Source of the DNA: Candidatus Latescibacterota bacterium
GTDB lineage: Bacteria > Latescibacterota > UBA2968 > UBA8231
Reading direction: 5' to 3'
Assembly (NCBI GenBank): GCA_965217585.1
Contig: OZ244561.1
Coordinates: forward strand, 2,912,001-2,976,000
Length of the DNA stretch: 64,000 nt
In this document: positions 1 to 64,000 of the stretch, piece after piece
Numbering within the stretch: position 1 is the stretch's first letter
Layout of the letters: each line of letters starts with the position of its first letter
Translations under genes and position numbers: made by a program
The notes under the pieces: model-generated
What the model saw: only the letters and a program-made list of their open reading frames with translations
Databases searched by the model: none
Told to the model about the DNA's origin: nothing

Positions 1-1
1 T

Positions 2-505
2 GGCCTGTGTTTCGTCGAACGCGACTGAATCGATCTCCTGTGCCCAATGCTCCTCGGCAACCGCGATAATGTGGTCCTTGAATTGTGCGCAAAGAGGATC
101 ATTAGCCATTTCCAGCTTCGCTGCCCAGCCCTCTTCACCTTTCGCCTCGAACAGAGCGTTCTCAATCCCGTTTCGTGCGCGTTCGGCGTGATCGCGGGTG
201 TCCGGTGAATAGGAACCCTCGTGCTCGGCATCGTCAACGGGCCGAACATGTTGATACGCGAGACGGAACAGTCGCAGAAGCAGTTGCGGCGTGAATGCCG
301 GAGTCTTCAAATTGATCACATCATGACGCTCGCCGAAAAGAACACTGAACCATTTGACCGCTTCGCTACGCGCTCCTGGCTCGACCGTTCTGATCCGATC
401 CTCAAGCGCGGATACACCGAGTTCGGGGTCGACGCGCATAAGCGTCGGCAACCACACAAAAGCAAGTTCTTCCGGCAGGTCATCCTGGAGCCGCTCACGC
501 GCGAC
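2..505 (-). pseudogene. C-terminal continuation of the NACHT/STAND ATPase after a +1 frameshift; runs off the window start
   Basis: Skipping nt 506 gives a stop-free 168-codon frame (VARERLQDDLPEELAFVWLPTLMRVDPELGVSALEDRIR...FDETQA) directly continuing ...HVLA of ORF 495..3719. Confidence 0.75.
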
Positions 506-3500
506 TAGCGAGCACGTGCGTGCGCGTATCTTCGTCGCCATGCTTCAGCATCACGCCGATCACCTGCCGAAGCCGCTTGGTGGCCCCAAAGAGGTCGCCC
601 GCACCATCGACAACATCTCCGTTCCCGTCCAACCATTCGCGGAGTCGAGGGATAAACAATTTAGCGACCGGCTCAGGCGCGTAACTAATGTCCTGCAATA
701 GCATCGAATGGCCGTGTGCGCGCGGGTCCCTTTTCAGTTCCCAGCTCAACTCGTTGCCGAGTATTGCATCCACCGCGTCTGGATGGGCATTGACGAGACT
801 TTCCATCCAATTAGGCAGTCCATTGAGTTGGATGGGGGCGAATCTCACCGCGAGCTTCGCTTCTTCTTCAGTTAGTTTGGTAGCCCATGAAGGATCTTCG
901 GCCTCCGCATAGAGCGCGGCGAGCCCGAGCTGCCAACGGACGAGATAGGTGCTGCGCTCGTCTTCCGGTCTTTCGCTTGGAACGGTGGGATGGTCTTCGC
1001 GCCAGATATTCATCAGAATCCGCCGCAACCGGTCCGCGGTCTCTTTTCCAAACTGCTCTTCGATAAAGCGTCGATTCCACCCTGATTCACGGCTATCGTC
1101 GTCGTCGTGGCTCATTGCCTGCCAAAGATCCCACGCTGTGTTCCAGCTGCGTTCGGAGGAGAAAGCGCTCTCAGGGCGCTCAGCGACTTCACGCCAGAAC
1201 TCAATCCAACTGGCCCTATTCTTCGCGTCTCGCCTCTCTTGTTGCTGCTTCCGCAGAGCCTGCTCTTTCTCCCAGCGCTTCTCCTCTTCGTCGTGCTGCG
1301 ATGGTTTCAGGTACTCATCGATTGCCGCAAGTAGACTTGGCTGATCGGCAACCAGCGGCTTCAGTCCCGACACATGATCCTGCCGCTGTTCGCGGTGTGG
1401 AACTAGACGCATCGCCGCCTCCAATAGCATGGCCCGGTCGTTTTCGGAGCGCGCCGTGTCGCCGAGGGCTTCCTTGATCCAGTCCAGATCCCGCTCTGGA
1501 CGAAGCTGGACAGGCCCGTGGTGCCATGTGACTGCTGCGAAACGCTTCCAAGGATCCGCGATGGCGTGGAGTGATTGAACCAAGGAGTCTTCCGCCCAGA
1601 AAAGACGCGCATGGTCTTCAGCGGACAGGTTACTCAATCGCTCGTGAAGCGCCTTGTGCGCTTCGTCATTGCTGTATTCGCGATTATGGAGACGAAGCGC
1701 AAGAACGCTCGCATGCAGCCAGCAATCGCTCTTGCTTCCGTCGAGTCCGTGCATGCAGGTCGCGGCCAATGCGCCGCTCAGATGGGGTCGGTCGCAGACA
1801 ATGTGAGGCCATTCCTTGCGCCAGCGGAGTCCGACAGAAAGCAACTCGACCAGTCCGTCGCGAAGCGCCTCAAGGCCCGGCGGGTCAAGTTCTGCATCGA
1901 CGATCGGATGGGGCAGGTGCCAACTCAGGTCGCCCACCCTACGCTCCCCTTCCTTCATCCAACTCAGCGTCTGACAAAGCTGCTCGATTGAGAGATTTCG
2001 AGGAAACAGTCGCAGCACGACGCCCCGCGCAACGTTGTCCGGCCACAGAGCATCAGCAGCCGCTACTTCGGACGCAATGTCCTTGAGCCTAGGATCGCTG
2101 ATCGCCACCATCGCATCGACAGCAATCATCCGTTGGACTTCGGGCGCTTCAACGTCACGGGCAACGTCGTGCATGATGTCAGCACAACCATTGATGCGCC
2201 CCGCCTCGACAAGATAAAGCAGCGTCTGACGAACATCGGGGTTTTCTATACCCTTTTCCCAAAGTTGACTGATGTCGTCTGCCAGTTCGGGCGAAGCGAA
2301 ACGATGAACCTGGATGTGTGGAACGCTCAGTCCACGCCATCCACCCTGACCATAGCGCTCCACATAGACACGCAGTGCTTGATTGCGCTGCGATTGGGAA
2401 AGAGCCTCCGGGTCACCTTCATTAAGAAGCACTGCAGGCTCGTTGTCCCGCAGCATTTCGAACATTCTATCCTCTGCGAGCGCCAACCAACCAGCGATCG
2501 GTCGTTTTGATGGACGGACAATCGTCTTGCCTTTGGTTTGCGCGAAGATCAGCCGCTTGAGAGCCCGAAACGACATGCCTCGAGCGCGGAGCGCCCGAAG
2601 ACGTTCTGCCGCCAGAAATTCAACGACGGAACGATGGTGAAAACGCACGCGACCATAGGAGGCAAAACCGAACAGCGGCCGTTCAAGTAGAGCTTTTAGC
2701 TCATTGGGGTTCCAGTCCGACAGTATGATCGCCGGATCGAGGGCGGCTTCATCCTCGACGACGTCTGACGCGGCGCTGTGCCGGATCGTCATACGGCGCG
2801 TAACCATCATGGCGAGCGCCAATCGGCTGGCCCCTTCAATGGCTCGGTCGACGGACAGCTCGGCGGGCTCGTGCCTGTCGTCCCTCGGCTGCAGCTTCAC
2901 GCGCACATTCGTCGCCACTTGATCGCGATGAGTTCGGATACGCTTGTGTTCCCGCCAATCCGCGCATAACTCGATCAGGTCCTGCGGGCGCCGCGCGAAT
3001 TCCAGCGCGTTCCGTCTCTCCAAGTCCTCCAGCAGCACCGTAGGATCCTCGACACCTTTAACCCTCGCGAATTCGAGAATCTGTGCGTCCGATAGGGGCA
3101 TAAGCGCGACGGTACGCCAATCGGGAGCGGCGGAATCGTCCTTGTCCCCGACTTGGTGGCTCTGGTGATCGCGCATTGCGATCTTCGCGAAGGTTTCTTC
3201 ACTCGGCTCCGTCGAAGGCGCCGGAGGAATGGGCAGCAGACGACGCACAAGCTGTTCGTCGAATGGGATCGGCCGCGTCGTTATGACGATCCGGGACTGT
3301 CGGAGCTTGCTGCCAATCGCCTTTTCCAAGCGTTTGAGTGCCAGCTCGAACGAACCGAGGCTCAGTTTCAGTTCGTCGATTGAGTCCAGGAAGAACGTCG
3401 CGACGTCGGATTGCGAGGAAAGCCAGGCGTCCAGCCGCGCTTCTTCGTTGTGGCTTAGGAGGCTTCGGAGATCTTCCGCCCCCAAGCCCGCCAAATCAAC

Positions 3501-3719
3501 GAAGAACGCGGGTTCCCCCGCATCCCACAGACGCTGAGCCTGTCTGCGGCATTCATACGTCTTGCCCGCGCCCGCCTCTGAGATCATCAGCACACGCTTC
3601 GAGCGCAGCAGGTCTTCCCATGTCGTCCCTCTCGACCAACCTAGGCTGACCAAGAACGACTGCTGATCTGCCTCGCTGAGTTTGCCCTCAGGGATATTCT
3701 GGAATGTTCTTTCGATCAT
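495..3719 (-). CDS. NACHT/STAND-class P-loop ATPase with long helical C-terminal region (probable defence NLR-like protein), frameshifted near 506
   Basis: Walker A-like SEAGAGKT, Walker B FFLDSIDE, sensor VITTRP, FHHRSVVEFLAAE motif typical of NACHT proteins. Confidence 0.8.
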   Translation of the reverse strand: MIERTFQNIPEGKLSEADQQSFLVSLGWSRGTTWEDLLRSKRVLMISEAGAGKTYECRRQAQRLWDAGEPAFFVDLAGLGAEDLRSLLSHNEEARLDAWLSSQSDVATFFLDSIDELKLSLGSFELALKRLEKAIGSKLRQSRIVITTRPIPFDEQLVRRLLPIPPAPSTEPSEETFAKIAMRDHQSHQVGDKDDSAAPDWRTVALMPLSDAQILEFARVKGVEDPTVLLEDLERRNALEFARRPQDLIELCADWREHKRIRTHRDQVATNVRVKLQPRDDRHEPAELSVDRAIEGASRLALAMMVTRRMTIRHSAASDVVEDEAALDPAIILSDWNPNELKALLERPLFGFASYGRVRFHHRSVVEFLAAERLRALRARGMSFRALKRLIFAQTKGKTIVRPSKRPIAGWLALAEDRMFEMLRDNEPAVLLNEGDPEALSQSQRNQALRVYVERYGQGGWRGLSVPHIQVHRFASPELADDISQLWEKGIENPDVRQTLLYLVEAGRINGCADIMHDVARDVEAPEVQRMIAVDAMVAISDPRLKDIASEVAAADALWPDNVARGVVLRLFPRNLSIEQLCQTLSWMKEGERRVGDLSWHLPHPIVDAELDPPGLEALRDGLVELLSVGLRWRKEWPHIVCDRPHLSGALAATCMHGLDGSKSDCWLHASVLALRLHNREYSNDEAHKALHERLSNLSAEDHARLFWAEDSLVQSLHAIADPWKRFAAVTWHHGPVQLRPERDLDWIKEALGDTARSENDRAMLLEAAMRLVPHREQRQDHVSGLKPLVADQPSLLAAIDEYLKPSQHDEEEKRWEKEQALRKQQQERRDAKNRASWIEFWREVAERPESAFSSERSWNTAWDLWQAMSHDDDDSRESGWNRRFIEEQFGKETADRLRRILMNIWREDHPTVPSERPEDERSTYLVRWQLGLAALYAEAEDPSWATKLTEEEAKLAVRFAPIQLNGLPNWMESLVNAHPDAVDAILGNELSWELKRDPRAHGHSMLLQDISYAPEPVAKLFIPRLREWLDGNGDVVDGAGDLFGATKRLRQVIGVMLKHGDEDTRTHVLASRA

Positions 3720-3722
3720 CAG

Positions 3723-4967
3723 TTAGAAGCGCCTTCCGCCAGCGAATCCATTGAATTCGTCCAGGAACCACTCGGCTTGCTTCGTCATAAAGACGCCGAT
3801 CTCTTCCCCCTTGAAGGCGAAAGATACCCTGAGCCCACCCAGGTAAATATCCGTGATATAGACTTCCATGTTGAGCGTCTGCTCGTCGACCCACGCGGCT
3901 GAGGCCAGGCAATCGTATTTGATGCCCGGGACCGAGCCGATCTGTTCGCCGAAGTAATTGCGTTGAGGGAACTTGCCGGACAGTACGCGCCCGACACCGA
4001 ACCGCAGCACGTTGTCGCCCTGACCGTTGGTGTACTCCCAGACGCCCTCATCCTCCTTGAAGGACAGGCGCATCCGCGTGATCCCCATCGGGTTGTCTGC
4101 CAAAGCATACCAGGCTCCGTTGACTTCCAAAGCCGCCCTTGCGTCGGGGCCCCCGGGGATCGGCAGGACTGCCAGCCGCTCGATCTTATCGGAGAGTTCC
4201 GCGTGGGCGTCGCGGTTTTCGGCAAGCGGCGCGTCTGATAGGTGGGGGTAGAGTTCCTGACGCATCACGACCGGAATGGCGCTGCCGGCCGGTGCGCCCT
4301 GTGTGTCGGCGATGCATGTGAACAGAAACTCTTTGTCGGGAAAACAGATCGCGTACTGACTGCCCATCCCGCGGAAGGAGAATCCGTTCTCTTGGTCTCG
4401 CCAGATCTGATATCCATACCCGCAGTTCCCCCGGATGGCGTTGTCGATCTGGCTGGAGGCAAGCCGTTCGACCGTGGCTGTGAGCACGACGGTTGCCGCG
4501 GTGTCGTACGAAAAGATCGTTCCAGAAGGATGCGAGGGGGGCCGGTTGAAGAAGGTCCAAACCCAGTCCGGATCGTCGCGCGTATAGGAGGTTGTCGAAT
4601 GGGGGGTCGCCATCGTCAGGAGATCCCGGACGGTCGCGGCGGCAAGCCACGGATGAAGGTCTTCCGGCAGTTTGTCCGGGAAGTATTCGGCGACCCGATC
4701 GTCGAGGGTGAGCCGGCCTTCGTCGACCATCATCCCGACCGCCAACGCGACAAAGCTCTTACTGACCGAATACATCCGGTGCATGCGTTCCGCCGACCAC
4801 GGGGCCCAGTATCCCTCAGCCGCGATTCTGTTGTGATGCACCAGCAGGAATCCATGCATGCAGATTCGCTCGGAGTCGATCCGCTGCAGGAAATTCAGGA
4901 TCGCCCGTGAAGGTATTCCCTGGCTTTCAGGTGAGGGTGCCGTTGTAAACACTTTTTCACTTTCCAT
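3723..4967 (-). CDS. Serine hydrolase, beta-lactamase class C-like family (probable internal in-frame deletion)
   Basis: YSVSKSF (SxxK), TVRDLLTM, GTIFSY, GYGYQIW motifs; ATG at 4967 with AGGAG upstream; ORF-track extension to 5378 overlaps the SDR gene. Confidence 0.8.
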   Translation of the reverse strand: MESEKVFTTAPSPESQGIPSRAILNFLQRIDSERICMHGFLLVHHNRIAAEGYWAPWSAERMHRMYSVSKSFVALAVGMMVDEGRLTLDDRVAEYFPDKLPEDLHPWLAAATVRDLLTMATPHSTTSYTRDDPDWVWTFFNRPPSHPSGTIFSYDTAATVVLTATVERLASSQIDNAIRGNCGYGYQIWRDQENGFSFRGMGSQYAICFPDKEFLFTCIADTQGAPAGSAIPVVMRQELYPHLSDAPLAENRDAHAELSDKIERLAVLPIPGGPDARAALEVNGAWYALADNPMGITRMRLSFKEDEGVWEYTNGQGDNVLRFGVGRVLSGKFPQRNYFGEQIGSVPGIKYDCLASAAWVDEQTLNMEVYITDIYLGGLRVSFAFKGEEIGVFMTKQAEWFLDEFNGFAGGRRF

Positions 4968-5043
4968 AGCTGCTCCTTGACAAAGAATCCAAAAAAGACC
5001 CTTTATTTTTCCTATACATTCCAAAAACCTAAGGGAGATCAGC

Positions 5044-5844
5044 ATGCGACTCAAAGACAAAACAGCCATCGTCACTGGTGCCGGGGGCGGCATGGGCCTC
5101 GGCATAGCGAAATGCCTGACGCGCGAAGGGGCCGCCATCGTGGCGACCGACATCGACGGCGACAGGGCGCAGGCCACCGCCGACCAGCTCGAGCGCGAAG
5201 GGGCCGCCGCGGTCGCCATCGCCGCCGACATAACGGATGAATCCGCCTGCCAGGACCTCGTCGCGCAGGCGATCGAGCGCTTCGGCGCCATCGACATCCT
5301 CGTCAACAACGCCGGCCACTTCGGCACCATCGTCGGTGCCCCGTTCACCAACTTCACCGGCGAGGAGTGGGACAGCAACTACGACATACACGTCAAGGGC
5401 CCCTTCTTCCTCTGCAAGGCGATCGCCCCGCACATGATCGAGCGCCGCTACGGCAAGATCATCAACATCTCTTCCGCGGCCGCCAAACGCGACCCGACCT
5501 TCCTACCGGCCTACGCGGCCGCCAAGAACGCGATGCTCAGCCTGACGCGGCTGACCGCCAAGGACCTAGGACCGCACAACATCACCGTAAACGCCGTATG
5601 CCCCGGGTTCGTGTGGACCAACTTCTGGCACACGCTGGCGCCGAAGATCGCCGAGGTAGATCCCGCCTATGCCGGCAAAAGCGCCCGCGAGGTGTTCGAC
5701 CTGTTCATCGCCAACTCGACGCCGATGCAGCGGGAACAGTCGCCTGAGGACATCGGCAACATGGTCGCCTTCCTCGCTTCCGAGGAGGCACGCAACGTCA
5801 CCGGCCAGACGATAAACGTCAGCGGCGGCATGGTCCTGGACTGA
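5044..5844 (+). CDS. Short-chain dehydrogenase/reductase (FabG-like SDR)
   Basis: TGAGGGMG, NNAG, YAAAK, NAVCPG motifs; GGGAG RBS. Confidence 0.95.
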   Translation: MRLKDKTAIVTGAGGGMGLGIAKCLTREGAAIVATDIDGDRAQATADQLEREGAAAVAIAADITDESACQDLVAQAIERFGAIDILVNNAGHFGTIVGAPFTNFTGEEWDSNYDIHVKGPFFLCKAIAPHMIERRYGKIINISSAAAKRDPTFLPAYAAAKNAMLSLTRLTAKDLGPHNITVNAVCPGFVWTNFWHTLAPKIAEVDPAYAGKSAREVFDLFIANSTPMQREQSPEDIGNMVAFLASEEARNVTGQTINVSGGMVLD

Positions 5845-5853
5845 ACAAGGCGA

Positions 5854-6525
5854 ATGCACAAAGAACCTGCTGACTTGCGAGTGATCCTGATCGGCGGCTC
5901 ATCCCACGTCGGAAAATCGACCTTGGCCGATTCGCTGGCAGCAAAGCTGGGGTGGGCCCAAATCTCCACGGACAAACTCGCCCGCCACCCCGGTCGGCCA
6001 TGGCAACCGGAACCACAGCAGGTGCCCGACCACGTAGCCGAGCACTATCTCTCGCTGTCGGTGCGCGAATTGATTGAGGATGTGCTCCATCACTACAAGG
6101 TCAATGTGTGGCCGCAAGTTGAGGCGATCGTCACGGCGACCGCGACCGACACCTCCAAGGAGCGGATAATAATAGAGGGATCTGCTCTGTGGCCAGAGTT
6201 TGTGGCGACCCTAAATGTTGCCAACTTCGCTGCTGTTTGGCTCACAGCCAGTGACGCCGTCTTTGAGCAGAGGATTCGCGCGGCAAGTCAGTATCGAACG
6301 AAGTCCCAGCGCGCAAGAAGGATGGTGGATAAGTTTCTGGAACGCAGCCTGCTCTACAATGCGCAGATGATGGATGCAATTAGGCTGCACGGGCTGGTCA
6401 GTGTGGACGTAAGTGCAGCTAGTGTGGATGAGCTGACGCAGAGGTGTTTGTCGTTGCTGGGCTTGGAGCACGCTGGGCCGCGTCCTGAACGAGAGTACGA
6501 TGGCCGCATGACGGACATTTTTTAA
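5854..6525 (+). CDS. P-loop kinase (2-phosphoglycerate kinase-like)
   Basis: ILIGGSSHVGKST Walker A, ISTD, IIIEG. Confidence 0.7.
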   Translation: MHKEPADLRVILIGGSSHVGKSTLADSLAAKLGWAQISTDKLARHPGRPWQPEPQQVPDHVAEHYLSLSVRELIEDVLHHYKVNVWPQVEAIVTATATDTSKERIIIEGSALWPEFVATLNVANFAAVWLTASDAVFEQRIRAASQYRTKSQRARRMVDKFLERSLLYNAQMMDAIRLHGLVSVDVSAASVDELTQRCLSLLGLEHAGPRPEREYDGRMTDIF

Positions 6526-6623
6526 TTTGTATATAATTGCTTAATTGTCCGGTTCTGGATAGCTTCAGCATAGAGACGCACTTTATGCCGAGTGGGAAAC
6601 CAAAGTGATATAAGGAGCTAAAA

Positions 6624-7433
6624 ATGGCAAAGACTGCTGAAATGATTGTCTGGGCTCAAGACCTATTTAGCTATGACATCATTCCGCCCTCTTTCACCGT
6701 TTTTAGACCGGATGAGAGCGAGGTGAACGCTCGGAATATTTTCGTATTAACTTCTGTTGCCGACCTTCCTACTGTAAGTGAGTTTGTCCGCGCTCCCAAT
6801 CATCGAAACCATCTTCGAACCCTTTTCGTCCGCGAAGACAACAACGCTCAGTTTTTGCCGCAGATGCTTTACGAGGCAAAACTCAAAAGCAGCCGACATA
6901 TTCTTGTGTATTCAACTGAGGATGTGCCAAAGCGCGTTCTAACAGCTTGGAGTCTTGGATGTCCCGATCAACTCATTGCCACGGCACAGGTTGTAGGTGA
7001 GGAACTCTTTATCATGGCGTGTGATAACACCTTATTCAGAGTGGGTTTTGCAGAAATGCCCGCACTGGAGCGCATACCATCCCAACAGCGTTCTTCATTT
7101 ACTATCTCCAGTGAAGGCAGTTATATACACTGGCCTGAGGTTGATGTACACATTGACCTAGATGCTGTTCGCTACCTAAAAGACGAAACATGGCGTGAGA
7201 AAAAGGATCGGGAAAAACTAATGTACGACCTCCGATTCGGAGAGGCCGTTGCCGCATTGCGCAAGCAGTACGGGCTTAAGCAAACCGAGATACGAGGGCT
7301 TTCTGAACGCCATGTGCGAAGGATCGAAAAGGGGGAACGGACAAAGATTGATACGCTAGCGATTTTGGCAAGAAACCACGGATTGTCCCTTAAAGAGTAT
7401 CTCGATGAAATTGCCGAAATGTTCTCCCCTTAG
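6624..7433 (+). CDS. DUF2442-like domain plus C-terminal XRE HTH protein (antitoxin/regulator-like)
   Basis: ISSEGSYIHWPEVDVHIDL (DUF2442-like); LRKQYGLKQTEIRGLSERHVRRIEKG HTH; AAGGAG RBS. Confidence 0.7.
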   Translation: MAKTAEMIVWAQDLFSYDIIPPSFTVFRPDESEVNARNIFVLTSVADLPTVSEFVRAPNHRNHLRTLFVREDNNAQFLPQMLYEAKLKSSRHILVYSTEDVPKRVLTAWSLGCPDQLIATAQVVGEELFIMACDNTLFRVGFAEMPALERIPSQQRSSFTISSEGSYIHWPEVDVHIDLDAVRYLKDETWREKKDREKLMYDLRFGEAVAALRKQYGLKQTEIRGLSERHVRRIEKGERTKIDTLAILARNHGLSLKEYLDEIAEMFSP

Positions 7434-7434
7434 G

Positions 7435-7502
7435 ACTTTTCCAGCCGCGTCGGTTTATTTTTTGCGGTCCTTGTAGCGGCGGCCCCTGTCTTCGACGCGG
7501 CG
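7435..7502. repeat. Copy A of the 3' tail of the PPOX-family gene (9931..10440)
   Basis: 7449-7502 is identical over 54 bp to 9925-9978; 7435-7448 is shared with copy B. Confidence 0.95.
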
Positions 7503-7693
7503 GCCTCAAGGATACCGGCGACGATGGCTGAGCCGACCTGTGGAAGTGGGGCTGCTGCGTCTGAGGGTACAAGGGTAAGCACTCAGACCTTGACGCCGCC
7601 TTCAACTAGGTGCGGTAGTACGCTTTAGCGCTGAAAAACTCGCCTCTGCTGATCGTTTGGTACATAGTGCGGTTTCGGATTCGTACGAAATAG
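7502..7693 (+). pseudogene. Relic of an MmeI-like (type IIL) restriction-modification enzyme N-terminal region
   Basis: Translates GLKDTGDDG*ADLWKWGCCV*GYKGKHSDLDAAFN*VR*YALALKNSPLLIV..VRFRIRT, resembling the DGWADVWK...EYKGKH.DLDAAFNQLRQYALALENPPLLIV pattern; four internal stops. Confidence 0.7.
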
Positions 7694-7756
7694 TGGAAGG
7701 AGCCGCTCTATGGTCCATCTATTGCCAAGATTTTTGGTATTAGATATAATACCAAA

Positions 7757-8185
7757 ATGGGACTGTCTCAAATTGTCTTGGATACCAATATTTTGGTCGC
7801 AGCACTTCGCTCTAAACGGGGTGCTTCTTTTAAGCTGGTCTCTTTGGTTGGCCAAGGTCTATTTGGGATCAATCTCTCGGTGCCGCTCGTCTTGCAGTAC
7901 GAAGAGGTACTTCGACGCCAGAGACGTAGTTTACATGTTACGCAGGACAGTATTGCAGATGTTCTTGATTATCTGTGCTCGGTGGCCAATTTGCACGAGA
8001 TATATTTCCTTTGGCGGCCCTACCTGCCGGATCCGCAGGATGATATGCTGCTGGATTTGGCTGTCAATGCGAGCTGTAAGTATATCGTAACCTATAACAA
8101 ACGGGACTTCCGCGGTGTGGAGACGTTTGGCATTAAGGTAGTAACGGCCAAAGAATTTCTGGAAAGGATAGGAGTCTTATCATGA
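7757..8185 (+). CDS. PIN-domain toxin
   Basis: IVLDTNILV, YEEV, DPQDDMLLDLA, IVTYNKRDF. Confidence 0.9.
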   Translation: MGLSQIVLDTNILVAALRSKRGASFKLVSLVGQGLFGINLSVPLVLQYEEVLRRQRRSLHVTQDSIADVLDYLCSVANLHEIYFLWRPYLPDPQDDMLLDLAVNASCKYIVTYNKRDFRGVETFGIKVVTAKEFLERIGVLS

Positions 8186-8418
8186 GTACGCTGAGCGTTC
8201 GATTGCCCGATTCGCTGCATAAGCGAGTCAAGCAGATGGCGGAGGGGGAGGGGGTTTCAATGAATCAGTTTATCACCTTGGCAGTGACGGAGAAAGTGTC
8301 GGCGCTGATGACGGTTGAGTATCTCGAAGAGCGTACTAAGCGAGGTAGTCGTCAGAAGTTTGAAGCTGTTTTGGCAAATGTGCCGGATATAGAGCCGGAA
8401 GTATATGATCGGTTATAA
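8182..8418 (+). CDS. Ribbon-helix-helix (HicB-like) antitoxin
   Basis: MSTLSVRLPDSLHKRVKQMAEGEGVSMNQFI; ATGA overlap with the PIN gene. Confidence 0.85.
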   Translation: MSTLSVRLPDSLHKRVKQMAEGEGVSMNQFITLAVTEKVSALMTVEYLEERTKRGSRQKFEAVLANVPDIEPEVYDRL

Positions 8419-8435
8419 TGCAGCCCTCACCTAGT

Positions 8436-8520
8436 ACTTTTCCAGCCGCGTCGGCTTATTTTTTACGGTCCTTGTAGCGGCGGCCTCGATCTTCGACGCG
8501 GTGCTCGCGCATTAATTCCA
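8436..8520. repeat. Copy B (diverged allele) of the PPOX-family gene 3' tail
   Basis: Minus strand encodes ELMREHRVEDRGRRYKDRKK* versus ELVRERRVEDRGRRYKDRKK* in the intact gene. Confidence 0.9.
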
Positions 8521-8596
8521 CTTAATACGGGCCGGGCCGGATATGTGTCCGCCGCAACCAGACCGTACTGGGCTACTGGAAGCAGGAGGTCGATTG

Positions 8597-9409
8597 GTGC
8601 AAGAAATCATAGACAACCTGTCGAGTAATCCACTCGCATTCGTTCTTGATGATGGCTGGGTACTCTACCATGGGACTTCTAAGTCGTATTCCGCTTCGAT
8701 AGAGTCTTTCGGACTCGGACATCAGGAAGGGGTACCAAGTTACTGGGACGACGTACAGTCTTTCATAACGTACTGGCAGATCTTCAACCTGGAATCTCCC
8801 GCCTTTGTAGCCCTAGCGGGATTCAGTCAGGATCGCGAAGGTGTCCGCGCCGTTTCCCTCGCCGAGACATTCGAGCGCGCAGCACGTTATGCCGTAAAAG
8901 AGCCTGGCGGTGAGACCATTGCGCTTATGCGTCGAGCTATTGGTGAGATTGCAGAAGAAATCAGGAACCCGGAGCTTATCAAGACACGCCTACACGAGCA
9001 GCGCACGTGCATCTATCGACTAGCAGTTCGCAGTGGATTCGATAGCGAAGATTCTTGGGATGCAGTAAACGGCGCTGTTGGTCCGTCATTTCATGCTATC
9101 GATCACGCGCTAAGTGTCCTTGAATGTCCGGAGGTTCTCTTCTCAGAACTCGATAAGTTCAAATCCTATAGTAGCGCCAGAGAGCATCCTCCCGTTGTTT
9201 ACGCAGTTCGCATTCACAGTGCGGACATCAGCCATCTTTCGATGAATTCAGCTGGAGTCAACTACCGTGGCGTACTACCTCCAGAACGCCTTCTAGCTCG
9301 CGTTCGGATCTCTGACGACAGAGTCATCCGGCAGCTTGCTGCTGACGACGAAGGCTTCGATTCGTACTTGGAAGCCCGGGGGATGTGGCGCAAGAGACTA
9401 GGCCACTAA
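8597..9409 (+). CDS. Hypothetical protein with ADP-ribosyltransferase-like N-terminal motif
   Basis: GTG at 8597 after AGGAGG; VLYHGTS..S..I...GL motif; lower GC than core genes. Confidence 0.55.
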   Translation: MQEIIDNLSSNPLAFVLDDGWVLYHGTSKSYSASIESFGLGHQEGVPSYWDDVQSFITYWQIFNLESPAFVALAGFSQDREGVRAVSLAETFERAARYAVKEPGGETIALMRRAIGEIAEEIRNPELIKTRLHEQRTCIYRLAVRSGFDSEDSWDAVNGAVGPSFHAIDHALSVLECPEVLFSELDKFKSYSSAREHPPVVYAVRIHSADISHLSMNSAGVNYRGVLPPERLLARVRISDDRVIRQLAADDEGFDSYLEARGMWRKRLGH

Positions 9410-9669
9410 CGTGGGCAGGCGTCATGTGGTGCCTCACTCCGCTTCGCTCCGGGTTCGGAAACGTGAGAGCCTCTACACGAAAGTGCGCCCCGGCCCATCT
9501 CCTGCGCTAGCACGGTGTTCTGACGCCTCGTGCCCGAGATCGCGACCGCCATCGTGTCGGGGCAGCCGTCGGCTGCGGAGCGCGATTCGAGGGCTTTCTC
9601 CTGCGGTCATCGGCTGCGGTGGGCGGCCCTGCTTGCCCGCGTTGAAAATTAGTGGGAACTGACTTTCGC

Positions 9670-9924
9670 TTAAGCGGCTGTATTCTGTTTGATCTCCCAA
9701 CCGACCAAAACAGCCGGATGGCACTGCAGGGCTTGCGCTAGCACTTTGGCGCGTTCAACCCCAAGCTGTACGCGGTTATTTTCTATGGCTGAAATAGTAG
9801 ATTGAGGAATGCTAGTGCGCCGGGCGAGTTCATTCTGGCTAGGCTCCTGAAGCTCGCGGATAATACGGACGGACTCACCTACAGATACTTCAATCTGCTT
9901 CTTGGCGCGACGATAATTTTTCAT
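9670..9924 (-). CDS. XRE-family HTH protein (HigA-like antitoxin, no adjacent toxin)
   Basis: SQNELARRTSIPQSTISAIENNR HTH. Confidence 0.85.
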   Translation of the reverse strand: MKNYRRAKKQIEVSVGESVRIIRELQEPSQNELARRTSIPQSTISAIENNRVQLGVERAKVLAQALQCHPAVLVGWEIKQNTAA

Positions 9925-9930
9925 GTCGGT

Positions 9931-10440
9931 TTATTTTTTGCGGTCCTTGTAGCGGCGGCCCCTGTCTTCGACGCGGCGTTCGCGCACTAATTCCATTACC
10001 GGGACGCCGTAGCCGCAACTAGTGCCGGTCAGTTCGACTTCGACTTCGATTACATGGCGTTTGGTGCGCAGGTGTTCGGACTCCGTTTGCAGCAGCAATG
10101 CGGCGTGGGGCGATTCTTCGAGCGGGGTGGCCGTGGCTTTGCCGTAGAGGCGGATGATGCCGGCGTCTTCTCCTGCAAAAGAACAGACCATGACAGTGAT
10201 CGGGCCGCCGGCCGTCGCGTGACGCACTGTTTCATTGCCACTGCCCAAGTAGTCGAGGAAGGCCACTCGGTTGGGATCAATTATGTGTAGCGGCACGCCG
10301 CCCTTGGGCGAGAGATTGACCGGGCCGATGCCTTCGGGACCGGGCGCGAGCGCGGGATCGGCGGAGGCGACGAAAAACAATGGCGCGTTGCGGATCAGCG
10401 CAGCTTGGTCGTCGGTGATGGAGGGATAGTAGGTGGCCAT
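9931..10440 (-). CDS. Pyridoxamine 5'-phosphate oxidase-family FMN-binding protein
   Basis: PLFFVASA, NLSPKG, FLDYLGSGNET, TSCGYGVP. Confidence 0.9.
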   Translation of the reverse strand: MATYYPSITDDQAALIRNAPLFFVASADPALAPGPEGIGPVNLSPKGGVPLHIIDPNRVAFLDYLGSGNETVRHATAGGPITVMVCSFAGEDAGIIRLYGKATATPLEESPHAALLLQTESEHLRTKRHVIEVEVELTGTSCGYGVPVMELVRERRVEDRGRRYKDRKK

Positions 10441-10497
10441 AGATCTTTTCCTCGTTGGGAGCTAGGTCCTGCGGTTTGCAGCAGTTGGTTGTACTCG

Positions 10498-12276
10498 CTA
10501 GATGAGCGCTTCGTTGTATTGCAATTGATGCAGGCGGGCGTAGATGCCGTCTTGGGCTAGAAGCTCTTCGTGACGGCCTTCTTCGCGCAACTCGCCCCGA
10601 TGCAGCACGAGGATTTTGTCGGCGCTGCGGATGGTGGACAGGCGGTGGGCAATGACGATGGAGGTGCGGTCGCGCATCAGTTTTTCCACGGCCTCTTGGA
10701 TCCAGCCTTCGGTCTCGGTGTCGATGTGGGCGGTGGCTTCGTCCAGCACCAGAATGTCCGGGTCCGCGGCTAGGGCGCGGGCAAAGGACAAGAGTTGGCG
10801 TTGGCCGGCAGACAGGGTCGCGCCGCGCTCCTGCACCTCGTGCTGGTAGGTGTTGGGCAGGCGGTCGATAAAGCGGTCGGCGTTGACATAGCGGGCCGTC
10901 TGCGCGACTGCCTCATCCGACAGCTCGGGAGCACCGAGGCGGATGTTGCTGGCAATGTCGCCGGCAAAGAGAAAGACGTCCTGCTGCACCAAACCGAAGC
11001 GCCGCCGCAGTGCTTCCACATTCCACTCGCGGATGTCGATGCCATCGACCAAGATCTGCCCCCGTTGAATCTCGTAAAAGCGGCACAGCAAGCTGATGAT
11101 GGTAGTCTTGCCCGAGCCGGTGGCCCCGACTAACGCCAAGCTCTGGCCCGGCTCGGCGCAGAAGGAAACGTCGCGCAGGACCCATTCTTCTTCTTCATAA
11201 GCAAACCACACGTGGCGGAATTCGATGGCCCCTGCGACGCGCTCCCGACGCACGGGACCGCCGATCGGCTCTGGCTCGGCGTCAATCAGTTCAAAGATGC
11301 GCTCGGAAGAGGCCATGGCCACCTGCACGGTAGCGTATTCCTCGGCGAGGTTGCGGATGGGCATGAAGAAGCGGGGCACGTATTGCAGCATGGCCACCAA
11401 AACGCCCCAGGCGATTTCCTCGCGCAACACTTGGCCGACGCCGTACCACAGCACCAGCGCCATCAGCGCGGCACCGCACAATTCCATAAAGGGGAAGTAA
11501 GCCGAGTGGTACAGGGTGCGCACCAAGCGGGCGTCGAGGTATTCGTCGGTACCTTGGTTAAAGCGGCGGGCGCTGCGCGGCTCGCAGTTGAACAGTTTTA
11601 CTACTTCTATACCCGACAAGGTTTCCTGCAAATCGGCGCTGAAGCGGGCAAAACGGGTGCGGGCTTGGCGGAAGGCGTGGTAGGTGCGGTTTTGCAGCCA
11701 CAGGGTGGCGGCAAAGGCGACGGGCAAAAAGGCGCAGGTGATCAGACCCAGTTTGACGTCGAGATAGTAGAAGATGTAAAACAGGATAGAGGCGATGGTG
11801 ACGGCTTCGGTCACTAGGGAGACCGCGCCGTAGGTGAAGAATTCGTTGAGCGCATCGACATCGCTGGTATTGCGGGCCATCAGCCGGCCGATGGGAGTGC
11901 GGTCGAAGAATTTGAGCGGCAGGCGCTGTAGGCAGGTGAAAATGTTCAAGCGCACGTCGCGCATGGTCCACTGGCCGACCATGCTGGTGATCCAGCTCTG
12001 GGCGTAGCCGATGGCGAATTGGGCGACCAACAGCGCGGCAAAGAGCAGGACGAGTTCTCCCAAGCCGTCCAGATCGCCGGGCACGATATGCTCGTCAACG
12101 GCTATTTTGGTCAGCACGGGACCGGCTTGGCGGGCCAGTGAGGCGGCGAGGATGAGCAACAAGGTCGAGACGGCCCAAGGCAAATAAGGCCGCAAAAAAC
12201 CCAACAGCCTAGCCATTAGGCGCAAGTCAATGGACTTTTTGTCTGTTTCTTGCTCGTCGCGGATGGTCGGCGGCAT
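10498..12276 (-). CDS. ABC exporter, fused permease/ATPase (MdlB-like half)
   Basis: N-terminal TM domain, GATGSGKTT, LSAGQRQ, LVLDEAT, IAHRLST. Confidence 0.95.
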   Translation of the reverse strand: MPPTIRDEQETDKKSIDLRLMARLLGFLRPYLPWAVSTLLLILAASLARQAGPVLTKIAVDEHIVPGDLDGLGELVLLFAALLVAQFAIGYAQSWITSMVGQWTMRDVRLNIFTCLQRLPLKFFDRTPIGRLMARNTSDVDALNEFFTYGAVSLVTEAVTIASILFYIFYYLDVKLGLITCAFLPVAFAATLWLQNRTYHAFRQARTRFARFSADLQETLSGIEVVKLFNCEPRSARRFNQGTDEYLDARLVRTLYHSAYFPFMELCGAALMALVLWYGVGQVLREEIAWGVLVAMLQYVPRFFMPIRNLAEEYATVQVAMASSERIFELIDAEPEPIGGPVRRERVAGAIEFRHVWFAYEEEEWVLRDVSFCAEPGQSLALVGATGSGKTTIISLLCRFYEIQRGQILVDGIDIREWNVEALRRRFGLVQQDVFLFAGDIASNIRLGAPELSDEAVAQTARYVNADRFIDRLPNTYQHEVQERGATLSAGQRQLLSFARALAADPDILVLDEATAHIDTETEGWIQEAVEKLMRDRTSIVIAHRLSTIRSADKILVLHRGELREEGRHEELLAQDGIYARLHQLQYNEALI

Positions 12277-14021
12277 TAGAGGTCGCTCAATTCCTCGGTG
12301 AGGTGCTGGCGGCGATACATATCGGCGTACAGGCCATCGCGTTCGAGCAATTGGTCGTGGGTGCCCTCTTCGATGATGCGCCCTTCGTCGAGCACGATGA
12401 TGTGATCCGCGGCCATGACGGTAGAGATGCGATGGGCGATGAGGATGGTGGTGCGCTCGGCCATGATGTCGCGCAGACGATTGAGGATTTGCTCTTCGGT
12501 GCGGGTATCGACGCTGGCCAAGGAGTCGTCGAGGATGAGAATTTTCGGTTGCCGCACCACCGAACGGGCCAAGGCCGTGCGCTGCTTCTGGCCGCCCGAC
12601 AAGGTGACGCCGCGCTCGCCGACGATGGTTCCTAGCCCTTGGGGAAAGGTCTTGAGGTCCGCGGCTAGTTGGGCTACCTCGATAGCGCGTTCGACCTCGT
12701 CCGGGGTGGCCAAGTCGAGGGCGATGTTGTCGCGGATGCTCTCGGAGAACAGGAAGGTGTCCTGCGGCACGTAGCCGATGGCGTCGCGGAAGGCACGCAG
12801 CGGCATTTGTTCAATGGGTTTGCCGTCGATGAAAATCTGCCCCTCGCCGGCTTGGATGAGGCGGGGGATGAGCCGGGCCAGCGTGCTTTTGCCCGAGCCG
12901 ACCCGGCCGACGATGGCCAGGGTGCTACCAGCCGGAATGTGGACATCTATATCGCGCAGCACGGCTTGGCCATTGTATGCAAAGGAGGCGCGGCGGAATT
13001 CGATTTCGCCTTTGATCGCTAAGTCGTCGTCTTGGTGGTGGTCGGCTTGGGGCTCTTCTTTAAGCACGGCCTCAATGCGCAGCATGGAAGCCATGGCGCG
13101 CTGGTATTCATCGACGATGCGGCCCATCATCATCATCGGGCGGCTCATGCGGATCAAGTAGGCATTGAAGGCGACAAAGGCCCCTAGGGTGAGCGCCCCT
13201 TCGACGACGCGGATGCCGCCCAGCCACAGGATGAACACCATCGACAGGCCGCTGATGAGGAAGGTGAAGGGGAAAAACGTGCTGTAGAGGTAGATCAGGC
13301 GGCGGTTGCGCTCGACGTACTCGTCGTTGAGTCGGGTGAAGTGGTCGATCTCGCCGAGGCGGCGGGCAAATGCCTTGACCACGCGCATGCCCGAGAGGTT
13401 TTCCTGCAAGCAGGTGCTAATGGCGGCAAATTGCTCTTGGACCACGCGATAGCGCCGGCGCACTTTGCCGCCCACGAAGCGCAAAATCACGGTCATAACG
13501 GGCATAGGCAACAAGGCGTAGAGGGTCAGTTGCCAGTCGTACAGGCACATGGCCACCATACTCAAGCTGAAGCCGAGCAGGGCGCTGAGGAACATGCGGA
13601 AGCCGTGGCTGAGGTAGCGCTGCACGGCTTCGACGTCGTTGGTCGCCCGGGCCATCAAATCGCCGGTGCGGGCCTGTTGGAAATAGCCGAGGGGCAAGGT
13701 GAGCAGGTGGGCGAAATAGCGCTGGCGGATGTCGCGCTCGACGCGGTACGAGGTGGAGGCCAAGTGCCAGCGCATGCCGAAGGCCATGCACCACTGCGCT
13801 ACTCCGAGCACGACGATGAGGGCGGCGTAGTGCGTTAGAAAAGTCAGGTCCGGTGTGGTTTGATCTAAGCTGGCTCGGGCTTGGTCAATGGCGCGTTCGA
13901 GAATGAGGGGGATAGAGACGGAGATGAGCTGTTCGCCTAGCAAAAAGGCTAGGCCGACGGCTAAGGCCCAGCGATAGGGACGGAGGTAGACGGCGAACGG
14001 TTTGAAGGGATTCAGGCTCAT
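12276..14021 (-). CDS. ABC exporter, fused permease/ATPase (MdlA-like half)
   Basis: GRVGSGKST, LSGGQKQR, LILDDSLASVD (degenerate Walker B typical of heterodimeric exporters); coupled to the next gene. Confidence 0.95.
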   Translation of the reverse strand: MSLNPFKPFAVYLRPYRWALAVGLAFLLGEQLISVSIPLILERAIDQARASLDQTTPDLTFLTHYAALIVVLGVAQWCMAFGMRWHLASTSYRVERDIRQRYFAHLLTLPLGYFQQARTGDLMARATNDVEAVQRYLSHGFRMFLSALLGFSLSMVAMCLYDWQLTLYALLPMPVMTVILRFVGGKVRRRYRVVQEQFAAISTCLQENLSGMRVVKAFARRLGEIDHFTRLNDEYVERNRRLIYLYSTFFPFTFLISGLSMVFILWLGGIRVVEGALTLGAFVAFNAYLIRMSRPMMMMGRIVDEYQRAMASMLRIEAVLKEEPQADHHQDDDLAIKGEIEFRRASFAYNGQAVLRDIDVHIPAGSTLAIVGRVGSGKSTLARLIPRLIQAGEGQIFIDGKPIEQMPLRAFRDAIGYVPQDTFLFSESIRDNIALDLATPDEVERAIEVAQLAADLKTFPQGLGTIVGERGVTLSGGQKQRTALARSVVRQPKILILDDSLASVDTRTEEQILNRLRDIMAERTTILIAHRISTVMAADHIIVLDEGRIIEEGTHDQLLERDGLYADMYRRQHLTEELSDL

Positions 14022-14137
14022 GCGCTGTTTGGTGGACTGCTAAGACCCTACTTAGACTATACATGTTTACAAACCATGTCAAAGTAAGCGGGCGTTTTTG
14101 ATTGTTACTCAAAAACGCTGTGAGAAGGATGACGGAG

Positions 14138-14809
14138 ATGAGAAGTAGCCACGTAGATCTCTACAATCACGACGAGGATGCTGCCACGTATGATCAGGAT
14201 GTGCTCAGGTCTGAGGACCCTATTCGGGAGGGCTATGCCGAGGTCCTTGACTGGGTCGCGCAGAACGCGGGTATCACCGAGGACTCAGCCGTTGTGGAGC
14301 TTGGCTCTGGGACTGGAAATTTGACCGCTCGCTTACCCCCGTGCCGGTCTCTTGTTTGTGTCGATGTCTCTGGCGAAATGAGTAAGATCGCCAAACAAAA
14401 GCTCTGTGGCGTATCCCATATTTCGTATGTGCAAGCAGATATACTGGAGTACTTCGACGCCGATCCTCCTCCATTTGATGTGGCGATTAGTACGTACGTC
14501 GTCCATCATCTCACTCAGCAGGAGAAAGAACTGCTATTTAACCAGCTCGTGCGACGGCTATTGCCTGGGGGGTGTGCTCTATTTGGGGATCTAATGTTGG
14601 AGAGCGCACAGGAGGAGAGGATTTTGATTGATCACTATCGTTCCATTGGTGACGACGCTACAGCAACCGCCATCGAAGAAGAGTTTTTCTGGCACGTCGA
14701 TGCGTCCGTCGGCTACCTGCGCGGTTTGGGTCTTTCCGTAGAGACGACCAGATTCTCCGCTTTGTCTTGGGGAATCAAGATTCATGTGCCGAGGGTCGCT
14801 GGCGTATAA
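14138..14809 (+). CDS. Class I SAM-dependent methyltransferase
   Basis: VVELGSGTG motif I, VDVS, FDVAISTYVVHH; start 14129 or 14138. Confidence 0.9.
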   Translation: MRSSHVDLYNHDEDAATYDQDVLRSEDPIREGYAEVLDWVAQNAGITEDSAVVELGSGTGNLTARLPPCRSLVCVDVSGEMSKIAKQKLCGVSHISYVQADILEYFDADPPPFDVAISTYVVHHLTQQEKELLFNQLVRRLLPGGCALFGDLMLESAQEERILIDHYRSIGDDATATAIEEEFFWHVDASVGYLRGLGLSVETTRFSALSWGIKIHVPRVAGV

Positions 14810-14850
14810 CACATCGGTGAAAGCCCCCTCGCCGAGCACTTCGATGCTCC

Positions 14851-16677
14851 TTACCCGGCGGCCCGTTGACTATCCAGCAAAAAGCCTTCGGCTTGCATAT
14901 TGAACAGCTCGGCGTAGAGTCCGTCTTGGGCCATCAGCTCTCGGTGGCTGCCGTGCTCGGCAATGCGCCCCTGCTGAAATACGTAGATCGTATCCGCCAT
15001 GCGGACGGTCGAGAAGCGGTGCGAGATGAGGATCGTGGTCTTGCCGGCGGTCAGTTCGAGGAAGCGTTGGAAAATGTCGTATTCGGCGCGGGCATCGAGG
15101 ACGCTGGTCGGCTCGTCCAAAACGAGAATGTCGGATTGGCGGAAAAAGGCGCGCGCTAAGGCGATCTTCTGCCACTGTCCGCCCGACAGGTCCGTGCCGC
15201 GCTCGAACCAGGAGCCGATGCGGGTCTGATAGCCGTCGTCCAGTGTCTCGATGAATTCGCGCAAGCCGGCTTTCTCGGCCGCGGCTGCGATGCCGTCCAA
15301 ATCGTCGAGCCGCTCGTATTGCGCGTAGCCGATGTTCTCGGCGACCGTCCCGTGGTAGCGCATATAGTCCTGAAAGATGACGCCAAAGCGCTGGCGATAC
15401 GTTTCCACGTTGTATTCGCGCAGGTCGCGGTCGCCGAGGTGAATTTGTCCTGCGGTCGGATCGTAGAGCCGGGTCAGCAGCTTTACAAAGGTCGTCTTGC
15501 CAGAGCCGTTCTCGCCCACCAGCGCAATGCGCTCGCCGGGCCGAATGGTCAGTGACACCCCTTCAATTGCGGGTTTGTCGCTCGTCGGATAGGTCAGAGA
15601 GACGTCTTCGAACACAATGCCCGAGCCGAGATCGGTCGGTACTGCGGGGAGGTTCGGTTCGGGCTTAATTTGCGGCTGTATGTCGAGAAAGGCTTGGTAG
15701 CCCTGAATGCCTTCGAGCGAGCGTTCCCAAGCCCACGCCATCCTGGAAATGCCCGACACGGCCTGCTGAGCAATGAAGACGACGACAAGGGACATAAAGG
15801 CCAGTCCCAAGGAGATCTCCTTGGTCATTACTTGCCCGACGAGCCAGTAGCCAAAACCAAGGGCGATTGCTAGGAAAGGCAGGTAGAAAACCAAGTTTCT
15901 GGCTGCATTTCCGATGGTGAATAATCCCCTACTGTAGAACCGTTCGGCCGCCTCCTCGGCCATGCCTTTGAAATAGGGGATGAGACCAAACAGACGGATC
16001 TCTTTGGCCGGATGCTGGCCCGAGAGCAGGTGCTCAAGGTTGGCTTTGAGCGTAAATTCCTCATCTTGTAATTTCTTCTGCGGCCGAGTCAGCCATTGGA
16101 CGAGGTTCACGACCAGCAGGGCCGCTCCAGCCGCAAAGATCGGCCAGCCGATCAAGGAACAGAGAACCACTAGCCCCACCGCCTCGACGCCAAGAAAAAT
16201 GAAGTGATAGATCGAATCCATCACCCCGCAGACGGTGTAATCGAGTGCGTTCCGGTTCTCCAGCAGCTTCCGTTCGCCCGCAGCTTCGATCTCCGCCAAG
16301 TCGAGTTCCGCAGATTTGGTGATGAATTCGCGCTGCAAAAGTAGGTTGAGATGAAATCCCGCCCGCGAACCTAGCCAAGAGGAGATCTGTCGCCCGACAG
16401 CCTCCGTCGCCAGCAGCCCCCCGGCCAGCAGCGCCAGCCGAGTCAGCATCTGTTCGCTTTGCTGCGGATCCTCAAGTGCCACCATGAGCCAGTCTACCCC
16501 CCACCAGATGGCAACGCAGCGCAAGATGGCAAACAGTCCTTGGACTGCCGAGAAAACGGCGCGGGCTACAAATAGAGCGGGAGAGGCTTCCCGCGACTTG
16601 TTGGTCGTCCACCGCATCACGTACAGCCATTCGTCTATTTTGTTCTTGAACGACTGCGGAAGTCTTATCATTGTCAT
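14851..16677 (-). CDS. ABC exporter, fused permease/ATPase
   Basis: GENGSGKTT, LSGGQWQK, LVLDEPT, ISHRFST; AGGAG RBS before 16677. Confidence 0.95.
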   Translation of the reverse strand: MTMIRLPQSFKNKIDEWLYVMRWTTNKSREASPALFVARAVFSAVQGLFAILRCVAIWWGVDWLMVALEDPQQSEQMLTRLALLAGGLLATEAVGRQISSWLGSRAGFHLNLLLQREFITKSAELDLAEIEAAGERKLLENRNALDYTVCGVMDSIYHFIFLGVEAVGLVVLCSLIGWPIFAAGAALLVVNLVQWLTRPQKKLQDEEFTLKANLEHLLSGQHPAKEIRLFGLIPYFKGMAEEAAERFYSRGLFTIGNAARNLVFYLPFLAIALGFGYWLVGQVMTKEISLGLAFMSLVVVFIAQQAVSGISRMAWAWERSLEGIQGYQAFLDIQPQIKPEPNLPAVPTDLGSGIVFEDVSLTYPTSDKPAIEGVSLTIRPGERIALVGENGSGKTTFVKLLTRLYDPTAGQIHLGDRDLREYNVETYRQRFGVIFQDYMRYHGTVAENIGYAQYERLDDLDGIAAAAEKAGLREFIETLDDGYQTRIGSWFERGTDLSGGQWQKIALARAFFRQSDILVLDEPTSVLDARAEYDIFQRFLELTAGKTTILISHRFSTVRMADTIYVFQQGRIAEHGSHRELMAQDGLYAELFNMQAEGFLLDSQRAAG

Positions 16678-16745
16678 GGGTCGGTCTCCTGTTGACAGCA
16701 TAGCCAGGCAAAGGCCGAGTTGCGGTTTACGAGGGACGTTGAATT

Positions 16746-16844
16746 TTAGCGCGTGTCGCCGCTTTCCAAATCGTCGAGCATCTGTTGTATTGTCACCTGT
16801 AGAGTAGGTAGCCGCAGCGTAACCCGATAGTCATGCTTGCTCAT
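16746..16844 (-). pseudogene. Internally deleted HEPN (DUF86-type) toxin gene, 32-aa remnant
   Basis: MSKHDYRVTLR|LPTLQVTIQQMLDDLESGDTR*; start overlaps the 3' end of the MNT gene as in MNT-HEPN operons. Confidence 0.6.
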
Positions 16845-17139
16845 AGAGCGGCAGCATCTCCTGACGGACAAGGGGTTCTAGCCACCGGTTCAGCCCTGAA
16901 AACAGATCGACCTTGTGTCCTAGGATATTCTCCAACTCTTCATGCCATATAAAAAATTCCCAGCCCGGGGTCTGCCCAGGCAAAAACTCCACTAGAACAT
17001 CCACGTCGCTGCGAACCGGATCAAAATCATCCCGCAGGACCGAGCCAAATAGACTCAGCCGGCCTATCCCGTGCGTACGGCAGAAGACGGCGATTTTTTT
17101 CTGATCAATTTTGATGGGTAAATTTTTAGCTGACGCCAT
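16831..17139 (-). CDS. Minimal nucleotidyltransferase (MntA-type antitoxin)
   Basis: LSLFGSVLRDDF..RSDVDVLVEF, ILGHKVDL. Confidence 0.9.
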   Translation of the reverse strand: MASAKNLPIKIDQKKIAVFCRTHGIGRLSLFGSVLRDDFDPVRSDVDVLVEFLPGQTPGWEFFIWHEELENILGHKVDLFSGLNRWLEPLVRQEMLPLYEQA

Positions 17140-17186
17140 AACGGGAATTATAGACAGGGTTCTTTGATAGTGGCAAGTACGATTGC

Positions 17187-18089
17187 TTACCCCTTCACCG
17201 CCCCTAGCTGAATCCCGCTGATAAACCACCGCTGAAAAAAGACGAAAACCGCGATCATCGGCACGAGCATCAGCACCGACCCCGCGCAAATCAGCCCGTA
17301 GTCGTTGACATAGAGATCCGACAGCTTGGCCAAGCCCACCGGCAGCACCATCATCGAATCCGAATCCGTCATAATCAGCGGCCAGAGAAAGGCCCGCCAA
17401 CGCCCGAGGAAGGTAAAGATCGCCAGGGCCCCCAGCGCCGGCTTGGACAGCGGCACCACCACGTGCCAAAACACGCCCCACGCCGAGCATCCGTCGATGA
17501 GCGCCGCCTCCTCGATCTCGCGCGAAATGCTCAGCAAAAACTGCCGCAGCATGAACGTCCCATAGGCACTAAAACACCCCGGTGCGATGAGTGCGAAGAA
17601 ACTGTCCAGTCCCACTGGATGGCCGATATAATGACTCCCTAAGTAGAGGAAACCGCTAAAAAAATCCGTTGCTAACACCACGTTCAGGAATTCGGGGATC
17701 TTCTTCATCAGCACGAATTGCGGGATCATCAGCACGTCGGCCGGAATCATCATCGTCGATAGATAGCCGAGAAAGAGCACGTCGCGGCCCCGGAACTGCA
17801 AGCGGGCAAAGGCGTACGCCGCTAGTGCGCTGGTGGCGACTTGGACCACGGTAACTGCGGTGGCGATGAACAGCGAATTGGCGTAGTAGCGGAGGAAGGA
17901 GAAGGCGTGGAACACGCCGGTGTAGTTGTCCGTTGTCCAGCGCGGCGGAATCCACCCGAGCGTCACATCGACGTTGTATTTGAAGGAAGTGAGCAGGGTC
18001 CACACCAGCGGCACCACCATGCCACTGAGTACGAGTAGCAAGATCGCATAGATGAAGACGGTTGATTGGTACTGACGCCAGCGCACCAT
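17187..18089 (-). CDS. Carbohydrate ABC transporter permease (MalG-like)
   Basis: NSLFIA, AAYAFARLQF, EIEEAALIDG EAA loop, FQRWFISGI..GAVKG. Confidence 0.95.
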   Translation of the reverse strand: MVRWRQYQSTVFIYAILLLVLSGMVVPLVWTLLTSFKYNVDVTLGWIPPRWTTDNYTGVFHAFSFLRYYANSLFIATAVTVVQVATSALAAYAFARLQFRGRDVLFLGYLSTMMIPADVLMIPQFVLMKKIPEFLNVVLATDFFSGFLYLGSHYIGHPVGLDSFFALIAPGCFSAYGTFMLRQFLLSISREIEEAALIDGCSAWGVFWHVVVPLSKPALGALAIFTFLGRWRAFLWPLIMTDSDSMMVLPVGLAKLSDLYVNDYGLICAGSVLMLVPMIAVFVFFQRWFISGIQLGAVKG

Positions 18090-19033
18090 TAGATGGCCTC
18101 CAGCCGCTTGCCGCCGTAGCGCCAGTTGAGCAAAGTCGCCGCGAAAATCAGCGCGAAGAGCACCATTGAAATCGCCGCGGCGTACCCTACTTCTAGCTGC
18201 TCGTAAGCTTGGGTGTAGATGTAGTAGCTCATGGTGGTCGTCGATCCCTCGGGGCCGCCCCCGGTCATTACATAAGCAGCCTCAAAGCCGCCTTGCAGAC
18301 CACCGATTACGCTGGTGACGAGGATGAAAAACGTCGTGGGCGCTAGCTGCGGCACAGTGATGTGAATGAGTTGTGCCCACCAGCCCGCTCCGTCCATTTC
18401 AGCGGCCTCGTAGAGCTCGAGCGGGATGTTTTGCAAGCCGGCTAGGTAGAGAACCATGTTGTAGCCGCCGACGCTGGCCCAGATAAACATGATGATCAAC
18501 GCGGGCTTGGCCCAAGCCGCGTCGATGAGCCACCCCGGCAGGAGCGCGGCGGCCTGCTCGGGTGCGATCCCCAACACCCCAAAGACCTGCCACAAAAGCC
18601 CGTTGACGATGCCGACGTTGGGTTCGTAGGTCAGGAGCATCTTCCAGACCATATAGATGGCGATGCCCGTACACAGGTGGGGAATAAAGAATAGGGTGCG
18701 GAAGAAGATGCGGCCGGGCAGTTCTTTGTTTAACAGCACGGCCAAGAGCAGGGAGCCGACCATGGCGAGCGGGATGTTGAGCATCAAAAAGAGCGTGTTG
18801 CCGAGGTACTTCCAAAAGTATGGGTCGCGCGCCACCCACTCGCCGTCGGTCTTTTTGAAGAGCACTAGATCCGCAAAGTTATCCAGCCCGATGAAGACGG
18901 GTGCGCCCGAGGCGAGCTGATAGCGGTAGAAGCCCATGCCCGCAGCCACTATGACCGGCCCGAGCGCAAAGATGAGAAAGCCGACGAAATTGGGCAGCAG
19001 AAAGAAGAAGGCGGCTTTGTTTTGGTTCTTCAT
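18089..19033 (-). CDS. Carbohydrate ABC transporter permease (MalF-like)
   Basis: FIGLDNF, YLAGLQNIPLELYEAAEMDGA, GYAAAISMVLF; start MKNQNK at 19033. Confidence 0.95.
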   Translation of the reverse strand: MKNQNKAAFFFLLPNFVGFLIFALGPVIVAAGMGFYRYQLASGAPVFIGLDNFADLVLFKKTDGEWVARDPYFWKYLGNTLFLMLNIPLAMVGSLLLAVLLNKELPGRIFFRTLFFIPHLCTGIAIYMVWKMLLTYEPNVGIVNGLLWQVFGVLGIAPEQAAALLPGWLIDAAWAKPALIIMFIWASVGGYNMVLYLAGLQNIPLELYEAAEMDGAGWWAQLIHITVPQLAPTTFFILVTSVIGGLQGGFEAAYVMTGGGPEGSTTTMSYYIYTQAYEQLEVGYAAAISMVLFALIFAATLLNWRYGGKRLEAI

Positions 19034-20322
19034 CGAGGGATTTCTTCGGCGTATATACTCTGGAGGTACGCGTTGGTCACTTGATGGGCCTCGGCGAGGG
19101 CTTCGGCCACACTCTCGCGGCCGGTGAGGGCTGCGTCGAGTTCGTCGAGCATCCGGCGGTAGAGGTCCTCCCACCACAGTTCTTGAGGGAAGAGCCGGAC
19201 ATTGTAGTCCATCGAGCGCACGAAGACCTCCTCCTCGTAGGGCGTTGACGCCCGCGGATAGGTACTGCGGGCCACCGAGCGTTGCGGCGGTAGGTCGCTG
19301 CCGAGCTTGGCCATCTTGGTCGTCGCCTCGGCTGAGACCATGTGCTTGAGCACGTCCCAGGCGACTTCTGGCTCGCGCGTGCCCTTCCAGATCGTAAAAC
19401 CGACGCTGGCGTAGCGCGTCTGTCGGCCGGCCGGTCCCTTGGGAAAGAGCGCCGTGTCCCACTCGAAGCGGTCCAAAAGCTGGAAGGTCGGCAGCATCCA
19501 CGGCCCCATGATGCCGATGGCGATCCGCCCGGCCTCAAACGTGAAGGTGCTCATGGCGTTGTCGCTGCGCACTCCAGGGCGAGGTGGGCTGACTTTGTGC
19601 TTAAAGTAGAGATCGACATAGAACTGCACTGCTTGGGCGACTCGCGGATCGTCGAGGTTGGAAACGTAACGCCCGTTTTCCAATCGCAGGAAGTCCCCGC
19701 CCATACTCCACACGTAGCTGGCGATGTCGTACGGGGTGCAGCCGTAGATGTCTGGCAGGCCGTCTTGGTCTTCGTCGATGGTCAGGGTTTTGGCCTTGGC
19801 TAGGAGATCGTCGAGCGTCCAGTCGTCGGTGGGATAGCTGACGCCGTAGCGGTCGAAGAGGTCCTTGTTGTAAAAGCAGGTAATGGTGCTGCCTTTGACC
19901 GGAATGCCGTAGAGCACGTCGTGGTAGGTGTACCCTTGCAGGCCCACCGGATAGTAATCGTCGGTGTCGATCTGGTCGCGCCGCACCAAGTCGTCGAGCG
20001 GCAAAAGCTGCCCGGTGCTAGCTACTTGGGACATCTGCCGCCAGTGCAATACGCAGATGTCGGGGGCGTGGCCGGCGTCCATGCCCGTCAGCAGCTTTTG
20101 CACGACGCTGCGGCTGGGCACTACCTCTAAACGCAGGCGAACTTCCGGGTGCTGCTGGCGGTATTCGGCGGCGACCCTGCGGTACAGCTCGGCCTCTTGC
20201 GGCGAGCCATATACCCACATGGTCAGCACCTCTTCGGCTGGGTACCAGTGGATGGAGAGGACGCCCCAGAGTGCCCCGGCAGCTAGTGCCGCGACGATCC
20301 CCAAGCGAACAAACGGCGGCAA
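19030..20322 (-). CDS. Carbohydrate ABC transporter substrate-binding protein
   Basis: APDI, LLPLDDL, LYGIP, FYNKDLFDRYGVSYP..DWT, FEAGRIA...GPW. Confidence 0.92.
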   Translation of the reverse strand: MPPFVRLGIVAALAAGALWGVLSIHWYPAEEVLTMWVYGSPQEAELYRRVAAEYRQQHPEVRLRLEVVPSRSVVQKLLTGMDAGHAPDICVLHWRQMSQVASTGQLLPLDDLVRRDQIDTDDYYPVGLQGYTYHDVLYGIPVKGSTITCFYNKDLFDRYGVSYPTDDWTLDDLLAKAKTLTIDEDQDGLPDIYGCTPYDIASYVWSMGGDFLRLENGRYVSNLDDPRVAQAVQFYVDLYFKHKVSPPRPGVRSDNAMSTFTFEAGRIAIGIMGPWMLPTFQLLDRFEWDTALFPKGPAGRQTRYASVGFTIWKGTREPEVAWDVLKHMVSAEATTKMAKLGSDLPPQRSVARSTYPRASTPYEEEVFVRSMDYNVRLFPQELWWEDLYRRMLDELDAALTGRESVAEALAEAHQVTNAYLQSIYAEEIPR

Positions 20323-20330
20323 GGCGCGGT

Positions 20331-21197
20331 CTAGCCGGTGGCGAATACTTTTTCTTGCAGCGGCTTTTGTAGCTCGTAGATGCCGCCACCGCTGCGCGAC
20401 CCGGCGGGCATGCGCGTGCGAGCGGTCATCGACACGAGGCGAAAATCGTAGGTGGGTTCGCCGCGCAGAATGTTGGCGTTAAAGGACTCCCAATTGCCCA
20501 CTCCGCCGAGAGGCCAGGCGTCCACGGCCGCGTACTGATACAGCAAGAGCCGCCGGGACATACCCGAGCGGTTGAGCGCCGAGCCGTGCAAGGTGCGGGC
20601 GTGGTGGATGGAAAGCGACCCGGCTTTCATCTCTAGGGGCACGGCCGACGTGAGGTTGATATGGTCGCGACCGGGGCTGATAGCCCCGATGAAGTAGCCA
20701 TCTTGATGGTGATCGAGGATCGGCCCCCGGTGAGAGTCGGGCACTACCATCATGCAGCCGTTTGCTCGCGTGGCGTCGTCCAGCGCAATCCCCACGGCGC
20801 ACAAATCGTCGTTGGTGTGCGGATAATGGGCAAAGTCTTGGTGCCATTCGACCGGGCTGCCGCCGTCGGCCGGCTTCATGTTGAGCTTGTTACCTTGGGC
20901 GCGAATGGCCGGGCCGATTAGAGGCGTCAACAGGTCTAGAATGCGGCTGTCGCGCATCAAGCCGTCGAAGAAGGGGTGATAACTCACCGGCGCGCTCAAG
21001 CGGCGCACCTTGGGGTTTTCGGGTGTGTGATCCGGCTCTAGATCGAAGTGCCCGCCCTGCTCGGAGACGTGCCGCGACTGCTCGACGAAGTCATCGACAA
21101 TCGCGTGTGCTTCCTCCAACTCGTCTGGGCGCAACACATCCGCGACGACCAGATAGCCATGTTCGCGATAGAAATCGACCTGTTCCTGGGTGAGCAT
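20331..21197 (-). CDS. Phytanoyl-CoA dioxygenase (PhyH) family Fe(II)/2OG enzyme
   Basis: FYREHGYLVV, WHQD, NGCMMVVPDSH, HHARTLHGS; AGGAGG RBS before 21197. Confidence 0.92.
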   Translation of the reverse strand: MLTQEQVDFYREHGYLVVADVLRPDELEEAHAIVDDFVEQSRHVSEQGGHFDLEPDHTPENPKVRRLSAPVSYHPFFDGLMRDSRILDLLTPLIGPAIRAQGNKLNMKPADGGSPVEWHQDFAHYPHTNDDLCAVGIALDDATRANGCMMVVPDSHRGPILDHHQDGYFIGAISPGRDHINLTSAVPLEMKAGSLSIHHARTLHGSALNRSGMSRRLLLYQYAAVDAWPLGGVGNWESFNANILRGEPTYDFRLVSMTARTRMPAGSRSGGGIYELQKPLQEKVFATG

Positions 21198-21215
21198 ATA
21201 GCCTCCTAAAAGTAT

Positions 21216-21250
21216 TCGGGCAGGCCCCGCACCTAGGCGAGACCTGCCCG
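21216..21250 (-). terminator. Intergenic stem-loop downstream of the WGRIK-tail gene
   Basis: CGGGCAGG ... CCTGCCCG inverted repeat; no clear U-tract. Confidence 0.35.
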
Positions 21251-21279
21251 GAATGGTACTGCGATTGAGATGAAACAGC

Positions 21280-22176
21280 CTAGAACTGGGACTTGATCCG
21301 GCCCCAGCTACTCGCCTCGACGGCCGTGTCCACAGCACCCCAGTCGATGCTGGGATCGGCCGGAGTTAGCAGCAAGTCTTGGGCAGCGTGGCAGCACGAA
21401 ATGGGATTGGTGCTCCACATGCCGATGCGGTTGTCGCCATCGCCATCGCCGCCATCGACGTCGTTGACCGTCAGGGTGATGTGAATGACCCCGCCCTCGG
21501 TCAGGTCGTGGATCTCAACCTGGTCCTCAGTGGCCTCAGCCGAGCGCGGCATCTTCTCGATCGGCAGGATGCGGAGCTCGTAGGTGTACGTGCTCTCACC
21601 GAACTCTTCGCCCTCGTGACTGGAGGCGATCTCGATCCACTGCGAGCCGCTGGTCAGCCACGGCAGGTTGTAGATCGGGCGATACCACTCAAAGGTCTCC
21701 TGGAAAACCGGGAAGGCGAACTTGTAGCTGAAGCCGGTCGCATCGTCGCCGGGATTCAGGTCGTCGCGGCCTTGGTGTGCAGCGTTGAGCTCGTACTCGA
21801 CGCTGTCATCCCAGAAGAATTTGCCTGGGTCTTGACGCTGAGTGATGTGAATGTCGTCGAAGACGCGGCTGGTGATGTACACGTTGTTAGTCCCGTCGTT
21901 CCAGCCGACGAGGTGGCGGATCTGCATCGAGCTGGCGTCCAGCCCGCCTTGCTCGACGTTCTCGCCGGCAAAACCGTGGATCGAATACAAGGACTCGCTG
22001 AAAATCCCGTACGAGTCGAGGGGCACAGGAGCCCACTCGCCAGCGTCGCCGTCGATGACGGGCACGTTGGCATCGGGAAAGTTCACGGCGACCAACAGCC
22101 CGCCAGGCGGCTCATGGGCTTGGGCGGCAACCACAAGGCCCAACGAGGCAAAAGCGGTGGTGAGGAACTTTTTCAT
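21280..22176 (-). CDS. Secreted acidic protein, CBM9/DOMON-like, with C-terminal TAVEASSWGRIKSQF tail
   Basis: Signal peptide (AAQA|H), PVIDGDAGEW, DSVEY, YELRI, VNDVD motifs; GGAGG RBS. Confidence 0.7.
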   Translation of the reverse strand: MKKFLTTAFASLGLVVAAQAHEPPGGLLVAVNFPDANVPVIDGDAGEWAPVPLDSYGIFSESLYSIHGFAGENVEQGGLDASSMQIRHLVGWNDGTNNVYITSRVFDDIHITQRQDPGKFFWDDSVEYELNAAHQGRDDLNPGDDATGFSYKFAFPVFQETFEWYRPIYNLPWLTSGSQWIEIASSHEGEEFGESTYTYELRILPIEKMPRSAEATEDQVEIHDLTEGGVIHITLTVNDVDGGDGDGDNRIGMWSTNPISCCHAAQDLLLTPADPSIDWGAVDTAVEASSWGRIKSQF

Positions 22177-22213
22177 GGTGAAGCTACCTCCACGAGATAG
22201 GGTTTAAAGAAGA

Positions 22214-22243
22214 GAGAAGGTGCGGCAACTTGGCCGCCTTCTC
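22214..22243 (-). terminator. Possible intrinsic terminator or stabilising hairpin
   Basis: GAGAAGG(T)GCGGC...GCCGCCTTCTC stem followed by TCTTCTTT on the minus strand. Confidence 0.35.
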
Positions 22244-22300
22244 GGTTCCGCAACGAGATAAAAATTCAATATAAACGTCCGCAAAAGCGTACGTCAAGGC

Positions 22301-24889
22301 TTAAATCCCCGCGTAAATGGCGATGAAGGATTGGGTTTCGGTGCGCGATGGGGCGTCCTTGAAATTCTTGCGCTCTAGCACCAGCCCAATCACGGTCTGT
22401 AGCTTGTAGCCTTGGTAGGCCGATTCGTTTTTGAACTGAATGCCCCAAGTCAGCGCCGTGAAGTCGTTGGCATCCAAGTCGAAATCGTCGAAGATCAGGT
22501 ACTCTAGGCCCGCTTGTAGCTTGGTGATCTCTAGGACATCGGTGCCCGCCAACAGCGAGAAGAGTTCGGCCAGGGTCGTCCGGCGCTCGTCCGTGAACAG
22601 GTCGCGGCTCTGTTTGATGAACTCGCTCTTCCAGCGCGGTTCTAAATAGAGGGGGCCGAGCGCATGGCGGTAGTGGGCTTTGTTGATCATCCCCAGGAAG
22701 AAATCCGTCTCGGCTAGGCTCCAGCGCTGCCGCCGCTCGGCGTCCATCAATTGGTGAAAGACTACCCAGTTGACCTTGCTTTGTAGGTTTAGCGAAAAGG
22801 CGCGCGCATTGTGGCCGAGGAAGAGCTGGTTGATCCAAGTGTCGCGGGCCAGCAGCGGATCGTCGATCTCAGTCAGCGTGCCGAGGCGCAGCGCGTTGTC
22901 GGGTGCCCACTGCAAGAGCGGGTCGGCGATGTCGTCCTCTACGTGCTTGGTCATGCCGAAGAGGCGCACATCACCGTAGCGCGCCCAGCTCCGGTCGAAC
23001 CGCAGGAGTGCGTACGCACTGTGGTTTTTCTGGTTGGAAGAGATGCGGCCCTCGCGCAGGAGGCCGGCGATGATCTTTAGCTGAGGTGCCAAATAGGTGC
23101 CGACGTACGCGTTGTAGCCTTGGTGGTCGCGCTTGTAGGGGTAATCCGGCTCTTGGTCGTTTTCGTATTGGTCGGTCCAGAAGTTGTTGTTCATGTCAAC
23201 GCCGAAGAGAAATTCGGGCCGATCTACCGCAAAGCGCAGGAAAGGCTCTTCGTAGTCCGGGATCGAGTTGGTGCGCACGCGGCTGTCGTTTTGGTTGATA
23301 TCGGGTACGAAGTCGTTGTTCTGATCCCAACCCGGAAAGACTTGGCGGTCGGGGAAGGCCCAGTCGGCGCGGAAGGTGTCTGGCACCCGGTCTTGGTCGT
23401 CGTTGTCTTCCACTAGATCCATGAGGCTGCGGTCGTTTTGGTAGTCGATGCTGCCGTCGTCTTGGGTGACGAAAGTTTGGGTGTTGTAGCGCGGGTGCAT
23501 ATGATAGGCTTCGCCGTAGATGAAGAAGCGAGACCACTGACGAGACAGATTGAGCATATAGGCTGGCGCGTTGCGCGCACCGACAATGCCGGATGAGGTC
23601 TGGTGTTCTTCGACGAGGATGTTGGGATATTTGCGGTAGTTCCAATTGATGTCGTACTCGCCGTACAGGTCAAAGCCCATCACATCGCTGGCCGCTACCG
23701 TACCGCCGAGGATGTGGGTCGCCGTCGGTAGCCCGGCCTCAAAGCTAATGACGCGCAAGTTAGACAAGTCCACGATGTTGCCCGGCGCTTGCGTCACCAG
23801 CAGAGACACGTCAGAGGTCATCCAGACCTGATAGTCGTTGGCCACTACCAGCCGGAATTCCACTTTGACGATCTCGGTTTTGTCGGCCGCGGCTCGGTTG
23901 ATGAAACTCGCGCTGTCGAAGTCGTAGCGCAGGCGGATTTCGTCGTTGCCGTTGGCCTCGATATAGCCCGGGCGGGGTGCGCCGCCCTCCACCACAGGTT
24001 CAAAGCGGATCTCGCGGCCCGAATCCACGCGGCCATCTCGATAGGTGATGAAGATGTCCGAGCCAGCTGGAAAGTACGCCGCGCCGCCCACGCCGTCGTC
24101 TGGCGAGTCGTCGCGCAGGGCGATTTCGATGCGGGAGATGGTGTGGTTCTGGCCTTGGGTCAGCGACCCGGTTACCCAATTGCTCAACAGAGCCTCTTCC
24201 GAGAGCGAATTGGCTTGATGCGCGTTGGCAGTGTGGATGCCGAGCTCGACGAAGTCGCCGATTTGCACCTCAAAGCGCCCCCCGATCAGAGTGGTGGAAT
24301 TGGTGCGGCGCAGCTCTTGATTGGTGATGCCGCGAGGGGCACTGGCCTGCGCGTAGAGAAACGTGCCCCGGTACTTGTCCATGGCAAAGTCGAACTGCAC
24401 GCCATCGAGGCGCGGTTTGGATAGCACCATGGGCGTCAGCGTGGTGCGGAGATCGCTGCTGATGGTCAGTGCGTAGGCGTATTGCCCTTTTCGCTCGGAG
24501 GCCACCGCGACCTCGGAAAACCAGTTGCGGAAGCGCTGGGCCTCAAACAATACGGTGCCGAATTCCTCGGGGTTGGCCTGAGATACGTTGTATATCAGCC
24601 AGCCCTGATTGAGGAAGTTGCCAAAGGTGTCGTAGAAGTAATCCCCTTCGATGTTGGGACTGACATACCGCTGGTAGGGCACGCGTGCGTAGTTGGTAGT
24701 GCTCCACTGCCGCCAGTGGTGTTCGGCGACCAGCTCTTGGGGCACGTACCAGCGGCGCACCGCCGGGTCCAGGGCCTCCGCGCCTGGGGAAGCCAGCGAT
24801 TGCAGCCCAATTTGAGCTGTGGCCGAGCCGCCGCTTACGGCCCACAAAAGTAGGGCGATCTTGCAGATGTGTTTCGCAGTTTCTGCCAT
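22301..24889 (-). CDS. Putative outer-membrane protein, 862 aa (paralog of 30943..33612)
   Basis: Signal peptide, acidic DNDDQDR/DQNND/DMNNN loops, amphipathic beta-strand-like C-terminus QSFIAIYAGI. Confidence 0.7.
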   Translation of the reverse strand: MAETAKHICKIALLLWAVSGGSATAQIGLQSLASPGAEALDPAVRRWYVPQELVAEHHWRQWSTTNYARVPYQRYVSPNIEGDYFYDTFGNFLNQGWLIYNVSQANPEEFGTVLFEAQRFRNWFSEVAVASERKGQYAYALTISSDLRTTLTPMVLSKPRLDGVQFDFAMDKYRGTFLYAQASAPRGITNQELRRTNSTTLIGGRFEVQIGDFVELGIHTANAHQANSLSEEALLSNWVTGSLTQGQNHTISRIEIALRDDSPDDGVGGAAYFPAGSDIFITYRDGRVDSGREIRFEPVVEGGAPRPGYIEANGNDEIRLRYDFDSASFINRAAADKTEIVKVEFRLVVANDYQVWMTSDVSLLVTQAPGNIVDLSNLRVISFEAGLPTATHILGGTVAASDVMGFDLYGEYDINWNYRKYPNILVEEHQTSSGIVGARNAPAYMLNLSRQWSRFFIYGEAYHMHPRYNTQTFVTQDDGSIDYQNDRSLMDLVEDNDDQDRVPDTFRADWAFPDRQVFPGWDQNNDFVPDINQNDSRVRTNSIPDYEEPFLRFAVDRPEFLFGVDMNNNFWTDQYENDQEPDYPYKRDHQGYNAYVGTYLAPQLKIIAGLLREGRISSNQKNHSAYALLRFDRSWARYGDVRLFGMTKHVEDDIADPLLQWAPDNALRLGTLTEIDDPLLARDTWINQLFLGHNARAFSLNLQSKVNWVVFHQLMDAERRQRWSLAETDFFLGMINKAHYRHALGPLYLEPRWKSEFIKQSRDLFTDERRTTLAELFSLLAGTDVLEITKLQAGLEYLIFDDFDLDANDFTALTWGIQFKNESAYQGYKLQTVIGLVLERKNFKDAPSRTETQSFIAIYAGI

Positions 24890-24897
24890 TTGCTCGC

Positions 24898-26919
24898 TCA
24901 GTAGGCCACAGCTACGGTACCCGCGGCTGCTGAGAGGCCCTTGTCAGTAGTTAGATCGACTTGGTAGAGGTACACGCCTGGGGCGACTAAGTCTCCCTCG
25001 GTGCGACGGCCGTCCCAAACCGCCGCAAAGCTGCCGCTGACGGCTGGCGTGGAGATCACCTCGCGCACTAGCCGGCCGGACAGGTCGAAAATTCGCAGAG
25101 CGATCTGGCGTGGTTCGCCGATGTTGCGCAGATCGTACGAAATCATGGTCTGATCGTTGATCCCGTCGCCATTGGGCGTCAGCGTCGCGGGATGCGCGGT
25201 GACTTTTCGCACGAGTTCGCCGCCGACGGGCGTGCGCACTGATAGGGCGTCGCCGGCAAAGCGGAAAGTCGCATTGCCAGGCCGGACTTGCTGCTTGAGC
25301 TCGGGCTCGGTGCTGTCGTACACCCAACCGGTGAATTCCGCGCCAAAGCGCAGCACCTTGGCGTCGAAGACGACCTCAATGCGGCGCTCGTTGTCGCGCG
25401 GCGCAACAAACGGCTCAAAGCTAATGACGATCCGGTCTTCCTCTAATTGGGGTGGGAAGTCGTCGATGATTTCCCGGCCATCGACCGCGACCGAATGGAC
25501 GGCTTCGGCCGGAACTTGGGTGAAGATCTCCAGCCGGTCGAAGCCCCGGTCGCCGTCTTCGAGTACGGGCCGCACTACATAGGTGAAGGTCTGCGGCTCG
25601 AAGTTCTCGGTCTCAACTGGCCAGATCTCGGCGATCACGTTTTGGGCCGCGGGATCTTCGGCAAACAGCAAGGACATCTCGTCGATGCGCGGCGCTTTGT
25701 TCCCGTCCGAAAACATGACCACTTCTAGCTGCAAGTACTGGCTAGGTCCGGGCGAGAGGAGGGGCGTTCCGTCTTCCCAGCCCACTGCCTCTGGGTTGCG
25801 CAGCCCGGCCGCAAAGTCGTAGGGCGTTGACCAAAAGCTCCAGTTGTCCACGTCGTAGGTCGCTTGGATCTGGCCAAACCGACCCACTTGGTAGGTCGTG
25901 GTGTACTCGTCTTTGGACACCCGCTCAAAGTTACCGGTGCTGCCGATTTTCCAGAACAGATTGGGCTGTGGTGTGGCGCCAGTGCGCGTGCGCAACACGA
26001 GCCGAGTGCCCTCGGGCACTTCGCCCTGCCAGCGGATCTTGCTCCAAGCCACCGGACGGCCAAAATCCAACACGCCCGTGCGATAGGAGGTCTTGGTGAC
26101 GAAGCCCTCGCCGTACACCTCCATTTCGGCGATCTCCCAGGTGCGCTCGGGGTTGACCGGGCGAATGCCGATCCAGCGCAAGTCGCGCGTGGGAAAGCGC
26201 AAGTCCACGACTTGGTCGAGGTTTTCAACGTTGCGCTTTAGGATGTCGAATTCCGGGTCGTTGGTCGAGGTGAGCGAGCGGCTGATGTCATGGTACCAGC
26301 GCTTGCCCGGTGCTTTCTCTTGGGGTGAGGATATAAAAGGCGCGGTGTTATCGGCTACGCCGATTTCGTACCAAGCCAAGTAGTTTTCCTCAAAGCCTGG
26401 TCGCGGATAGAAGCGGATGCGGTTGACTGGCATCTCGGCACCCAAGTTGAGGACCGTGTTTTTTACGTAGCCGATATTGAGGCCAGCTAGGCGCGGTGAG
26501 ATATCGACCGGACGCAAGGTCGCCGTTTCTGGGTCGCCGTCGATCATCACCTGTACTTCTTTGGCCGCCTCGCGGGTATAGCCGGTGGAGACACTCGTGA
26601 AGAGGTTGCCGCCGCGCGCGGTCAGGTTCACGTCTAGCGCGAGGTTGACCGACGGATCGACCCATATTGGCCGGATGGCGTTGTCGTCGTAGGCGATCAT
26701 GGTATCGACGCCTGCTTCCTCCGCGCCGATGGCGATGGGAAGCGTGCCCAAGACCTCGCCTTGGTCGTCAACGATGGAGTACTCGGTCTGCTCGTCGGTG
26801 ATCAGCCCCTGCCAAGAAGTACCCGTCGGGCCGCCGATGTGAAACTCGGCCCGACCCCACACTGCACTGGTGCACCAAGCCGCGAGTACTACGTTCAATA
26901 ACAGCATTCGCTTTAACAC
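24898..26919 (-). CDS. Secreted protein with TPNGDG/FlgD-Ig C-terminal domain, 673 aa
   Basis: Signal peptide, discoidin-like segment (LNLGAEMPVNRIRFYPR), RTRTG, WSFWS, TPNGDGIND, IFDLSGRLV, WDGR, PGVYLY, ends VAVAY. Confidence 0.8.
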   Translation of the reverse strand: MLKRMLLLNVVLAAWCTSAVWGRAEFHIGGPTGTSWQGLITDEQTEYSIVDDQGEVLGTLPIAIGAEEAGVDTMIAYDDNAIRPIWVDPSVNLALDVNLTARGGNLFTSVSTGYTREAAKEVQVMIDGDPETATLRPVDISPRLAGLNIGYVKNTVLNLGAEMPVNRIRFYPRPGFEENYLAWYEIGVADNTAPFISSPQEKAPGKRWYHDISRSLTSTNDPEFDILKRNVENLDQVVDLRFPTRDLRWIGIRPVNPERTWEIAEMEVYGEGFVTKTSYRTGVLDFGRPVAWSKIRWQGEVPEGTRLVLRTRTGATPQPNLFWKIGSTGNFERVSKDEYTTTYQVGRFGQIQATYDVDNWSFWSTPYDFAAGLRNPEAVGWEDGTPLLSPGPSQYLQLEVVMFSDGNKAPRIDEMSLLFAEDPAAQNVIAEIWPVETENFEPQTFTYVVRPVLEDGDRGFDRLEIFTQVPAEAVHSVAVDGREIIDDFPPQLEEDRIVISFEPFVAPRDNERRIEVVFDAKVLRFGAEFTGWVYDSTEPELKQQVRPGNATFRFAGDALSVRTPVGGELVRKVTAHPATLTPNGDGINDQTMISYDLRNIGEPRQIALRIFDLSGRLVREVISTPAVSGSFAAVWDGRRTEGDLVAPGVYLYQVDLTTDKGLSAAAGTVAVAY

Positions 26920-26932
26920 GGTCTTTTCTCCC

Positions 26933-28999
26933 TCAATAGGCTACGCCGACGGTGCGCGTACTGGCGCTAGCGCGCGCATCGCCTTCGATGTTGAGTTGAA
27001 TTAGATAGAGGCCAGGAGCCACGTTCTCACCCTGATCGTCGGTCCCGTCCCACCGCAGTTGGGTCAGGCTTTCCGAGCTGTACACGCCGCTCTGTCCTTT
27101 GATGTTAAAAAGGCGGCGCACCCGGCGGCCCCCTAGGTCGTATATATTGACCGCAATCTGCCCGCCATCGACCGCGAGGACCTCGCACTCCATATCTAAG
27201 ACGTCGTTGATTCCGTCGCCATTGGGCGTGATAACAGATGCGGCGAGGTCAAAGCTGCCCACTAGGCTGCCGCTGTTGACGGCCGGACTCAAGACGGTAG
27301 TGTCCGACTTAAACGAGATGTCGCCTTCGTCCAGCGCAGTGGCGTCTCCGGCTTGGACGCTCTGGAAGGCGTCTTCTTCCAACAGTAATCCCCGGCCCTC
27401 AAAGGCCGTGCTGTACGAGAGGATGCGGCTGACGAAGTGGATCTTCAACACGGTGTTGTGCGCTGCAACTCGCGGGAAGCGCACCGCAAAGCTGCGCTCT
27501 GAGATCGCGGTGATGGCCACGTCGCCCTCGTCGGCGACTGCGTCTTGTACCGCAAAGTTGTGTTCTAGGAGGAACTCACCTTGCGCGTCGATAATTTCAA
27601 TGCGCTCGATGCGATCTATGCGGCTGCCGGTGACTAGCTCAAAGCTGTCGAAGCCCTGCAGATCTCCGCTTTCCATCTCGGCGCGCACGGCATAGACGAA
27701 GGGAATGTCTGCGGCTGCGGGCACCTCGCGTGGAAAGATCTCGCCGACGAGAACATCGGCCAACGCCGGCGTTGTGAAGTCAAAGGAAAACTGCCGCAGG
27801 ATTTTGGCCGATTCTAGGTCGTCGGACTGAAAGTCAACCCGGAACTGGAAGTAGCGGCGCGGCCCAGGCGAGAGGACCAACGCGCCCTCGCTGCCGGTGC
27901 CGGCGACCGGATCGTAGGGCGAAGTCCATGGACTCCAATTGGCCAAGTCGTTGCGCACGGGACCGCGTTCCCACACATCGGCGGGGCCTCCTTTAGCTGG
28001 CAGGTCGAGGTACTCGTCGCGCAAGAGTGGCTGGTCGGGATTATCGACTGAGAAGGATATCTCCTCGGCGTCTTGACGCCCCACGCGCTTGCGCGTATAG
28101 GCGAAGGGCGACAAGTCTCTGCCGCTGCGAGTGCGGATGTGCATCTGTACGGCGCTTGCCTGCCCAACGGTCTCCTCCAGCCAGCGCAAGCGTCCCCAAT
28201 TGGCCGGGGTGCCCATGTCGATAATCGGCGAGATGTACTGCACGGTGGGGAAGAAGCCCTCGCCAAAGACTTGGAATTTCTCCACCTCAAAGGGGATGGA
28301 TGAGGTGGCGCGCAGGCGGATGAAGCGCAAAAAGCGCGGCGGGTTGATTTCGATGGTGGAGATCGGATCGGTGCTGTTGGTGCGCACCGCAAAGGTTTCC
28401 CATATCGGGTTGCCGGCCTCGGTCAACACTTGGCCGTCGTTGACCTGCACCTCGAAGTTTTTGAGGAAATCCTCCTGAAAGGGCGTCGATGGTGACGGGA
28501 AGACCGTATTGCGCGGGAAGAAGCGGACTTGGTTGACGCCAAAGCGCGCGCCCAAATCGAGCACGAGCAAGGTGCCCAACACGTCCCGTCCCTTGCGCTC
28601 GAAGGCCCCGCCAGAGGGGTCGGGCGATACGATCTGCGCGAGGATGTTTTGCAACTGGGACTCGGCGAGGTCGAAAACGGTTGGAGCGCGGATGCTGCCA
28701 CCGCGCTCGGCGATTTCAGTGGCGAGGTTTTGGCCCTCCTGTACTCGGCGGGGCAGGATGCTAGCGGGAAAATCCGCGCTGGCGAAATCGACGAGATTGA
28801 CCGGCGCGACGCCGATTTCGGTGATGTTGGGATCCAAAGTGGAGCGGTACTCCGGCTCGATGGTTTGCACCGCGCCTCCAGCTTCCACTTCTCCCTCCCA
28901 GCTAATCTGGCCGTCTTGGCCGATGAGCAATACTTGACGCCCCTGTGAATCGCTGCCGTGCAAAAGCACCAATGCACCTATGAGAAGCAAGCGCTTCAT
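26933..28999 (-). CDS. Secreted protein with TPNGDG/FlgD-Ig C-terminal domain, 688 aa
   Basis: Start MKRLLLIG at 28999; LDLGARFGVNQVRFFPR, RTRSG, WSPWT, TPNGDGIND, WDGTD, PGLYL, ends VGVAY. Confidence 0.8.
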   Translation of the reverse strand: MKRLLLIGALVLLHGSDSQGRQVLLIGQDGQISWEGEVEAGGAVQTIEPEYRSTLDPNITEIGVAPVNLVDFASADFPASILPRRVQEGQNLATEIAERGGSIRAPTVFDLAESQLQNILAQIVSPDPSGGAFERKGRDVLGTLLVLDLGARFGVNQVRFFPRNTVFPSPSTPFQEDFLKNFEVQVNDGQVLTEAGNPIWETFAVRTNSTDPISTIEINPPRFLRFIRLRATSSIPFEVEKFQVFGEGFFPTVQYISPIIDMGTPANWGRLRWLEETVGQASAVQMHIRTRSGRDLSPFAYTRKRVGRQDAEEISFSVDNPDQPLLRDEYLDLPAKGGPADVWERGPVRNDLANWSPWTSPYDPVAGTGSEGALVLSPGPRRYFQFRVDFQSDDLESAKILRQFSFDFTTPALADVLVGEIFPREVPAAADIPFVYAVRAEMESGDLQGFDSFELVTGSRIDRIERIEIIDAQGEFLLEHNFAVQDAVADEGDVAITAISERSFAVRFPRVAAHNTVLKIHFVSRILSYSTAFEGRGLLLEEDAFQSVQAGDATALDEGDISFKSDTTVLSPAVNSGSLVGSFDLAASVITPNGDGINDVLDMECEVLAVDGGQIAVNIYDLGGRRVRRLFNIKGQSGVYSSESLTQLRWDGTDDQGENVAPGLYLIQLNIEGDARASASTRTVGVAY

Positions 29000-30939
29000 A
29001 AGCTTTCCCCGAGAATTTTTTCTGCCAATGCCTTTTGCTCCACTTCGACTCGCTGCTGGAGTTGGGCTCGCTGCCTTGCCCGCTGATAGTGCGCCGCTGC
29101 GTCCCGTGCCTCTACGTCCCGTCCCAATTGGCGGTACGCCTTGCTTAAGTGGCCTTGGACCCGCCAGTTGTGAGGCTCTAGTTCGGCGAGGCGCAGCCAA
29201 AGGGCTAGGGCTTCGCTGGGCTGTCCCTGCTCTAACAGTACTTCACCCAATAGGAGCAGCCCCGCGCGGTGGTCTGGTGCCAGCGCTAGGGCTCGCGAGA
29301 GCAGCGACTCGGCCGCTGCTAGCTGCCCGTTGTGCCGCAAGAGTGCGGCTGCTTCCACCCGCGCCCGCACGCCATAGACCGGACTGTCTAGGAGCTGGCG
29401 ATAGGTTCGCTCGGCGTCTGCAATCTGTCCGCTGGCAGCGTAGGCACGCGCTAGTTGGTAGCGCACCCGGCTGCTGTCTGGGCTCAACGTTAGCAGCCGC
29501 TCGTAGGATTGCACGGCCTCGTCGAGTGCGCCGCTTGTCAGTTGCGCGTCCCCCAAGCGCCCGAGTAGGGCCTCCTGTCCGCTGCTTGCGACGAGCTGTT
29601 GGTAGATTGTGCGCGCTTGTTGGGGACGGCCCACCGCCATGTAGCGATCGCCGAGTGCCCGCTGCCCGCGCTCGTCGGCGGGCCAGCGCGCGACGAATGC
29701 TCGGCTGATGCCGAGTGCTCGCTCGGGTTTGCCGCTGGCGTCGTAGAGCGCCGCCAAGGCCCAATACACATTCTTGTCGGAACTGCCCGCGGCCAAGGCC
29801 TGTTCGTATGCGGCAATCGCCGTGGCCGTCATGCCCAACTCTTCATAGGCGCGACCCAAATAGCGGTGCTGCGAGGCTTGCGCCGCTCGGTCCATGGCTG
29901 GCGTGCTGGCGTTGACCAATGCCGCGACTAGGACCAAACCCGCCACGGCTACCCCCTTCCACGCCCAAGACAACTGCGCCAGTTGCCCGACCCCGCTCAC
30001 CGCAAAGAGCAAGAGCACGGGTACCAGCACCATGCGCGTCTCGGCATGGGCGCCGTAGAGCGCAGTTCCGATTGCGCCGGTTGCGACAAACAGCAGGGCG
30101 AGCAAAGCGCCCCGCTCTCGCGCCGCCAAGGCAAAACCCACGCCCAATAGCGCAAGCGGCACGACTAAGCCGAAGGGAAACGCCAGACCCCATTTCCATA
30201 GTAGGGCCGCTAGGACAGCTGAATCGCCGCGCGCGTGATACATATCCAGCGCGGGCAAGTGCTCTCCGCCGCGTACGAGGAGGTCGGGCGAGCCGCCCGC
30301 ACTCGTGGCCATCCCCCAAAAATACCACAGCGCGAACGCACAAGCCGTTCCCAGCGCACAGGCCCAACACGTCCGCTGCTTTCCTCCTATCCACAGCCAC
30401 CACAGCACGGCTGGCGTGAAGAGCGCGACTTGCGGGGCAGCTAGCAAGCAAAGGGCCAGCAAAAGCCCGACTCCGAAGAACGCCCTTCCACTGCTTTGCT
30501 GATCGGTCCACAAAAGCGCTGCCAACAGCGAGAGCACCAGAAATACCGCGAGGACCGGGGGCAGTAATGCGCCGGTGAAATAGAGGGCTGGCCCGTACAG
30601 GGCCGCGCATAAAGCCGCGATAAGTCCCGTGCCCGGCCCCCAGAGCGCACGGCCGATTAGGGCCAACAGCACACAACTAGCCGCGCCTAGCAGGACTTGG
30701 ACGTAGCGGGGTGCCAGCCCGGTGGCGACGAGGCCGCGCAAAAAGAGCGGGTACAAGGGGCTGGCAACCGCGGCGTTCCCCTCCCCCCTAGCGGCTTCGA
30801 CATAGGGCCGGCTCGCCGCTGTCGGCACCTCCAAGAAGGGGTTTTGCTCGACCTCATCCAGATAGGTCAGGCGCGGCCAAAGGGCCATGAGCGCGATGCC
30901 GATGACGGCTGCGCCAAAGTTGTCGTTGCGCCAAATCAC
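28996..30939 (-). CDS. Membrane glycosyltransferase (GT-C/PMT-like) fused to TPR repeats
   Basis: Multiple TM helices with SPLYPLFL; C-terminal TPR-like repeats (LGRAYEELG, LGDAQL, LARAYAASG). Confidence 0.75.
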   Translation of the reverse strand: MIWRNDNFGAAVIGIALMALWPRLTYLDEVEQNPFLEVPTAASRPYVEAARGEGNAAVASPLYPLFLRGLVATGLAPRYVQVLLGAASCVLLALIGRALWGPGTGLIAALCAALYGPALYFTGALLPPVLAVFLVLSLLAALLWTDQQSSGRAFFGVGLLLALCLLAAPQVALFTPAVLWWLWIGGKQRTCWACALGTACAFALWYFWGMATSAGGSPDLLVRGGEHLPALDMYHARGDSAVLAALLWKWGLAFPFGLVVPLALLGVGFALAARERGALLALLFVATGAIGTALYGAHAETRMVLVPVLLLFAVSGVGQLAQLSWAWKGVAVAGLVLVAALVNASTPAMDRAAQASQHRYLGRAYEELGMTATAIAAYEQALAAGSSDKNVYWALAALYDASGKPERALGISRAFVARWPADERGQRALGDRYMAVGRPQQARTIYQQLVASSGQEALLGRLGDAQLTSGALDEAVQSYERLLTLSPDSSRVRYQLARAYAASGQIADAERTYRQLLDSPVYGVRARVEAAALLRHNGQLAAAESLLSRALALAPDHRAGLLLLGEVLLEQGQPSEALALWLRLAELEPHNWRVQGHLSKAYRQLGRDVEARDAAAHYQRARQRAQLQQRVEVEQKALAEKILGESL

Positions 30940-30942
30940 GCG

Positions 30943-33612
30943 CTATTCCAATCCTGCGTAGATCGTTATAAAGGTCTGACTGGTGTACCGCGCCTTGACC
31001 TCTTTGAAGGCTTGGCGCTCGATGCGCAGCCCGGTTAGGGCGTGGAGGCTGTAACCCAAGTACTGAGACTGGTTGGTAAACTGAACCGCGCCGGTAATGG
31101 AGTTAAAATCATTGGCATCGACGTCGAGATCGTTAAAAATCAGGTACTCGACGCCGGCTTGGAGTCGGGTGGCTCTCAGGAGGCGAGTTTCGACGACGGC
31201 CGAAAAAAGCTCGTAGAGACTGGTGGAATGCTCTAAGGCAAAGAGACTGCGCGACTGCTTGCGGAACTCGCTCTTCCAGCGCGGCTCCAAACTCAGCCGG
31301 CCCAAGGCATAGCGGTAGCTGGCCTTGTTGATCACGCCAAAGAAGAAGTCCTGCTCGTCTAGCTCTAGGGCCTGTCGGCGGGCCTCGCTCATTAGCTGGC
31401 GAAAGCGCACGTAGTTGACTTTGGTCTGCACGCGATAGGAGGCCGATTGCAAGTTGTGGCCCACAAAGAGTTGGTTGATCCAAGTGTCGCGGGCCAACAA
31501 GGGGTCTTCGACCTTAGTCAACTCGCCGCCGCGCAGGGTGTTGTCCGGGGCCCACTGCAAGAGGGGATTGGGAATGTCGTCCTCTACCAATTTGCTCATT
31601 TCAAAGAAGCGCAAGCGCCCAAAGCGCGGGGAGTTGTTGTCGTACGTCACGAGGGCGTAGGTGCTCTTGTTTTGCTGGTTCGACGAGATGAGTTCCTCGC
31701 GCAGCGCGCCGACCATTACCTTGAGTTGTGGCGTCAGGTTCGCACCACCGTACACATTGTACCCGCGGTGGTCGCGGCGATAGGGGTAATCTGGCTCTTC
31801 GTCGTTTTCGTATTGGTCGATCCAGAAGTTGTTGTTCATGTCCATCCCGAAGAGGAATTCCGGACGGTCGGAATGGAAGCGGAGGAAAGGCTCTTCGTAG
31901 TCGGGCACGGCGTTGGAGCGCACGACGTTGTCGTTTTGGTTGATGTCGGGCACGAAGTCGTTGTTTTGGTCCCAACCCGGGAAGACCTGGGAATCGCCTT
32001 GGAGCCAATCGAAGCGCACCGTGTCGGGGAAACGGTCTTGGTCGTCGTTATCTTCGACGAGCTCGACGATGCCCTCGCGCTCGCTGTCGTAGCGGATCTC
32101 GCCCGTGCCCGTGGTGACAAAGGTCCGCGTATTGTAGAGCGGATCCATGCTGTACGCCTCGCCAAAGACAAAGAAGGGGGCAGCCTTTTTGGATGCGTTC
32201 ACCATCCAAGCCGGTGCCCGGCGGCGACCGCCGATGCCGGACGTAGTGTGGTGCTCGTCGCGCAGGACGTTGGGGTACTTGCGGTAGCTCACGCTCAGGT
32301 CGTATTCGGCGTACAGGTCAAAGCCCTTGTAGTCGCGTATTTCGATGTTGCCGCCGAAGATGTGGGTCGCCGTGGGCAGGCCGTATTCGAAGCGGATGGT
32401 CTGCAAATTGGTGATGTCTTGCACGTTGCCGTCGGCTTGGGCTACGAGCAGTAGCACGGCCTCCCCGTCGCGGTTGACTTGGCGGTTGGACGTCATCCAG
32501 ACCTGGTAGTCGTTGCCCAGCACGAGGCGGAACTCGACTTTGGCGATGTCCTCTTTGGGAAACGAGGCCCGATCGACAAAGGCCGGACTGTCGAAATCGT
32601 AGCTCAGGCGGATCTCCTCCGGGCCGTTGGCGGCGATGTAGCCCTGCTGGACAAAGCCGCCCTCGATGACCGGCTCGAACTGGATGTCTTTGCCGGCATC
32701 GACGGTGCCGTCCTCGTAGGTGATCAGTACGTCTGAGCCGGCCTGGAAGAAGGCGGCTCCACCCGTTCCGTCTCCTGGGGAATCGTCGCGCAGGACGATC
32801 TGAATCAGCGACACGGTCTTGTTTTGGGCCACAGTCAAGGTGCCGGAAAACGGGTTGCCCACTAGGCGGTCCGAAAGCGTGTTCGACTGGTGGGCATTGA
32901 CCGCGTGCAGGCCCAATTGCAAGGCGTCGCTGAGTTGGTAGGCAAAGCGCCCGCCGAACAGCGTGGTGTTGTTGGTGCGGAGTACTTCTTGGTTTTCGGT
33001 TGTCGAACCGCCTGGATTGCTCAAGCGCGAATAGACGAGCGTCCCTTCGTAGCGGTCGGTGGCGAGGTCAAACTGCACGCCGTCCATGCGCGGCTTGGAA
33101 AAGACCATCGGCGAGATCACCGAGCGCATCTGCGCGCTGGTCGTCAAGGTGTAGAAGTATTGGCCCTTGGCGTCTGAGGCGATGACCATGTCGGAAAACC
33201 ACTGTTGGAAGCGGTCGGACTTGAGCAGCGAGTTGCCGAACTGCTGGGGCTTGCTCTGGGAGTTGTTGAAGATCAACCAGCCACGGGTGAGAAAATTGCC
33301 GTACAAGTCGTAAAAGTAGTCGCCTTCGAGGCTGATATCGACGTAGCGCTGGTAGGGGTTGCGGGCGTAGTTGGTGTACTGCCACTGGCGCCAGTGGTAC
33401 TCTTTGTAGAGCTCCTGCGGCACGTACCAGCGGCGCACTGCCGGGTCGAGAACGCCGAGCATGACGTCTGGCCCTTGAGGTGCAAAGGAGGTTTCGTCGC
33501 CCTGTTGTAGCCCTAGGCGCGAGCTGTAATCGACTTGGCCGACTGCCTCCTGGGCTGCGCCAGCGGCGACGAGTAGCAAAACGACGCTAATTCTAGTAGT
33601 AACAGTGTGCAT
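30943..33612 (-). CDS. Putative outer-membrane protein, 889 aa (paralog of 22301..24889)
   Basis: Shares LDPAVRRWYVPQEL, EGDYFYD, SKPR.DGVQFD, VFPGWDQNNDFVPDINQND, PDYEEPFLRF, LEPRWKSEF; ends QTFITIYAGLE. Confidence 0.7.
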   Translation of the reverse strand: MHTVTTRISVVLLLVAAGAAQEAVGQVDYSSRLGLQQGDETSFAPQGPDVMLGVLDPAVRRWYVPQELYKEYHWRQWQYTNYARNPYQRYVDISLEGDYFYDLYGNFLTRGWLIFNNSQSKPQQFGNSLLKSDRFQQWFSDMVIASDAKGQYFYTLTTSAQMRSVISPMVFSKPRMDGVQFDLATDRYEGTLVYSRLSNPGGSTTENQEVLRTNNTTLFGGRFAYQLSDALQLGLHAVNAHQSNTLSDRLVGNPFSGTLTVAQNKTVSLIQIVLRDDSPGDGTGGAAFFQAGSDVLITYEDGTVDAGKDIQFEPVIEGGFVQQGYIAANGPEEIRLSYDFDSPAFVDRASFPKEDIAKVEFRLVLGNDYQVWMTSNRQVNRDGEAVLLLVAQADGNVQDITNLQTIRFEYGLPTATHIFGGNIEIRDYKGFDLYAEYDLSVSYRKYPNVLRDEHHTTSGIGGRRRAPAWMVNASKKAAPFFVFGEAYSMDPLYNTRTFVTTGTGEIRYDSEREGIVELVEDNDDQDRFPDTVRFDWLQGDSQVFPGWDQNNDFVPDINQNDNVVRSNAVPDYEEPFLRFHSDRPEFLFGMDMNNNFWIDQYENDEEPDYPYRRDHRGYNVYGGANLTPQLKVMVGALREELISSNQQNKSTYALVTYDNNSPRFGRLRFFEMSKLVEDDIPNPLLQWAPDNTLRGGELTKVEDPLLARDTWINQLFVGHNLQSASYRVQTKVNYVRFRQLMSEARRQALELDEQDFFFGVINKASYRYALGRLSLEPRWKSEFRKQSRSLFALEHSTSLYELFSAVVETRLLRATRLQAGVEYLIFNDLDVDANDFNSITGAVQFTNQSQYLGYSLHALTGLRIERQAFKEVKARYTSQTFITIYAGLE

Positions 33613-33630
33613 GGCGCTCTCTTTTCGCCC

Positions 33631-36600
33631 CTAATAGGCTACCGCGATAAGGTGGGATCGCCGTTGTCCGGCGCTGGCTTCGACGTCGATGTCCACGTCG
33701 ATCTGGCAGATGTAGAGTCCGGGTGGCACGACGCGGCCGCGGTCGTCTTTCCCGTCCCAGATAAAGCGTTGGTGCCCGCCTTGGGCGGTGCCCTCTAGCA
33801 GGCGCATGGGCCGGCCGTCGAGTGCCCAGATGCGGACGGCGGCTGGCCGTTCGGCATAGACTTTGAACAGCGAAAACTCGATTTGGGCGACGTCGTTTAC
33901 GAGGTCGCCGTTGGGCGTAAAAGGATTGGGCGCGACCGAGATGTCGGCGACGACCTGCACGGCACCGAGCGCGGCGATCGACAGGGTTTGCGACGGCCGC
34001 AGCGCGGTGGCGTCGGCGGCGTCGGCGGGCTGATAGGGCGTGCCGGCCGCTTGGTTGCGCACCGCCACCTTCAGCTTGGTGCCGTGGAGGAAGACTTTGG
34101 CCGCAAAGCGCAGGCGCACGAGGCGGCCTTGACCGACGACCCACCCTCTGGCACGGCCTAGCCGGCTGTACTGGGCCGCGCTGAGCGTGTCTCCGGCCTC
34201 GTCGAAAAGCGTCTGGCTGCCCAAACCGACGACCTTGCGGAAGTAGCGCACGGGTCCTTGGGACTCGGGCGGCAACTCGTCGTAGGCGGCGCGATCCACT
34301 TCCACTAGCTCTTCTCCGGCAATGCGGAAGTAGCGCACCGCGCCGCGCACCGCGTCTGGGAGCAGGGCATGCGAGGTCGCCGTCAGGAGCTGGCCGTCGA
34401 TGCTGGTGGGCACTTCCTCGCCATCGGCAGCCGTGCGAAAATATAGCTGGGGTAGCGCATCGGTGTCGCTGCGGGCGACCTCCGGGAGGCGCACTAGGAG
34501 CGAGTCGCCTTGCAGCATCTGGCCGTCGGTGCTTGCCAGATCCAAGAGCGACTGCGGCGCTCCAGATGCGAACTGCTCCTCGGTGCCTATTGCCACATCA
34601 ATAAGCTGCATGTCGAGTCCCGGATCGGCGCTGATGAGCATCTCGTCGAACCCAAGGCTGCGGACCGAGGTGGGCTGCTCTAGGAATTGGGGCTGGACGA
34701 AAACCTCGAAGGTGTCCAGAACCCCCACTTGGGCTTCGGGCGGCCAGACTTCGGCTCGCAGCCCGAGGGCGACCGGGGTGTGTAGCTCTACGGAGATGCT
34801 CTGTAGCGCTGGTGCGATTTGGCGGTCCTCGCTGAGCAGGCGGGCCTGGATTTGCATGAACTTGCGCAAGCTGGGCGACGTTACCGGGTCGCCGGGTTGC
34901 TGGTACTGCTGGCTCCAAGCACTCCAGCCCGGGCCTATTGCAAAGGATGTGTCGATTGGCCCTTTGAGGAAGGCGAGGAGCTTCTTGTGCTCGGCTGCGG
35001 TCTTTTCAATGCCATTGCTGTCGTAGAAGCGTATCTGCTGGATGAGTTGGTCGCCGGTGCGGGTGCGAATCTCGACCTTGGTGCCCGGCGGCGTTTGGGC
35101 TTCCCAGTGGATACTGCCCAAGGTCACGAGCCCAGGCAGTTCAATCAGAGCAGACTCCAACTCGATTTCTGCGGGCACGCCCTTGGCAAACAGCATCAGT
35201 TCGTTGAAGCTAGACCAGAAGCGGTCGGTGCGGTTTTGGGTGTCGCCGATGAAGTTGGCGAAGGTCAATAAATCGAGGAAGCGCACCTTGACCACGGGGT
35301 TTTGCAGATCGTTGAGGTGACTGAAATTCCCGTTATCGACGTTTTTTATCCGTTCCGGCGGTGTAATCGCGCGCCAGCGCAACTTGCCTTGGGCGTCGCG
35401 TTCTCCGGTTGATGACCGCATCTGATAGCCGCGGATGTTGCCGCCGACGACGCGGATTTGGTCCAACCATACCGTGCCGCCAATGTCGATGGTCAGCACG
35501 TTACCACCCGGGTTGAGGGGGTCTTGGGTGGGTTGCTGATAACGGCTGCTGATATCCCCGTCGAAAGCCGGTGCCGGCGTCTTGCCAGCCGAGGTCAGGT
35601 CCAAAGTGCCGCCACCTTCGACTAGGCCGAGGCTGATGTTGTCTCCCCACCCCCACACTTCGACCTCGGCTAGGCGCGGCAATTCCCGGCGGTAGAATTC
35701 TCGCCGTCCGCGGCGTTCTTCCTCCAAGGACTCGTAGGTCTCGGCGTCCACCGGCTCTTCGCGGCCGGCGAAGTCGCGTACGAAGTGGACGATGTCGCCG
35801 CGTTCATGCGTTGTCAACGCCTCCCATGCGGCTTGGTCGATTTGCTCGGCCCGCCCGCCGCGCGTGTCGGTAATTACGATGCGGATGGTTTCGAGGACCT
35901 TGCCAGTCCAGTCCGGGTCGGCGCTGTTTTGCCGCAGCTTCTTGACACTGCTGATGCCGCTGGAGGCATCTACGAGGCCGAGGTTGACCAGGGCCCCCTC
36001 AGTTGCGGCTGCACTTTCAAAAAAGAAGGCGCGCTGCTGGGTATTGGGGCCTTCGTGGGGGACAAACAGCTCAAAGCTAACCTTGCGATCGTCGGTAAAC
36101 GATAGAGTCTGGTTCCGTGCCAAGAGGAGGAGATATTTGAAGAACGGATCGCCTAACTCCTCTTCGACAAAGCGTACAGAAATGCCCTCTACGGGTACAG
36201 CGCGGCCCAGATCGACCTCGACCCACCACTGCTCGATGGGATCGTCTGGGTCGGGCTCCCAAAAGGTGGTCGGATCGCCGTCGACGATGCGGGCCGCCAT
36301 CTCGATGTTGGAGCCAGCGCGGCTGACTCCGGGCCGCACCAGATAGTCGTAGACGAACTTTTTCTGGGCGTCTTGGATGGGTTGGCCGAGCACATCTACT
36401 TTCAGGGTGCTATCCACATTGAGGATGCGCGGGGCTTTGTTGGTGATCACTACCGGACGGGCGATACTGGGGTCGGAGAGGACGTTGTAGATCGAGCGCA
36501 GGTGCCGCGGACGCACCGCGCCCGAGTTGTCGATAGTGGTCAGATGTTCGGGTTTTTTCCAGTGCTCCCAGTGGCTGCGCCCGGATACGACGATGCGATC

Positions 36601-36690
36601 GTCGACGATGTCGTACCCTTGTTGTGCGCTGGCTGGCAGCCATGCCCACAACAGGCAGTACGCGATGGCACCCCATTTTATTCTTATCAC
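33631..36690 (-). CDS. Large secreted protein with discoidin-like and TPNGDL/FlgD-Ig C-terminal domain, 1019 aa
   Basis: Signal peptide, DGDPTTFW...WWVEVDLG, IRTRTG, WSAWS, PNPFTPNGD, WDGKD, PGLYI, ends IAVAY. Confidence 0.8.
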   Translation of the reverse strand: MIRIKWGAIAYCLLWAWLPASAQQGYDIVDDRIVVSGRSHWEHWKKPEHLTTIDNSGAVRPRHLRSIYNVLSDPSIARPVVITNKAPRILNVDSTLKVDVLGQPIQDAQKKFVYDYLVRPGVSRAGSNIEMAARIVDGDPTTFWEPDPDDPIEQWWVEVDLGRAVPVEGISVRFVEEELGDPFFKYLLLLARNQTLSFTDDRKVSFELFVPHEGPNTQQRAFFFESAAATEGALVNLGLVDASSGISSVKKLRQNSADPDWTGKVLETIRIVITDTRGGRAEQIDQAAWEALTTHERGDIVHFVRDFAGREEPVDAETYESLEEERRGRREFYRRELPRLAEVEVWGWGDNISLGLVEGGGTLDLTSAGKTPAPAFDGDISSRYQQPTQDPLNPGGNVLTIDIGGTVWLDQIRVVGGNIRGYQMRSSTGERDAQGKLRWRAITPPERIKNVDNGNFSHLNDLQNPVVKVRFLDLLTFANFIGDTQNRTDRFWSSFNELMLFAKGVPAEIELESALIELPGLVTLGSIHWEAQTPPGTKVEIRTRTGDQLIQQIRFYDSNGIEKTAAEHKKLLAFLKGPIDTSFAIGPGWSAWSQQYQQPGDPVTSPSLRKFMQIQARLLSEDRQIAPALQSISVELHTPVALGLRAEVWPPEAQVGVLDTFEVFVQPQFLEQPTSVRSLGFDEMLISADPGLDMQLIDVAIGTEEQFASGAPQSLLDLASTDGQMLQGDSLLVRLPEVARSDTDALPQLYFRTAADGEEVPTSIDGQLLTATSHALLPDAVRGAVRYFRIAGEELVEVDRAAYDELPPESQGPVRYFRKVVGLGSQTLFDEAGDTLSAAQYSRLGRARGWVVGQGRLVRLRFAAKVFLHGTKLKVAVRNQAAGTPYQPADAADATALRPSQTLSIAALGAVQVVADISVAPNPFTPNGDLVNDVAQIEFSLFKVYAERPAAVRIWALDGRPMRLLEGTAQGGHQRFIWDGKDDRGRVVPPGLYICQIDVDIDVEASAGQRRSHLIAVAY

Positions 36691-36702
36691 GATGGCACCT
36701 CC

Positions 36703-38307
36703 TTACAGGCGCTCGGCGAATAAGGCGACTTGGCTTTCGCGCTCGGCGCGCAGGCGTTGGATGAGCGCGTCCATGAGTTCGTTCCGGCGCCTTACTTCCA
36801 AGATGCCCCGCGCTCGCGCTCGCGCTTGGGCGAAGGGTTGGATGTCGCCGCCCTCCTTTTGGCGCACTCGGAATACGGCAAATTGGTCTAGCACCTCCAC
36901 TGGCCCACCCCATTCGCCGACCTCTGCGGCAAAGGCCGCGTCCACGAGCTGGGGATAGCGCGCCCGCACCACCTTGCGCAGACGCAACGCCCCGTCGTCG
37001 TGCGGGTCGCCGTGGGTTTCGACGCCCGGTCGGGCCAACAGCTCGGCGACGGTGCTGCCGTTTGCGAGGGCTTCGCGCAACTGTTGGGCCTGCTCGCGGG
37101 TGGGCGCGAGGAGCTGGTTGATGTGGACGGATTCAGCCGTGCGGAAGCGCGTCTTGTTCGCCTCGTAGTACGCGGCGACTTCTTCCTCGCTGGGGACGGC
37201 CTTTGTCGCTGTTTCTGCCTTGGTGAGCTGTTGCAAAACGAGGGCCTTGCGCTTGCGCTCGCGCCACTCGGCGAATTCGGCTTCTCGATCCCATCCGCGC
37301 CGTTGGGCTGCCGCGGTCATCAGATAGGCTGGCAAGAGCGCGGCGCGGGCCAACGAGACGACCTGGGCGCTGTCTTGCAACGCGCCCCGGAAGCCGACCG
37401 AGCGCAGGTCGTAGAGGTATTCGCCCAAGGGAATCGCTCCGCCGTCAAAGCGGTAGAGGGGAAGCGCGGCGAGCGAGTCGGCGAGATCCGGCTCGGCCAG
37501 CAAGGCTTGCAGGCCCTCGTGGTCCAACTGGAGGCCCAAGGAGCGGCTCAGGGTTTCCACTTCGATTTGCAGGCGACTCTGCCACTTTTCGCGGCGTGCC
37601 GCGCTGGCCGCTTCTTGCGCGTAGTCGGCCTTGTCGGCCGGTCGGTCTTCGACAAAGCGGTAGATTTGCCAGCCGCCCGCTATGGGTAGCGGCGCGGCGA
37701 TTTGGCCGACCGGCAGGGAGAGGAAGGTCTGCGGCGGAATGGCAAAGCGCTGCGCTTGGGTGCGCCCAATCCAACCGACGACTCCGTCGCCCTGTGGAGC
37801 GAAAAGGTCGTTGGCCGCAAAGTGCTGCGCGAGTTCGGCGAAAGGCTCGCCCGCGTGCAGGGCCTGCAATACGCGGTCCACATCTTGCTGCTGCCGCACC
37901 AGAATCCGCGCAAAGAGCCGCTCGCGGTCGAATCCCATATCGACGAAGGTGCGCTCGACTTCCTCGGGTGTCACCTCGATTTGGGGAGCGAGTACTTCGG
38001 CTTGGTAGCGCTGGGAGAGTTGCTTGCGGACGAGGGCGTTTAGCTGGTAGCGGACCTCGTCGCTTTGCTCGATCCCCCTAGCGCGGGCCTCTTGCAGCAG
38101 CAGTTCCTGATCGACGAGAGACTGTAGGTGATCGCGCGCGGATTCGCTCTGCAAGCCGGACGGCAAGCGCTCGACAAAGCGCAGGTACTCGGCCTTGGTG
38201 AGGGCCACGTCGCCGACTTGGGCCACGACTGTGTCGTCTGGCGCGCAGCCGAACAGGGTTAAGAGGGCGATAGCGCGCCACAGGGAGCGGGGAGTAGCGA
38301 TAAACAT
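36703..38307 (-). CDS. Peptidyl-prolyl isomerase (SurA/PrsA-like, two parvulin-like domains), probable lipoprotein
   Basis: Lipobox-like LFGC, VVAQVG, LVDQELLLQEARARGI, GEPFAELAQHF, EEVAAYYEANK; start codon uncertain. Confidence 0.8.
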   Translation of the reverse strand: MFIATPRSLWRAIALLTLFGCAPDDTVVAQVGDVALTKAEYLRFVERLPSGLQSESARDHLQSLVDQELLLQEARARGIEQSDEVRYQLNALVRKQLSQRYQAEVLAPQIEVTPEEVERTFVDMGFDRERLFARILVRQQQDVDRVLQALHAGEPFAELAQHFAANDLFAPQGDGVVGWIGRTQAQRFAIPPQTFLSLPVGQIAAPLPIAGGWQIYRFVEDRPADKADYAQEAASAARREKWQSRLQIEVETLSRSLGLQLDHEGLQALLAEPDLADSLAALPLYRFDGGAIPLGEYLYDLRSVGFRGALQDSAQVVSLARAALLPAYLMTAAAQRRGWDREAEFAEWRERKRKALVLQQLTKAETATKAVPSEEEVAAYYEANKTRFRTAESVHINQLLAPTREQAQQLREALANGSTVAELLARPGVETHGDPHDDGALRLRKVVRARYPQLVDAAFAAEVGEWGGPVEVLDQFAVFRVRQKEGGDIQPFAQARARARGILEVRRRNELMDALIQRLRAERESQVALFAERL

Positions 38308-38441
38308 GCTGTTTGATTTAATCAACTGCTAGGCGGGTGTCAAGTTTTTTGCCCATAGGACTAACTGCATGTAATTCTTGTTGTTTAGAAGCTATCTGAT
38401 GCGCCGTGAAGCTCCCCCACCGCCGTAGAGACGGGCCAATC

Positions 38442-38515
38442 GCAGACAAGAATGTCTGCATCACGTTTTGGTCCAACTGACGCAGTGTAGGGACAGGCCC
38501 CTGTGCCTATCGTCC
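38442..38515. repeat. Two REP-like palindromes
   Basis: GCAGACA-AGAA-TGTCTGC hairpin (38442-38459) and GTAG-led GTAGGGACAGGCCCCTGTGCCT..GTCC (38487-38515). Confidence 0.55.
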
Positions 38516-38829
38516 TAGAGGGGCGGGGCCGACCACTTACATCGTCGTGAGGACTCCGCTGCATTGTTTTTGTCGTGGGTCATTTATTGGTTGCTTATTC
38601 TAGCCGAAACGGAACCGGCTTTCCGTTCGTCGGAAGGCGATCCTCATCAAATTAGAAGCTGTTGGGTTATTTGGAATAACGTGAGTTCGGGATAAGCAGA
38701 GGGGCAAAAGCTCGACAGGCTAGTTTTTCGGGTTCAAATTGAGCGCTCGCTTTGATCTCCAGTTGAAGGCGAGCCGTTTTTTATGTGATCTCGGACGGCC
38801 CCCACCGTCTCGCTGGCGGGCTGATGCCT

Positions 38830-38890
38830 TGGCCTTCAGAAATTTCTCGGCGGCCTGTTGGGCGTGGAAATCGACGATCTCATCGGCCAC
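38830..38890 (-). pseudogene. Short fragment of a second HEPN gene
   Basis: VADEIVDFHAQQAAEKFLKA echoes FHVQQAAEKSFKA of the adjacent intact HEPN gene. Confidence 0.6.
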
Positions 38891-38894
38891 TCCA

Positions 38895-39287
38895 TCACGC
38901 CCGCTCCTCCTCTGGAAACTCGCCCCGAACCCGTTCAAGCAGTACTTCGACGAGCGCGAGCGCCCCTTCCCGATCAATCGCCTCAGTACTGGAGTCGATA
39001 CCCTCATAGCGAAACTCGACAGCGTATGGGGTGTATCCGATCAGCTTCTGAAAAAGCTTCGTAGCAACGCCTTGGGCGGCGAGGAGATTCAGCAGCAATT
39101 CCAGATTGTGCGTGAGAGGGTACGTCTCACCTAGCAGGGCGAGCCATGCCTTGAACGACTTCTCGGCTGCTTGCTGCACGTGGAATCCAAACGCCTCTTC
39201 CGGCACACTAGCCGTCATGCCTTGGAGCGTAAGGAGGTCGCGCTCGGCTGCCTGAAACATCGCTCTTGCACATTTAACGTCGCTCAT
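38895..39287 (-). CDS. HEPN-domain protein
   Basis: FHVQQAAEKSFKA, THNL, YAVEFRY; start MSDVKC. Confidence 0.88.
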   Translation of the reverse strand: MSDVKCARAMFQAAERDLLTLQGMTASVPEEAFGFHVQQAAEKSFKAWLALLGETYPLTHNLELLLNLLAAQGVATKLFQKLIGYTPYAVEFRYEGIDSSTEAIDREGALALVEVLLERVRGEFPEEERA

Positions 39288-39627
39288 AAAGCACCTTTCC
39301 CTCTCGCAGTGCCCGCGCCAAAACGTGGTTGAGGGAGTCGCGCCAGTAGGCGACGTCTTCATGGGAATAGACCAAGACATCGACCGGGACGAAAAATCTC
39401 GCTAGCGCGTGGTAGAGTCGGACCATCTCTTGGTGGCGACTGCGCCCCGGACCAAACGGTTCGGCTTCCACGACGATCAGATCGACGTCCGAATCTTCCC
39501 GCTCGTCGCCCCGGCCGCGGGAGCCGAAAAGGATCACCTGCTCGGGATCGACTTCGGCGACGATGGCTTGGACCATCTGCTCAATGAGTGTGTCGGTGAC
39601 TTGGGTCACGGACGGTGTCGTATTCAT
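39274..39627 (-). CDS. Minimal nucleotidyltransferase (partner of HEPN)
   Basis: PEQVILFGSRGRGDEREDSDVDLIVV, PVDVLVY, EGKVLYE. Confidence 0.9.
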   Translation of the reverse strand: MNTTPSVTQVTDTLIEQMVQAIVAEVDPEQVILFGSRGRGDEREDSDVDLIVVEAEPFGPGRSRHQEMVRLYHALARFFVPVDVLVYSHEDVAYWRDSLNHVLARALREGKVLYERR

Positions 39628-39836
39628 CAGACCCAAGGGCTAAATTCGCCTGATTGAACCGGCTTGCGGGCATATCCCTCCCGGTGTTTTTGCTCCTTTT
39701 CTTTTATTTCTTCATGCCTGAGAGCAGCGTATAGAGCCGATCGCGCAAAAGCCGATCGCGTTGTACCTGTTTTTTTTATGACCTTATCAACCGCCTCAAT
39801 CAGTTCCTCATCGAGGGTCATTTGGACTGTTCTCAT
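39627..39836 (-). CDS. CopG/RHH antitoxin (type usually paired with MazF), C-terminally clipped, no toxin
   Basis: MRTVQMTLDEELIEAVD...RSAFARSAL...HREGY..KPV..GEF; GGAG RBS. Confidence 0.75.
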   Translation of the reverse strand: MRTVQMTLDEELIEAVDKVIKKTGTTRSAFARSALYAALRHEEIKEKEQKHREGYARKPVQSGEFSPWV

Positions 39837-39983
39837 GTCTTGGTCTCCGGAATTGATTTCAACAGAATAGTTATTTTTATAGCTATAATCTATGCCACTT
39901 TGCCTGTCAACTGTGCCCGGCCGCGTCGAATGGGCTGTGGTATTCGGATTCGGCCACGACTACGTGAAATGACGCATTCAGGG

Positions 39984-41930
39984 TCAATACATGCGGATTA
40001 CGTTGCCCGTCATGCCGGTGAATCCATCCACGACCAGCCACGCCCCACCCGAAGCGAATTGCCCAAGTATTACCCCCAAAAAGAACCAGCGCGTCGAGCG
40101 GTAGCCGTTCGGCCCCATGTATTTCAAGACGACGGATTTAATCAGCCAAGCGAGAAAGATGCTGAACCAGATATTGCCGAGGATCCAAGTGCCGCTGGCC
40201 ACGTAGCCTATGGGATGCAGGGGCCACCACAACAAGTGGTGGCGCGCCCACAGCAAGAGCGCCATGACCGCGGCCCCCACCCCGTTCCAGAGCCACCCCG
40301 GCCAATAGGGTCCGGTCGGCGTCTCGATGAAGCGGGCGGCGAAGCGAAACGGCTCAAAGGCGAAAAGGCCGGAGAAATACTGCCGGTGCAGGTTGAGCGC
40401 CCCGTACTGGTAGCCCAAGTTCAAGGTCGCGTAGATCGAGCCCAAAAGGCCGATGACCAGCGCCGCCGTTAGCATCGCTAGGACGCGCCGCCGCCCGACC
40501 TTTAGGCCGTGCAACATGCGGATGCCGTTGGCGCAGGGGGCCATCATAAAGACTAGCAGGTCGCCCGCCCAAGCGAGGGTAAAGCCCAGCGCCATCATCC
40601 CCGTCGCCCCCAGCGCGGTCGAGCCGACACCCGAGACCACAAAGCCCGCGCCCGAAAGCCCCTCCACGGCCGACGAGAGGCCAGCTTCGACAATCACGCG
40701 GGTGAGGGCGAAGAAGATCGCAAACGCCGCGCCGAGAAACAGCACCACCGCCCACCAAGGCAGCCCCGTCTGCCACAGCCACAAGCCCATGACGACCGAG
40801 CCTACCGCCAAGCCGACCAAGGCCGTTCGGTAGGACAGCAACTCCCCGGCTGCGCTGCCGCCGGCTCGGGCCTGCTGCCACACGGCCTTTAGATGCCCGC
40901 GTGCCGTCCACAGCCCGAGGATGACCAGCGCAATCATCGCGCCCATGCTCTGATGGCTCAACATGCCCGTGGTGGGGCCAGCATGGCTGTAGGCATCGAG
41001 CTGTTCGGTGGTGAAGACGCCCAGCGTCGAACAGGCCCATTCTTGGGCTTTGGCCAACAGGTAGAAAAACCACAAGCTGCCGGAGATTCCGGTGTTGATA
41101 AAGTAGGCTAGGCCCATCATCAGGTAGTTGAGCCGGATGTGCAAGACAACCGCGTCGTGCCCCAAGGCTAGCGGCAGGTTGAGATCGACGCGCGGCGCGA
41201 ATTCGTAGTAGTGGCTAAAGGAGTTGATCGTATTGAGGATCGCCGGCACCGCAAAGCCAGCCCACATTATTGGATTGCGCAAAAAGGGCTTTATGCGCGC
41301 TGGCTGCGGGCCGTCCTCGATCATCCCCAACGGCACTTGGACCAGCGGGTAGAGCAACCGCTCGTGGTCCATCCACTGCCGCCGCATAATCACCATCGCG
41401 CAGATGAGCACGAGGTAGAAGGCGGCCATAAAGAGCAACCACCAGAAAAGCGGCTCGACCCAAGCGCCATAGGGAATGGATTCGCCACGGGGTAGCCCCT
41501 CGTAAAACTGCTTGATCGCCACCTCGTCTTGGACGACCAGCCAGGTGGGGATGTGGGATACCAGTAAATCCGCCCAATTATTTTCTGGGGTTGCGTAGTA
41601 GAGCACACTGGAAATGGCGGGGATTGTGGCACCGGTAAAGCCCCGCGAGGGGATCGCCGTTGCCAGCATCATCATCGCGGTAATCAGCAGCAGTTCGGCG
41701 CGGTTGAATGCCCAGTGCCGCCGCATTAGCCCCAGCAGCGGTTGCACCAGCGCGAGCAGCCAGAAGAGCAGGAAAAAGGCGGCCGGCGTCGATGAACTCA
41801 AGCCCAGCCGGGTGCCCTTGATGACGAATTCCCCATAGGGCAGGCCGACGGCGATCAAGGCGCAAAGCCCGAGGCCAGTCAGCATCGCCGGTAGGCGAAT
41901 TGCGAGGGAGGGCTGGGGGTCTGGGGACAT
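39984..41930 (-). CDS. Polytopic membrane protein (DUF6785/DUF6784-like putative transporter)
   Basis: Many TM helices; RRQWMDHERLLYPL, WWPLHPIGY, FLAWLIKSVVLKY motifs. Confidence 0.7.
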   Translation of the reverse strand: MSPDPQPSLAIRLPAMLTGLGLCALIAVGLPYGEFVIKGTRLGLSSSTPAAFFLLFWLLALVQPLLGLMRRHWAFNRAELLLITAMMMLATAIPSRGFTGATIPAISSVLYYATPENNWADLLVSHIPTWLVVQDEVAIKQFYEGLPRGESIPYGAWVEPLFWWLLFMAAFYLVLICAMVIMRRQWMDHERLLYPLVQVPLGMIEDGPQPARIKPFLRNPIMWAGFAVPAILNTINSFSHYYEFAPRVDLNLPLALGHDAVVLHIRLNYLMMGLAYFINTGISGSLWFFYLLAKAQEWACSTLGVFTTEQLDAYSHAGPTTGMLSHQSMGAMIALVILGLWTARGHLKAVWQQARAGGSAAGELLSYRTALVGLAVGSVVMGLWLWQTGLPWWAVVLFLGAAFAIFFALTRVIVEAGLSSAVEGLSGAGFVVSGVGSTALGATGMMALGFTLAWAGDLLVFMMAPCANGIRMLHGLKVGRRRVLAMLTAALVIGLLGSIYATLNLGYQYGALNLHRQYFSGLFAFEPFRFAARFIETPTGPYWPGWLWNGVGAAVMALLLWARHHLLWWPLHPIGYVASGTWILGNIWFSIFLAWLIKSVVLKYMGPNGYRSTRWFFLGVILGQFASGGAWLVVDGFTGMTGNVIRMY

Positions 41931-42103
41931 GGATATGTGGGGTAGTGGGTGCGCGGCGAATTGGGAAACGTAGCCAAATCCGCGGATACCCGTCAATGAA
42001 CGGCTGAATCCGCTGCAAAGGGTGGCGGCGCTCTGGTTGCTGTCTGCGGGAAAATGCCGCTAACTATCTGGACATCCGACGACCTTTTTATAGACGAGGA
42101 GAT

Positions 42104-44062
42104 ATGGAGCGCAAAATTTACGCCTTTGGCATGGACGGCTTTATCGTCCCAATGATGAAGCGATTCGCCGCGGAAGGGGCCTTGCCCCACTTCGAGCGCC
42201 TGCTGCGCGAGGGGACGGTCAACCAGACCCTGCCCTCCTTCCCAGTGTGGACTCCGACCAACTGGGCCACCCTTTCGACGGGGGCGCACACGGGCACGCA
42301 CGGGGTGACGCGCTGGCGGGTGGAAGTCGCGCCGGGCCAGCGGATCGACAGTTTCGACGGGCGGGCCAACAATGCCGAGCGCATCTGGAATGCCTTGGAG
42401 CGGGCGGGCATGCAGAGCGTGGCCGTACACTATCCAGCGGCCCATCCTTCCGGGGTAGAGACGGGTTTTGTCGTCGATGGCTTTGGCCACCCCGGACACC
42501 AAAGCACGGATTTTGAAGTGGCCACCTGCCAAGCCTACACCACGGAGGCCGCGCTAGAGGAAGCTATTGAGATGGACCACGACGGCACGGCCGTGCGGCA
42601 AGCCCAGAGCAGCGTCGAGCCGATCCCGCCTCTAAAGGCGGCGCAAGGGTGGCGGAACCTACCCGAAAGTCATGCCCCACCGTTGGAAAGCCGCATTGAG
42701 GTAGTGGCTCGGTTGGGTGGGGATGTCACCGCATTTCACCTGCTGGCGGTGGACAGTGCGGGGAAGGGCTACGACCGGGTGCTGGTGTGTCGGGACCGGG
42801 ACGGAGCTAGTTGCATAGCCGTTGCCGGGGTAGGGGAATGGAGCGAGTGGGTGGTGGAGGACTTTGCCATCGACGGGAACAGACGCTCGGCTTCGGTGCG
42901 CTTCAAGCTGATGGAACTGGCAGCGGACGGCAGCCAGCTCAAGCTCTACCGCACTCAGGTGACCTATACCGACGGCTTTACTCTGCCCGACGAGTTGGCC
43001 GGGGAACTGGTGGAGCGCTTTGGGCCGTATCAGGAACACGCCTCTATGTTGCCCTATACCGCGGGGATGGCCGATTTTGACACGGCCTTGGAAGAATGCG
43101 AGTACCAGGGGATGTGGTTTGCCGAGGTCGCTCGCTATATGCTGCGCGAGCGAGGCTGTTCCTTTTTTCTTTGCCACTGGCATCTGTACGACTATCTCAA
43201 CCACATCCATCTCGGGGACGTGGATCCCGTGTGCCCGGGGTATGCCGCCGAGCGTGCCGAACAGTACTTGGACTATTTTCGGCGGGCCTATCAGGTGGGG
43301 GACCGCATTTTGGGGCGGCTGTGGGAGGATGAGGATGAGCATACGTACGTGGGCGTGGTGTCCGACCACGGGTGCTCGCCCGATGTGCGGGTGGCCAATA
43401 TCCGGCAGTTTTTGCACGAGCAGGGCTTTCTGGCACTCAAGGGCGGGAAAGAGGCGCTGGTGCGCGATCAAGTGCGCGAGGAAGATATCGACTGGGAGCG
43501 CACCCGGGCCTATATGAAGGACGACAAGGGGTTTGACATTTTCATCAACGCCGAGTTAGGGCCGGAATTCGACCGCATTGAGGCCGAATTGCTGCTAGCC
43601 CTGCGCACTTGGGTTGACCAGGAAGTGGGGCGCAATCCAGTGGCCTTGGCCCTGCCTCGGCGGGACGCGTACATCCTCGGCCAGTGGGGCGACCAGTGCG
43701 GCGATGTGGTCTTTGCTTGGGACCACGGGTACGTGAGCGGGTACTATGGGCAGTGGCGGGGCATTGCGGGCGGGGGCTGTGTTGGAGCGCCCAATGTGTA
43801 CGGGGCACACCACGGAGGGTTTCTGCCGACCCAGAGCCAGACCTCGTCCAGCTTTGGCTCGTGGTTGCTGGCCGGGACGGGGGTGAAGCGGGGCTACGAG
43901 CGGCCGGTGGAGAAGCTGGGGTACATCCATGCCGCCGACGTCGTGCCCACCTTCTGCCAGATACTGGGGGCCGAGCCGCCTCGCCAGGCGCAGGGGACGG
44001 TGGCGCGGGATTTGTTTGAAGGGCACGAGATGGTCAGGGAGCGGGATCCTGGCCGGTCCTGA
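42104..44062 (+). CDS. Alkaline phosphatase superfamily, type I phosphodiesterase/nucleotide pyrophosphatase
   Basis: FGMDG, WTPTNWATLSTG, VVSDHG, GAHHGG, DVVPT. Confidence 0.88.
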   Translation: MERKIYAFGMDGFIVPMMKRFAAEGALPHFERLLREGTVNQTLPSFPVWTPTNWATLSTGAHTGTHGVTRWRVEVAPGQRIDSFDGRANNAERIWNALERAGMQSVAVHYPAAHPSGVETGFVVDGFGHPGHQSTDFEVATCQAYTTEAALEEAIEMDHDGTAVRQAQSSVEPIPPLKAAQGWRNLPESHAPPLESRIEVVARLGGDVTAFHLLAVDSAGKGYDRVLVCRDRDGASCIAVAGVGEWSEWVVEDFAIDGNRRSASVRFKLMELAADGSQLKLYRTQVTYTDGFTLPDELAGELVERFGPYQEHASMLPYTAGMADFDTALEECEYQGMWFAEVARYMLRERGCSFFLCHWHLYDYLNHIHLGDVDPVCPGYAAERAEQYLDYFRRAYQVGDRILGRLWEDEDEHTYVGVVSDHGCSPDVRVANIRQFLHEQGFLALKGGKEALVRDQVREEDIDWERTRAYMKDDKGFDIFINAELGPEFDRIEAELLLALRTWVDQEVGRNPVALALPRRDAYILGQWGDQCGDVVFAWDHGYVSGYYGQWRGIAGGGCVGAPNVYGAHHGGFLPTQSQTSSSFGSWLLAGTGVKRGYERPVEKLGYIHAADVVPTFCQILGAEPPRQAQGTVARDLFEGHEMVRERDPGRS

Positions 44063-44189
44063 TGCCCCAGACCGTTCCAACTTCGGCGGCTAAAATTCAA
44101 GGACGGCGTTGTAATCCTCACAACAGCGTGCACGCACGCACAACAAAAGGTGCAGGCTCAAAAGCACCGAGAAAAGTGGGAGAACGGAG

Positions 44190-45167
44190 ATGAGTGAGAC
44201 AACGCCAATGGAAAAGCACGTGCTGGTGTGCGACTGGGTGTCCGAAGACCTCGATCCGGAAAGGGAACGGCTCGGGCGGGCGGGGATTGCGCTCTCCTCT
44301 TCGGGAATCGCGATCACCGATTCAGTGGATGAAAAGCGGTGCAAACTGAAGCAGGCGATCGCATTGACCCCCCGCATCGACGCGCTGATGTTCTGCATCG
44401 CCCCGGTAGACGCGGAGATCATCGGCCTGCTCCCCGGTAGCTGTAAACTGCTGCAGCGATATGGCACGGGTCTCGACAACGTCGACCTGGAAGCGGCCGT
44501 CGAACGCGGCATGAGCGTCCGCAATACGCCGCAGTACTGCGTCGAGGAAGTGGCGGTCCACGCCATGGGCATGTCCCTGGCCCTGCACCGCCAGCTTGGA
44601 TCGACGCAGGAGCGGCTGCTGCGCGGGGAGTGGTCGCTGAAACCGTCGGCTCCCATCCGGCGGTTGAGCAGGCTGAGGCTGGGAGTGCTGGGATTCGGCC
44701 GCATCGGCCGCAAGTTGGGCGAACTGATGCGGCCCTTGGTGCGGGACGTGGTCTATTTCGACGAAGTGGAGGCCGATGGGATCAACTGGGCCACGCGGAT
44801 CGGGCGGGAAGAACTGCTGCGAACGGCGGATCTGGTTTCGCTGCACCTGCCGCTGACGCCCCAGACGCGCTGTATCATCAACGCCGAGACCCTGGCAATG
44901 ATGAAGAAGTCCGCCCTGTTGGTCAACGTGGCGCGCGGCGCCCTGGTCGACTCCGAGGCGTTGGCCGCGGCCCTGAACGAGGGACGGCTCGGCGGTGCCG
45001 GCCTGGACGTCTTCGAACCGGAGATCCTTCCCGGCGACTCCCCGCTGCGGACGGCGGCGAATATCCTGCTGACGAGCCATACGGCCTGGTATAGCGAGGA
45101 TTCGGTTCAGGACGCGCGGGTCGAGGCCGTGGAGAGTGTCATAGAAGTTCTCGGCGAAGGGAAGTAG
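44190..45167 (+). CDS. D-isomer-specific 2-hydroxyacid dehydrogenase (CtBP/SerA-like)
   Basis: RYGTGLDNVD, GFGRIG, LHLPLT, NVARG, DVFEPE, TSHTAWYS. Confidence 0.93.
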   Translation: MSETTPMEKHVLVCDWVSEDLDPERERLGRAGIALSSSGIAITDSVDEKRCKLKQAIALTPRIDALMFCIAPVDAEIIGLLPGSCKLLQRYGTGLDNVDLEAAVERGMSVRNTPQYCVEEVAVHAMGMSLALHRQLGSTQERLLRGEWSLKPSAPIRRLSRLRLGVLGFGRIGRKLGELMRPLVRDVVYFDEVEADGINWATRIGREELLRTADLVSLHLPLTPQTRCIINAETLAMMKKSALLVNVARGALVDSEALAAALNEGRLGGAGLDVFEPEILPGDSPLRTAANILLTSHTAWYSEDSVQDARVEAVESVIEVLGEGK

Positions 45168-45284
45168 GTGCCAGGCTCACCCGACTACACCCCCGGCCTC
45201 GCCGAGCGCGGCTTCGACGAGGCGGCCCTAACGAGCATCCTGGGCGGCAACCACCTGCGCCTGCTCAAAGCCGTGATCGGGTGA
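45168..45284 (+). pseudogene. C-terminal remnant of a membrane dipeptidase (peptidase M19-like)
   Basis: GLAERGFDEAALTSILGGNHLRLLKAVIG* matches the M19 C-terminal GL..RG.....I.GGN.LR pattern. Confidence 0.65.
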
Positions 45285-45315
45285 AGTGTGCGGGTGCCGG
45301 GCACCTTACTGCGGA

Positions 45316-45552
45316 TCAAAATAAATGCCCTACTGGAATTACCTCATTGCGTTTAGCTGCTTTCTTGCCCGTGGCTATTTCGTGCACTACATGAAGGATA
45401 TCGGCGGAATAATACCGATTGCCGCACGAATCGCAGACGCCTATCGCGACATCTTCCAGAATCACAAACCTATTTTTGTGCTTGAACGCCTCATGCGCGA
45501 CAAGACGTGGTTTAACCGTTCCGTCGCAGTATTCGCAATTGTATCCGTACAT
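45316..45552 (-). CDS. YgiT-type zinc-finger protein (MqsA N-terminal-like antitoxin)
   Basis: CEYC...GVCDSCGNRYY; start MYGYN at 45552. Confidence 0.85.
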   Translation of the reverse strand: MYGYNCEYCDGTVKPRLVAHEAFKHKNRFVILEDVAIGVCDSCGNRYYSADILHVVHEIATGKKAAKRNEVIPVGHLF

Positions 45553-45557
45553 GGTCC

Positions 45558-45854
45558 TTATTCCTTGAGTTCGGTGACTTCGTAGACCGTAATAATCAGG
45601 AAGCGGTCGTTTCCAGTAAAACGCCCGACAACACCGACTGGCGTCTTCTGATCGACAGCCATGCCTTCTATGATGTACTTCGTTCCTCTCGGATCGTCCC
45701 TTTCCATACGGACAATTTGTCCATTCCATACCGCTGTCTCGACATCGACAATATCCAGTAAATCCTCGGCCATCTCCTCCATAGCGTGAGCGGACATATC
45801 GTATTGGCGCGCCCGGATCTTGTCTCTTATGCGCTCTATGAGGCTCAGCGACAA
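45558..45854 (-). CDS. DUF4258 family protein (RelE-like putative toxin)
   Basis: SAHAMEEM, DVETAV.NG.I, LIITVYE. Confidence 0.8.
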   Translation of the reverse strand: MSLSLIERIRDKIRARQYDMSAHAMEEMAEDLLDIVDVETAVWNGQIVRMERDDPRGTKYIIEGMAVDQKTPVGVVGRFTGNDRFLIITVYEVTELKE

Positions 45855-46080
45855 GCAGGTCCTCCCCTCTCCCTTGTGACATATAACTTAGATTATTCTT
45901 GGCCTGTCTCCAAGCAGATCTCCTTGAGGTGGGCACGGCGCGCTCCGCGGCCAGGGCGCTTGACAAAGCGCCTTTTTGGCGGGTATCTAGGGCGCTGTCA
46001 ATGGATGGAAACCCACAAATCCCTGGAAATCGGCCGCCCTGGCCAGCCGAATCCACGGAAACGCGGACCTGTGCTGGTGT

Positions 46081-46160
46081 GGACGGTGGCGCGGGATTTG
46101 TTTGAGGGACACGAAATGGTCCGGGAGCGGGCGGCTAGCCGCGAATGGAGCGATCAGTAA
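46081..46160 (+). repeat. Diverged duplicate of the 3' tail of the phosphodiesterase gene (43995-44045)
   Basis: Both encode TVARDLFEGHEMVRER with only synonymous differences; this copy ends AASREWSDQ* just before the aldo/keto reductase RBS. Confidence 0.92.
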
Positions 46161-46180
46161 CACCTACTTGAGGAGGAACC

Positions 46181-47065
46181 ATGGACAATTTGACTAAACG
46201 CACCTTGGGTCGCACGGGCCTCGAGGTCACGCAACTCGGCTTTGGAGCGGCTGAGCGCGGCCTGCCGGATGAAGCGGAGTACGACGATCAGGCGGGTAGC
46301 GTATTGAATGCAGCCCTCGATGCGGGGATCAACCTCGTTGACACAGCCCCGGATTACGGCGCGAGCGAGGAGCGGGTCGGCAAGTATCTCAGCCATCGCC
46401 GCGACGAGTTTTTTCTAGCTACTAAATGTGGCTGCAACATCGACGAGGAGGGCAACAGACTGGAGCCGGGCCACTTGTGGACGGCCGAGCGCTTGCGCAC
46501 CAACATCGACCAGAGTCTGCGTCGCCTGAAGACCGACTGCGTAGATCTGCTACAGATGCACAATCCCACCGTGGAAGACGTTGAAATAGGAGGGCTGATC
46601 GAAGTGCTTGAGGATATCCGACAGGCGGGAAAGACCCGTTTCATCGGCGTGTCTTCCACGCTGCCGCATCTGGCCGCATTCGTGGAGTCGGGTGCGTTTG
46701 ATGCGTTTCAGATCCCCTATTCGGCTCTTGAGCGCCAGCACGAAAGGACGATTCAGGAAGCGGCCGACGCCGGAGCTGGCATTCTCATTCGCGGTGGTAT
46801 TAGCCTGGGACACCGGGCCAATGAGGAGCGCCAGTCGAAATGGGAGCAGGCGGGGCTCGACGAACTGATCGGCGGGATGAGTCGTCACGAATTTGTCCTG
46901 CGCTTCACCCTCGCCCATCCAGCGTGTCACACGACGATTGTCGGCACGACGAACCTCGAGCACATGAAGGCCAATGTCGCTGCGGCCTTGGCGGGTCCAC
47001 TGCCTGCGGATCTCTACGCGGAGACAAAGGCTAGGCTGGCGAGTATTGGCGAGGAGCCGGAGTAG
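46181..47065 (+). CDS. Aldo/keto reductase
   Basis: LGRTGLEVTQLGFG, DTAPDYG.SE, ATKCG, SLRRLKTDCVDLLQMH. Confidence 0.95.
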   Translation: MDNLTKRTLGRTGLEVTQLGFGAAERGLPDEAEYDDQAGSVLNAALDAGINLVDTAPDYGASEERVGKYLSHRRDEFFLATKCGCNIDEEGNRLEPGHLWTAERLRTNIDQSLRRLKTDCVDLLQMHNPTVEDVEIGGLIEVLEDIRQAGKTRFIGVSSTLPHLAAFVESGAFDAFQIPYSALERQHERTIQEAADAGAGILIRGGISLGHRANEERQSKWEQAGLDELIGGMSRHEFVLRFTLAHPACHTTIVGTTNLEHMKANVAAALAGPLPADLYAETKARLASIGEEPE

Positions 47066-47097
47066 CTTGAGAAGCCGACACAAGGATGAGGCAGCCC

Positions 47098-47865
47098 CTA
47101 ACTGAGCATGGCGCGTTCTTCGTCGCTCATGTCGAGGATGTAATCGGGGGCTTGCGTCCGATGGTAGCCGGGCGCGTGGGCTTGGAAAGAGGGACTGTAC
47201 TTGTAGATCAGTGAGCGGCGCTGGTGTTCGCCCTGCCATACCAGCGTGCCGTGGGTCAGTGCTTCGGTGAAGACAAGGGCGTCGCCGGCTTGGCTGTGGA
47301 CCTCTTTGACGTACTCGCGGTGTTCTTCGTACAGGGACAGCTTCTCGGGCAGGGGAAAATTGGCTTTGTGGGACCCGGGTATGACCGCTAGGCCACCGTC
47401 GCCGGGGCCTTCGTCGGCTAGCTGGAATTCGACCACGGTCAAACCGCAAAACATCTGGCCAAATTTGAAGGTGTAGGTCTGCGAGAAATCTTGGCGCTCA
47501 ACGCCGCCGCCGTGTAGAAAGTGGCCACCGTCGCCTTTGTCCATGGCAATGAGCAAGGGACCGTGATCTAGGCGGTAGCCGCCGAGCAGTTCGTTGAGAT
47601 AGGGCTGGATCACGGCGTGGACGAGTAGGTCGCGAAAAGGCTCGCAGTGCGGGCGTTCCCATTCCAACATGCCCTCCATCCACTTTTGCTTGTCCGTGCC
47701 GCCGAGGACCTTGGAGTTTCCTTCGAGGGTGCGCTCGGTCTGGAAAAAGCGATCGACGTGGGCGTCGATGGCGGCGTTGCAGCGGTCCACTTCCTCCTCG
47801 CTCAGCACCCCCTTGAGGTGGACGAAGCCTTTGAGGTCGAAGAAGAATTTATCGTCGTCGTTCAC
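47098..47865 (-). CDS. PhyH-family Fe(II)/2OG enzyme (HxG variant)
   Basis: FFFDLKGF, LHGG, DGGLAVIPGSHKAN, GDALVFTEALTHG. Confidence 0.88.
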   Translation of the reverse strand: MNDDDKFFFDLKGFVHLKGVLSEEEVDRCNAAIDAHVDRFFQTERTLEGNSKVLGGTDKQKWMEGMLEWERPHCEPFRDLLVHAVIQPYLNELLGGYRLDHGPLLIAMDKGDGGHFLHGGGVERQDFSQTYTFKFGQMFCGLTVVEFQLADEGPGDGGLAVIPGSHKANFPLPEKLSLYEEHREYVKEVHSQAGDALVFTEALTHGTLVWQGEHQRRSLIYKYSPSFQAHAPGYHRTQAPDYILDMSDEERAMLS

Positions 47866-47883
47866 AGGTCTTTGGGTTCGCTT

Positions 47884-48660
47884 TTAGTGTGGTGGCCGGA
47901 GGACGGCTTGTTGCTCTGGCGTCATGTCCCGGACGTAGGGGGGATACGATATCTCGGAGATAGAGGGGACGAGGGTTTGGTAGCGCGGGCAGTAGGAGTA
48001 GAGCAGGGTGCGGCGCTGGTGGTCCGCTCGCCAGACTAGGGTGCCGTGAATGGTGGTTTCGGCGAAGATCACGACATCGCCGGTGCGCACGTTGACTTCG
48101 ACGACTTCGTCTTGGAAAGCCTCGCAATCGCGCAGCGCTTCGGGGATCGGATAGTTGGCTTTATGGCCGCCGGGGACTACGGCCAAGCCGCCGTCGCCGG
48201 GGCCTTCGTCGGCCAGCGGGAATTCCACTAGAGTCAGGCTGTTGTAGATCTTGCCGAATTTCCAGTGATAGGTCAGCGAATAGGACAGCCGATCGAGTTG
48301 GCCGCCGTGGAGGTAGTGACCGGCGCAGCCTTTGTCCATCACAATTAGTCGTGGCCGCGTGGCCATGTGATAGTCGCCTATTATTTCGCGCAAGTATGGT
48401 TTGAGGCGGGGGTGTACCATCAATTGGCGGAAGGGCTCGCAGTAGGGTCGCTCCCAGGCAACCATCTCATCACTCCAGCGCTGGCGGATGTCGCTGGTCA
48501 GGGCCTTGGACTCGCCTTCGAAGCGGCGCTCGTGGACCTCGATTTGGTCGTCGTAGTGATCGATGGCCTCGTTGCAGCGGCGGATGGTGTCTGGATCGAC
48601 GACATCTCTGAGGATGAGGTAGCCGTTGAGGTCGAAGAAATACTTTTCGTCGTCTGTCAT
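47884..48660 (-). CDS. PhyH-family Fe(II)/2OG enzyme (HxG variant), paralog of the adjacent gene
   Basis: YFFDLNGY, LHGG, DEGPGDGGLAVVPGGHKAN, FAETTIHG. Confidence 0.88.
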   Translation of the reverse strand: MTDDEKYFFDLNGYLILRDVVDPDTIRRCNEAIDHYDDQIEVHERRFEGESKALTSDIRQRWSDEMVAWERPYCEPFRQLMVHPRLKPYLREIIGDYHMATRPRLIVMDKGCAGHYLHGGQLDRLSYSLTYHWKFGKIYNSLTLVEFPLADEGPGDGGLAVVPGGHKANYPIPEALRDCEAFQDEVVEVNVRTGDVVIFAETTIHGTLVWRADHQRRTLLYSYCPRYQTLVPSISEISYPPYVRDMTPEQQAVLRPPH

Positions 48661-48730
48661 ACGCCAATTTCCCGTAAACAGTGGGCCTAGGAAGGTGGAC
48701 GATGACGCCGCGGTACGCAACTCCGGGACT

Positions 48731-49252
48731 TCACTCCGGCGCTGGTTTCGAGCTGTCCAGTGCTTCTTGGAGAGCGGCGGTTAGGACCTCGGGCTCGTCC
48801 GTGCCGATGCGACAGGTCTTGCCGCTCTTCATTTTCAGTTCCACTGCCTCCTGTCCTGAGACATTGTAGAGCCAGCCGTAGGGTGTCAGGCGGATGCCCC
48901 AGCCGTAGAGCGAGGGGTTGCTCACCGGCCGGCAGGTGTCGATCTGATCGAGGGGGAAGCGCTTGCGGATCAGGCCGATGCCAAAGCGGATGCGGAGGTG
49001 TTCGGCGTCGATCTCGACCGTTAGGCTGGCGAACAGAGCCAAGACTATGGCGAAGAATACCACTATGCTGCCTAGCAGCGTGATAGTGGCTATTTCGACC
49101 ACCCACGCGGACGCGGGCAAGACGGTCAGCGATATGGCGACCGAGGCGATGACGGCGGCGATGACCGTGCCGATGGCGACGACGATGACCGCGCCGAACT
49201 GGGTGTGGCGATAGGCGTTCACAGCATCTGTTCCTGCCAGGGTTTGATCCAC
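48731..49252 (-). CDS. Small membrane protein (bacterial PH-like domain)
   Basis: Two TM helices, SLTVEID..LRIRFG, GWGIR, YNVSG, IGTDEP; start uncertain. Confidence 0.65.
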   Translation of the reverse strand: MDQTLAGTDAVNAYRHTQFGAVIVVAIGTVIAAVIASVAISLTVLPASAWVVEIATITLLGSIVVFFAIVLALFASLTVEIDAEHLRIRFGIGLIRKRFPLDQIDTCRPVSNPSLYGWGIRLTPYGWLYNVSGQEAVELKMKSGKTCRIGTDEPEVLTAALQEALDSSKPAPE

Positions 49253-50205
49253 AGGCCCACCAACTTGCCGTCTTGGTCGAGGACGACGCGCACCTCGGGT
49301 GATGCGGTACTGTACCGGCCCCTGAAGCGGTGGATCAGCAGGTGCGGTTGGCCCTCTATGGACCGGGTCTCGACGAAGTCTAGGCCCTCAAAGGTGCCGA
49401 AGAGCTGCCGAATTTGTTGGTAGCTGTGGCGCTGGACTTCTGCGGTGAAAGCCTTGCGAAAGCTCTCAGTGGCCTCTGGCCCCAAGGCTTCAAAGCGACC
49501 CTGCTCGTGGGCTTGGAGGATCTGGGTGGCCAGTTGCTCAGCCAGATGGTGTTGTTCGGACTGGACGGGTGGGCTGGCAACGGTCTGGGGAGTTGCGGTC
49601 CCTGGCAGCAGGCGTCCCGCCGCTCCGGTGGCGACCTCGCCTAGGGCAATGGCGGCGATGAATACGGCAATGGCCCGACCACCGGCGACATTGCACGAAA
49701 TAGCAAAGGCGCGGTACATCAGTAGTACCATCCAGACCAGCAGCAGTATCAGCACTATGCCTACCGAACTGAGGAGGGCAAGCTGCGCGATAGAGAAATC
49801 CGAGATGCTCTCGGTGACCAAAGACGTGGCGATGCTGCGAAAGAGCGGCGACACCGCGATCAGGGCTATGAGCAGTCCGGGAGCTCGGGCTAGGGCCTGG
49901 GTGCCGAAGACGTCGATGGGGCGCACGCGGCTGCGGCTGATCAGGCGACCGCCGATGTAGAGCAGGGCACTGGGGATGGCCCAGGCCATGAGGCCCTGCG
50001 CTATAGCGTGCCAGAGCGGGGCCGGGGCCGTGCGCTGGAAGGAAATCACGCCTGTGAAGCGGAAATCGAAGATGCCGCCAAGCCAAGCAGTCAAAACAAT
50101 ACATGCTAGGCCCCAGGCTAGGGCTTGGCCGCCGGCTAGGAAGTGAAAGGGATTGAACAGCCACAGGTGCCAGGCTGAGGTCGTGCGGGTGTGGGGAGCG
50201 TCCAT
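49219..50205 (-). CDS. Membrane protein (Yip1-like) with C-terminal DUF3887-like domain
   Basis: About five TM helices, then QIRQLFGTFEG...EVRVVLDQDGKLVGLWIKP. Confidence 0.6.
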   Translation of the reverse strand: MDAPHTRTTSAWHLWLFNPFHFLAGGQALAWGLACIVLTAWLGGIFDFRFTGVISFQRTAPAPLWHAIAQGLMAWAIPSALLYIGGRLISRSRVRPIDVFGTQALARAPGLLIALIAVSPLFRSIATSLVTESISDFSIAQLALLSSVGIVLILLLVWMVLLMYRAFAISCNVAGGRAIAVFIAAIALGEVATGAAGRLLPGTATPQTVASPPVQSEQHHLAEQLATQILQAHEQGRFEALGPEATESFRKAFTAEVQRHSYQQIRQLFGTFEGLDFVETRSIEGQPHLLIHRFRGRYSTASPEVRVVLDQDGKLVGLWIKPWQEQML

Positions 50206-50231
50206 GGGAGCTTCTTTCTATGCAATGCGCG

Positions 50232-50567
50232 TTACTCTTGCTCGGCTTTGCCGAGATCGTTCTTTGGGCTTTCCGCCTCTTCCAACGGCCCCAGTTGCTC
50301 GACGAGGGCATCGAGGCGGTTGCGCAGAGTGGGGTAGGAGACGCCGTAGAGTTTGGCCATGTGCTTGAGATTGCCGCCTATCTGGAGGAAGCGGAGCACA
50401 AAGGTCTGATCCTCTGGGGCAAGGCGGGCCAATGGTGGCAGGGCAAAGTCGCCTAGCACGGACGTATCGCACTCGGTACAGTCTAGGCGGGCGACCTGCA
50501 GGGCCGCGGAACAAGCCGGGCAATGGGTAGGCAAGCGAGGGTTCTGCATTGGATCAGTATGATTCAT
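50232..50567 (-). CDS. DUF2089 family zinc-ribbon/HTH regulator
   Basis: CPAC...L.C.EC...G.F, GNLKHMAKLYGVSYPTLRNRLD. Confidence 0.9.
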   Translation of the reverse strand: MNHTDPMQNPRLPTHCPACSAALQVARLDCTECDTSVLGDFALPPLARLAPEDQTFVLRFLQIGGNLKHMAKLYGVSYPTLRNRLDALVEQLGPLEEAESPKNDLGKAEQE

Positions 50568-50568
50568 T

Positions 50569-50649
50569 TTTATTCAATTAATTTTTAAATAAGTTAAAAT
50601 TATATTTTCTTTTACGCAAGAATAATTTTTAAATATGTAATTGAATAAA
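50569..50649. promoter_or_regulatory. AT-rich promoter/operator region upstream of the DUF2089 gene
   Basis: 12-bp inverted repeat TTTATTCAATTA (50569-50580) / TAATTGAATAAA (50638-50649); direct repeat TAATTTTTAAATA at 50579 and 50623. Confidence 0.55.
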
Positions 50650-50824
50650 TGGCGAGTTATACGCCGTGCTCCGGAAGCAGCAGCGATTCGACAAGGGATC
50701 TGTCGCTTACCGGGAAATCCTTGCTACGAGGGTAGGTTCATGGTATCTTGCCCCTCTCTTAAGGATATCATGCCATGATTCTAATAAGTTCCTTGTAAAT
50801 TCCTTGAATCAAGGCTTTGTGGCC

Positions 50825-53494
50825 ATGAGGAAGCTGGCGCTCGTTTTCGTTGCGGTGTCCATCTATGTGCCTTCTCTCCAGGCCCAAGATCAACGGCTCG
50901 AACTTCCAACCTATCACCTGACCGTCGATCCCGCCGACCTGAGTGCCCTCTACCAGTCCCCCCGCAGCGATGTCCGCTATCCCGCCCAATTTTCCTTCGA
51001 GGGAGAGGTTCTCGAGTGCGAGGTGCGATTCCGGGGCGGGAGGACGTCCCGCAGGTACCCAAAGAAAAGCTGGAAGGTCTGGTTTGAGGATCCATCCAAT
51101 CCGGTTGGAGTCAGGGAGCTCAACCTCAACGCGGAATACTCGGATCTCTCGTTGATGCGCAACGCGCTGGCCATGAGGTTGTATCAGTTCATCGGCCATC
51201 CAGCGCCGAATACCGAGCACATCAGCCTGATGGTCAACGATGACTTCATGGGCGTCTTCGTCCAGGTAGAGGAGCCTGATCAGGATCTTCTTCGGCGGTA
51301 CGACTACGAGCTCGGAAGTCTCTACAAATCCGAGGATCACGGTGGGAGTACAGCGCCATTGCTGGATTACGACACCTACCTTTGTTCGTGGAACAAGAAG
51401 GTGGGAGGTGAATCCGACTATATCAATGGGCAGCGGCTATTCAATCAGCTCCTCTATCTGACGTATGAGGATTTTGCAGAGCGGATTTCCCTTCTGGTGG
51501 ATGTGGAGAATGTGCTTCAATACTTCGCGATCGCCTATGCGATCTCCAGTCTAGACGCCGTGACGAAGAATACGCTGCTCTATTTAGATCCGAGCGGGCG
51601 CTTGCATCAAATCTTACCCTGGGATCACGATGCTTCCTTCGGCAATCACTGGACCGGAGAATACCGGCCCGACTTTGAAACGGTCTCCGAACACCCCCAT
51701 CTGAACCACCATCTTCTATTTCAGAGGTTGATGGAATACGACGCCTGGCGCGAGTCGTTCTGGAGCAAGGTCAGCTTCGTCATCGAGCACGGATTCGCCG
51801 CCGTGGAGGCCGAGATCGATTCAACGTACGAGTTGATCAAGTCGGACGTTTATCTGGACGGAGCCAAGCTTGGCACCAACGCCGAATTTGACGATGAGAT
51901 CTCGCGTCTGAAAGGCTTTCTGGCGGCGAGGAGATCGTTCCTGACGGATTTCCCCTTTGTCGAAAAGAATCTTCTATCGGACTTGTACTGCTCCGATCCG
52001 TTTCCCTCGCCCGATGCCGATGATCGCGGCGTGGTGTTTCGAGCCACTTCGCGCAGCCCCCAGGCCGTCGTGGTCGAATACATCACGGATTTGTCGTCCT
52101 ACAAGACATGGGGAGAAGGGATCACGGTCAAGGAACTCGCGCTGTTCGACGATGGTCGACACGATGATCTGCAGGCGGGGGACCTCGTCTACGGCAATCG
52201 TCTCGTGCTGCCCAAAAACTACACGGGCCTCGTGCCCTATTCTTTCAGGGCCGGAGACTACTACAGCTATCCCTCCAACGGGCTATTCTACATCAATTAC
52301 AGGACCACGAAGACGTTCGCTTTGAATGTGAATCACGCCGGTATCGAGGGGTATCGACACTTGCAGATCGGAGACGTTCATCGGATACGCGATGAATATT
52401 TCATCGAGATCATCAATGCCGGTGAGTTGAATCTGAACCTTTCCTACTGCAGCTTTGAAGCCGGGGAGTATTTCAACCGCTTCATGTTCCCGCCCGAGAC
52501 GAACATCGAGGCGGGCACCAGCCTGATCCTTTCCTCGAACAGAGATGCCGCCGGGGACCTGTTTCCGGACTCGCCCGTCTTCGGCAACCTTTTTTTCGAT
52601 GTCTCGCTGGGCGACACGATGAAGCTGCTGACGCCCACACTGACGGTGATGACGGCTCGCGTCAACGAGACCTACAGCGCTGTCGATCTTCCGATACCAT
52701 CCATTGTGATCAACGAAATCAACTATCATTCAGCGGATGATCTGGATGCGGGAGATTGGGTCGAGTTGTACAATCCCAACGATGCTTCCGTCGATCTTGC
52801 CGGTTGGTACTTTCAAGACGACGATGACGACCATTCCTTTGTGCTGCCCGGTGGGACGCTCATCGAGCCGCGCGGATTTCTGGTGTTGTGCCGAGATGGT
52901 GCGGCTCTCGAATCCCTCCTGGGGGTCTCTTGTGTCGGAGACTTCGATTTCGGATTGAGGAACAGTGGAGAGCTGGTTCGCCTCTTCGACAGCGATGGAT
53001 TACTGGTCGATTCTTTCACCTACCAAGACGACAGTCCGTGGCCGGTGGAGGCGGACGGCGACGGTCCTACGCTGGAGTTGCTTCACTATAGCTTGGACAA
53101 TGCGGACCCCATGCACTGGCGGGCTTCCATCCCGATGGGGGGCACTCCGGGTCGGGCCAACAGCGTGTTGGCGTCACCTACATCTGTCGCGAGCGAGACG
53201 GACGAGGGAGCACCGCGGTCGTTCAACCTCTTTCAGAACTATCCCAATCCCTTCAATAGCGAAACCCACATCGCCTTTCACCTACCGCGAACGGAGCATC
53301 TTTCTCTGGAAATCTTCAACTTGACCGGCCAATTGGTGGCCACCCTGATGGAGGGCGTTTATCGAGCGGGCAGACACCGGATAGCCTGGGACGGCCGGAA
53401 CGATCGAGGAGAGTCCGCTGGTTCCGGGATATTCTTCTATCGGTTGACGACGGAAACCTTGCAGTCAACGCGAACCATGGTCCTCGTCAAGTGA
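50825..53494 (+). CDS. Secreted CotH-kinase-family protein with lamin-tail domain and T9SS-A/FlgD-like C-terminal domain
   Basis: Signal peptide from 50825; RFRG.TSR.YPKKSWKV, ILPWDHDASFG; IVINEINY..DWVELYN; GGTPGRANS; QNYPNPFN...WDGRND. Confidence 0.85.
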   Translation: MRKLALVFVAVSIYVPSLQAQDQRLELPTYHLTVDPADLSALYQSPRSDVRYPAQFSFEGEVLECEVRFRGGRTSRRYPKKSWKVWFEDPSNPVGVRELNLNAEYSDLSLMRNALAMRLYQFIGHPAPNTEHISLMVNDDFMGVFVQVEEPDQDLLRRYDYELGSLYKSEDHGGSTAPLLDYDTYLCSWNKKVGGESDYINGQRLFNQLLYLTYEDFAERISLLVDVENVLQYFAIAYAISSLDAVTKNTLLYLDPSGRLHQILPWDHDASFGNHWTGEYRPDFETVSEHPHLNHHLLFQRLMEYDAWRESFWSKVSFVIEHGFAAVEAEIDSTYELIKSDVYLDGAKLGTNAEFDDEISRLKGFLAARRSFLTDFPFVEKNLLSDLYCSDPFPSPDADDRGVVFRATSRSPQAVVVEYITDLSSYKTWGEGITVKELALFDDGRHDDLQAGDLVYGNRLVLPKNYTGLVPYSFRAGDYYSYPSNGLFYINYRTTKTFALNVNHAGIEGYRHLQIGDVHRIRDEYFIEIINAGELNLNLSYCSFEAGEYFNRFMFPPETNIEAGTSLILSSNRDAAGDLFPDSPVFGNLFFDVSLGDTMKLLTPTLTVMTARVNETYSAVDLPIPSIVINEINYHSADDLDAGDWVELYNPNDASVDLAGWYFQDDDDDHSFVLPGGTLIEPRGFLVLCRDGAALESLLGVSCVGDFDFGLRNSGELVRLFDSDGLLVDSFTYQDDSPWPVEADGDGPTLELLHYSLDNADPMHWRASIPMGGTPGRANSVLASPTSVASETDEGAPRSFNLFQNYPNPFNSETHIAFHLPRTEHLSLEIFNLTGQLVATLMEGVYRAGRHRIAWDGRNDRGESAGSGIFFYRLTTETLQSTRTMVLVK

Positions 53495-53589
53495 TGGGGG
53501 CGTGTCATGACAGGCATAGAATACGACTCACACCGCACGAAGCTTAGGCATCCCGTCCGCTGGCTGACAGGCTGCTGGGTGGTTTTACT

Positions 53590-53760
53590 CTTGCTATCGC
53601 CCGCCGGTAGCCAGGACGGATCGCCAGCACCTCCTTGCGTCCGTCGCTCATGGCACCGATGACGACCAGCAGCGCGGCCTTCTCCTTCTCCAGTCCCGCC
53701 TTCACGTAGATGCCATCCGCCCAGGCGTAGACCACCTCCCGGTCGTCCAGACGCCGCTGC
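53590..53760 (-). mobile_element. IS256-family transposase internal fragment
   Basis: VYAWADGIYVKAGLEKEKAALLVVIGAMSDGRKEVLAI..GYR. Confidence 0.8.
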
Positions 53761-53810
53761 TGTCAGGCCTCGAACTCCATTTGCTAATATTTGACGATAT
53801 ACAGTGAATA

Positions 53811-54087
53811 ACTGACGTTACGCAGTTTTTGTCATGCCTGCGAAAGCAGGCATCCAGATTACTCCTCGGCGGTTCGGGCTTCGGTACGTTTGGTTGAACC
53901 GCTGAGCGACTCGACAACTCGATTGAGCGCACCGAATTCCGCATCGTGCGCGGGGCTGGATTCCCGCCCCGTGTCGGGGCACGGGGTGACGTTCTTTCGC
54001 GGGAATGACATGAGTGGGCGGCAGGAAGCCACAGACGATAACGGCTGCGTAACATCAGTACCTAAGAAGTCCGTGCGTAACGTCAGT
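53811..54087. mobile_element. MITE-like element containing an inverted REP pair
   Basis: Perfect 14-bp terminal inverted repeats ACTGACGTTACGCA/TGCGTAACGTCAGT; GAATA on both flanks; internal GTCATGCCTGCGAAAGCAGGCATCCAG and CTGGATTCCCGC...CGCGGGAATGAC. Confidence 0.75.
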
Positions 54088-54167
54088 GAATAAGTGAATG
54101 TAGCGCACCAGAGCTAAGTTCTGATGCTGGCTCGCTCACTAGGGCAACAGTCTGGAGAGGAATAATT

Positions 54168-54986
54168 ATGGACGAATTCGCATTGGCGGAGGATTTCCAG
54201 TTCGACGCGCAGGGTTTTCTCATGCTGCGGAACGTCTTTGACGCCGAGCGCTGCCGGGGCTACCTCGAAGAGCTTGAGCGACTGTTTGCGCGCAAATACG
54301 ATGACCCTTGGCTGCGCGATGGGGTTCGCGGGCAGACGACGGTGCAGATCGCCGAAGGCCAGCGGCGGGTCAACGGCCTGCCGCTGTGGACGGAAGTATT
54401 CGACGAGGTCATCAGTTTTGCGCCGGTGGTGGAGCGCTTGCGGCGCTGGATGCAGCACCCCCAGCTCGTCAACACGTGGGCTATTGAGAAGACGGAGGGG
54501 ACGCCTTGGGGTGGATGGCACCGGGGGTTAAATCCAGACGACTATACCGTGCGCAGAGGGCAGATCCGCACGCGCATGTTGAATTGCGTGTACTTTCTGA
54601 CGGACAACGATGAAGAAGATGGCTGCTTAGCGGTGGTGCCCGGTGCGCACAAGTCGGAGATCGATCTGCCCATGGCCGAGTACCGGAGCCGCGATTTGCC
54701 CGGGGCCGTGCGGGTCACTGGGAAGGCGGGGGATATGGTCATGTTCTCGGAGACGCTGCTCCATACGGGCGCGGCAAAGAGTTCATCCCGTCAGCGCACG
54801 AACCTCTATTTCAATTACATCGACGCCACCTACAACCCGGCGATGCGGGAACTGCTGGCCGGCAACCAAGGCAACGTCAACCACTACGTGTTCCCACCCG
54901 AGGTGCGCTCTCGTTTCGACGAGACTCAGCGCGAGCTTACCGAGTGGATGGAGTGGCAGCGCACGGCACCGGCGTCGAGTGGCTAG
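54168..54986 (+). CDS. PhyH-family Fe(II)/2OG enzyme (HxG variant)
   Basis: FQFDAQGF, WHRG, DGCLAVVPGAHKS, GDMVMFSETLLH. Confidence 0.85.
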   Translation: MDEFALAEDFQFDAQGFLMLRNVFDAERCRGYLEELERLFARKYDDPWLRDGVRGQTTVQIAEGQRRVNGLPLWTEVFDEVISFAPVVERLRRWMQHPQLVNTWAIEKTEGTPWGGWHRGLNPDDYTVRRGQIRTRMLNCVYFLTDNDEEDGCLAVVPGAHKSEIDLPMAEYRSRDLPGAVRVTGKAGDMVMFSETLLHTGAAKSSSRQRTNLYFNYIDATYNPAMRELLAGNQGNVNHYVFPPEVRSRFDETQRELTEWMEWQRTAPASSG

Positions 54987-55036
54987 GCGAGATATTCGTA
55001 GAAGTAAGCGATTAACAGGCGATAAAGGAGAATCAC

Positions 55037-56416
55037 TTGACGAATATACCCTCTCCCTCGCCAGAGGAAGTCTTGGCCGAAGGAGAAGTGCAAGAGCGAC
55101 GGGACGCTCTCCGGCGCACGGTTCAAGAAGCATTTGAGGCCGAGGATCTAGGCACCCTGCGTCTCATCCTCAACGACCATCACCCTGCGGACTTGGCCGA
55201 TTTGTTCCGCCACCTAGACGAAGAGGAGCAACCCGTAGCATTGCAGACTTTGGCTGAGCCGCTGGCCGCCGCGGTCTTGGCCGAGATGGACACGGATGTC
55301 CTGCGCGAGGTGGCCGAAGATCTGCCCGCTGACGATTTGTCGGGATTGGTCGATGAAATGGCCCCCGACGATGCGGCCGATGTCTTGGGCGACCTGTCTG
55401 AGGAGCAGAGTGCCGAGGTCCTCGATTTGCTCGAAGGCGAGGAAGCGGGGCAGGTACGCGAGTTGTTGGCCCATCCCGAGGATACGGCCGGCGGGCTGAT
55501 GACCTCGCGTTTTATCGCCATGTCCGAGGAGATGAGCGCAGCCCAAGCCATAGAGCAGGTGCGGGCTTGGGCCGAAGACGAAGATGAGGTGTTCTATCTC
55601 TATTTGACCGACCAAGAGGGGCTGCTGAGTGGTTTGGTGCCGCTCAAGCGGTTGTTGTTGGCCCCGGCCGATGCCCCGGTTGGCACCTTGGCCAAGCGCA
55701 ATCCGATCGCGGTGCGGAGCGATATGGACCAGGAGGAGATCGCCTATATCTTCGCCGAGTACGATCTGTGGGTATTGCCGGTGGTCAATGATGTAGGGCG
55801 CTTGGTGGGCGTGGTGACTGTGGACGACATCTTCGACGTCATCGAAGAGGAGACCACCGAGGATATGTACGAGATGGCGGCTATTCCCTCGGAGGAGCGC
55901 ACGGATCGCTCGGCTGCGGGCGTGGTGCGTCTGCGGCTGCCTTGGCTGTTGGTTTGCTTGGGGGGCACTTTGCTCGCGGGTGCGGTGATCGAGGGTTTTG
56001 CCGATACGCTGGCCACGGTCCTTGCCCTGTCTTTTTTCGTGCCCGCGGTCATGGCTATGGGCGGCAATACGGGCATCCAGACCGCTACGGTGACTGTGCG
56101 CAGCTTAGCCATCGGCCAGGAGCAATGGGGCTTGGTGGGACGCGAACTGCGGGTGGCTTTGGGCTTGGGGGGTATTCTGGGTGTTTTGTCTTGGGGCGTG
56201 GCTAGCTGGTGGACTGGCGATGTGCTCTTGGGGGGATGCGTCGGCTTGGCGATGGGGGCGGCGGTGATACTGGCGGCGGTGATGGGTGCTGTGGTGCCGT
56301 TGGTTTTCCGCCGCTTGGGGATTGATCCGGCTGTGGCTTCGGGGCCGCTGATCACGACGATCAACGACGGGTTGTCTCTGCTGCTCTATTTTGGGATTGC
56401 TGTGTTTTTCTTGTAG
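55037..56416 (+). CDS. mgtE: Magnesium transporter MgtE
   Basis: HPADLADL N-domain, CBS pair, RLPWL, GGNTGIQT, IDPAVASGPLITTIND. Confidence 0.95.
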   Translation: MTNIPSPSPEEVLAEGEVQERRDALRRTVQEAFEAEDLGTLRLILNDHHPADLADLFRHLDEEEQPVALQTLAEPLAAAVLAEMDTDVLREVAEDLPADDLSGLVDEMAPDDAADVLGDLSEEQSAEVLDLLEGEEAGQVRELLAHPEDTAGGLMTSRFIAMSEEMSAAQAIEQVRAWAEDEDEVFYLYLTDQEGLLSGLVPLKRLLLAPADAPVGTLAKRNPIAVRSDMDQEEIAYIFAEYDLWVLPVVNDVGRLVGVVTVDDIFDVIEEETTEDMYEMAAIPSEERTDRSAAGVVRLRLPWLLVCLGGTLLAGAVIEGFADTLATVLALSFFVPAVMAMGGNTGIQTATVTVRSLAIGQEQWGLVGRELRVALGLGGILGVLSWGVASWWTGDVLLGGCVGLAMGAAVILAAVMGAVVPLVFRRLGIDPAVASGPLITTINDGLSLLLYFGIAVFFL

Positions 56417-56978
56417 GGGTGGGGCTACTCGGTGATAGGCAGCAAACCCGTACTGCCAGCACTGCCGAGGGACCTGCGAGAGCACAAACGATCTTCAGGG
56501 ATCTTGCCCGACCCGTGCGTTCAGCGTCTTGACAGAGAGGTCCCCAAAGGCACCTTATTATTATAGAGTAGGAAATCCACCGCGCAGATTATTAGAGCAG
56601 GAGAAGAAAGTAGTTTCGGAGAGTCGGATCACACTGGCGAGCCACAACTCCCGTGCACGTGGGTGTGCCCCGAACGAGCTGACGAGGAGTAATCATGCAG
56701 ACTTCGCTTACCGGCTGCTTTCGGGCATATGAGATACCGTTGCTGTCGTTCGTTGATTGCAATATAGCCGACATGGACATCGGGGCAACAACCCGAAGGC
56801 CGACCCGCAGAAGGTGCGAGTGGTGTTAGTATTATCCACGGGCAGCGCAAACTGAAGGTACCCGCACGGAGATAACGCTTGCTACTCCTTGTCGGCCGGA
56901 GGTACGACAGTTGAGAGATCCCGTTGCCTGTCCAGCGATCGAAATCCATCACATAACGAATTCCCTGGGAGAGGTGCC

Positions 56979-58313
56979 ATGAACATCGACAGAGTCCGGG
57001 TCAGAGGATTGTTTGACCACTTCGACCACGACCTGGAGTTCCACACTAACGAACGCATCATGATTATGATCGGCCCGAACGGCTTCGGCAAGACCACGAC
57101 GCTACGGCTCATAGATGTATTATTCAACCAATCGATGTGGAGTCTGGCCCGCATGCCGTTTCGAGATATCGAGGTCTCGTTCGATGAAGGTACGACCTTG
57201 ATTGCAGCGAGAGAAACGGATCCAATGCGCCAACAGAAGGACCGTCTACCGGTCACCCTGACTGTTCAGTGTAACGGCGAAGAAGAGACATTTTCGCCCC
57301 CCAAAGTCGCGGTTGATCCGAACGACTTGACGATTCCGCTCTCCGCTGTCGATGACATCATTCCGGTTCTTGACCGTGTCGGTCCCCGAAAGTGGCGCAA
57401 CAGGGAGACTAATGACGTACTGGATCTCGACGAGGTGCTCACGGTCTTCCATGACGAATTCCCGCCGGAGGTTCAACGCGTTGACTTAGCAAGCCCGGAA
57501 TGGCTGCAAGAATTACTACATGCTGTCGCGGTTCGCTTCATCGACACTGAACGTCTGACGGGCACAGCCAAGAGAGATCGGCGCGGGCTATGGAAAGGTC
57601 GTCCTGAGCGCACCGTTCGCCTTTATTCTGAGGAACTCGCCAGTCAGGTAAACGACTCAATCGCAAAATACGGCGCGCTATCTCAGTCCCTCGACAAGAC
57701 GTTTCCTGTGCGCTTGGTCGCCGCTGGCGGACGCTCCGGCGGGTCCGTGGAGACGTTGCGAGAAGATCTCGACACGATCGAACAGAAGCTCTCACAACTT
57801 GAAGAGGTTGGCCTGCTAGTGGGTGATCAGGTCCACATCAAGATTCCTGATTTGGCTGACGTAGATGAGTCGCAGCGCGGCGTGCTCGCGGTGTATGCAA
57901 AGGACACTCAGGACAAACTGGGCGTGTTCGATGAGCTATACGAGAAGGTAGGCACCTTCAGAAGGATAGCGAACTCGCGCTTTCGTCATAAACAGGTGAG
58001 GGTGGACGGGCAGGGGTTCAGCGTCGTTACGGACGATGGTTTGACTCTGGATTTGGAAATGCTCTCCTCTGGAGAACAGCATGAACTCGTCATTCTTTAT
58101 GAATTGCTCTTTAGGGCAAAGAGCAATTCACTCATTCTCATCGACGAGCCAGAGCTTTCGCTTCACGTCGCTTGGCAAGAGCGGTTCGTGAAGGATCTTG
58201 AGGAAACCGCTAGAGTGTCCAACTTTCGCGCAATTATCGCGACGCATTCCCCGGAGATCATTGGAGACAGATGGGACCTTACTGTTGAACTGAGTGGTCC
58301 GAACGGGGACTGA
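56979..58313 (+). CDS. ABC-type AAA ATPase (AAA_21), PARIS AriA-like
   Basis: GPNGFGKTT, LSSGEQH, LIDEPELSLH, IIATHSP. Confidence 0.85.
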   Translation: MNIDRVRVRGLFDHFDHDLEFHTNERIMIMIGPNGFGKTTTLRLIDVLFNQSMWSLARMPFRDIEVSFDEGTTLIAARETDPMRQQKDRLPVTLTVQCNGEEETFSPPKVAVDPNDLTIPLSAVDDIIPVLDRVGPRKWRNRETNDVLDLDEVLTVFHDEFPPEVQRVDLASPEWLQELLHAVAVRFIDTERLTGTAKRDRRGLWKGRPERTVRLYSEELASQVNDSIAKYGALSQSLDKTFPVRLVAAGGRSGGSVETLREDLDTIEQKLSQLEEVGLLVGDQVHIKIPDLADVDESQRGVLAVYAKDTQDKLGVFDELYEKVGTFRRIANSRFRHKQVRVDGQGFSVVTDDGLTLDLEMLSSGEQHELVILYELLFRAKSNSLILIDEPELSLHVAWQERFVKDLEETARVSNFRAIIATHSPEIIGDRWDLTVELSGPNGD

Positions 58314-59152
58314 TGCGTCGCAAGCCGATAGTCAAGGCCAATGAAATACGCCTGAAACGTCAGCACCACAACGGTTGCTTTCTCGTAGTCGAAGGTCGCG
58401 ACGACCGATTGTTCTTCGAGCAGTTCATCGATGCTGATGCCTGTACGGTAATTGTAGCTGACGGAAAGCCGAACGTTGCTGAAGTCATCGGCATACTGGA
58501 CGCGGATCGCTTTCCGGGCGTAGTCGGTGTAGTAGATGCGGACCTCGATCATATAGAGGGCATCGAACAGGAAAGTGACAATGTTATTGTTCTCGAGACG
58601 GTGGACTTGGAAGCGTTGCTCATTCAGTCCCCTGCGCTTGATCGTGTCCTAGTCGAGCTAGGGAGTGCTGCGAAGATCGCCAGATTCGGGAAGGATGTTC
58701 GGAAGGCGCTACTTGAAGCTACGCTGACGATCGGGTGTCTGCGTCTACATTCAATGCGTGCCGAGCTGAGTCTGACGTTTCAAAAGATCAACTACGCAAA
58801 ATGTATCGACGAAACGTCGCTCACAGTTGATGTTCACTTCCTCGTTCGGGAAGTGAAGAATCGTTCCAGCCGTTTCGATCTGCGGTGCCAAGATCTCGTG
58901 CAGGGCATCGACGCCATCCAGCTCCCATTGGAAGACCCGTGGCTGGTATGTTACGGAGCGGACATGGTGGCACTCCTGGCATTCGGATTGAGGAAAACGC
59001 TGGGCACGAATAATTCACAGGCCGTAGCCCCGGACGTGCTACGTAGGTGTCTACGTCTGGCGTTTCAGCGCAGTGACCTGAACAAGTCGCAACTCGCCTC
59101 GGAGTTACACGATTGGACGGCGCGGAACTCGGGTTTTAGCGTATTAAGATAA
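58313..59152 (+). CDS. DUF4435/TOPRIM protein, PARIS AriB-like
   Basis: [27 protein letters not shown]; TGATG coupling to the ATPase. Confidence 0.8.
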
Positions 59153-59434
59153 GAGACCCTGTTTCATCGCTTGGGCTAAGTCGTAGGCCGCCTGCAATCG
59201 GTACCACGTGTTCGCCCCGCCGCCGAATGCCTTGTCGAGGCGGATCGCCATCTGCGGCGAGATCCTCGAATGACCATTCACGACATCGGATAGCTGCTTT
59301 CGGCTGACGCCAAGTTTTTTTGCTGCTTCCGTCACGCTAAGCCCCAACGGCTCTAGGCAGTCATGACGGACGGACAGACCTGGATGGGGTGGGTTCTTCA
59401 TCTGGAGACCGTTGTGTCGGAAGCGGACAATCAT
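59144..59434 (-). pseudogene. higA: HigB N-terminal 10 aa fused in frame to a C-terminally clipped HigA
   Basis: [10 protein letters not shown] (HigB-like start) + MKNPPHPG...[10 protein letters not shown]; ends QGLLS where the second copy continues. Confidence 0.75.
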
Positions 59435-59564
59435 TCATAGAATGTAACCTGTCACTTCCCAGTTTGCCATTCTCCTTGGCTTGGGCTGCCGGCCCCCGGC
59501 GACGGTGCTAGCGATTGATAGTTTTCACTCGAATCAGGAGTTTTACTATTTGATGAAAATACCT

Positions 59565-59599
59565 ATTTGAGTGAAATTTCTTGATTTTTTCACTCAAAT
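59565..59599. promoter_or_regulatory. Inverted-repeat operator upstream of the AbiEi-like gene
   Basis: ATTTGAGTGAAA-N11-TTTCACTCAAAT perfect 12-bp inverted repeat; partial third site TTTTCACTC at 59522. Confidence 0.6.
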
Positions 59600-59614
59600 C
59601 CCTATTTTCAGCAA

Positions 59615-60718
59615 ATGATGAAATCTGCTGAAATAGTGAAAGAGCTAGAGATCGCGGCCGCGAATGCTGTCCGCGACCTGCTAGGCCATGTGCCGAACGT
59701 GGAGATCGGCTCGGTCGATTATGAGGAGAATGTCGGACGCGACTACCGAATCGATTTACGGATCGCTTTGAGTCGTGGCGGCGTCAATTATGCGCTCATC
59801 ATTGAGGTGAAAGGGAATGGGGCACCGCGCTTTGTCCGTTCCGCGATCTATCACCTTAGAGACTATGTGGCGCATGTGGATCAATCCAATCACGCGGATG
59901 CCGGCCAGCGTTTGATTCCGATGCTTGTCAGCCCCTACCTGTCTCCGGAGTCGCGGGCGATCTGCACCGATCACAATGTCGCTTATCTCGATCTTTTCGG
60001 GAACGCCCATCTCGCTTTTGATAGTGTCTATATTGATCGAGCCGTCGCAGATAAGCCGAAGTCCGAAAGCCGAGCGCTAAGGTCAATCTTTAACCCAAAG
60101 GCGGCCGCTATCTTGCGCGTTATGCTGCGCGATCCAGACCGCGCATGGCGCGTCACCGACTTGGCCGAAAAAGCCAATGCGAGCCTTGGTCATGTGAGCA
60201 ATGTTCGCAAAGCGCTGCTTGAACGGGAATGGATTGAAAAACGGGTTGACGGCGTCGTCCTCAGCCAGCCGGATGCGCTCTTGAAAGCGTGGCGTGAGAA
60301 CTATCGTCGGCCGGCCGGCCATCGCATCACCGGATACACGCATCTCCACGGCAAGCAGTTCGACGAGCGATTGTCGAAAGCACTTAATCCACAGTGCCCG
60401 CGCGCGATCTACTCATTGCATTCCGCCGCCCAATGGTTCGCGCCCTTTGGCCGGGACGGCACACATACTTTATATGCTGACGAATCTGGTGCTCAATTTT
60501 TGCAAGAGGCGTTGAGACTGACCCCTGTCACAAAAGGAGCGAATGTCGTCTTGCATATCCCCAATGATGAGAGCCTGTTCGACGACGCCATAGAGCCAGC
60601 GCCAGGCATATTCTGTACCAGTCCGATCATTACGTATCTCGATCTGTGGAACGGCAACGACCGCGACCGTGAGGCTGCCGAATATGTAGCCAGGGAGTTC
60701 TTCGCATGGCTAGAATAG
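59615..60718 (+). CDS. AbiEi-like type IV TA antitoxin/regulator (REase-like N-terminus plus wHTH)
   Basis: ID...ALIIEVK, SPYLSP, YLDLFGN, LAEKANASLGHVS, SPIITYLDL...DRDREAAE. Confidence 0.7.
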   Translation: MMKSAEIVKELEIAAANAVRDLLGHVPNVEIGSVDYEENVGRDYRIDLRIALSRGGVNYALIIEVKGNGAPRFVRSAIYHLRDYVAHVDQSNHADAGQRLIPMLVSPYLSPESRAICTDHNVAYLDLFGNAHLAFDSVYIDRAVADKPKSESRALRSIFNPKAAAILRVMLRDPDRAWRVTDLAEKANASLGHVSNVRKALLEREWIEKRVDGVVLSQPDALLKAWRENYRRPAGHRITGYTHLHGKQFDERLSKALNPQCPRAIYSLHSAAQWFAPFGRDGTHTLYADESGAQFLQEALRLTPVTKGANVVLHIPNDESLFDDAIEPAPGIFCTSPIITYLDLWNGNDRDREAAEYVAREFFAWLE

Positions 60719-60864
60719 AACCGCGATCCGCCAATGACTATGATGACCGCACCACAGCGGCGGTCAAATCCGTACTGGTCGAGATCGGGCAAATCTTGGG
60801 CAGCTTTGAAAGCAAGTACTCTGGAGGCATTTTGATTATGTATATACAGTTGTATACTCAATAG
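60706..60864 (+). pseudogene. 5' fragment of the partner nucleotidyltransferase-like (AbiEii-like) gene
   Basis: MARIEPRSANDYDDRTTAAVKSVLVEIGQILGSFESKY overlaps the upstream stop, then runs into the AT-rich brnT leader. Confidence 0.6.
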
Positions 60865-60865
60865 A

Positions 60866-61162
60866 ATGAACTTTGAATGGGACGAAGCCAAAAATGAGGC
60901 AAACCTTGCCAAGCATGGGATTGACTTTAAAGGTGCTCAAACCATTTGGGAGACCACCGTAGTTACTCTGCAAAGCTCCCAACCGCATTCCGACGAAGTT
61001 CGCTATCTAGCAATTGGTCTCTATAAAGGGCGTGAAATCACCGTCGTCTATACGTGGCGCGGTGCCAATATACGCCTGATTTCAGCGCGGAGGGCACGTA
61101 CCAATGAGCGAAAATTCTACTGGCAAAATGCGCGACCGAACGAATCTGAAGAGGCTGGATAG
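60866..61162 (+). CDS. brnT: BrnT ribonuclease toxin
   Basis: MNFEWDEAKNEANLAKHGIDF, EVRY..IG, IRLISARRA. Confidence 0.93.
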   Translation: MNFEWDEAKNEANLAKHGIDFKGAQTIWETTVVTLQSSQPHSDEVRYLAIGLYKGREITVVYTWRGANIRLISARRARTNERKFYWQNARPNESEEAG

Positions 61163-61400
61163 CCTCACCGACGAAGAGATTGAACAGGCGGCTCGGTCCG
61201 ATGCCGATACCTTGCTGTTAGAAGGGTGCGATATGGCGTCCCTGGAGGTCGTGATGCCTGAGAGGAAACAATCGATTTCTTTGCGTGTTGACTCGGATGT
61301 ATTGGCCTATTTCAAGTCCTTTGGTAAAGGCTACCAAACGCGGATGAACGCTGTATTGCGCACCTATATGCAAGCCCAACAACGCCAAAAAGAGGTCTGA
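61104..61400 (+). CDS. brnA: BrnA antitoxin
   Basis: KQSISLRVDSDVLAYFKSFGKGYQTRMNAVLR. Confidence 0.93.
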   Translation: MSENSTGKMRDRTNLKRLDSLTDEEIEQAARSDADTLLLEGCDMASLEVVMPERKQSISLRVDSDVLAYFKSFGKGYQTRMNAVLRTYMQAQQRQKEV

Positions 61401-61409
61401 GAAGCGGTT

Positions 61410-61712
61410 TTACTCCCTCAGAGCAGGGGTAGTGGACAGCCGCCCGACCTTGATTTGGTCGGCCTGTTTCATCGCTTGGGCTAAGTCGTAGGCCGCCTGC
61501 AACCGGTACCACGTATTCGCTCCGCCGCCAAATGCCTTGTCAAGGCGGATAGCCATCTGCGGCGAGATTCCCGAACGACCATTCACGACATCGGATAGCT
61601 GTTTCCGGCTGACTCCAAGTTTTTTTGCCGCTTCCGTCACGCTAAGCCCCAATGGCTCTAGGCAATCGTGACGGATGGACAGTCCCGGATGAGGTGGGTT
61701 ATTCATTGGCAT
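61410..61712 (-). CDS. higA: HigA antitoxin
   Basis: [50 protein letters not shown]. Confidence 0.92.
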
Positions 61713-61726
61713 CTTATAGTCTTTCT

Positions 61727-61765
61727 TCAGTGGTAATCGATTAGGTCTACGTCGCTGGCATGCAC
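61727..61765 (-). pseudogene. higB: HigB C-terminal remnant
   Basis: [11 protein letters not shown] directly upstream of higA; HigB proteins end in D.DYH. Confidence 0.7.
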
Positions 61766-61903
61766 GCTGCAAACGATTTCTAGGGAGCTTGCCCGACCTT
61801 TGCATGCGTTCTATTATACCCATGACTGCTACAGGTATTATACATCTCCCGTTGCGAAAACAGCGATACCACGACCCGTCGAATGTTGCGTTGAAAGAAA
61901 GTC

Positions 61904-64000
61904 ATGAAAGTCGCTATCACGCTTTCGGCCATTTGTCTGGCGCTGCCAGCCATGGCGCAGGACAAATCGTCGTATGACTTGGTTATCGGGAGCGCGAAAG
62001 CGTCCGGCCAAGCCAGTTTACCTGAGTATGTCAATGTTCGCAACGAACGAATCGAAGCATCCATGCTGTCAGGAGGCTACTTCACCCTAGGTACCGCCGC
62101 AGGCCTTTCGGCATCGACGCTGGATGACCAGTGTGCTATTACCTACGGCCATCCCTATGCCAAGACATCCCATTTGGTTTTTTCTGTCGATGGAAACTGG
62201 TACCGGCTGGAGGATTATTTTAGCAACGATGGTTTAACTCTGGAGCAGTCGGGAGACGCGCTACGAGTCCAGGCGCGGTCTGAGGGCGATGTAATGGTGA
62301 CCTTTACCGTGGCGCTCGGCGAAGGTCACGGTGCCCTACTCCAGGCCGAGATAGGCAATTTCGACGACGTACCTCACACCTTCAGGGTCGGCGTTGCCCT
62401 CGATCCGGCGCTAGGCCGTTGGGGGGACGGATACCTGACTCTCGGCAGTGAATCTCTGCGGCACGGAGCCCGTCTGCGGTCTCCCGATCTACCCGCGGTG
62501 TTGACTTTGTGGGAACGAGATCGCACCGCCAAGGGATTGGGGGTGGACTTTTCTTTTGCGGATCCGGCCCCGGACCTCGTCGTCGCTGGTAACTGGGCAA
62601 AGCTGCACGGAACGGACGCGCCGGAGGACCAACCTGCAACAGAAGAACGGCTTTACGACCTCGCTCTGAAGGTGTACTGGGGTGAAACGCAATTATCCCC
62701 GGGTGAAACCCGCCTGTACCGGATGGCGATGGATCTACGGCCACCGGATTTCAGCACACCCGTCTTTGTGCGCTGGGACCTGCCATCCTCTTTCGTCCTA
62801 ACCGACAACCTGATGTTTCCGCGCGATTTCAAAAGCTATCTGGAGATCGTCAACAACAGCGGACGGCAGGTCAACGCCACGGTCTCTCTCGACCTGCCGA
62901 CGGTGTTGAATGCGGTCCCCGCCGAGCACGCGCTCTCTCTGGACACACAACCGGCCTACCATCAGCTCGACATGCGTTCCAATCTGGTTTATGAGGATGG
63001 TATATTCGACGTTGGCGTTGAAGTCACGGAGGGGGGTGAGATTCTCGACCAATTGCGCCGCGCTTTCTTCCTGCCGGCGACGCCGGTAGCCGACATCGGC
63101 TTGGTCGTACGGGTGGATACCGTCGATTTGACCCACTACCCGGAAGTGGCGCTGACCTTCGAAGTCAGGGAAGAGGCGGAGGATCGCCTCATTACGCGGC
63201 TGGCGCCGGAAAATCTGTTCTTGTTCGAAAACGACCAGCGTCTGCGGGAGTTCTCCCTGAAGAAAGACCGCTCGTCCGGCGTCGATGCGGTGGACATCGT
63301 CTTTGTTCTAGACGTGACCGGTAGCATGGGAGATGAGATCGACGGAGTAAAGAATCACATTGTCGAATTCGCCGACAGCCTCAGCCATCGGGGGATCGAC
63401 TTCCGTCTGGGTATGGTGACGTTCCTGGACGTCATCGGGAACGTCTATCCATTCACCCGCGATGTTCAAGCGTTTCGCGCTCTGGTCGGCGAGCAGTTCG
63501 CCGACGGTGGCGGCGACGGACCAGAAAATTCCCTAGATGCGCTTATGGAAGCGACGCGATTCCTATTTCGGCCGGAGGCCAGTCGCGTGGTCGTATGGAT
63601 CACCGATGCCAATTACCACGAGAGGAATTCCGTGACTCCTCTCACCCGAAGCGAGGTGATCGACGCCCTTCTCGCCAACGAAATCACGGTACATTCCGTC
63701 GGCAACACTTCGTACCGTTCGGCCTTCTACGAGCCCTTCACTGTAGCGACCGGTGGCCGCGATTTTGACATATACGGCAACTTCCGGGACGTTCTGCTGG
63801 AAATTTCTCGCTTTGAAGTTTTCGGCAAGTTTGTCGTTACCTACCTCTCGCCGGCAGTGGACCGTGACGAAAACCGGATCGAACTGAAAATCCGGTACGC
63901 CGGACTGGGAGGTATGGCAGTACTGAGCTACTTGATTCCATCTTCAGGGAAAACGGGGAAACGGCTGAGTTTTTTCCCCAATCCGTTCAACTCGGAGATA
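61904..64000 (+). CDS. Secreted VWA-domain protein with T9SS-A/FlgD-like tail; runs off the window end (absent from the ORF track)
   Basis: MKVAITLSAICLALPAMAQ signal peptide; DIVFVLDVTGSM MIDAS motif, GGDGPEN, WITDA; window ends in-frame at FFPNPFNSEI. Confidence 0.85.
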   Translation, partial: MKVAITLSAICLALPAMAQDKSSYDLVIGSAKASGQASLPEYVNVRNERIEASMLSGGYFTLGTAAGLSASTLDDQCAITYGHPYAKTSHLVFSVDGNWYRLEDYFSNDGLTLEQSGDALRVQARSEGDVMVTFTVALGEGHGALLQAEIGNFDDVPHTFRVGVALDPALGRWGDGYLTLGSESLRHGARLRSPDLPAVLTLWERDRTAKGLGVDFSFADPAPDLVVAGNWAKLHGTDAPEDQPATEERLYDLALKVYWGETQLSPGETRLYRMAMDLRPPDFSTPVFVRWDLPSSFVLTDNLMFPRDFKSYLEIVNNSGRQVNATVSLDLPTVLNAVPAEHALSLDTQPAYHQLDMRSNLVYEDGIFDVGVEVTEGGEILDQLRRAFFLPATPVADIGLVVRVDTVDLTHYPEVALTFEVREEAEDRLITRLAPENLFLFENDQRLREFSLKKDRSSGVDAVDIVFVLDVTGSMGDEIDGVKNHIVEFADSLSHRGIDFRLGMVTFLDVIGNVYPFTRDVQAFRALVGEQFADGGGDGPENSLDALMEATRFLFRPEASRVVVWITDANYHERNSVTPLTRSEVIDALLANEITVHSVGNTSYRSAFYEPFTVATGGRDFDIYGNFRDVLLEISRFEVFGKFVVTYLSPAVDRDENRIELKIRYAGLGGMAVLSYLIPSSGKTGKRLSFFPNPFNSEI

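What the first reader, a model, noticed from the sequence alone, without database searches (positions are those of the whole stretch)
22301..38307. Candidate undescribed cell-surface assembly/secretion system: CTD-tagged paralogs, dedicated OM proteins, chaperone and GT-TPR
Seen: seven tightly spaced co-oriented genes: PPIase lipoprotein > CTD protein (1019 aa) > OM-like protein (889) > GT-C/TPR > CTD protein (688) > CTD protein (673) > OM-like protein (862). The three CTD proteins share W..(I/L).W, RTR(T/S)G, WS.W(S/T), SP, E(I/V)(W/F)P, GFD, TPNGD..ND, WDG, PG.Y and a terminal (V/I)(A/G)VAY. Known: in Bacteroidota, TPNGDG type-B T9SS substrates are encoded beside their own PorP/SprF beta-barrel. 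Inference: an analogous but distinct module, duplicated in tandem, in which each large barrel shuttles or anchors its CTD partners, assisted by folding and glycosylation factors.
Basis: partly seen in the sequence, partly recalled or inferred. Interest (0 to 1): 0.82.

Follow-up and report, generated by a model that had tools for sequence, protein, structure and literature searches.

The report
Amplified lectin and giant-barrel surface module
An uncultured Latescibacterota bacterium carries about fifty copies of an apparently undescribed gene module that pairs sugar-binding-type surface proteins bearing a type IX secretion tail with a very large outer-membrane barrel of no known family, probably to display glycan-binding proteins on the cell surface.

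Summary
Seven tightly packed minus-strand genes are there, and the conserved unit is larger: an eighth gene (X, 21280-22176) belongs to it, and a DUF6785 membrane protein (39984-41996) is a looser neighbour.

The two 'OM-like' proteins are 59% identical, match no Pfam or NCBIfam model, and model as large beta-barrels. The three 'CTD proteins' are CBM32-type lectin and beta-sandwich chains. Each ends in a T9SS-type C-terminal domain that scores as Pfam CHU_C (type B) in two of the three.

Gene order is conserved in many Latescibacterota MAGs. This genome holds 81 barrel paralogs, 141 tagged proteins and about 50 loci. Those families plus DUF6785 make up 11.4% of the genome.

SprA and PorU are present, with a PorV-like neighbour below its cut-off. 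No PorP/SprF was found. Across 61 genomes of the phylum, barrel, tag and X co-occur, SprA is near-universal and DUF6785 is uncoupled.

Best reading (0.45): the barrel is the cognate carrier or anchor for its lectins, the role PorP/SprF plays in Bacteroidota. Binding is untested.

An uptake (PUL-like) reading is weaker: no plug, no TonB parts and no glycoside hydrolases nearby.

My paper searches found no description. This scan met the same cassette before, elsewhere in this genome and in other genomes.

The parts
39984..41996 (-). D: DUF6785-DUF6784 polytopic membrane protein (670 aa). A frequent neighbour of the module, not a core partner.
   Evidence: Pfam DUF6785 391 bits and DUF6784 100 bits. 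It lies directly upstream of the PPIase in orthologous loci. The genome has 78 paralogs. It is phyletically uncoupled from the barrel.
36703..38325 (-). P: SurA/PrsA-like parvulin PPIase, probable lipoprotein (540 aa).
   Evidence: Rotamase_2 77 bits, plus weaker Rotamase and SurA_N_3 matches. The genome has 41 paralogs. 33 of 40 lie within 3 genes of an O or C gene.
33631..36690 (-). C1: 1019-aa secreted protein with an F5/8 type C domain and a divergent type-B-like CTD.
   Evidence: F5_F8_type_C 33.2 bits. CHU_C reaches only 14.9 bits. The PNGDxxND, WDG, PGxY and VAY motifs are present.
30943..33612 (-). O1: 889-aa outer-membrane beta-barrel of an unnamed family.
   Evidence: No Pfam or NCBIfam match. 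AF2 model pLDDT 78.2, pTM 0.78, nearly all strand. Every fold match listed is a membrane beta-barrel.
28996..30939 (-). T: polytopic membrane domain (PMT_2/GT-C-like) fused to a C-terminal TPR array (647 aa).
   Evidence: Many TPR families match; PMT_2 scores 17-18.6 bits. At family level PMT_2 matches 14 of 16 N-terminal halves. T lies directly downstream of the central barrel in 56 of 74 related loci.
26933..28999 (-). C2: 688-aa secreted protein with a type-B-like T9SS CTD.
   Evidence: CHU_C 29.4 bits against a cut-off of 27; FlgD_ig 23.1 bits.
24898..26919 (-). C3: 673-aa secreted protein: CBM32-like domain, beta-sandwich domains, then a type-B-like T9SS CTD.
   Evidence: CHU_C 35.1 bits. 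AF2 model pLDDT 88.3. Residues 88-273 match CBM32 modules (Z 13.7). Residues 565-673 match the CTDs of PorU (Z 12.7) and PorZ (Z 10.6).
22301..24889 (-). O2: 862-aa paralog of O1.
   Evidence: 59% identity to O1 over 884 alignment columns.
22268..22297 (-). Promoter-like site in the 124-nt gap between O2 and X.
   Evidence: 10 of 12 consensus matches. The number of such sites in the region is not above that in shuffled sequence, so this is weak.
21280..22176 (-). X: 298-aa secreted protein, CBM9-like by an Atlas lead, ending in the conserved tail TAVExxSWGRIKxxF.
   Evidence: 35 paralogs, 32 of them within 3 genes of an O or C gene. The tail is seen. Atlas score 0.98 to clusters that carry CBM9_1. 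X co-occurs with the barrel in 33 of 36 barrel-positive genomes and in 0 of 25 barrel-negative ones.
21217..21250 (-). Terminator-like hairpin about 30 nt after the stop codon of X; the probable end of the operon.
   Evidence: 14-pair stem with 11 G-C pairs. This is a consensus match only.

Best explanation
This is one locus of a Latescibacterota-specific, heavily amplified cell-surface module.

Proposed path:
1. The C proteins are exported by Sec. They are chains of a CBM32-type lectin domain and beta-sandwich domains ending in a type-B-like T9SS C-terminal domain.
2. The genome's single general T9SS translocon (SprA, with PorU and a PorV-like barrel) carries them across the outer membrane.
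3. The giant barrel encoded directly downstream (O) receives them and holds them at the surface. O would thus take the role that the small PorP/SprF carrier or anchor barrels play for type-B cargo in Bacteroidota.
4. The PPIase lipoprotein helps fold the barrel or the cargo in the periplasm. In this locus subtype the PMT_2/TPR membrane protein probably O-glycosylates them.
5. X, a CBM9-like protein with its own conserved C-terminal tail, is a further partner of the barrel.
6. The finished complex presents sugar-binding modules. A repertoire of about 50 such complexes lets the cell bind many different glycans, for capture or for attachment.

Shown here: the gene content, the folds, the tag class, the synteny, the amplification and the phyletic co-occurrence.

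Inferred: export by SprA, binding of C to O, glycosylation by T, and sugar binding.
For: Tag class and fold:
- C2 and C3 exceed the Pfam CHU_C (type B) cut-off, at 29.4 and 35.1 bits against 27.
- The C3 model (pLDDT 88.3) has a C-terminal domain that superposes on the CTDs of PorU (Z 12.7, rmsd 2.4, 99 residues aligned) and PorZ (Z 10.6). It also has a CBM32 domain (Z 13.7, rmsd 2.5, 123 aligned).

Synteny:
- 101 of 141 tagged genes lie within 5 kb of a barrel gene, against 461 of 5798 for all genes.
- 34 of 54 close-subfamily barrels have a tagged gene directly upstream on the same strand, and 8 more have another barrel there.
- In 74 related loci from other MAGs, 59 have C directly upstream of the central barrel, with a median gap of 18 nt.

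Barrel:
- AF2 gives pLDDT 78.2 and pTM 0.78, and only membrane barrels appear among the fold matches.

T9SS background:
- SprA_N scores 80.3 bits and PorU 627.5 bits. A PorV-like gene lies next to PorU at 153.8 bits, below its cut-off of 250.
- Neither PF11751 nor TIGR03519 (PorP/SprF) finds a match in the genome.

Phyletic pattern over one sample of 61 genomes:
- Barrel in 36.
- CHU_C in 33, of which 32 are barrel-positive.
- X in 33, all barrel-positive.
- SprA_N in 55, including 24 of the 25 barrel-negative genomes.

Known biology:
- Type-B cargo is usually encoded beside a cognate PorP/SprF carrier or anchor (PMC9143113 abstract; PMC12618676 abstract and section 10).

Expression hint:
- Contigs from sponge metatranscriptome libraries lie on X, O2, C3, C2/T, O1 and P with few differences.
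Against: - No test here shows that C binds O.
- O shares nothing detectable with PorP/SprF and is about three times its length (PF11751 model 273 positions). It also shows nothing significant to the genome's own SprA, PorU or PorV.
- The PorP/SprF searches had silent controls, so their absence is not proven. Three further PorV-like barrels exist in the genome and could serve as carriers instead.
- NCBIfam's stricter type-B model is not reached: TIGR04131 scores 22.5 bits against a cut-off of 35. C1 misses CHU_C at 14.9 bits.
- Four barrel-positive genomes show no CHU_C match at E<=1e-6: G060, G003, G042 and G044. G060 has 91 first-look barrel candidates and G003 has 22.
- 40 of 141 tagged genes lie more than 5 kb from any barrel.
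- GldL and GldM were not found (controls silent).
- A barrel this large is not needed merely to anchor a domain, which hints at another or an additional role.
Confidence: 0.45

Rival explanations
1. Nutrient-uptake locus that works like a SusC/SusD PUL. The surface lectins (C, X) capture glycans or glycoconjugates. The giant barrel is the outer-membrane import channel. DUF6785 or the nearby ABC transporter carries the products across the inner membrane. This can coexist with the anchor role.
For: - C carries CBM32 modules and X looks CBM9-like.
- The locus families (C, O, D, P, X, T) take up 11.4% of the genome, a scale typical of nutrient-acquisition repertoires.
- A sugar-type SBP with two permeases lies downstream of X, after a PhyH gene.
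- Sugar-oxidation-type enzymes recur beside ten sampled loci: 4 GFO_IDH_MocA, 3 HpcH aldolases, ThuA and a xylose-isomerase-like TIM barrel.
- Sulfatases are a recurrent neighbour family with 8 members.
- DUF6785 is the fourth most frequent neighbour family, with 37 members.
Against: - O1 and O2 show no plug or TonB-dependent receptor match at E<=10.
- None of 88 flank proteins in 10 loci is an ExbB, ExbD or TonB match, and none is a glycoside hydrolase family match.
- DUF6785 is phyletically uncoupled from the barrel. It is multi-copy in 24 of 25 barrel-negative genomes and missing in 0/13 terms from family f9, where all 13 genomes have the barrel.
- Only 33 of 73 D genes lie within 3 genes of O, C, P or X.
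Confidence: 0.25
2. Private translocon. Each barrel, with its PPIase and TPR protein, is a small dedicated export pore for its own tagged cargo, echoing the SprA-PPI-SprE extended translocon.
For: The set of a giant barrel, a PPIase and a TPR protein mirrors SprA (36 strands), PPI and SprE (passages of PMC10994853). Gene coupling is tight. Five of the 36 barrel-positive genomes lack a SprA_N match, and one of them is 96% complete.
Against: - SprA is present in 31 of 36 barrel-positive genomes and in the window's own genome.
- The O profile shows no significant similarity to SprA.
- No motor genes lie beside 10 sampled loci.
- T occurs in only about 8 loci of this genome (plus the window's own).
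Confidence: 0.1
3. Envelope architecture or adhesion array. The barrels are structural outer-membrane proteins, like SlpA of Deinococcus, and the lectins are adhesins for a host or for particles. No transport or carrier role is involved.
For: SlpA is the top Foldseek match (E 1.2e-9) and reaches Z 11.6 in the second look. Runs that hold the stretch include sponge and coral metagenomes. The lectin repertoire fits attachment.
Against: The SlpA match is tied with FimD, VDAC and porins, its TM-score is 0.23, and no SlpA_C Pfam match appears. A structural protein would not be expected in 81 diverged copies, each tied to its own cargo genes.
Confidence: 0.1
4. Exopolysaccharide or glycoconjugate export, with a GT-C/TPR synthase-like protein working with a barrel.
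For: T combines a PMT_2-like membrane domain with TPR repeats. PgaA, BcsC and PelB barrels appear among the fold matches.
Against: T is found in only about 8 of roughly 50 loci. No polymerase, flippase or nucleotide-sugar genes appear in the flanks. The fold matches to exporters are no better than those to other barrels.
Confidence: 0.03

Closest known systems
Type-B CTD cargo with a cognate PorP/SprF-like carrier or anchor in the Bacteroidota T9SS (SprB-SprF of Flavobacterium johnsoniae; PG1035-PorP of Porphyromonas gingivalis)
   Same: The cargo carries a CHU_C-class C-terminal beta-sandwich domain. The outer-membrane barrel gene lies immediately downstream of the cargo gene. There are many specific cargo/barrel pairs per genome. 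A general SprA translocon is present.
   Different: The barrel is about 870-890 aa, of an unnamed family with no PorP/SprF similarity, and has a roughly 125-residue acidic D/N-rich loop and an inserted beta-rich segment. There are about 50 loci here, against 12 type-B substrates in F. johnsoniae (PMC12618676 abstract). Up to three cargo genes precede each barrel. The module adds a PPIase, a CBM9-like tail-tagged protein and sometimes a GT-C/TPR protein. It occurs outside Bacteroidota. Binding is untested.
SusC/SusD polysaccharide utilisation loci (utilisomes) of Bacteroidota; features recalled from established knowledge
   Same: Dozens of paralogous loci per genome are each built round one outer-membrane barrel and surface glycan-binding proteins, with variable catabolic genes nearby.
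   Different: The barrel has no plug and no TonB-dependent receptor domain. There is no SusD-like lipoprotein. The binding proteins are T9SS-tagged rather than lipoproteins. No glycoside hydrolase was found among 88 flank proteins of 10 loci.
SprA-PPI-SprE extended T9SS translocon (PMC10994853)
   Same: It combines a giant outer-membrane barrel, a peptidyl-prolyl isomerase subunit and a TPR protein.
   Different: The O profile shows no significant sequence similarity to SprA. The barrel is far smaller (SprA has 36 strands and about 2100 aa here). The TPR protein here is a polytopic PMT_2-like membrane protein rather than a lipoprotein. The genome keeps its own SprA.
Other very large outer-membrane barrels: Deinococcus SlpA (8ae1, 7zgx), MtrB, LptD, FimD/PapC ushers
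   Same: The overall large-barrel fold matches (Foldseek E 1e-9 to 1e-7; VIA Z about 10-12).
   Different: TM-scores are about 0.2. No family stands above the others, and there is no sequence relationship.
GT-C glycosyltransferases fused to TPR repeats, such as the eukaryotic TMTC protein O-mannosyltransferases (recalled, not tested)
   Same: A PMT_2-type polytopic domain is followed by a TPR array, and the neighbouring substrates are rich in beta-sandwich domains.
   Different: The window's own copy is below the Pfam cut-off. Catalytic residues and the donor substrate were not examined.

Membership tests
T9SS type-B cargo / PorP-SprF carrier system | The C-terminal domain matches the type-B CTD model of Pfam (CHU_C, PF13585) over its cut-off | tested here: met
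   C3 scores 35.1 bits and C2 29.4 bits against a cut-off of 27. C1 reaches only 14.9 bits. Genome-wide there are at least 150 matches, with 150 of 260 candidates scored.
T9SS type-B cargo / PorP-SprF carrier system | The C-terminal domain reaches NCBIfam TIGR04131 (T9SS type B sorting domain) | tested here: not met
   C3 scores 22.5 bits against a cut-off of 35. C1 and C2 have no match at E<=0.01.
T9SS type-B cargo / PorP-SprF carrier system | The CTD has the beta-sandwich fold of T9SS CTDs | tested here: met
   In the C3 model, residues 565-673 match the PorU CTD (6za2_B: Z 12.7, rmsd 2.4, 99 aligned) and the PorZ CTD (5m11: Z 10.6, 91 aligned).
T9SS type-B cargo / PorP-SprF carrier system | The adjacent barrel belongs to the PorP/SprF family (PF11751, TIGR03519) | tested here: not met
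   O1 and O2 give no such Pfam match at E<=10 and no NCBIfam match. The genome gives no match to either model, though the controls were silent.
T9SS type-B cargo / PorP-SprF carrier system | T9SS translocon and attachment components are present in the genome (SprA, PorU, PorV) | tested here: met
   SprA_N scores 80.3 bits in a 2153-aa frame. PorU scores 627.5 bits against a cut-off of 420. The adjacent PorV-like gene scores 153.8 bits, below its cut-off of 250.
T9SS type-B cargo / PorP-SprF carrier system | A GldL/GldM (PorL/PorM) motor is present | tested here: inconclusive
   TIGR03517 and TIGR03513 give no match, but the controls rang nowhere.
T9SS type-B cargo / PorP-SprF carrier system | The cargo CTD physically binds its cognate barrel | not testable with these tools
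   This needs co-purification, cross-linking or a structure.
SusC/SusD polysaccharide utilisation locus | A TonB-dependent SusC-like barrel with a plug domain | tested here: not met
   O1 and O2 give no Plug or TonB_dep_Rec match at E<=10. The fold matches to SusC, RagA and BtuB (Z 7.8-9.2) are no better than those to other barrels.
SusC/SusD polysaccharide utilisation locus | A SusD-like lipoprotein and glycoside hydrolases in the locus | tested here: not met
   None of 88 flank proteins of 10 loci matches a SusD-like or glycoside hydrolase family at E<=1e-5. There are none among the window ORFs scanned either.
SlpA-type outer-membrane barrel (Deinococcus) | A sequence or fold match that stands above other barrels | tested here: inconclusive
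   No Pfam match. Foldseek ranks it first at E 1.2e-9 but with TM 0.23. VIA gives Z 11.6, tied with FimD at 12.0 and VDAC at 12.1.
GT-C glycosyltransferase, PMT_2 (PF13231), for T | The Pfam PMT_2 score is over the cut-off of 26.1 | tested here: inconclusive
   The window's T scores 18.6 bits. Among 16 N-terminal halves of the family, 14 match at E<=0.1 and 7 exceed the cut-off.
CBM32 / F5-8 type C carbohydrate-binding module, for C | The galactose-binding-like beta-sandwich fold or a Pfam match | tested here: met
   C1 scores 33.2 bits on F5_F8_type_C against a cut-off of 28.2. Residues 88-273 of the C3 model match many CBM32 structures at Z 11-13.7. Sugar binding itself was not tested.
CBM9-like module, for X | A Pfam CBM9_1 match or a fold match | tested here: inconclusive
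   X gives no Pfam match at E<=10 and no PDB sequence match. The Atlas feature search scores 0.98 to a cluster in which 13% of members carry CBM9_1, and 0.93 to one in which 100% do.

The most novel reading that the evidence does not exclude
The modules are a new kind of outer-membrane machine. T9SS-delivered lectins and a tail-tagged CBM9-like protein dock onto, or into, a plug-less barrel of a new family. Together they form a glycan-capture and uptake complex that in Latescibacterota fills the ecological place of SusC/SusD utilisomes, but is built from unrelated parts and needs no TonB.
Probability: 0.3. Interest if true: 0.88.

Novelty: new variant of a known kind. Interest (0 to 1): 0.72.

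Why it matters
T9SS reviews and papers listed in my searches call the system specific to Bacteroidota (abstracts listed). Type-B cargo handling has been studied only with small PorP/SprF barrels.

Here a different phylum has a phylum-wide SprA (55 of 61 sampled genomes). Several of its lineages also have a hugely amplified cargo-plus-barrel module built on a barrel family with no annotation anywhere. That family has 1266 clusters at 50% identity with E<=1e-3 in a library of 1.84 billion representatives.

If the barrel is the carrier, type-B recognition can be solved by an unrelated and much larger protein. If it is also a channel, it is a new route of nutrient capture.

Either way it accounts for a large share of the more than one tenth of this uncultured, sponge- and coral-associated bacterium's genome that these families occupy. 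It also gives testable parts: tag, barrel and lectin.

Tried and rejected
1. Complex prediction of O1 (residues 56-889) with the C1 CTD (residues 900-1019), each with its own alignment. Result: no answer, score 0.00 against a mark of 0.32, and the partner's own fold was uncertain. This counts neither for nor against binding.

2. Profile searches of the O, D and X alignments against PDB sequences. Results: one spurious nanobody match at E 0.12 for O, and none for D or X. The T profile returned only TPR proteins.

3. Fold searches for O gave no family that stands out. I therefore dropped SlpA as a specific relative.

4. Local HMM of the O family against the genome's SprA, PorU and PorV. Only a 13-residue D/N-rich motif in SprA appeared, with a negative score.

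5. The GldM, GldL and PorP models gave nothing in the own genome, but the controls were silent too, so absence is not shown.

6. I rejected the idea that DUF6785 is the inner-membrane half of the system, after the phyletic test.

7. I weakened the idea of a classical PUL: none of the 88 flank proteins is a glycoside hydrolase match.

8. Metatranscriptome contigs leave parts of the 20-kb stretch without cover, and run X18 mostly ran on unlike. I draw nothing from the gaps or from depth.

9. The overall counts of promoter-like and terminator-like sites do not exceed those in shuffled sequence. Only the hairpin after X is noted.

10. Paper searches for Latescibacter with 'type IX secretion' and 'outer membrane', for Latescibacter with T9SS, and for DUF6785 returned no paper. 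Two broader searches listed no paper holding Latescibacter. Subscription-journal papers are not covered by these searches.

Full report
**What is in the window.**

Seven long ORFs lie head to tail on the minus strand:

| Gene | Coordinates | Length |
|---|---|---|
| P | 36703-38325 | 540 aa |
| C1 | 33631-36690 | 1019 aa |
| O1 | 30943-33612 | 889 aa |
| T | 28996-30939 | 647 aa |
| C2 | 26933-28999 | 688 aa from the ATG |
| C3 | 24898-26919 | 673 aa |
| O2 | 22301-24889 | 862 aa |

- The gaps between them run from a 4-nt overlap to 18 nt.
- A 124-nt gap follows, and then an eighth co-oriented gene, X (21280-22176, 298 aa). A 14-pair hairpin follows its stop.
- Upstream of P lie a HEPN gene and a nucleotidyltransferase gene (38895-39636), and then a DUF6785/DUF6784 membrane protein, D (39984-41996).

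**What the parts are.**

- P is a parvulin-type PPIase (Rotamase_2, 77 bits) with a probable lipobox.
- C2 and C3 pass the Pfam cut-off for CHU_C, the type-B T9SS signal domain, at 29.4 and 35.1 bits against 27. They also touch FlgD_ig.
- NCBIfam's TIGR04131 is not reached: 22.5 bits against 35.
- C1 has an F5/8 type C domain (33.2 bits). Its tail is more divergent (CHU_C 14.9 bits) but keeps the PNGDxxND, WDG, PGxY and VAY motifs.
- An AF2 model of C3 built on 37 sequences has pLDDT 88.3.
  - Residues 88-273 superpose on CBM32 modules. The best is 4a42_B, with Z 13.7, rmsd 2.5 and 123 residues aligned.
  - Residues 565-673 superpose on the CTDs of PorU (6za2_B: Z 12.7, rmsd 2.4, 99 aligned) and PorZ (5m11: Z 10.6).
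  - Foldseek otherwise finds multi-domain beta-sandwich proteins at low TM-scores. No catalytic domain was recognised.
- O1 and O2 are 59% identical and match nothing in Pfam or NCBIfam, even at E<=10.
- An AF2 model of O1 built on 36 sequences has pLDDT 78.2 and pTM 0.78, and is almost all strand.
  - Residues 245-403 form an inserted beta-rich segment.
  - Residues 490-614 form a long loop full of invariant D and N residues. I read that loop as calcium-binding by inference only.
- Every fold match for O1 is a membrane beta-barrel, and none stands out.
  - Foldseek is led by SlpA at E 1.2e-9 with TM 0.23, followed by MtrB, LptD and FimD.
  - The wide VIA search gives a best Z of 11.0.
  - The second look gives SlpA Z 11.6, FimD 12.0 and VDAC 12.1.
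- T has a TPR array and a polytopic N-terminal half. The window's copy scores 17-18.6 bits on PMT_2. Among 16 family members, 14 match at E<=0.1 and 7 exceed the cut-off of 26.1.
- X has a signal peptide and no Pfam, NCBIfam or PDB sequence match. The Atlas places it next to clusters that carry CBM9_1 (score 0.98).
- X and its paralogs end in TAVExxSWGRIKxxF.

**Amplification.**

The window lies in a 7.32-Mb single-contig genome. Named relatives of O are all 'Candidatus Latescibacteria/Latescibacterota'.

- Local phmmer against all ORFs of 80 aa or more finds 81 O, 179-194 C, 41 P, 55 T (TPR-driven) and 35 X. These fall into 97 clusters, about 50 of which hold both O and C.
- An HMM of the O family finds the same 81 ORFs.
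- O splits into a close subfamily of 54 and a distant one of about 25 that often stands in tandem triples.
- With score thresholds, C, O, D, P, X and T together cover 11.4% of the genome.
- The window's subtype, with T directly after the barrel, occurs 7 more times in the genome.
- Within 12 kb of O genes the recurrent families are:
  - C, 134 members
  - O, 78
  - X, 39
  - DUF6785, 37
  - PPIase, 35
  - TPR proteins, 35
  - FG-GAP/ASPIC, 29
  - an unknown 270-aa family, 19
  - PhyH, 18

  After these come DUF4159 and sulfatases. 326 genes are singletons.

**The tag and its link to the barrel.**

- PNGDxxND lying 55-115 aa from the C-terminus marks 141 of 5798 called genes, and none in a control window. 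Nearly all of these end in hydrophobic-x-Y: VAY 61, VVY 40.
- 101 of the 141 lie within 5 kb of an O gene, against 461 of 5798 for all genes.
- 34 of the 54 close-subfamily barrels have such a gene directly upstream on the same strand, and 8 more have another barrel there.
- The genome also holds a separate class of 69 Por_Secre_tail (type A) matches. One is a CotH protein in this window.

**Conservation elsewhere.**

A scan of one genome per species returned 75 loci, nearly all titled Latescibacterota. Some are titled Gemmatimonadota, which may reflect binning.

- The string D-P-C-O-T-C-C-O-X recurs. DPCOTCCOX is the commonest pattern, at 7 loci.
- 19 loci contain PCOTCCO. Many loci are cut by contig ends or by the 10-kb flank.
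- Of 74 loci with a central O, 59 have C directly upstream (median gap 18 nt) and 56 have T directly downstream.
- In L047 the gap between D and P is 77 nt. The HEPN/nucleotidyltransferase pair in the window therefore looks like an insertion.
- The O profile finds 1266 clusters at 50% identity (E<=1e-3) among 1.84 billion representatives. 464 of them are at E<=1e-30.

**T9SS background and phyletic pattern.**

The genome has SprA (SprA_N 80.3 bits in a 2153-aa frame) and PorU (627.5 bits). A PorV-like gene lies next to PorU at 153.8 bits, below its cut-off. The PorP/SprF, GldL and GldM models find nothing, but their controls rang nowhere.

Over one evenly drawn sample of 61 genomes of the phylum:

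| Feature | Genomes with it | In the 36 O-positive | In the 25 O-negative |
|---|---|---|---|
| O barrel | 36 (20 of 28 genera) | – | – |
| CHU_C | 33 | 32 | 1 |
| X | 33 | 33 | 0 |
| SprA_N | 55 | 31 | 24 |
| DUF6785 | 47 | 23 | 24 |

- DUF6785 is in 0 of 13 genomes of family f9, where all 13 carry O.
- Related genomes are not independent, so I give counts only.
- The pattern says that O, the type-B-like tag and X travel together on top of a general SprA. D does not travel with them.

**Mechanism.**

In Bacteroidota, type-B cargo leaves the translocon on a cognate PorP/SprF-like barrel, which then anchors it. The two genes are usually neighbours (PMC9143113, abstract; PMC12618676, abstract, section 10 and passages; PMC10994853, passages).

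The module here reproduces that logic with an unrelated and far larger barrel. I therefore favour O as the cognate carrier or anchor of its lectins, at a confidence of 0.45. P would act as a periplasmic folding helper, T as a probable protein O-glycosyltransferase in one locus subtype, and X as a further partner. All of these roles are inferred.

The uptake reading (0.25) draws on the CBM modules, the scale of the repertoire and the nearby sugar-type transporters and oxidoreductases. Several results count against it:
- No plug or TonB-dependent receptor match.
- None of 88 flank proteins is a TonB, ExbB or ExbD match, and none is a glycoside hydrolase match.
- D is uncoupled from the barrel.

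A private-translocon reading echoes SprA-PPI-SprE. It conflicts with the presence of SprA in 31 of 36 barrel-positive genomes and the lack of any SprA similarity.

**Expression hint.**

Contigs from two sponge metatranscriptome libraries of one study lie on X (21463-21949, 2-3 differing letters). Short pieces also lie on O2, C3, C2/T, O1 and P. A third study's run gives pieces at 95-99% likeness. DNA carry-over cannot be excluded, and depth cannot rank genes.

**Novelty.**

Three paper searches returned no paper: Latescibacter with 'type IX secretion' and 'outer membrane', Latescibacter with T9SS, and DUF6785. Two broader searches listed no paper holding Latescibacter. Subscription journals are outside that library.

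Earlier notes of this scan describe the same cassette in other windows of this genome and in other genomes. I re-derived its features independently. I differ from the note that reads DUF6785 as part of an uptake route.

Noticed in passing
window 38895-39636 (-): A HEPN gene (38895-39380) overlaps a nucleotidyltransferase gene (39274-39636). This looks like a HEPN/MNT toxin-antitoxin-type pair inserted between D and P. In the orthologous locus L047 the gap between D and P is only 77 nt.
   Followed up: partly
genome-wide; window 21280-21330 for X: The tail TAVExxSWGxIK sits at the C-terminus of 69 genes, against 2 in a control window. 32 of them are X paralogs and 37 are other small exported-looking proteins. 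It looks like a sorting or docking tag with no known processing enzyme.
   Followed up: partly
own genome C1:3678889-3685326 and 60 other genomes of the phylum: SprA_N is found in 55 of 61 sampled Latescibacterota genomes, and in 39 of the 40 high-quality ones. T9SS papers listed in my searches call the system specific to Bacteroidota.
   Followed up: partly
window 50666-53494 (+): A 942-aa protein has a CotH kinase-like domain, a lamin-tail domain and a type-A-like CTD (FlgD_ig and Por_Secre_tail). Its tag class differs from that of the module's C proteins.
   Followed up: no
window 20331-21338, 47098-47865, 47884-48720 (all -), 54168-54986 (+): The window has four PhyH-type dioxygenase genes. 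The genome has 56 phmmer hits, and PhyH is a recurrent neighbour of the modules with 18 members.
   Followed up: partly
genomes G007-G059 of families f2 and f3 (handles): DUF6785/DUF6784 proteins are strongly multi-copy (28-89 first-look candidates) in Latescibacterota families that lack the barrel, the type-B-like tag and X. This family is therefore an expansion in its own right.
   Followed up: partly
genomes G060 and G003 (handles): These genomes have many barrel candidates (91 and 22) but no CHU_C match at E<=1e-6. Either their cargo tails have diverged beyond the Pfam model, or their barrels work with other partners.
   Followed up: no
own genome, e.g. C1:3752202-3760726, 4386437-4397201, 7029875-7042853: A distant barrel subfamily of about 25 members stands in tandem doubles and triples, in one case followed by a 1086-aa TPR/YfiO-like protein. 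An earlier scan note reports ExbB/ExbD next to such cassettes, which I did not check.
   Followed up: no
window 56889-60718 (+): AAA_21/AAA_15 ATPase, DUF4435 and AbiEi_2-like genes lie here. They look like a defence or toxin-antitoxin island unrelated to the module.
   Followed up: no
window 495-3719 (-): A 1074-aa ORF has no Pfam match at E<=0.001.
   Followed up: no
X alignment A4, about 40 residues before the C-terminus: A twin-cysteine (CC) is the majority residue pair in X-family members. I noted it only because twin cysteines in the SprF tail link it to GldK (PMC12635249, outline). Conservation is below 90%.
   Followed up: no
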